Notes under the pieces: generated by a model
The model's input: only the letters and a program-made list of their open reading frames with translations
Database searches by the model: none
Told to the model about the DNA's origin: nothing
Assembly (NCBI GenBank): GCA_036507075.1
Contig: DASXQR010000079.1
Location: forward strand, 1-16,568
Length of the DNA: 16,568 bases
Direction: 5' to 3'
DNA from: Acidobacteriota bacterium
GTDB lineage: Bacteria > Acidobacteriota > UBA6911 > JACQSX01
Part shown: positions 1 to 16,568 of the stretch, in pieces
How the letters are laid out: each line of letters starts with the position of its first letter
Numbering within the stretch: position 1 is the first letter of the stretch
Position numbers and translations under genes: made by a program

Positions 1-18
1 GCCGCAACCAAAAGTCAA

Positions 19-89
19 GGAGAGACGGCCTGAGGGCCGTCTCTCTGCGGTGTCCTGCCAAGCTGAGACGGCCCTCAGGCCGTCTCTCC
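19..89. repeat. REP-doublet (REPIN-like) element: two inverted copies of a 25-bp GGAG-led palindrome
   Basis: GGAGAGACGGCCTGAGGGCCGTCTC (19-43) is the exact reverse complement of 65-89. Each copy is itself a hairpin (GAGACGGCC-4 nt loop-GGCCGTCTC). The spacer is 21 nt. Confidence 0.8.
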
Positions 90-161
90 GCTCCCGAATA
101 ATTTGCGCAGGCCGCGAAAATTCTCATGGTTAGTAGTACAGAGGACATCGAATACGGATTT

Positions 162-252
162 CGGAATGCGGAATGCGGAATATATCCAAGCTAACTTTTT
201 TAGCTGAGACCAAAATCCTTGCCAATTCCGCATTCCCGCATTCCGCATTCCG
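162..252. repeat. Inverted tandem-repeat element, 7-mer GGAATGC/GCATTCC
   Basis: CGGAATGCGGAATGCGGAAT (162-181) and ATTCCGCATTCCCGCATTCCGCATTCCG (225-252) are inverted arms around a 43-nt spacer. Confidence 0.85.
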
Positions 253-254
253 TT

Positions 255-313
255 CACGACCACGACCACGTCCAACGTCCACCGGTGACGGCCACGTCTA
301 CGATAACGTCTAC
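255..313 (+). repeat. Degenerate 6-mer tandem array (CACGAC/CACGTC-type)
   Basis: CACGACCACGACCACGTCCAACGTCCAC...GACGGCCACGTCTACGATAACGTCTAC. A related array lies at 9905-9970. Confidence 0.7.
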
Positions 314-319
314 CCTACG

Positions 320-349
320 TTGACACTCCGGCGCTCTCTCTGGTAAGTT
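320..349 (+). promoter_or_regulatory. Sigma70-type promoter for tRNA-Val / thrS
   Basis: TTGACA (320-325), 18-nt spacer, extended -10 TGG-TAAGTT (341-349), about 30 nt upstream of the tRNA. Confidence 0.7.
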
Positions 350-379
350 CAATGTTTTCTGTACAGTGCGAGTTCGTTT

Positions 380-454
380 AGGTGCGTAGCTCAGGGGGAG
401 AGCACTTCCTTGACACGGAAGGGGTCAGCGGTTCAAATCCGCTCGCACCTACCA
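380..454 (+). tRNA. tRNA-Val(GAC)
   Basis: Acceptor stem AGGTGCG/CGCACCT, D arm TAGCTCAG..GAGAGC, anticodon stem CTTCC/GGAAG with loop TTGACAC (GAC at 412-414), T loop GGTTCAAATCC, encoded CCA end. Confidence 0.97.
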
Positions 455-461
455 AGGAAGC

Positions 462-519
462 AAAAATCACCACCCGAACAGGCAGAGGCGCTTTTTGCCG
501 TTCTGGTGGTGATTTTTTT
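462..519 (+). terminator. Long hairpin with T-tract after the tRNA (putative intrinsic terminator or processing stem)
   Basis: AAAAATCACCACC (462-474) pairs with GGTGGTGATTTTT (505-517). The inner stem is GAAC..GGCA/TGCC.GTTC and the hairpin ends in a T7 run. Confidence 0.6.
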
Positions 520-627
520 CGCTCCTGAATTACTGCGAAGGCCGGAGGCCGCCGCGAAAGGTTTTTGCGCTGCTCCTTCAGCAGAATTCTTGATCCGATG
601 ACCAGTGATTGATGACCGATAACCAGA

Positions 628-2439
628 ATGCCTGATCGTATCGTAGAAATTATTCATCGGGACAATACCAGGGAGCAGATTTCGAATCCCGAGCGCCAGC
701 TTGAGGTACTGCGGCACAGTACTGCCCACCTGATGGCCCTGGCCGTAACAGATCTGTTTCCGGAAGTGCATCTCGGGATCGGTCCCCCAACCAGCGAAGG
801 CTTTTTCTACGACTTCGAGAGAGCGAAGGCGTTCACGCCCGAGGACTTGGAGCGCATCGAATCGCGTATGTCCGACTTTGCGCGGCAGGATCTGCCTTTC
901 CGTCCCTTTATTATCACCGTTGACGAGGCTGTGAAGATGTTCGCGGCGATGGACGAACGTCTCAAGGTCGAGTTGATACGCGACCGGGCCGATCAGATGC
1001 TGTCCGTCTACGAACTGGGTAAATTCACCGATTTCTGCATCGGCCCCCATCTTCTCAGCACCGCCCAGATCGGCGCCTTCAAGCTTCTTAGCGTTGCGGG
1101 AGCCTATTGGAAGGGCGATGAAAAGCGCGAACAGATGCAACGCATTTACGGCACAGCCTTCTTCAACCAGGAAGAGTTGAAGGAACATGTCCGGCGGTTG
1201 GAGGAAGCGCGAAAAAGGGATCACCGCCGCGTCGGACGTGAGCTCGATCTTTTCAGCATTCAGGAAAGCGCTGCGCCCGGACTGATCTTCTGGCATCCCA
1301 AGGGAGCCAGGATTCGTTCCGTAATCGAGGAGTTTCTGCGTGACGAACACGAGCGCCGGGGCTATCAATACGTCTACACACCGCACATCGCAAGAAACGA
1401 CCTTTGGAAGACCTCCGGACACTATGACTACTATCGGGAAAACATGTACACGCTCCAGGTTGAGGAAGAGGAGTATGTGCTGAAGCCGATGAACTGTCCG
1501 GGGCACATTCTGATCTACAAATCCGACATGCGCAGTTACCGCGACCTGCCGCTTCGCTATGCCGAATTCGGGACGGTCTATCGATACGAACGGTCCGGCA
1601 CCCTTCATGGGATGTTGCGCGTACGAGGTTTCACCCAGGACGATGCCCACCTGTTTTGCACTCCCGAGCAGGTTTATGGCGAAATTGTGCAGGCCATGGA
1701 CCTGGCTGAGGTTGTGCTGAGGACCTTCGGCTTCGAGAAATATCGTGTGGACCTGTCGGTTCGCGACCCGAAAAAGCCGCAGGATTACGCCGGGACTCCC
1801 GAGGAGTGGGATTTCGCCGAGTCAAATCTTGCCAGAGCCCTGAATGAACGAGCCTGGCAATACCGCCGGATGGAGGGTGAAGCGGTGTTCTACGGGCCCA
1901 AAATCGACTTGAAGCTGGTAGATGCCATCGGAAGAGAATGGCAGGCGACCACCATTCAGTTCGATTTCACTCTACCCCGCAGGTTCAATATCACCTATAT
2001 CGGACCCGATTCGAAGGAGCATACGGTTTACATGATTCATCGAGCGCTGCTCGGTTCGATGGAGCGCTTCTTTGGAGTGCTGATCGAGCACTATGCCGGC
2101 GCTTTTCCCTTGTGGCTCGCCCCGATACAGGCCACAGTGATTCCGATCAGTGAAAAGCATCACGCTTATGCCTCAGAATTGAACACCCGGCTGACACAAT
2201 CCGGGATCCGCGCGGCGGTGGATGATCGCAACGAAAAGATGGGTTACAAGATCCGGGAGGCGCAGTTGCAGAGAATTCCCTTCATGCTGGTTGTGGGGGA
2301 CAGGGAGGCGCAGTCAGGAACTGTATCTGTGCGAAGCCGGTCCGATGGTGATCTGGGGTCTCGAAGCATTGAAGATTTGGTACACTCTATTCGGCAGCTT
2401 GATGCCAGACGCTCCCTGGACCTGGAGATCAGCAAGTAA
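628..2439 (+). CDS. thrS: Threonine--tRNA ligase (short form, no N-terminal TGS domain)
   Basis: Editing-domain motifs RHSTAH and DFCIGPH, RDHR, catalytic motifs KPMNCPGH, YRYERSG, RVRGFTQDDAH, FYGPKID, HRALLGSMERF, and a C-terminal anticodon-binding domain (KIREAQ). Confidence 0.98.
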   Translation: MPDRIVEIIHRDNTREQISNPERQLEVLRHSTAHLMALAVTDLFPEVHLGIGPPTSEGFFYDFERAKAFTPEDLERIESRMSDFARQDLPFRPFIITVDEAVKMFAAMDERLKVELIRDRADQMLSVYELGKFTDFCIGPHLLSTAQIGAFKLLSVAGAYWKGDEKREQMQRIYGTAFFNQEELKEHVRRLEEARKRDHRRVGRELDLFSIQESAAPGLIFWHPKGARIRSVIEEFLRDEHERRGYQYVYTPHIARNDLWKTSGHYDYYRENMYTLQVEEEEYVLKPMNCPGHILIYKSDMRSYRDLPLRYAEFGTVYRYERSGTLHGMLRVRGFTQDDAHLFCTPEQVYGEIVQAMDLAEVVLRTFGFEKYRVDLSVRDPKKPQDYAGTPEEWDFAESNLARALNERAWQYRRMEGEAVFYGPKIDLKLVDAIGREWQATTIQFDFTLPRRFNITYIGPDSKEHTVYMIHRALLGSMERFFGVLIEHYAGAFPLWLAPIQATVIPISEKHHAYASELNTRLTQSGIRAAVDDRNEKMGYKIREAQLQRIPFMLVVGDREAQSGTVSVRSRSDGDLGSRSIEDLVHSIRQLDARRSLDLEISK

Positions 2440-2513
2440 TCCCGGGGGCCCGTGCGTCCTTTTCCCCGCTTTAGGGCATGGGGACTCCGGGAATATTAGA
2501 TAAAGGAGGCTCT

Positions 2514-3071
2514 ATTAAGGATCGAACACGAGTGAATGAGGCCATCCGCGCCCGTGAGGTAAGGGTTGTGGACGAGGATGGAGGGCAGTTGGGGATTATG
2601 GACCCCCGAAAAGCCCAGCAGATTGCTGAGGAGAGGGGACTTGATCTGGTGGAGGTGGCGCCTACGGCAAATCCCCCGGTCTGCCGGATAATGAATTTCG
2701 GCAAGTACCAATACCAGCAAAGCAAGAAGGCTGCCGATTCGAAAAAGCATCAGAAGAGCATTCACGTCAAAGAGATCAAGTTCCGACCCAGGACAGACGA
2801 GCACGATTACCAGTTCAAGAAGAACAACATCATTCGTTTTCTGCAGGACGGAAATAAGGCGAAGGCTACCGTGGTCTTTCGGGGCCGCGAAAACGCGCAC
2901 ACGGAAATAGGCCGGCGAATGCTGGACAGGCTCGTTTCCGATCTGAATGATTACGCCGAAGTGGAACGCGAGCCAAAGCTTGAAGGAAATCAGTACATTG
3001 TAATTTTAGGCCCGAAGGCTGAAGTGAAGGGGCGCCTGCAGAAAGCGCGGGCACCGCAGCCACGGGTCTAA
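2514..3071 (+). CDS. infC: Translation initiation factor IF-3 (probable ATT start)
   Basis: RVNEAIRAREVRVV, LDLVEVAP..PPVCRIMNFGKY, VKEIKFRP, FRGRE. A strong SD (AAGGAGG, 2503-2509) precedes an in-frame ATT at 2514. Confidence 0.96.
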   Translation: MKDRTRVNEAIRAREVRVVDEDGGQLGIMDPRKAQQIAEERGLDLVEVAPTANPPVCRIMNFGKYQYQQSKKAADSKKHQKSIHVKEIKFRPRTDEHDYQFKKNNIIRFLQDGNKAKATVVFRGRENAHTEIGRRMLDRLVSDLNDYAEVEREPKLEGNQYIVILGPKAEVKGRLQKARAPQPRV

Positions 3072-3084
3072 AAAGACAAAAACT

Positions 3085-3241
3085 TGAACCGCCAAGAACG
3101 CCAAGAACGCTAAGCTTATGAAGGGGCTCTCCCGTTGGAGTGTGCAGATGCTTCTCTTCAGGTAAAGTGAATTAGCAATAGGGACCGATGGCGCCAGGCT
3201 GAAGAAAAACTCTTAGCGTTCTTGGCGTTCTTTGCGGTTCA
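3085..3241. repeat. Inverted-repeat element with 9-mer (GCCAAGAAC) arms
   Basis: TGAACCGCCAAGAACGCCAAGAACGCTAAG (3085-3114) matches the reverse complement of 3212-3241 at 29/30. The unique spacer is 97 nt. Confidence 0.9.
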
Positions 3242-3266
3242 GTTTTTTTGAGATCAGGAGAACAAG

Positions 3267-3461
3267 GTGCCCAAATTAAAGACCAAAAAAGCCGCCGCCA
3301 AGCGCTTCAAGGTGACTGGCAGCGGACGGATCAAACGGCGCAGCAATTTTGCGCGTCACATTTTGACGAAGAAATCGGCTAAGAGGAAGCGCCAGCTTGG
3401 GTCAAGCAAGCTTGTGAGCAAGGCGGACGAAAATCGAGTACGTGAGATGCTTGGTCTCTAA
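3267..3461 (+). CDS. rpmI: 50S ribosomal protein L35
   Basis: [32 protein letters not shown] start after SD AGGAG; lies between infC and rplT. Confidence 0.97.
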
Positions 3462-3482
3462 CTACTCAGGAGCAAGGGAAAA

Positions 3483-3842
3483 ATGCCTCGCGTTAAACGT
3501 GGAACGAAAAGACTGTTAAAGAGAAAGAAAATCCTGTCCCGGGCCAAGGGCTACTGGGGTACGAAGAGCAAGCTTCATCGCTCTGCAAAAGAGGCTGTGG
3601 ACCGGGCGCTGAACTATGCCTATCGGGATCGCAGGGCGAAAAAACGCAACTTCCGGTCTCTTTGGATTGTGCGCATCAGCGCTGCCGCCAAATCGAACAA
3701 TCTGTCCTACAGCAAATTCATGTTTGGATTGAAAAAGGCCGGTGTCGGGCTGGATCGCAAAATGCTGGCCGACATTGCGGCGACCGATCCAACCGCTTTT
3801 AAAAGCCTGGCAGAAACCGCCTCCAAGGCTCTGAACGCCTGA
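3483..3842 (+). CDS. rplT: 50S ribosomal protein L20
   Basis: [43 protein letters not shown]. Confidence 0.98.
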
Positions 3843-3942
3843 TTTGCGATCGTATCCGGCGCCATAATCGCAAGCATCAGATTTCCAAAAAAGAAAGCGG
3901 AACCGCGACCAGGCGCTGCTTGCATTCATGTAAATTGGGTAG

Positions 3943-3988
3943 CTTGGTGCCTTGGTGGTTAAAAGGTATGAACCACCAAGACACCAAG
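3943..3988. repeat. Short inverted repeat with 8-mer (CTTGGTGN/NCACCAAG) arms
   Basis: CTTGGTGCCTTGGTGGTT (3943-3960) and AACCACCAAGACACCAAG (3971-3988) are complementary at 17/18, with a 10-nt loop. Confidence 0.85.
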
Positions 3989-4003
3989 TCGGACTTTCCA
4001 CTG

Positions 4004-5026
4004 ATGATTGAAGCCGACCAAATCCTTGACGAGTTCCGGAAAGAATTTGCCTCGGTCCGTAATTTGGACCAGTGGAACCAGGTACGCGACCGTTACCTTA
4101 GCCGCGAACGGGGCTTGCTTTCCAACCTCCTGAAGTCTATCGGCAAACTTCCGCCAACCGAACGCCCGGCCGCCGGTAAGCGTCTGAACGAGATCAAGCA
4201 TCAGATTGAGACAGAGCTCGATGGGCACCTCCTGCTCATCAAGAACGAAGAAACAAAAGAAAGAATGGAGCGCGAGCGCATCGATATCACGCTTCCGGGA
4301 TATCGATATCCCCTGGGCCTGCGACACCCATTGCGCTCGGTGCAGGAAGAGCTGGAGACCATCTTCGTCAAGATGGGCTTTACGGCCATGATCGGGCCCG
4401 AAATCGAGCATGATTACTACAACTTTGAAGCGCTGAATATTCCGCCCGAGCACCCGGCGCGCGCTGATCAGGATAGTTTTTACATCAGCGAACAGATGTT
4501 GCTTCGAACGCATACTTCTCCGGTGCAGATCCGGACCATGGAAAAGCTGCAGCCGCCCATCCGCATCATCTGTCCGGGGCGCGTGTTTCGCCGTGATGCG
4601 CCCGATGCCACGCACTCTCCCATGTTTCACCAGATCGAAGGTTTGGTGGTGGATGAGGGCATTACCATGGCGGATCTAAAGGGCACGCTGGAGTTTTTTT
4701 TGCGTGAACTGTTTGGTTCGGAGACCCGTGTTCGGTTCCGTCCCGGATACTTTCAGTTTGTCGAACCGGGAGCAGAAGTGGATATCAGTTGCTCGTTTTG
4801 CGGCGGCCGGGGGTGCCGGGTGTGCAAACAAAGCGGCTGGATTGAAATTCTCGGGGCGGGCATGGTCCATCCCAACGTCTTCAAGTTTGTGAATTACGAT
4901 TCGGAGCGCTTCACCGGCTTCGCCTGGGGAGTGGGGATCGAACGGGTCACGCAATTGAAATACGACATTGACGACATCCGCCTGTTCTTCGAGAACGACC
5001 TCAGATTCTTGCAGCAATTTGGTTAG
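4004..5026 (+). CDS. pheS: Phenylalanine--tRNA ligase alpha subunit
   Basis: IDITLPG, HP, NFEALNIPPEHPAR, LLRTHTSPVQIR, PGRVFRRD, THSPMFHQIEG, FVEPGAEVD, GWIEILGAGMVHP, GFAWGVGIER. The ATG 4004 start is preferred because upstream codons run through a repeat; the exact start is uncertain. Confidence 0.97.
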   Translation: MIEADQILDEFRKEFASVRNLDQWNQVRDRYLSRERGLLSNLLKSIGKLPPTERPAAGKRLNEIKHQIETELDGHLLLIKNEETKERMERERIDITLPGYRYPLGLRHPLRSVQEELETIFVKMGFTAMIGPEIEHDYYNFEALNIPPEHPARADQDSFYISEQMLLRTHTSPVQIRTMEKLQPPIRIICPGRVFRRDAPDATHSPMFHQIEGLVVDEGITMADLKGTLEFFLRELFGSETRVRFRPGYFQFVEPGAEVDISCSFCGGRGCRVCKQSGWIEILGAGMVHPNVFKFVNYDSERFTGFAWGVGIERVTQLKYDIDDIRLFFENDLRFLQQFG

Positions 5027-5195
5027 TGGTCCGTTGTCAGTAGTCCGTTGTCCGCCGTTCGTCGGTAGTATGAAGTCGAAAGTCGTGACGACCGCAACCT
5101 TCGACTTTCCGAGCTTCGACCTTCGACTTTCCGACCTTCGACGGACCACGGACTACTGACAACGGACAACGGACTACTGACAACCGACTACTGAC
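5022..5195. repeat. Nested inverted tandem-repeat element between pheS and pheT (outer 7-mers AACGGAC/TACTGAC, inner 7-mers GTCGAAA/TTCGACC)
   Basis: 5022-5054 is complementary to 5163-5195 at 30/33. The inner GAAGTCGAAAGTCG (5072-5085) faces an array of TTCGACY units (5098-5142). Confidence 0.9.
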
Positions 5196-7226
5196 ATGAA
5201 AATAAGCTACCTCTGGCTTCGCGACTACATCGAACTGGATGCCTCACCCGAGGAGCTGCGCGATGCCTTGTCGTCTGTGGGTCTGGTTGTGGAGTCCTTG
5301 AGTTCCATCGAGGATGATGTCGTTTTGAATATCGAGATTCCTTCGAATCGCCCCGATTGTCTCAACCACGGGGGGATCGCAAGAGAGCTTTCCGCCATCT
5401 ACGATCGTGATCTGAAGCCGCCGTCCCCGGCGCAGCAAACGGGCAGCGAGAAATTCTCCATCAGAATCGAAGACCCGGATCTTTGCCGCCGGTACTCCGG
5501 ACAGGTAATCCGCGGCGTGAAAATCAAGAGCTCGCCGCCCTGGATGCAGAAACGCCTCGCTGCGGTGGGACAGCGACCGATCAATAACATCGTCGACGTA
5601 ACAAATTATGTGCTTCTGGAGTTGGGGCACCCGCTGCACGCTTTCGATTTGGACCGTCTCAAGGGTCCGGAAATCATCGTGCGGCGAGGGCGTGCGGGCG
5701 AGGTGCTCCGGACTCTGGACGGGGTGGAGAGGAAACTAGACCATCAGAAGCTTGTAATCGCGGACCGCGAAAACGCGGTGGCACTGGCCGGGATCATGGG
5801 CGGCGAATCGAGCGAGATTTCCGCCGCCAGCACTAATTTGCTGATCGAAAGCGCCTATTTTGACCCGGTTTGTATCGGTCGTGCCGCGCGTGATTATCAG
5901 ATGCGAACAGAAGCCTCCCATCGGTTTGAGCGTGGGGCCGATCTGGCAGCGACCGTTTTGGCCCTGCAGCGCTGCGTCGAGTTGATACTGGAGTTGGCAG
6001 GCGGGAGCGCGGCTACCGGGGTGATTGATGTATTTCCGAAACCGGCGGGGCCGCTCTTTGTTTCTGTCCGGAAGGAGAGAATGAAGTTGTACGCGGCGAC
6101 CGAAGTGCCGGATAAGTTTGTTGTTTCCACGCTGCAGCGGCTTGGGTTCAAAGTTGAGGCATCAGGCCGGAAGGGTTGGAAGGCACAGGTTCCCAGTCAT
6201 CGAATCGACATCTCGCTGGAAGAAGATCTGATCGAAGAAGCGGTGCGGCATTATGGCTACGACAAGATCCCCTCATCGCTTCCCGCGTGGAGGGGAAAGG
6301 GGGACCTGCTTCCGGAAACCAGGCGCCGGCTCAGCCTGGCGCAGTTGTTTCGGTCGATTGGCTATAGCGAGGCGATGAACTGGACGTTCATGGATCCCCA
6401 GATCCATGCGGCTTTCGGCTATGAACAGTTGCCCGTGGCGCTGAAGAATCCTCTTTCCGAAGACGCTTCGCAATTGCGCACGCACTTGATTCCCAATCTG
6501 GCGCTGGCTGCGCGACACAATCAAAACCACGGGCAGGACTCGATACGTTTGTTTGAAATCGGCAAGACGTTCAGCCGCAGCAGCGCCGGGGAGACCGTGG
6601 AGCGGGAGCACGCAGCCTGGGTGGCAATGGGTCCTCAGGGCCGCAAATACTGGACCCAGATCGAAGACCCTCTGAATTATTTTTATATGAAGGGCGTGCT
6701 GGAGCAGATCAGCCATGCCCTGTCGGCTGAAGTGCCCGAACTGAAATCTGCATCTTTGCCGTTTCTGAACCCGGCGCAGTCCGCCGACATCATCGAGGGG
6801 GGCCGCGTTGTGGGATGCATCGGCTGCCTGCATCCGCAACTGCAGGAGTCACTCAAGATCCAGGACGATCTGTTCCTGGGCGAGGTTGATCTGGGCGCGC
6901 TGGAGGGAAGAACACAGCGGGCTCTTCTTTATGTGCCTATTGGGCGATTTCCTCGTGTGTTTCGCGACTTTTCATTTTTGGTCGACCAAACTGTCCCTTT
7001 TGCGGAATTACGCCAGTATATTTCAAGGCAGAAGATCGAAGATTTGAGGCAGGTGGAACTGATCGACCTGTATCGCGGCAGCCGGCTTCCTCCGGGAAAG
7101 ATCAGCCTGGCCATCAGGCTGTTCTTTGAGAACCCGGAAAGAACCCTTACCGATGAAGAAGTGGAGGCGGCGCGAGATCAGATCGTTGAAGGCCTGCGAA
7201 GGGAATTCGGCGTCATCCCCAGGTGA
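5196..7226 (+). CDS. pheT: Phenylalanine--tRNA ligase beta subunit (short form lacking the B2 OB-fold)
   Basis: MKISYLWLRDY, NRPDCL..GIAREL, RPINNIVDVTNYVLLELGHPLHAFD, LAGIMGG, SHRFERG, R.DI..EEDLIEE..RHYGYD, LFEIG, and a C-terminal FDX-ACB domain (RTLTDEEV). Confidence 0.97.
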   Translation: MKISYLWLRDYIELDASPEELRDALSSVGLVVESLSSIEDDVVLNIEIPSNRPDCLNHGGIARELSAIYDRDLKPPSPAQQTGSEKFSIRIEDPDLCRRYSGQVIRGVKIKSSPPWMQKRLAAVGQRPINNIVDVTNYVLLELGHPLHAFDLDRLKGPEIIVRRGRAGEVLRTLDGVERKLDHQKLVIADRENAVALAGIMGGESSEISAASTNLLIESAYFDPVCIGRAARDYQMRTEASHRFERGADLAATVLALQRCVELILELAGGSAATGVIDVFPKPAGPLFVSVRKERMKLYAATEVPDKFVVSTLQRLGFKVEASGRKGWKAQVPSHRIDISLEEDLIEEAVRHYGYDKIPSSLPAWRGKGDLLPETRRRLSLAQLFRSIGYSEAMNWTFMDPQIHAAFGYEQLPVALKNPLSEDASQLRTHLIPNLALAARHNQNHGQDSIRLFEIGKTFSRSSAGETVEREHAAWVAMGPQGRKYWTQIEDPLNYFYMKGVLEQISHALSAEVPELKSASLPFLNPAQSADIIEGGRVVGCIGCLHPQLQESLKIQDDLFLGEVDLGALEGRTQRALLYVPIGRFPRVFRDFSFLVDQTVPFAELRQYISRQKIEDLRQVELIDLYRGSRLPPGKISLAIRLFFENPERTLTDEEVEAARDQIVEGLRREFGVIPR

Positions 7227-7233
7227 CAAGATG

Positions 7234-7359
7234 ATTTGCCACGAAGGCCGGGGATTCATCTAGAAGTGGCACTCAGGCACAAGTGGTCGAAGGGGCAGCA
7301 GGAAATTCCACGTCTAGTTCAACATGGAACCTTCGCGTCTTCGTGTCTTCGTGGCAAAT
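7234..7359. repeat. Inverted-repeat element with an 8-mer (CTTCGYGT) arm
   Basis: ATTTGCCACGAAG (7234-7246) and CTTCGTGGCAAAT (7347-7359) form a perfect 13-bp inverted repeat. The right arm is CTTCGCGT-CTTCGTGT-CTTCGTGG. GTGGCAAATT is repeated at 7367-7376. Confidence 0.8.
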
Positions 7360-7398
7360 TCTGTTTGTGGCAAATTTCCTTCTGCGACGGAAATCCTG

Positions 7399-7404
7399 TA
7401 TAAT
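7399..7404 (+). promoter_or_regulatory. Possible -10 box for zapB-zapA
   Basis: Perfect TATAAT 18 nt upstream of the proposed GTG start; the -35 is weak (TTCCTT). Confidence 0.4.
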
Positions 7405-7422
7405 CACGCCGATCAGAACGAC

Positions 7423-7686
7423 GTGTCCGAGAAAGATTCGATCCGAGAGTCCTTTTTGGAGTTGAAGAGGCGACTGCAGCAGTCGATCGAACTTTTTCAG
7501 TCAGTAAAGAAAGAAAACGCGCAACTGCGGGAAAGGGTTGCCCGGCTGGAAGCTGAGTTGGATGATATGTCGGCATCCGGCATCAGGCGCGAAGTTGCGA
7601 AACTTTTAGACGAAAGGAAGCTGGTTCGGGACAAAGTGCAAAGGATTCTGGAAAACATTTCACATCCGGAGTCCGGAAAAGTGTAG
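7423..7686 (+). CDS. zapB: Coiled-coil cell division protein, ZapB-like
   Basis: An 87-aa heptad-rich protein (LKRRLQQSIELFQSVKKENAQLRERVARLEAEL..ERKLVRDKVQRIL) directly upstream of zapA. GTG 7423 was chosen because the ORF-track start at 7324 reads through a repeat. Confidence 0.7.
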   Translation: MSEKDSIRESFLELKRRLQQSIELFQSVKKENAQLRERVARLEAELDDMSASGIRREVAKLLDERKLVRDKVQRILENISHPESGKV

Positions 7687-7724
7687 GGCGGCTGCAAGCC
7701 GCTCCGCGCTTCCGGAGCACTGAC

Positions 7725-8018
7725 ATGGAAGGTTCTGACACAGGTCTGACAAAGGTAAGAATTTTGGATCAGATTTACCATGTGCGGAGTGCCGACGATC
7801 CTGCTTATGTTCGGGAGCTGGCTGAGTATGTGGACCGCAAGCTCCAGCAGATTTCCGACAGCACTCCCTCGGTAGACACTCTCAAAGTTGCCATTCTGGC
7901 TGCTCTCAACATTGCCGATGAGCTGTTTCGATTGCGAAAGGCTGAGCAAGAAGATCAACGCTGGTTCGGCGACGAACTGCGCGAGTGCTCTTTGATGCTG
8001 GAAGAATTAAACAGATAG
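7725..8018 (+). CDS. zapA: Cell division protein ZapA
   Basis: VRILDQIYHV..YVRELAEYVDRKL..KVAILAALNIADELF; SD GGAG at 7714-7717. Confidence 0.93.
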   Translation: MEGSDTGLTKVRILDQIYHVRSADDPAYVRELAEYVDRKLQQISDSTPSVDTLKVAILAALNIADELFRLRKAEQEDQRWFGDELRECSLMLEELNR

Positions 8019-8029
8019 AGAGTGAAGTC

Positions 8030-8057
8030 TTGACCGTGTCGGAAAAGCGCATATAAT
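8030..8057 (+). promoter_or_regulatory. Sigma70 promoter for 6S RNA / rny
   Basis: TTGACC (8030-8035), 16-nt spacer, TATAAT (8052-8057), about 7 nt before the predicted RNA 5' end. Confidence 0.75.
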
Positions 8058-8064
8058 GCTGGCT

Positions 8065-8247
8065 GAAGCCCCTGCGACGTTTGTGAATGACATATTTTAT
8101 TTGAGTCTTTCCTTGTTTGAAGGGGTGCCTGAGTCTTTGCGTGGTGTGTGAGTCTCCGATGCGAGATTCCCTAAAGCGCTAAGCAGGGCGCCCACCTGGT
8201 TGCCAGGATTCAAATAAAGGTGAGTCACACGGCGGAGCGGGGGATTC
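8065..8247 (+). ncRNA. ssrS: 6S RNA
   Basis: A rod of about 183 nt. The closing stem is GAAGCCCCTGC/GCGGGGGATTC. Further stems TTTATTTGAGTC (8096-8107)/GATTCAAATAAA (8207-8218) and GGGGTGCCTG (8122-8131)/CAGGGCGCCC (8184-8193) flank a central bubble. It sits in the typical position downstream of zapA. Confidence 0.88.
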
Positions 8248-8295
8248 ACCCTTCCTGTTACTTCCTTCCCGAAACCCTTCCTGTTGGAGTCCATC

Positions 8296-9858
8296 ATGGT
8301 TACGGCAGGACTGGTAACTCTTACGGTCCTGATTCTGATTCTCGGCGTTGTCGCATTTTTCATCGCCAAGCGCAAGCTGATCGATCAGAACCTGGCCCGC
8401 GCAAGAGCCGAAGCAGACAAGCTGGTCCATACGGCCCGCGAAGACGCGGAAAAGCTGAAGAAAGAAAAACTGCTCGAGGCCAAGGAGGAGGTTTTCGGCC
8501 TGAAGTCCGATTTTGACCAGCAGCTTCGCGACGGCAAGAAGGAGTTGGGAGCGCTGGAGAAACGCCTCACCCAGAAGGAAGAAAACCTGGAAAAGCGCGA
8601 GATCGCCATCCTTTCAAAAGAGAAAGACCTCGAAAGGACATCCGCTGAAACTGTCCGGCGTGAAAAGGCCGTGGAACTGCTGGAACAAAAGCTGAACTCG
8701 CTTATTTCCACTGAACTCCAGAACCTGGAGCGCATCTCTTCCATGACGTCCGAGGATGCCAAAAAGCAGTTGCTCAAGAACCTGGAAGCCGACGCGATGC
8801 GTGAAAGTACGCTGATGGTCAAGCGCATCGAAGACCAGGCGAGGGAAGTGGCGCAGCGGGAAGCCAGAAAAATTATCGTCCAGGCGATCCAGCGCTGCGC
8901 GGCCGAGCACGTAGTGGAATCCACGGTTTCGGTGGTCGACCTTCCCAATGAGGAAATGAAAGGGCGAATCATCGGACGCGAGGGTCGGAACATCCGCGCC
9001 CTGGAGCAGGCTACCGGCGTCGATTTGATTGTCGACGATACTCCGGGCGCCATTATTCTTTCCGGTTTCGACCCGGTGAGACGCGAGGTGGCGCGCATAG
9101 CGATCGAGCAATTGCTCGACGACGGTAGGATCCATCCGGCACGCATCGAGGAAGTGGTGGGCAAGGCGCGAACCGAGCTGGAGGGCAGAATATTGCATGA
9201 GGGAGAGGTCGCCGCGTTTGAAGTGGGGATCCACGATTTTCATCCGGAGATTCTAAAAATGCTGGGGCGGCTCAAATATCGCACCAGCTACGGCCAGAAT
9301 GTGCTCCATCACTCGATTGAAGTGGCTTATCTGTGCGGGATCATGGCGGCCGAATGCCGGGCCGATGCCTCGGTGGCCAAGCGCGCCGGTCTGGTGCACG
9401 ACATCGGAAAAGCGGTGGACCGTGAAATAGAAGGAACACACATCCAATTGGGCGTGGAAATGTTGCGCAAGTTCGGGGAGAGTCCGGAAGTGGTGCACGC
9501 GATGGAATGCCATCATTTCGACGTGGAGTTTCGCACCCTGGAGGCGGTTTTGGTCCAAGCTGCCGATGCGATCTCTGCGGCGCGCCCTGGAGCGCGCCGC
9601 GAAATTCTGGAGAGCTATGTCAAGCGCCTCGAGAAACTGGAAGCGCTGGCCGAGTCATTCAGCGGAGTGGCCAAAGCATTCGCCCTTCAGGCTGGACGCG
9701 AGATCCGCATCATTGTGGAGAGCAGCAAGGTTTCCGACGAGCAGGCGCTCTGGCTTACCAAAGACATCACAAAGAAGATCGAGAGTGAGCTGCAGTATCC
9801 GGGACAGATCAAAGTGACCGTAATCCGCGAAATGAGAGTGGTGGATTACGCCAAGTGA
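8296..9858 (+). CDS. rny: Ribonuclease Y
   Basis: N-terminal TM helix, coiled coil, KH domain (MKGRIIGREGRNIR), HD domain (RTSYGQNVLHHS..LVHDIGK), ADAISAARPGAR, QAGREIR, YPGQIKVTVIRE. SD GGAG at 8286-8289 precedes ATG 8296. Confidence 0.98.
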   Translation: MVTAGLVTLTVLILILGVVAFFIAKRKLIDQNLARARAEADKLVHTAREDAEKLKKEKLLEAKEEVFGLKSDFDQQLRDGKKELGALEKRLTQKEENLEKREIAILSKEKDLERTSAETVRREKAVELLEQKLNSLISTELQNLERISSMTSEDAKKQLLKNLEADAMRESTLMVKRIEDQAREVAQREARKIIVQAIQRCAAEHVVESTVSVVDLPNEEMKGRIIGREGRNIRALEQATGVDLIVDDTPGAIILSGFDPVRREVARIAIEQLLDDGRIHPARIEEVVGKARTELEGRILHEGEVAAFEVGIHDFHPEILKMLGRLKYRTSYGQNVLHHSIEVAYLCGIMAAECRADASVAKRAGLVHDIGKAVDREIEGTHIQLGVEMLRKFGESPEVVHAMECHHFDVEFRTLEAVLVQAADAISAARPGARREILESYVKRLEKLEALAESFSGVAKAFALQAGREIRIIVESSKVSDEQALWLTKDITKKIESELQYPGQIKVTVIREMRVVDYAK

Positions 9859-9861
9859 AGA

Positions 9862-10012
9862 TTCACCCGGAGGGCACAGCCCGGCGAAGCCGCAACCAAG
9901 AAAAGCCGACGACGGCCACGTGCACGTGCACGTCAACGAGAGACGTCAACGACCACGTCAACGCTCACGAAAAAAAGTCGCAAGTCCGCCTTCTTTGTGT
10001 CTTTGTGGTGAA
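9862..10012. repeat. Compound repeat element: degenerate outer IR (TTCACC../..GGTGAA), GCCGCAACCAA motif, inner CACGTC-type 6-mer array
   Basis: The right end is CTTTGTGT-CTTTGTGG-TGAA (8-mer). GCCGCAACCAA at 9889-9899 is identical to 1-11. GACGGCCACGT at 9911-9921 is identical to 287-297. Confidence 0.7.
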
Positions 10013-10021
10013 ATTCCCCTG

Positions 10022-10798
10022 ATGCGCATTCTATTCATCGGCGACATCGTCGGCAAACCCGGCCGTCAGATCGCACAAAGTCATCTCTCTCTCCTGAAAC
10101 AGGACTACCAGGCTGATTTCACCATTGTTAACTGTGAAAACGCCGCCGCCGGTTTCGGCATAACCGCCAAGATCGGGGAGGAATTGTTTCAGGCCGGGGC
10201 CGATGTCCTCACCTCCGGCAATCACATCTGGGATCGCCGTGAGGCGTATGATTTCCTGAATTCCGAGCCGCGAATGCTGCGGCCGGCGAATTATCCTCCT
10301 GGAGTCCCGGGATACGGTTTTTGGAAAGGCACGGTCAAAGATGTTCCGTTCGCGGTTCTGAATCTGCAGGGCCGGGTCTTCATGGTCCCTATTGACTGTC
10401 CTTTCCGCGCGTTTGATTCTCTTCGCGCCGGCGAGCTCTCCGGATGCATTCTTTTTGTAGACTTTCACGCCGAAGCCACATCCGAAAAGCTTGCTTTCGG
10501 CGCTTATGTGGACGGCAGGGCAAGCGCCGTGGTGGGAACGCACACACACGTGACCACGGCCGATGAGACAGTACAGGCCGGCGGCACGGCCTACATCACC
10601 GATGTGGGAATGACGGGTCCGAGCGATTCCATTATCGGAATGCAGAAGGAAGGGTCGATCGAGCGTTTTCTGATGCAGATTCCCAGGAAATTCGAGCCGG
10701 CAGAGGGTCGTCCGAGGCTGAGCGGCGTGGTGGTCGACATTGACGAGACCAGCGCCCGCGCGCGCAGCATCCAGCGAATCACGCGCACGGAGATCTAG
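10022..10798 (+). CDS. ymdB: YmdB-like metallophosphoesterase (TIGR00282 family)
   Basis: MRILFIGDIVGKPGR, NCENAAAGFG, TSGNHIWD, RPANYP, DFHAEATSEK, GTHTHV, TDVGMTG; follows rny as is usual for this family. Confidence 0.93.
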   Translation: MRILFIGDIVGKPGRQIAQSHLSLLKQDYQADFTIVNCENAAAGFGITAKIGEELFQAGADVLTSGNHIWDRREAYDFLNSEPRMLRPANYPPGVPGYGFWKGTVKDVPFAVLNLQGRVFMVPIDCPFRAFDSLRAGELSGCILFVDFHAEATSEKLAFGAYVDGRASAVVGTHTHVTTADETVQAGGTAYITDVGMTGPSDSIIGMQKEGSIERFLMQIPRKFEPAEGRPRLSGVVVDIDETSARARSIQRITRTEI

Positions 10799-10804
10799 AT
10801 ACTT

Positions 10805-10909
10805 GTCATTGGTCATTTCACTACCAGCTGACGCGCGCGGTTCGGCTGGTAGTGAAATGATCAATAACCAATGACGAATGACCAATGACCGATGACGAGT
10901 GAGCGATGA
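10805..10909. repeat. 27-bp stem hairpin with a 7-mer (CAATGAC) tail between convergent genes; possible bidirectional terminator
   Basis: 10805-10831 pairs with 10842-10868 (24/27 Watson-Crick, 2 G-U). It is followed by degenerate CAATGAC units up to the uvrA stop. Confidence 0.8.
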
Positions 10910-13801
10910 TCAGTCTCCCAGGTAACTTCGCAGATAGCGCCCGGTGTAGGAGTTCTCGCTGCGCGCGACATTTTCCGGCCTTCCCACCGCGACGATTTCG
11001 CCGCCCCGATCTCCGCCCTCCGGCCCCAGATCAATAATCCAGTCGGCCGATTTGATCACATCCAGGTTGTGCTCAATGACAACCAGTGAAGCGCCTTCCC
11101 TGATCAGTCGGTCAAACGCCTTCAGCAGTTTATTGATGTCATCGAAGTGCAGGCCGGTGGTGGGTTCGTCGAAAATGAAGAGCGGCTTTTTGGAAGTCCT
11201 CTTGATCAGAAATGAGGCCAGCTTGATTCGCTGCGCTTCTCCGCCGCTCAGCGTCGTCGAGGATTGACCGAGACGCAGGTATCCGAGACCGACTTCATCG
11301 AGAACCTTCAGTTTCTTGACCAGTTGAGCATGGCTGGAAAAGAACAGCACCGCTTCACGCACGGTCATATTCAAAACTTCATGGATGTTTTTGCCGCGAT
11401 ACATGACCTCAAGAACGGACTGTTTGAATCGCGTTCCCTTGCATTCTTCGCAAGTCAGCTCCACATCGGCCAAAAACTGCATCTCCACGGTGACGCTTCC
11501 CGATCCTTCACACACTTCGCATCGCCCTCCCGGGACGTTGAACGAAAAGTGACCGGGTGTGAAATTTCGCGAGGCTGCTTCGCGAGTGGAGGCAAAAATG
11601 TGCCGGACTTCATCGAACGCCTTAATGTAAGTAATTGGATTGGAGCGTGGCGTTTTTCCGATGGGAGACTGATCGACCATCAAAACCTCAGTAACCAGCT
11701 TTCCCCCTGCCACTTCGTCATGCAGGCCGACCGCGTCCTTCCATTCTCCCTTTTGCCTTTTCAGTTCGGCGTAAATGATGTCATGCACCAGTGTGGATTT
11801 GCCGCTGCCGGAGACGCCGGTTATGCAGACCATCATGTTTAGAGGGATCCGAACATCCAAACCTTTCAGATTGTGCTGCCGTGCGCCGCGGATCAGTAAT
11901 TCCTGGCCGTTGCTCTGGCGGCGGAACACGGGAGTGGCGACGCGCAATTCTCCCTTCAGATAGCGTGCGGTCAACGAGCTGGGACTTTGCAGCAGGGATG
12001 CGTAGTCTCCCTGGTGGATGATTTCGCCTCCCGCCTCACCCGCTCCCGGTCCCATGTCGATGATGTGGTCAGCAGCCTCCATCATTTCTTTGTCGTGCTC
12101 GACAACCAGGACTGTGTTGCCGGCGCTGCTGAGCTTCTTCAGTATGTCGATCAACCGGTTGCTGTCGCGTGAATGCAGGCCGATGCTCGGCTCATCGAGC
12201 ACGTAGAGTGCTCCCACCAGCGAAGACCCGAGCGCGGTGGCAAGTTGGATGCGCTGCGCTTCGCCGCCGCTCAACGTCGAGGTGAGACGGTCCAGCGAGA
12301 GATAATCAAGACCGACGCGCAGCAGAAAATCGAGGCGCGAGCGGATCTCGCGTATCAGGCGGTCGGCCACTGCGTGCTCCATGTCGGTCAGCTCCAGTGA
12401 GTCGAAGAACCGGGCGGCATCGCGAATCGTCATCGCCGTGACCTGGGTGATGCGCTTGCCGTTCAGATAAACATCGAGCGCTTCGCGCCGCAACCGCTCA
12501 CCCCCGCACTCACTGCACAGCGTATAGCCGCGATAACGGCTGATCAGGATGCGGACATGGATTTTGTATTTCTTTGTTTCCAGATAATCGAAAAACCCGA
12601 GTATGCCCGGGAACTTTCCTTCGCCTTCGTAGATCCAGCGCTGCTGTTCTTCAGACAGATCGCAGTAACGTTTATTGACGTCGATGTTCTTCCTGGCGGC
12701 CCAGTCCCTGAGCTTTTTCTGGAAGTTGCGATAACGCGGGCGTTTCCAGGGATCGATCGGATCTTGCGCGATCGACAGCGTCGGGTCGGGAATAATCCGG
12801 CCCAGATCCAGGTTTATGGTGTTGCCAAACCCCTGGCACACCGGACAGGCTCCGTACGGATTATTGAATGAAAAAAGCCTGGGCTCCGGCACTTTGTAGA
12901 GCAGCCCGCACGAAGAGCATTCGAAGCGCTGGCTGAAACGAAGCAGTTGAAGTTGCTGAGGCTCGCCGGCGCCTGCCACGGCGCGGGCGTTCAGTTTGTC
13001 GGGGAGGTCTCCAGGATCTGCAAAGAAGATCTCCGCCAGTCCGTTTCCCTCGCGGAAGCACAGCTCCAGGGAATCGGATAATCGCTGGCGCTCGGAATAC
13101 TCGATTTGTAATCGATCCACCACCACACGGATGTCAGCCAGGTCCACCTGCACGCGTGGCGCCGAGTCGAGATCCTGGATCTCTCCGTTCTTGAAAACCC
13201 TTCGGAAGCCCTGCTTTTTCAAATTATCGAAAACAAGAGCGCTCGAGGTGCTTTCACCCCCGGGCCCGCTCGACTCTGAAAGAAGGTCGAAGGCGCTTCC
13301 TCGCAGCGGGAACAGGGCATAGATGCGCCTTCCCGCAGCTTGCATCAGCAGATCAACAGTGCTGTCAACCGAGTCAGCTTTCACGAGGCGCCCGCATCGG
13401 CGACAGATCGTTCGTCCAATCCGGGCGTAGGCCAGCCGCAGAAAATCGTAAATCTCGGTAACCGTGCCGACCGTGCTGCGCGGATTGCGCGAAGTGTTCT
13501 TCTGGCGAATAGCGATAGCCGGACTGATTCCGAGAATTTCGTCTACTCGGGGCTTTTCCATTCGCTCCAGAAACTGCCGGGCATAGGCGGACAGCGACTC
13601 GACATAACGGCGCTGCCCTTCCGCGTAAAGGGTGTCAAATGCCAGGCTGGACTTTCCGGACCCGGAAACACCGGTGACCACGGTCAGCTTATTGTTCGGA
13701 ATATCGCAGGAGATCCCCTTCAGATTGTGGACCCGGGCGCCGCGAATGGAGATGCATTCCGGCGAGAAGTTGGGAGCGGCAGCGGTTACCAGTTTTCTCA
13801 T
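10910..13801 (-). CDS. uvrA: Excinuclease ABC subunit A
   Basis: GARVHNLK, two Walker A motifs [38 protein letters not shown], two LSGGEAQRI signatures, [16 protein letters not shown], CxxC zinc fingers. ATG 13801 is preferred over 14041, which lies in a repeat. Confidence 0.97.
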
Positions 13802-13876
13802 AACAGCGTACAAGATCCAGCCAAACCCGCCGTGCAGGCCGCACAGCAGGATTTCCTGTACCTGGTCAAAAGATCC

Positions 13877-13906
13877 AGTGTAAGGGAGGGAGGAGGCGAA
13901 CTTCAA
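13877..13906 (-). promoter_or_regulatory. Sigma70-type promoter for uvrA
   Basis: Minus strand: TTGAAG (13906-13901), 18-nt spacer, TACACT (13882-13877). Confidence 0.6.
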
Positions 13907-13917
13907 GAGCGGGGGTT

Positions 13918-14062
13918 TGGGGATTGAGGGATGGAGGGATGGAGGGACGGAGGGATGGAGGGACTGAGAGATTGAGTGACTGAGAGCCTCCATCTCTCCA
14001 TCTCTCCATCTCTCCATCTCTCCATCCCTCCATCTCTCCATCCCTCCATCTCTCCATCCCCC
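13918..14062. repeat. Inverted 8-mer tandem-repeat element (AGGGAYKG / CTCCATCY), copy A
   Basis: About 8 purine-rich units (13919-13987) are immediately followed by 9 CTCCATCY units (13988-14059). Confidence 0.92.
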
Positions 14063-14091
14063 TTGCCCGCCTTACGGTTCACTTGTATAGT
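14063..14091 (+). promoter_or_regulatory. Sigma70-type promoter, probably giving a leaderless mRNA
   Basis: TTGCCC (14063-14068), 17-nt spacer, TATAGT (14086-14091), then 7 nt to ATG 14099. Confidence 0.65.
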
Positions 14092-14098
14092 CGCGGCG

Positions 14099-15094
14099 AT
14101 GGCTGCGTTTCACATCACACAGACTAATCCGAAGGTGATGCTGGCGGGCGGACTGACACAACTGCTTACCGCGGGTCTGGATGCCGGCGGAGGTGATATC
14201 GAAGTTCGATTCGATTCACAGCCTGCCCTGGTGGTGGGAGCCTCGTCTCGTGTGACGCTGGTTCGCGTACCCGACGTGCAGGGCGAATGCGCCATCACGA
14301 TTTCTCAGGGTGGGAAAACCTCCGCGCCGTTTCCGATCTACACGGGAGAGATCCTGGCTACCGAGCTGAATCCGGTCAGCAATCCTGCTACTGACAGGCA
14401 CGGCAATATCTTCGTCGCTTTCAGCGGCTCTCGCGGAGCCACAGTTCCATTTTCGGTCTATCGGATTCTGGCGGGCAGCGGACAAAAGGAACCGTTTCTG
14501 GCTGACATCGTCAATGCCACAGGAATCGTCGTCGCCCCGGACGACACCATTTACATCTCCAGTCGCCATACCGGCACGGTCTACAAATCAGACCTTCATA
14601 AGAACGTGGAGAAGGTGGCTGAAAACCTTGGCATCGCGACAGGGATGGCGCTGGATCCCGGCGGAAATCTCTATGTGGGGGACCGCAGCGGGTTGATCCA
14701 TAAGATCCATCCCGGAGGCAAAGACGAAGTGGTTTGTGAAATCGAGCCCAGCGTCTCGGCGTTTCACCTGGCTTTGCGTAAGGATGGAAAACTGTTTGTC
14801 ACCGGCCCGACACTGGCGACGCAGGACAACATTTATGAAATCGGGTCAGACAGGCAGCCGAAGATTTTTTTTCATGGCTTCGGGAGGCCGCAGGGAATCG
14901 CTTTTGACGGGAAAAGGTTGCTGGTAACAGGAAGCTATCAGGGACGACGGGGGGTATTCGCAGTCTCCGATGACAAGAAGGTCGAACAACTGGTTGCCAG
15001 CCCGATCCTCGTCGGGCTGGCAATCGCTCCCAACGGCGACTTGATTCTCGCCGACTCGATCTCGCTTTATCGCGTGCCGGCCGGTAAATGGTAA
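14099..15094 (+). CDS. IPT/TIG-like domain plus beta-propeller protein (SMP-30/gluconolactonase/NHL-like), function unknown
   Basis: An N-terminal Ig-like segment (ITQTNPKVMLAGG..EVRFD..LVRVP) is followed by repeated propeller blades (ATGIVVAPDDTIYIS, ATGMALDPGGNLYVGD, PQGIAFDG, VGLAIAPNGDLILAD). Confidence 0.75.
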   Translation: MAAFHITQTNPKVMLAGGLTQLLTAGLDAGGGDIEVRFDSQPALVVGASSRVTLVRVPDVQGECAITISQGGKTSAPFPIYTGEILATELNPVSNPATDRHGNIFVAFSGSRGATVPFSVYRILAGSGQKEPFLADIVNATGIVVAPDDTIYISSRHTGTVYKSDLHKNVEKVAENLGIATGMALDPGGNLYVGDRSGLIHKIHPGGKDEVVCEIEPSVSAFHLALRKDGKLFVTGPTLATQDNIYEIGSDRQPKIFFHGFGRPQGIAFDGKRLLVTGSYQGRRGVFAVSDDKKVEQLVASPILVGLAIAPNGDLILADSISLYRVPAGKW

Positions 15095-15109
15095 TGTGCC
15101 CGCGCGGTG

Positions 15110-15318
15110 TGGGGATTGAGGGACTGAGGGATTGAGGGACTGAGGGATTGAGGGATGGAGGGACTGAGGGACTGAGGAATGGAGGGACTGAGGGACTGAA
15201 GATTGAGAGATTGAGGAATTGAGTGACTGAGAGCGCGGTTCCCAAATCCCTCCATCCCTCCGTCCCTCCATCCCTCCATCCCTCCGTCCCTCCATCCCTC
15301 CCTCCATCCCTCCCTCCC
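15110..15318. repeat. Inverted 8-mer tandem-repeat element (AGGGAYKG / TCCRTCCC), copy B
   Basis: About 15 purine-rich units (15111-15234), a short spacer, then TCCATCCC/TCCGTCCC units (about 15247-15318). It lies between convergent genes. Confidence 0.92.
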
Positions 15319-15322
15319 GCTC

Positions 15323-16480
15323 TTAGGCGCGCGGTGTAAGAAAAGTCATCGCTGTTTCCCATAAAATCCTGGGCGCCGACCTTAAAATTCGCTGTTTTAG
15401 TCCTGCGTACCCTTGAGATCCGGCGATGTATTCGTTCTCGATCTTCCTCACTGTGGCGCTTCGTTCCGTAAAGGGAAGAAGCAATTCGGCGTAGCTCCAC
15501 TTCCACCTTGCGCCGGAATAGAACGCGGTTTTCAACCGTGACGATGCGGCAAGCTCTTCGCCGAAATCCTGCCGCCAAAGCGCATCAAATCCTTCCAATG
15601 TTTTTTCGTGAGCGAGCTGTGAAAGGAGCTGGGCAGCGCGCAGCGCAAAGTAAATTCCTTCGCCGGTTATGGCATCGACGAATCCGCCGGCATCGCCGAT
15701 CAGAGCCCAGTTGGAACCTGAGCAGCGGTTCGTTCGCAGCGTCGATTGTCGAAGTGTCGGCACCGTTGCCGCATAGATCCTTTCTTTCCCGGGAGGCAGC
15801 ATGTCGTAATAGCGGCGCAGGAAGTTATCGGCGTGCAGCCGTAGAGTTTTAGTTATCGGATGGTCTGCCGTGTGGATCACTCCAACACTACTGTGGTCGG
15901 GGCGCGGGAATGACCAGAGGTATCCTTGAAAACCTCGCGGAAGAAACTCCACGATAGCGCGCTGTGGGTGGAATTCTCCCGGCGCGTAGTATCCGAATGT
16001 CATCGACAAGTCGGCCAGCTCGAAAGGCCGGCTGCAGGCCGCGCGCACGCGGCTGTGACTGCCGTCGGCGCCGATCAGCCAGTCAAAACGAAAACTGACG
16101 TCACCCGCTTTGATCTCCCATCCGGATCCGCAGGCACGGATGTCTGTGACGTTGCGGTCTTCGATCGTGACACCCTGCGCCTCCGCTTGCTCGAGGAGAT
16201 AAGTGTCGGAGCAGGCCCGGGCAAAAATCTGGAAAGGAGCTTCCAAAGGAAGGATGACTCTTCTTTTACCCGAGATCAGCTCCAGTTCCTTTATGCAGGA
16301 TCGAGGGACGCCAGATTCGGCCAGCCTGCAGGCTTTCAGCGCGCGGGATGTGAAGCCTCCGCCGCATGCTTTTTCTCTTCCTCGTTTTCTTTCAAACAGG
16401 GTGACTTCAAGTCCCGTTTGGGATAGCAGGGCAGCCGCATGGCTTCCGGCCGGACCCCCGCCCACGATTCCGACTCTCAT
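15323..16480 (-). CDS. FAD-dependent oxidoreductase, geranylgeranyl reductase family
   Basis: N-terminal VGGGPAG..FER..KACGGG, LIGADG..SRV, GYLWSFP, LIGDAGGFVDAITGEGI. Confidence 0.88.
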   Translation of the reverse strand: MRVGIVGGGPAGSHAAALLSQTGLEVTLFERKRGREKACGGGFTSRALKACRLAESGVPRSCIKELELISGKRRVILPLEAPFQIFARACSDTYLLEQAEAQGVTIEDRNVTDIRACGSGWEIKAGDVSFRFDWLIGADGSHSRVRAACSRPFELADLSMTFGYYAPGEFHPQRAIVEFLPRGFQGYLWSFPRPDHSSVGVIHTADHPITKTLRLHADNFLRRYYDMLPPGKERIYAATVPTLRQSTLRTNRCSGSNWALIGDAGGFVDAITGEGIYFALRAAQLLSQLAHEKTLEGFDALWRQDFGEELAASSRLKTAFYSGARWKWSYAELLLPFTERSATVRKIENEYIAGSQGYAGLKQRILRSAPRILWETAMTFLTPRA

Positions 16481-16506
16481 GGATGGTATATTAACTCTGC
16501 GTTATA

Positions 16507-16555
16507 GGTTTGCGCGTTGCGGGTTTGCGCATTGCGCGTTGGGAAGTCGAAAGTC
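16507..16555. repeat. Degenerate TTGCGCG-type array plus GAAGTCGAAAGTC; probably one arm of another element cut by the window edge
   Basis: GGTTTGCGCGTTGCGGGTTTGCGCATTGCGCGTT. GAAGTCGAAAGTC at 16543-16555 is identical to 5072-5084. Confidence 0.55.
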
Positions 16556-16568
16556 CCACCAGCCTGGC

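What the first reader, a model, noticed from the sequence alone, without database searches (positions are those of the whole stretch)
1..16568. Pervasive family of 'inverted microsatellite' intergenic elements with one architecture but many different repeat units
Seen in sequence: nine intergenic sites (162-252, 3085-3241, 3943-3988, 5022-5195, 7234-7359, 9862-10012, 10805-10909, 13918-14062, 15110-15318) carry inverted arms built from short tandem repeats, and a probable tenth is cut off at 16507+. The units differ: 7-mers GGAATGC, AACGGAC/TACTGAC, GTCGAAA and CAATGAC; 8-mers CTTGGTGN, CTTCGYGT and AGGGAYKG; 9-mer GCCAAGAAC. 6-mer CACGWC arrays occur alongside. I saw none inside a coding region, yet they interrupt normally compact core operons (infC-rpmI, pheS-pheT, rny-ymdB). 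Shared architecture without shared sequence is unlike a classical REP or MITE family. Inference: these are non-autonomous or empty remnants of a mobile or templated-synthesis system that generates tandem-repeat arms. From recollection only, not verified here, similar repeat arms flank four-helix-bundle (TIGR02436) and GxxExxY (TIGR04256) genes in other genomes. Those proteins would be candidate trans-acting partners.
Basis: partly seen in the sequence, partly recalled or inferred. Interest (0 to 1): 0.85.

Follow-up and report, generated by a model that had tools for sequence, protein, structure and literature searches.

The report
Hairpin cassettes tied to DNA uptake
The mirror-image repeat hairpins between genes are gene-less copies of small gene cassettes, and in this bacterium the cassette genes share a promoter-like box with the DNA-uptake genes, so these elements may spread when the cell takes up DNA.

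Summary
The same genome has filled forms: four-helix-bundle (TIGR02436) and GxxExxY (TIGR04256) genes between arms of the same unit families, plus internally deleted intermediates. Window 9884-9990 aligns to such a cassette's left end. Protein clades track unit classes across phyla. This scan reported the cassette link before, also in this genome.

New here: a 38-bp oriented box lies just inside the left arm. It occurs 60 times (reversed-genome control 0), before 6 of 7 four-helix-bundle loci, 5 of 6 GxxExxY and 10 of 12 Y1/HUH genes, and before comEC, comEA-like, comF, comM, dprA, pilin, ssb, recA, radC, recG, recQ and pcrA, but not lexA or uvrA (29, 30, 79, 108). The 11 cassette sites trained the profile. 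Lineage variants recur before comM/dprA and cassette genes in 15 relatives (88), not in distant homologs (114).

Best reading: REPIN-like elements mobilised in trans by non-HUH cassette proteins co-expressed with competence genes. Promoter activity and mobilisation are inferred, not shown.

The parts
1..88 (.). GCCGCAACCA lead of the hexamer family, followed by a REP-like palindromic doublet (GAGACGGCC type), cut by the contig start
   Evidence: 196 genome copies of the core word, 204 of the lead; z -6.4
157..252 (.). Empty element, GGAATGC 7-mer arms; the most abundant family (144 pairs). No filled copy found in this assembly
   Evidence: z -7.0
255..310 (+). Single CACGAC/CACGTC hexamer array, probably one arm of the hexamer family
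3085..3241 (.). Empty element between infC and rpmI, GCCAAGAAC 9-mer arms; same arms as the GxxExxY cassette at G000:C83:12888
   Evidence: z -8.6
3943..3988 (.). 46-bp CTTGGTG/CACCAAG hairpin before pheS; the same short hairpin ends the GxxExxY cassette at G000:C37:29182
   Evidence: z -7.0
5022..5195 (.). Element between pheS and pheT: outer GTCCGTT/GTCAGT arms (as at the four-helix-bundle cassette G000:C88:58582) with a nested GTCGAAA-type element at about 5070-5142
   Evidence: z -7.8; orthologous spacer is 2 bp in G002 and holds a different element in G001
7234..7359 (.). Empty element after pheT, CACGAAG 8-mer arms (GxxExxY type), with the family's internal GAAGTGGCACT word
   Evidence: z -3.0
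9862..10012 (.). Composite element between rny and ymdB: weak outer CACAAAG-type arms around a nested half-cassette
   Evidence: z -1.9
9884..9990 (+). Left arm of the CACGTC-type four-helix-bundle cassette, ending in the first half of the DNA-uptake box (about 9969-9990), then truncated
   Evidence: aligns with filled cassettes L295, L296, L038 and box-bearing empties L025, L035, L036
10805..10909 (.). Element between convergent ymdB and uvrA-like gene, GTCATTG/CAATGAC arms (as at the four-helix-bundle cassette G000:C225:58781), with an inner short hairpin
   Evidence: z -6.6
13918..14062 (.). Empty element, AGGGATGG 8-mer arms, in a divergent gap; no filled copy with this unit found in the assembly
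   Evidence: z -10.6
15110..15318 (.). Empty element, AGGGA(T/C)(T/G)G 8-mer arms, in a convergent gap
   Evidence: z -7.4
16507..16568 (+). Left arm (GGGTTTGC type) cut by the contig end; resembles the GGGTTAC arms of the cassette at G000:C73:6272

Best explanation
The window's hairpins are non-autonomous, REPIN-like derivatives of small cassettes built as left repeat arm, box, small gene, right repeat arm. The gene encodes a four-helix-bundle (S23p/Avd-like) protein or a GxxExxY PD-(D/E)XK nuclease. Shown: empty and filled forms share unit families, deletion intermediates exist, and protein clades track unit classes. Inferred: each protein clade recognises its own repeat unit on hairpin or single-stranded DNA and helps copy or move matching elements in trans, without target duplication, mostly to just after stop codons and often into other hairpins. 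Shown: in this lineage the cassette genes and the stand-alone Y1/HUH genes carry the same 38-bp oriented box as the DNA-uptake and recombination genes. Inferred: the box is an alternative-sigma promoter, so these proteins are made during competence, when single-stranded DNA enters and recombines.
For: Filled forms. Intermediates: C82:21434 keeps the box and the first codons of a four-helix-bundle-like ORF (judged by eye); C192:81789, C185:8154 and C167:36694 keep a whole or decayed box between hexamer arms. Window 9884-9990 aligns to a cassette's left end. Inverted arms flank 64 of 77 four-helix-bundle and 53 of 69 GxxExxY homolog loci, with 7-mer versus 8-mer units; clades match unit classes. 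No preference for the transcribed strand: 195 versus 200 of 398. Box: 60 sites at score >=20, 0 in the reversed genome; downstream genes; box-shaped match before comM 10 of 11, dprA 7 of 14, GxxExxY 10 of 18, four-helix-bundle 16 of 24 in 15 relatives, reversed control 0 of 67. The GxxExxY model has a PD-(D/E)XK fold with invariant E91, K93, Q105.
Against: No activity, expression or mobilisation is shown. The four-helix-bundle protein has no known catalytic site. The commonest unit (GGAATGC) and AGGGATGG have no filled copy in this 95.7%-complete assembly. 2 of 6 box-bearing four-helix-bundle genes are broken by frameshift or stop, and 1 GxxExxY is truncated, which fits decay. Clade-unit matching also follows from simple co-inheritance in cis. 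The box is missing from 154 of 157 homolog loci elsewhere and from 27 of 27 four-helix-bundle loci in five other genomes, so coupling to competence is not needed for the cassettes in general. The 11 cassette sites trained the profile, so their scores are not independent. No same-genus genome was available to resolve an empty site. The sigma factor is not identified.
Confidence: 0.55

Rival explanations
1. The Y1/HUH (RAYT-like) proteins move all hairpin elements. The four-helix-bundle and GxxExxY genes are passengers or accessory factors that ride between arms.
For: 12 Y1 matches in the genome, 10 with the same box. HUH enzymes are known to cut and join single-stranded hairpins without target duplication (PMC8266576, passages), which fits.
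Against: The Y1 genes have their own palindromic arms, not tandem-repeat arms. Unit class follows the four-helix-bundle clade across many phyla.
Confidence: 0.2
2. The hairpins are RNA-level elements like rRNA intervening sequences: RNase III sites or mRNA stabilisers kept by host selection, with the cassettes as their source.
For: 241 of 423 elements in co-directional gaps begin within 20 nt of a stop codon. The Coxiella IVS carries an S23p gene with tandem heptamers and is excised by RNase III (PMC4990558, passages).
Against: No fold asymmetry between sense and antisense strands (195 versus 200, p 0.84). 101 elements lie in divergent and 150 in convergent gaps. This reading does not explain spread.
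Confidence: 0.1
3. The 38-bp motif is a recombination or insertion site (its right part resembles the integron GTTRRRY core, recalled), not a promoter.
For: It precedes many mobile genes, and an integron-integrase-like gene in G002 (just under the cut-off). Its spacing is fixed.
Against: It precedes single-copy core genes (recA, dprA, comM, comEC, recG, pcrA) at a conserved distance across the class, points toward gene starts, has no conserved flank beyond 38 bp and varies by lineage in step between core and cassette genes.
Confidence: 0.08
4. The arrays arise de novo by slippage or templated synthesis and are paired by gene conversion; the cassettes are unrelated.
For: Unit number varies and units are degenerate. 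Polymerase slippage has been proposed for heptamer excess (PMC4692102, passages).
Against: Strict polarity (144 versus 0), fixed termini and spacer lengths, box remnants inside empties, and no arms at the 2 RT genes.
Confidence: 0.05

Closest known systems
REPtrons and REP/REPIN (BIME) elements with TnpA-REP/RAYT (PMC8266576, PMC6006769; passages read)
   Same: One or a few protein genes bordered by inverted hairpin repeats, hundreds of gene-less copies between genes, two inverted arms around a variable linker, several families per genome each with its own protein, no target duplication found.
   Different: Arms are tandem 6-9-mer arrays, not single palindromes with a GTAG/CGTC foot. The enclosed proteins are not HUH enzymes. 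The passages I searched in PMC6006769 contain no 'competence' or 'promoter'.
23S rRNA intervening sequence with S23p ORF (Coxiella; PMC4990558, passages read); PDB 2GSC
   Same: Same protein family (PF05635), inverted termini, tandem heptamers before the ORF.
   Different: Here the cassettes are between protein genes, not in rRNA; most copies are empty; a second unrelated cargo (GxxExxY) uses the same design; the filled copies carry their own box.
Xanthomonas GGGAATC and Nostoc heptamer repeats (PMC4692102, passages read)
   Same: Intergenic heptamer arrays, often as convergent pairs near the upstream ORF.
   Different: That paper treats them as G-quadruplex candidates. Most units here cannot form quadruplexes (inference), and they are tied to cassette genes.
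Competence regulons under a dedicated promoter: streptococcal ComX cin-box, CRP-S sites of gamma-proteobacteria (recalled; titles and abstract starts seen)
   Same: One box before comEA, comEC, comF, comM, dprA, ssb, recA, radC and a pilin.
   Different: Different sequence; regulator unknown; about half of the sites serve hairpin-element proteins or their remnants.

Membership tests
REP/REPIN-RAYT | Cognate HUH Y1 (TnpA-REP) gene flanked by the repeats | tested here: not met
   Genes between tandem-repeat arms are PF05635 or PF13366; the Y1 genes have other, palindromic arms
REP/REPIN-RAYT | Short palindrome with GTAG or CGTC foot | tested here: not met
   Arms are tandem arrays with family-specific ends (about 64 elements read by eye)
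REP/REPIN-RAYT | High-copy extragenic inverted doublets with a variable linker | tested here: met
   707 elements with spacer under 300 bp; spacer sequence variable at near-fixed length
Classical MITE (DDE-mobilised) | Target-site duplication | tested here: not met
   213 of 225 elements with definable ends have no duplication of 2 bp or more, against 204.7 in shuffled pairs; true ends are not fixed by empty sites
Classical MITE (DDE-mobilised) | Terminal inverted repeats shared with an autonomous DDE transposon | tested here: not met
   The filled forms encode no transposase
23S rRNA IVS | Located in a 23S rRNA gene | tested here: not met
   Window elements and filled cassettes lie between protein genes
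23S rRNA IVS | S23p / four-helix-bundle ORF between inverted termini | tested here: met
   In the filled forms only
23S rRNA IVS | Excision by RNase III | not testable with these tools
   No RNA data laid; no strand bias in folding
Competence-regulon promoter | Oriented bipartite motif before DNA uptake and processing genes | tested here: met
   comEC, comEA-like, comF, comM, dprA, pilin, ssb, recA, radC; conserved before comM/dprA in relatives
Competence-regulon promoter | Transcription start and cognate sigma factor or activator | tested here: inconclusive
   None of 34 sigma genes has the box in its 400 upstream bases. One box precedes an anti-sigma gene beside a conserved ECF sigma, but is seen there in only 1 of 11 other loci
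SOS (LexA) regulon | Palindromic box also before lexA and uvrA | tested here: not met
   The motif is not palindromic and is absent before lexA and the window's uvrA-like gene
PD-(D/E)XK nuclease (GxxExxY cargo) | Fold and catalytic D, E-x-K residues | tested here: met
   PF13366 E 4.7e-42; D81 nearly invariant, E91 and K93 invariant in 59 sequences; model pLDDT 92.9, best matches Cas4 and restriction-type nucleases at Z 7.7, a middling score. Activity not tested

The most novel reading that the evidence does not exclude
These are a class of transformation-coupled selfish or domesticated elements. Three unrelated small proteins (Avd-like four-helix bundle, GxxExxY nuclease, Y1 HUH) are switched on with the DNA-uptake machinery and act on hairpins in incoming single-stranded DNA, copying unit-matched repeat hairpins to new sites. 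This would give a host-level trigger for REP/REPIN-type spread and a function for two large protein families of unknown role.
Probability: 0.3. Interest if true: 0.9.

Novelty: new variant of a known kind. Interest (0 to 1): 0.72.

Why it matters
How REP-type repeats spread, when RAYT-like enzymes are expressed, and what the TIGR02436 and GxxExxY families do are open questions. One genome here puts all three gene types under the box that marks the DNA-uptake genes, and supplies matched protein-repeat pairs. That gives direct tests: which sigma factor reads the box, whether each protein binds or cuts its own repeat unit, and whether transformation raises element gain. It also defines a candidate competence regulon for an Acidobacteriota lineage (taxon taken from the labels of records that carry the motif).

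Tried and rejected
Reverse transcriptases as partners: neither of the 2 has arms. Target duplications: none above chance. RNA-strand selection: none. SOS box: rejected. Sigma-70 consensus at the dprA box: 0 found. Sigma factor by self-regulation: none of 34; the ECF/anti-sigma/CHAT locus beside recG and coaD is only a candidate. A relaxed class-wide pattern had the wrong spacing and missed the known sites, so it says nothing. A full six-frame HMM scan timed out and was rerun on 1.7 Mb outside long genes; it found no further cassette remnants in protein space. Box in cassettes of five other genomes labelled Blastocatellia or Acidobacteriota: 0 of 27, and no word shared with their comM/dprA upstream regions above the reversed control. 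GxxExxY: no PDB sequence match and no fold match clearly above background. No RNA holder listed. Read-level polymorphism and a per-family table of spacer lengths were not obtained. Paper searches: 0 papers; 2 listed, unrelated by abstract start; 20 listed, none with RAYT; 0; 0; 0. None showed the cassette-plus-arms system or this box; subscription journals and supplements were not searched.
Full report
1. Observation. The window is contig C79 of G000 (6.1 Mb, 233 contigs). It holds tRNA-Val, thrS-infC-rpmI-rplT-pheS-pheT, zapB/zapA-like genes, 6S RNA, rny, ymdB, a uvrA-like gene and two further genes (several names by sequence recognition). All nine sites and the truncated tenth are present. 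Eight fold with z -3.0 to -10.6 against 40 base shuffles; 9862-10012 gives -1.9. Genome-wide there are 1145, 774 and 597 arrays of period 7, 8 and 9; a Markov control of the non-coding DNA gives 1, 1 and 5, and only 43, 36 and 97 lie fully in my ORF calls (gene calls from my own script). Of 2722 non-coding arrays, 1458 fall in 729 inverted pairs, 707 with spacers under 300 bp. Polarity is strict: the commonest unit is the left arm 144 times and the right-arm form 0 times.

2. The elements are populations of copies. In samples read by eye, each family has fixed ends, a typical unit order and a typical spacer length (about 42, 82, 95 and 13 bp in four families) while spacer sequence drifts. 222 of 377 spacers match elsewhere, mostly nested hairpin elements; 29 element-in-element pairs were counted. 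There is no target duplication (213 of 225 with none, control 204.7). In co-directional gaps 241 of 423 elements start within 20 nt of a stop codon; the transcribed strand folds better in 195 and worse in 200 of 398. In family-level relatives the orthologous spacers differ: pheS-pheT is 2 bp in G002 and holds another unit in G001; infC-rpmI is short in both. No same-genus genome was offered.

3. Filled forms. The genome has 8 TIGR02436 matches at 7 loci and 6 TIGR04256 matches. Their flanks carry inverted arms of the families seen in the window: GCCAAGAAC, CACCAAG and CACAAAG types at GxxExxY genes; GTCCGTT, GTCATTG, GCAGGAG, GGGTTAC, CACGTC and GGGAGAG types at four-helix-bundle genes. GGAATGC, AGGGATGG and GTCGAAA have no filled copy here, though G001/G003 have cassettes with GGATTGC and GTCGAAA-like arms. 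Among the best homolog loci in GTDB genomes (80 kept of 443 and 80 of 540), 64 of 77 scorable four-helix-bundle and 53 of 69 GxxExxY loci have inverted arms, almost all 7-mers versus 8-mers. In a tree of 35 proteins, well-supported clades share unit class, and one group with the same unit class spans several phyla; many forks are open and co-inheritance alone could give this. The four-helix-bundle protein matches PDB 2GSC. The GxxExxY model is a compact PD-(D/E)XK fold with intact D, E-x-K and a Q-x-x-x-Y motif that I recall as RecB/Cas4-type.

4. The box. Between left arm and start codon, all 11 cassette genes with intact upstream DNA share a 38-bp motif, A/T tract, TTCG(C/T)(A/G), fixed spacer, C(A/G)GTT(A/T)(T/A)GT. 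A profile from these 11 found 58 sites at score >=24 against 0 in the reversed genome; refined, 60 at >=20 against 0. TCG and GT are invariant in 57 sites and nothing is conserved outside 38 bp. I scanned 48 ORFs from 40 fetched loci in Pfam and 30 in NCBIfam. Thirteen sites precede ssb, a ComEA-like HhH protein, a prepilin, recA, comM (YifB), radC, comF, comEC, recG, recQ, dprA, pcrA/uvrD and an ERCC4 nuclease. Six precede four-helix-bundle genes, 5 GxxExxY genes and 10 of the 12 PF01797 genes (the other two are cut by a contig end or truncated). The Y1 genes have the same layout with palindromic arms. About 20 sites precede unknown ORFs, remnants or no clear gene. lexA and the uvrA-like gene lack the box. 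In 11 of 60 sites an ATG starts 5 nt after the box and in 10 directly at its end, which fits a promoter with short leaders (inference).

5. Box remnants link empty to filled. C82:21434 has arms, a full box and a short stub that looks like a four-helix-bundle start; C192:81789 and C185:8154 have hexamer arms around a box and about 40 bp; decayed boxes occur in further hexamer elements; C57:18806 has the left arm and box before a DUF7674 gene. Window 9884-9990 aligns with the left arm and first half of the box of the CACGTC cassettes of G000, G001 and G003.

6. Range of the box. A strict pattern gives 41 hits in G000, 56 in G001, 39 in G003, 4 in G002, 0 in G004 and G005, and 0-2 in each of 150 other genomes of the phylum. 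Looser, position-anchored matching finds variants before comM in 10 of 11, dprA 7 of 14, GxxExxY 10 of 18 and four-helix-bundle 16 of 24 loci in 15 relatives, with 0 of 67 in reversed controls. Of 26 cassette boxes, 17 are closer to their own genome's comM/dprA box than to any outside genome's, 5 tie and 4 are closer to another; kin are not independent. Some Y1 genes in G002, G004, G007 and G023 carry it too, but most of the 23 listed outside G001/G003 do not. Against generality: only 3 of 157 homolog loci score (all labelled Acidobacteriota), and 0 of 27 four-helix-bundle loci in five other genomes; in many of these the gene follows the arm directly. The coupling is therefore a lineage trait.

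7. Mechanism. Shown: architecture, shared units, intermediates, clade-unit match, box distribution. Inferred: (a) the box is an alternative-sigma promoter for competence (about 0.8); (b) the cassette proteins act in trans on unit-matched hairpins at the DNA level (about 0.55); (c) spread happens on incoming single-stranded DNA during transformation (about 0.3). A ring-shaped pentamer reading a periodic repeat, as TRAP does on RNA, is a recalled analogy only. Rivals are listed separately.

8. Comparison. It works like the REPtron/REPIN system but fails its defining tests (no HUH gene between the arms, no GTAG/CGTC foot). The cargo is that of rRNA intervening sequences, but the site is not rRNA. 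The empty forms resemble the Xanthomonas heptamer pairs. Papers seen: PMC4990558, PMC4692102, PMC6006769, PMC8266576 and PMC3686654 as keyword passages only; the rest as listings. Ten searches showed neither the cassette system nor this box. Earlier notes of this scan describe the cassettes in several genomes and in this one, and a different competence-type box in Omnitrophota; word and sequence look-ups found none for this box.

9. Verdict. Real, genome-wide, and not an ordinary REP or MITE family. The cassette link repeats earlier notes of this scan and is confirmed here. The shared DNA-uptake box is the new and testable part. Read-level support, expression and activity remain open. Interest 0.72.

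Noticed in passing
G000 genome-wide (e.g. L028 dprA, L012 comM, L020 comEC): A candidate competence regulon of about 60 boxes, including unknown ORFs (208 aa at C97:18558, with a similar box-bearing ORF in G001; 294 aa at C48; two 124-128 aa paralogs at C28) that may be new DNA-uptake or recombination factors.
   Followed up: partly
L023 (G000:C17:63801-76000): recG, rsmD-like, CHAT/TPR protein, zf-HC2/TPR anti-sigma, ECF sigma, XRE regulator, 79-aa ORF and coaD, with three strong boxes and one weak one. The sigma-anti-sigma pair lies near coaD in most class relatives examined. Candidate regulator.
   Followed up: partly
G023:C1:2323008-2325042, G021:C17:8339-10359, G004:C146:2848-5723: A Y1/RAYT-like gene lies downstream of comM on the same strand in three relatives.
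   Followed up: no
G001:C383:8799-9997, G003:C73:3250-4412, G205:C8:335262-336491: A GxxExxY fragment directly follows dprA in two relatives; a four-helix-bundle match directly precedes dprA in another, both reported in a 533-aa open frame, possibly a fusion.
   Followed up: no
L072 (G002:C22): The box precedes an integron-integrase-like gene (TIGR02249, 249.5 bits, cut-off 265).
   Followed up: partly
window 1-88 and genome-wide: Several classical REP-like doublet families (169-204 copies of core words) coexist and nest with the tandem-repeat elements.
   Followed up: partly
L239, L255, L256: In three records labelled Akkermansiaceae or Verrucomicrobiota the DNA upstream of the GxxExxY gene looks like the end of pheS, the site that holds an empty element in the window (by eye).
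   Followed up: no
window 380-454 and 8066-8247: tRNA-Val(GAC) and 6S RNA, each with a canonical sigma-70-like promoter by eye.
   Followed up: no
G003 and G001: One identical box recurs about ten times in G003, before a Y1 gene where read, which suggests a recent expansion of a box-bearing element.
   Followed up: no
G000:C37:5024 and C152:80590: Two filled cassettes sit divergently beside sigma-factor genes, and a third (C199) upstream of one; may be chance.
   Followed up: no
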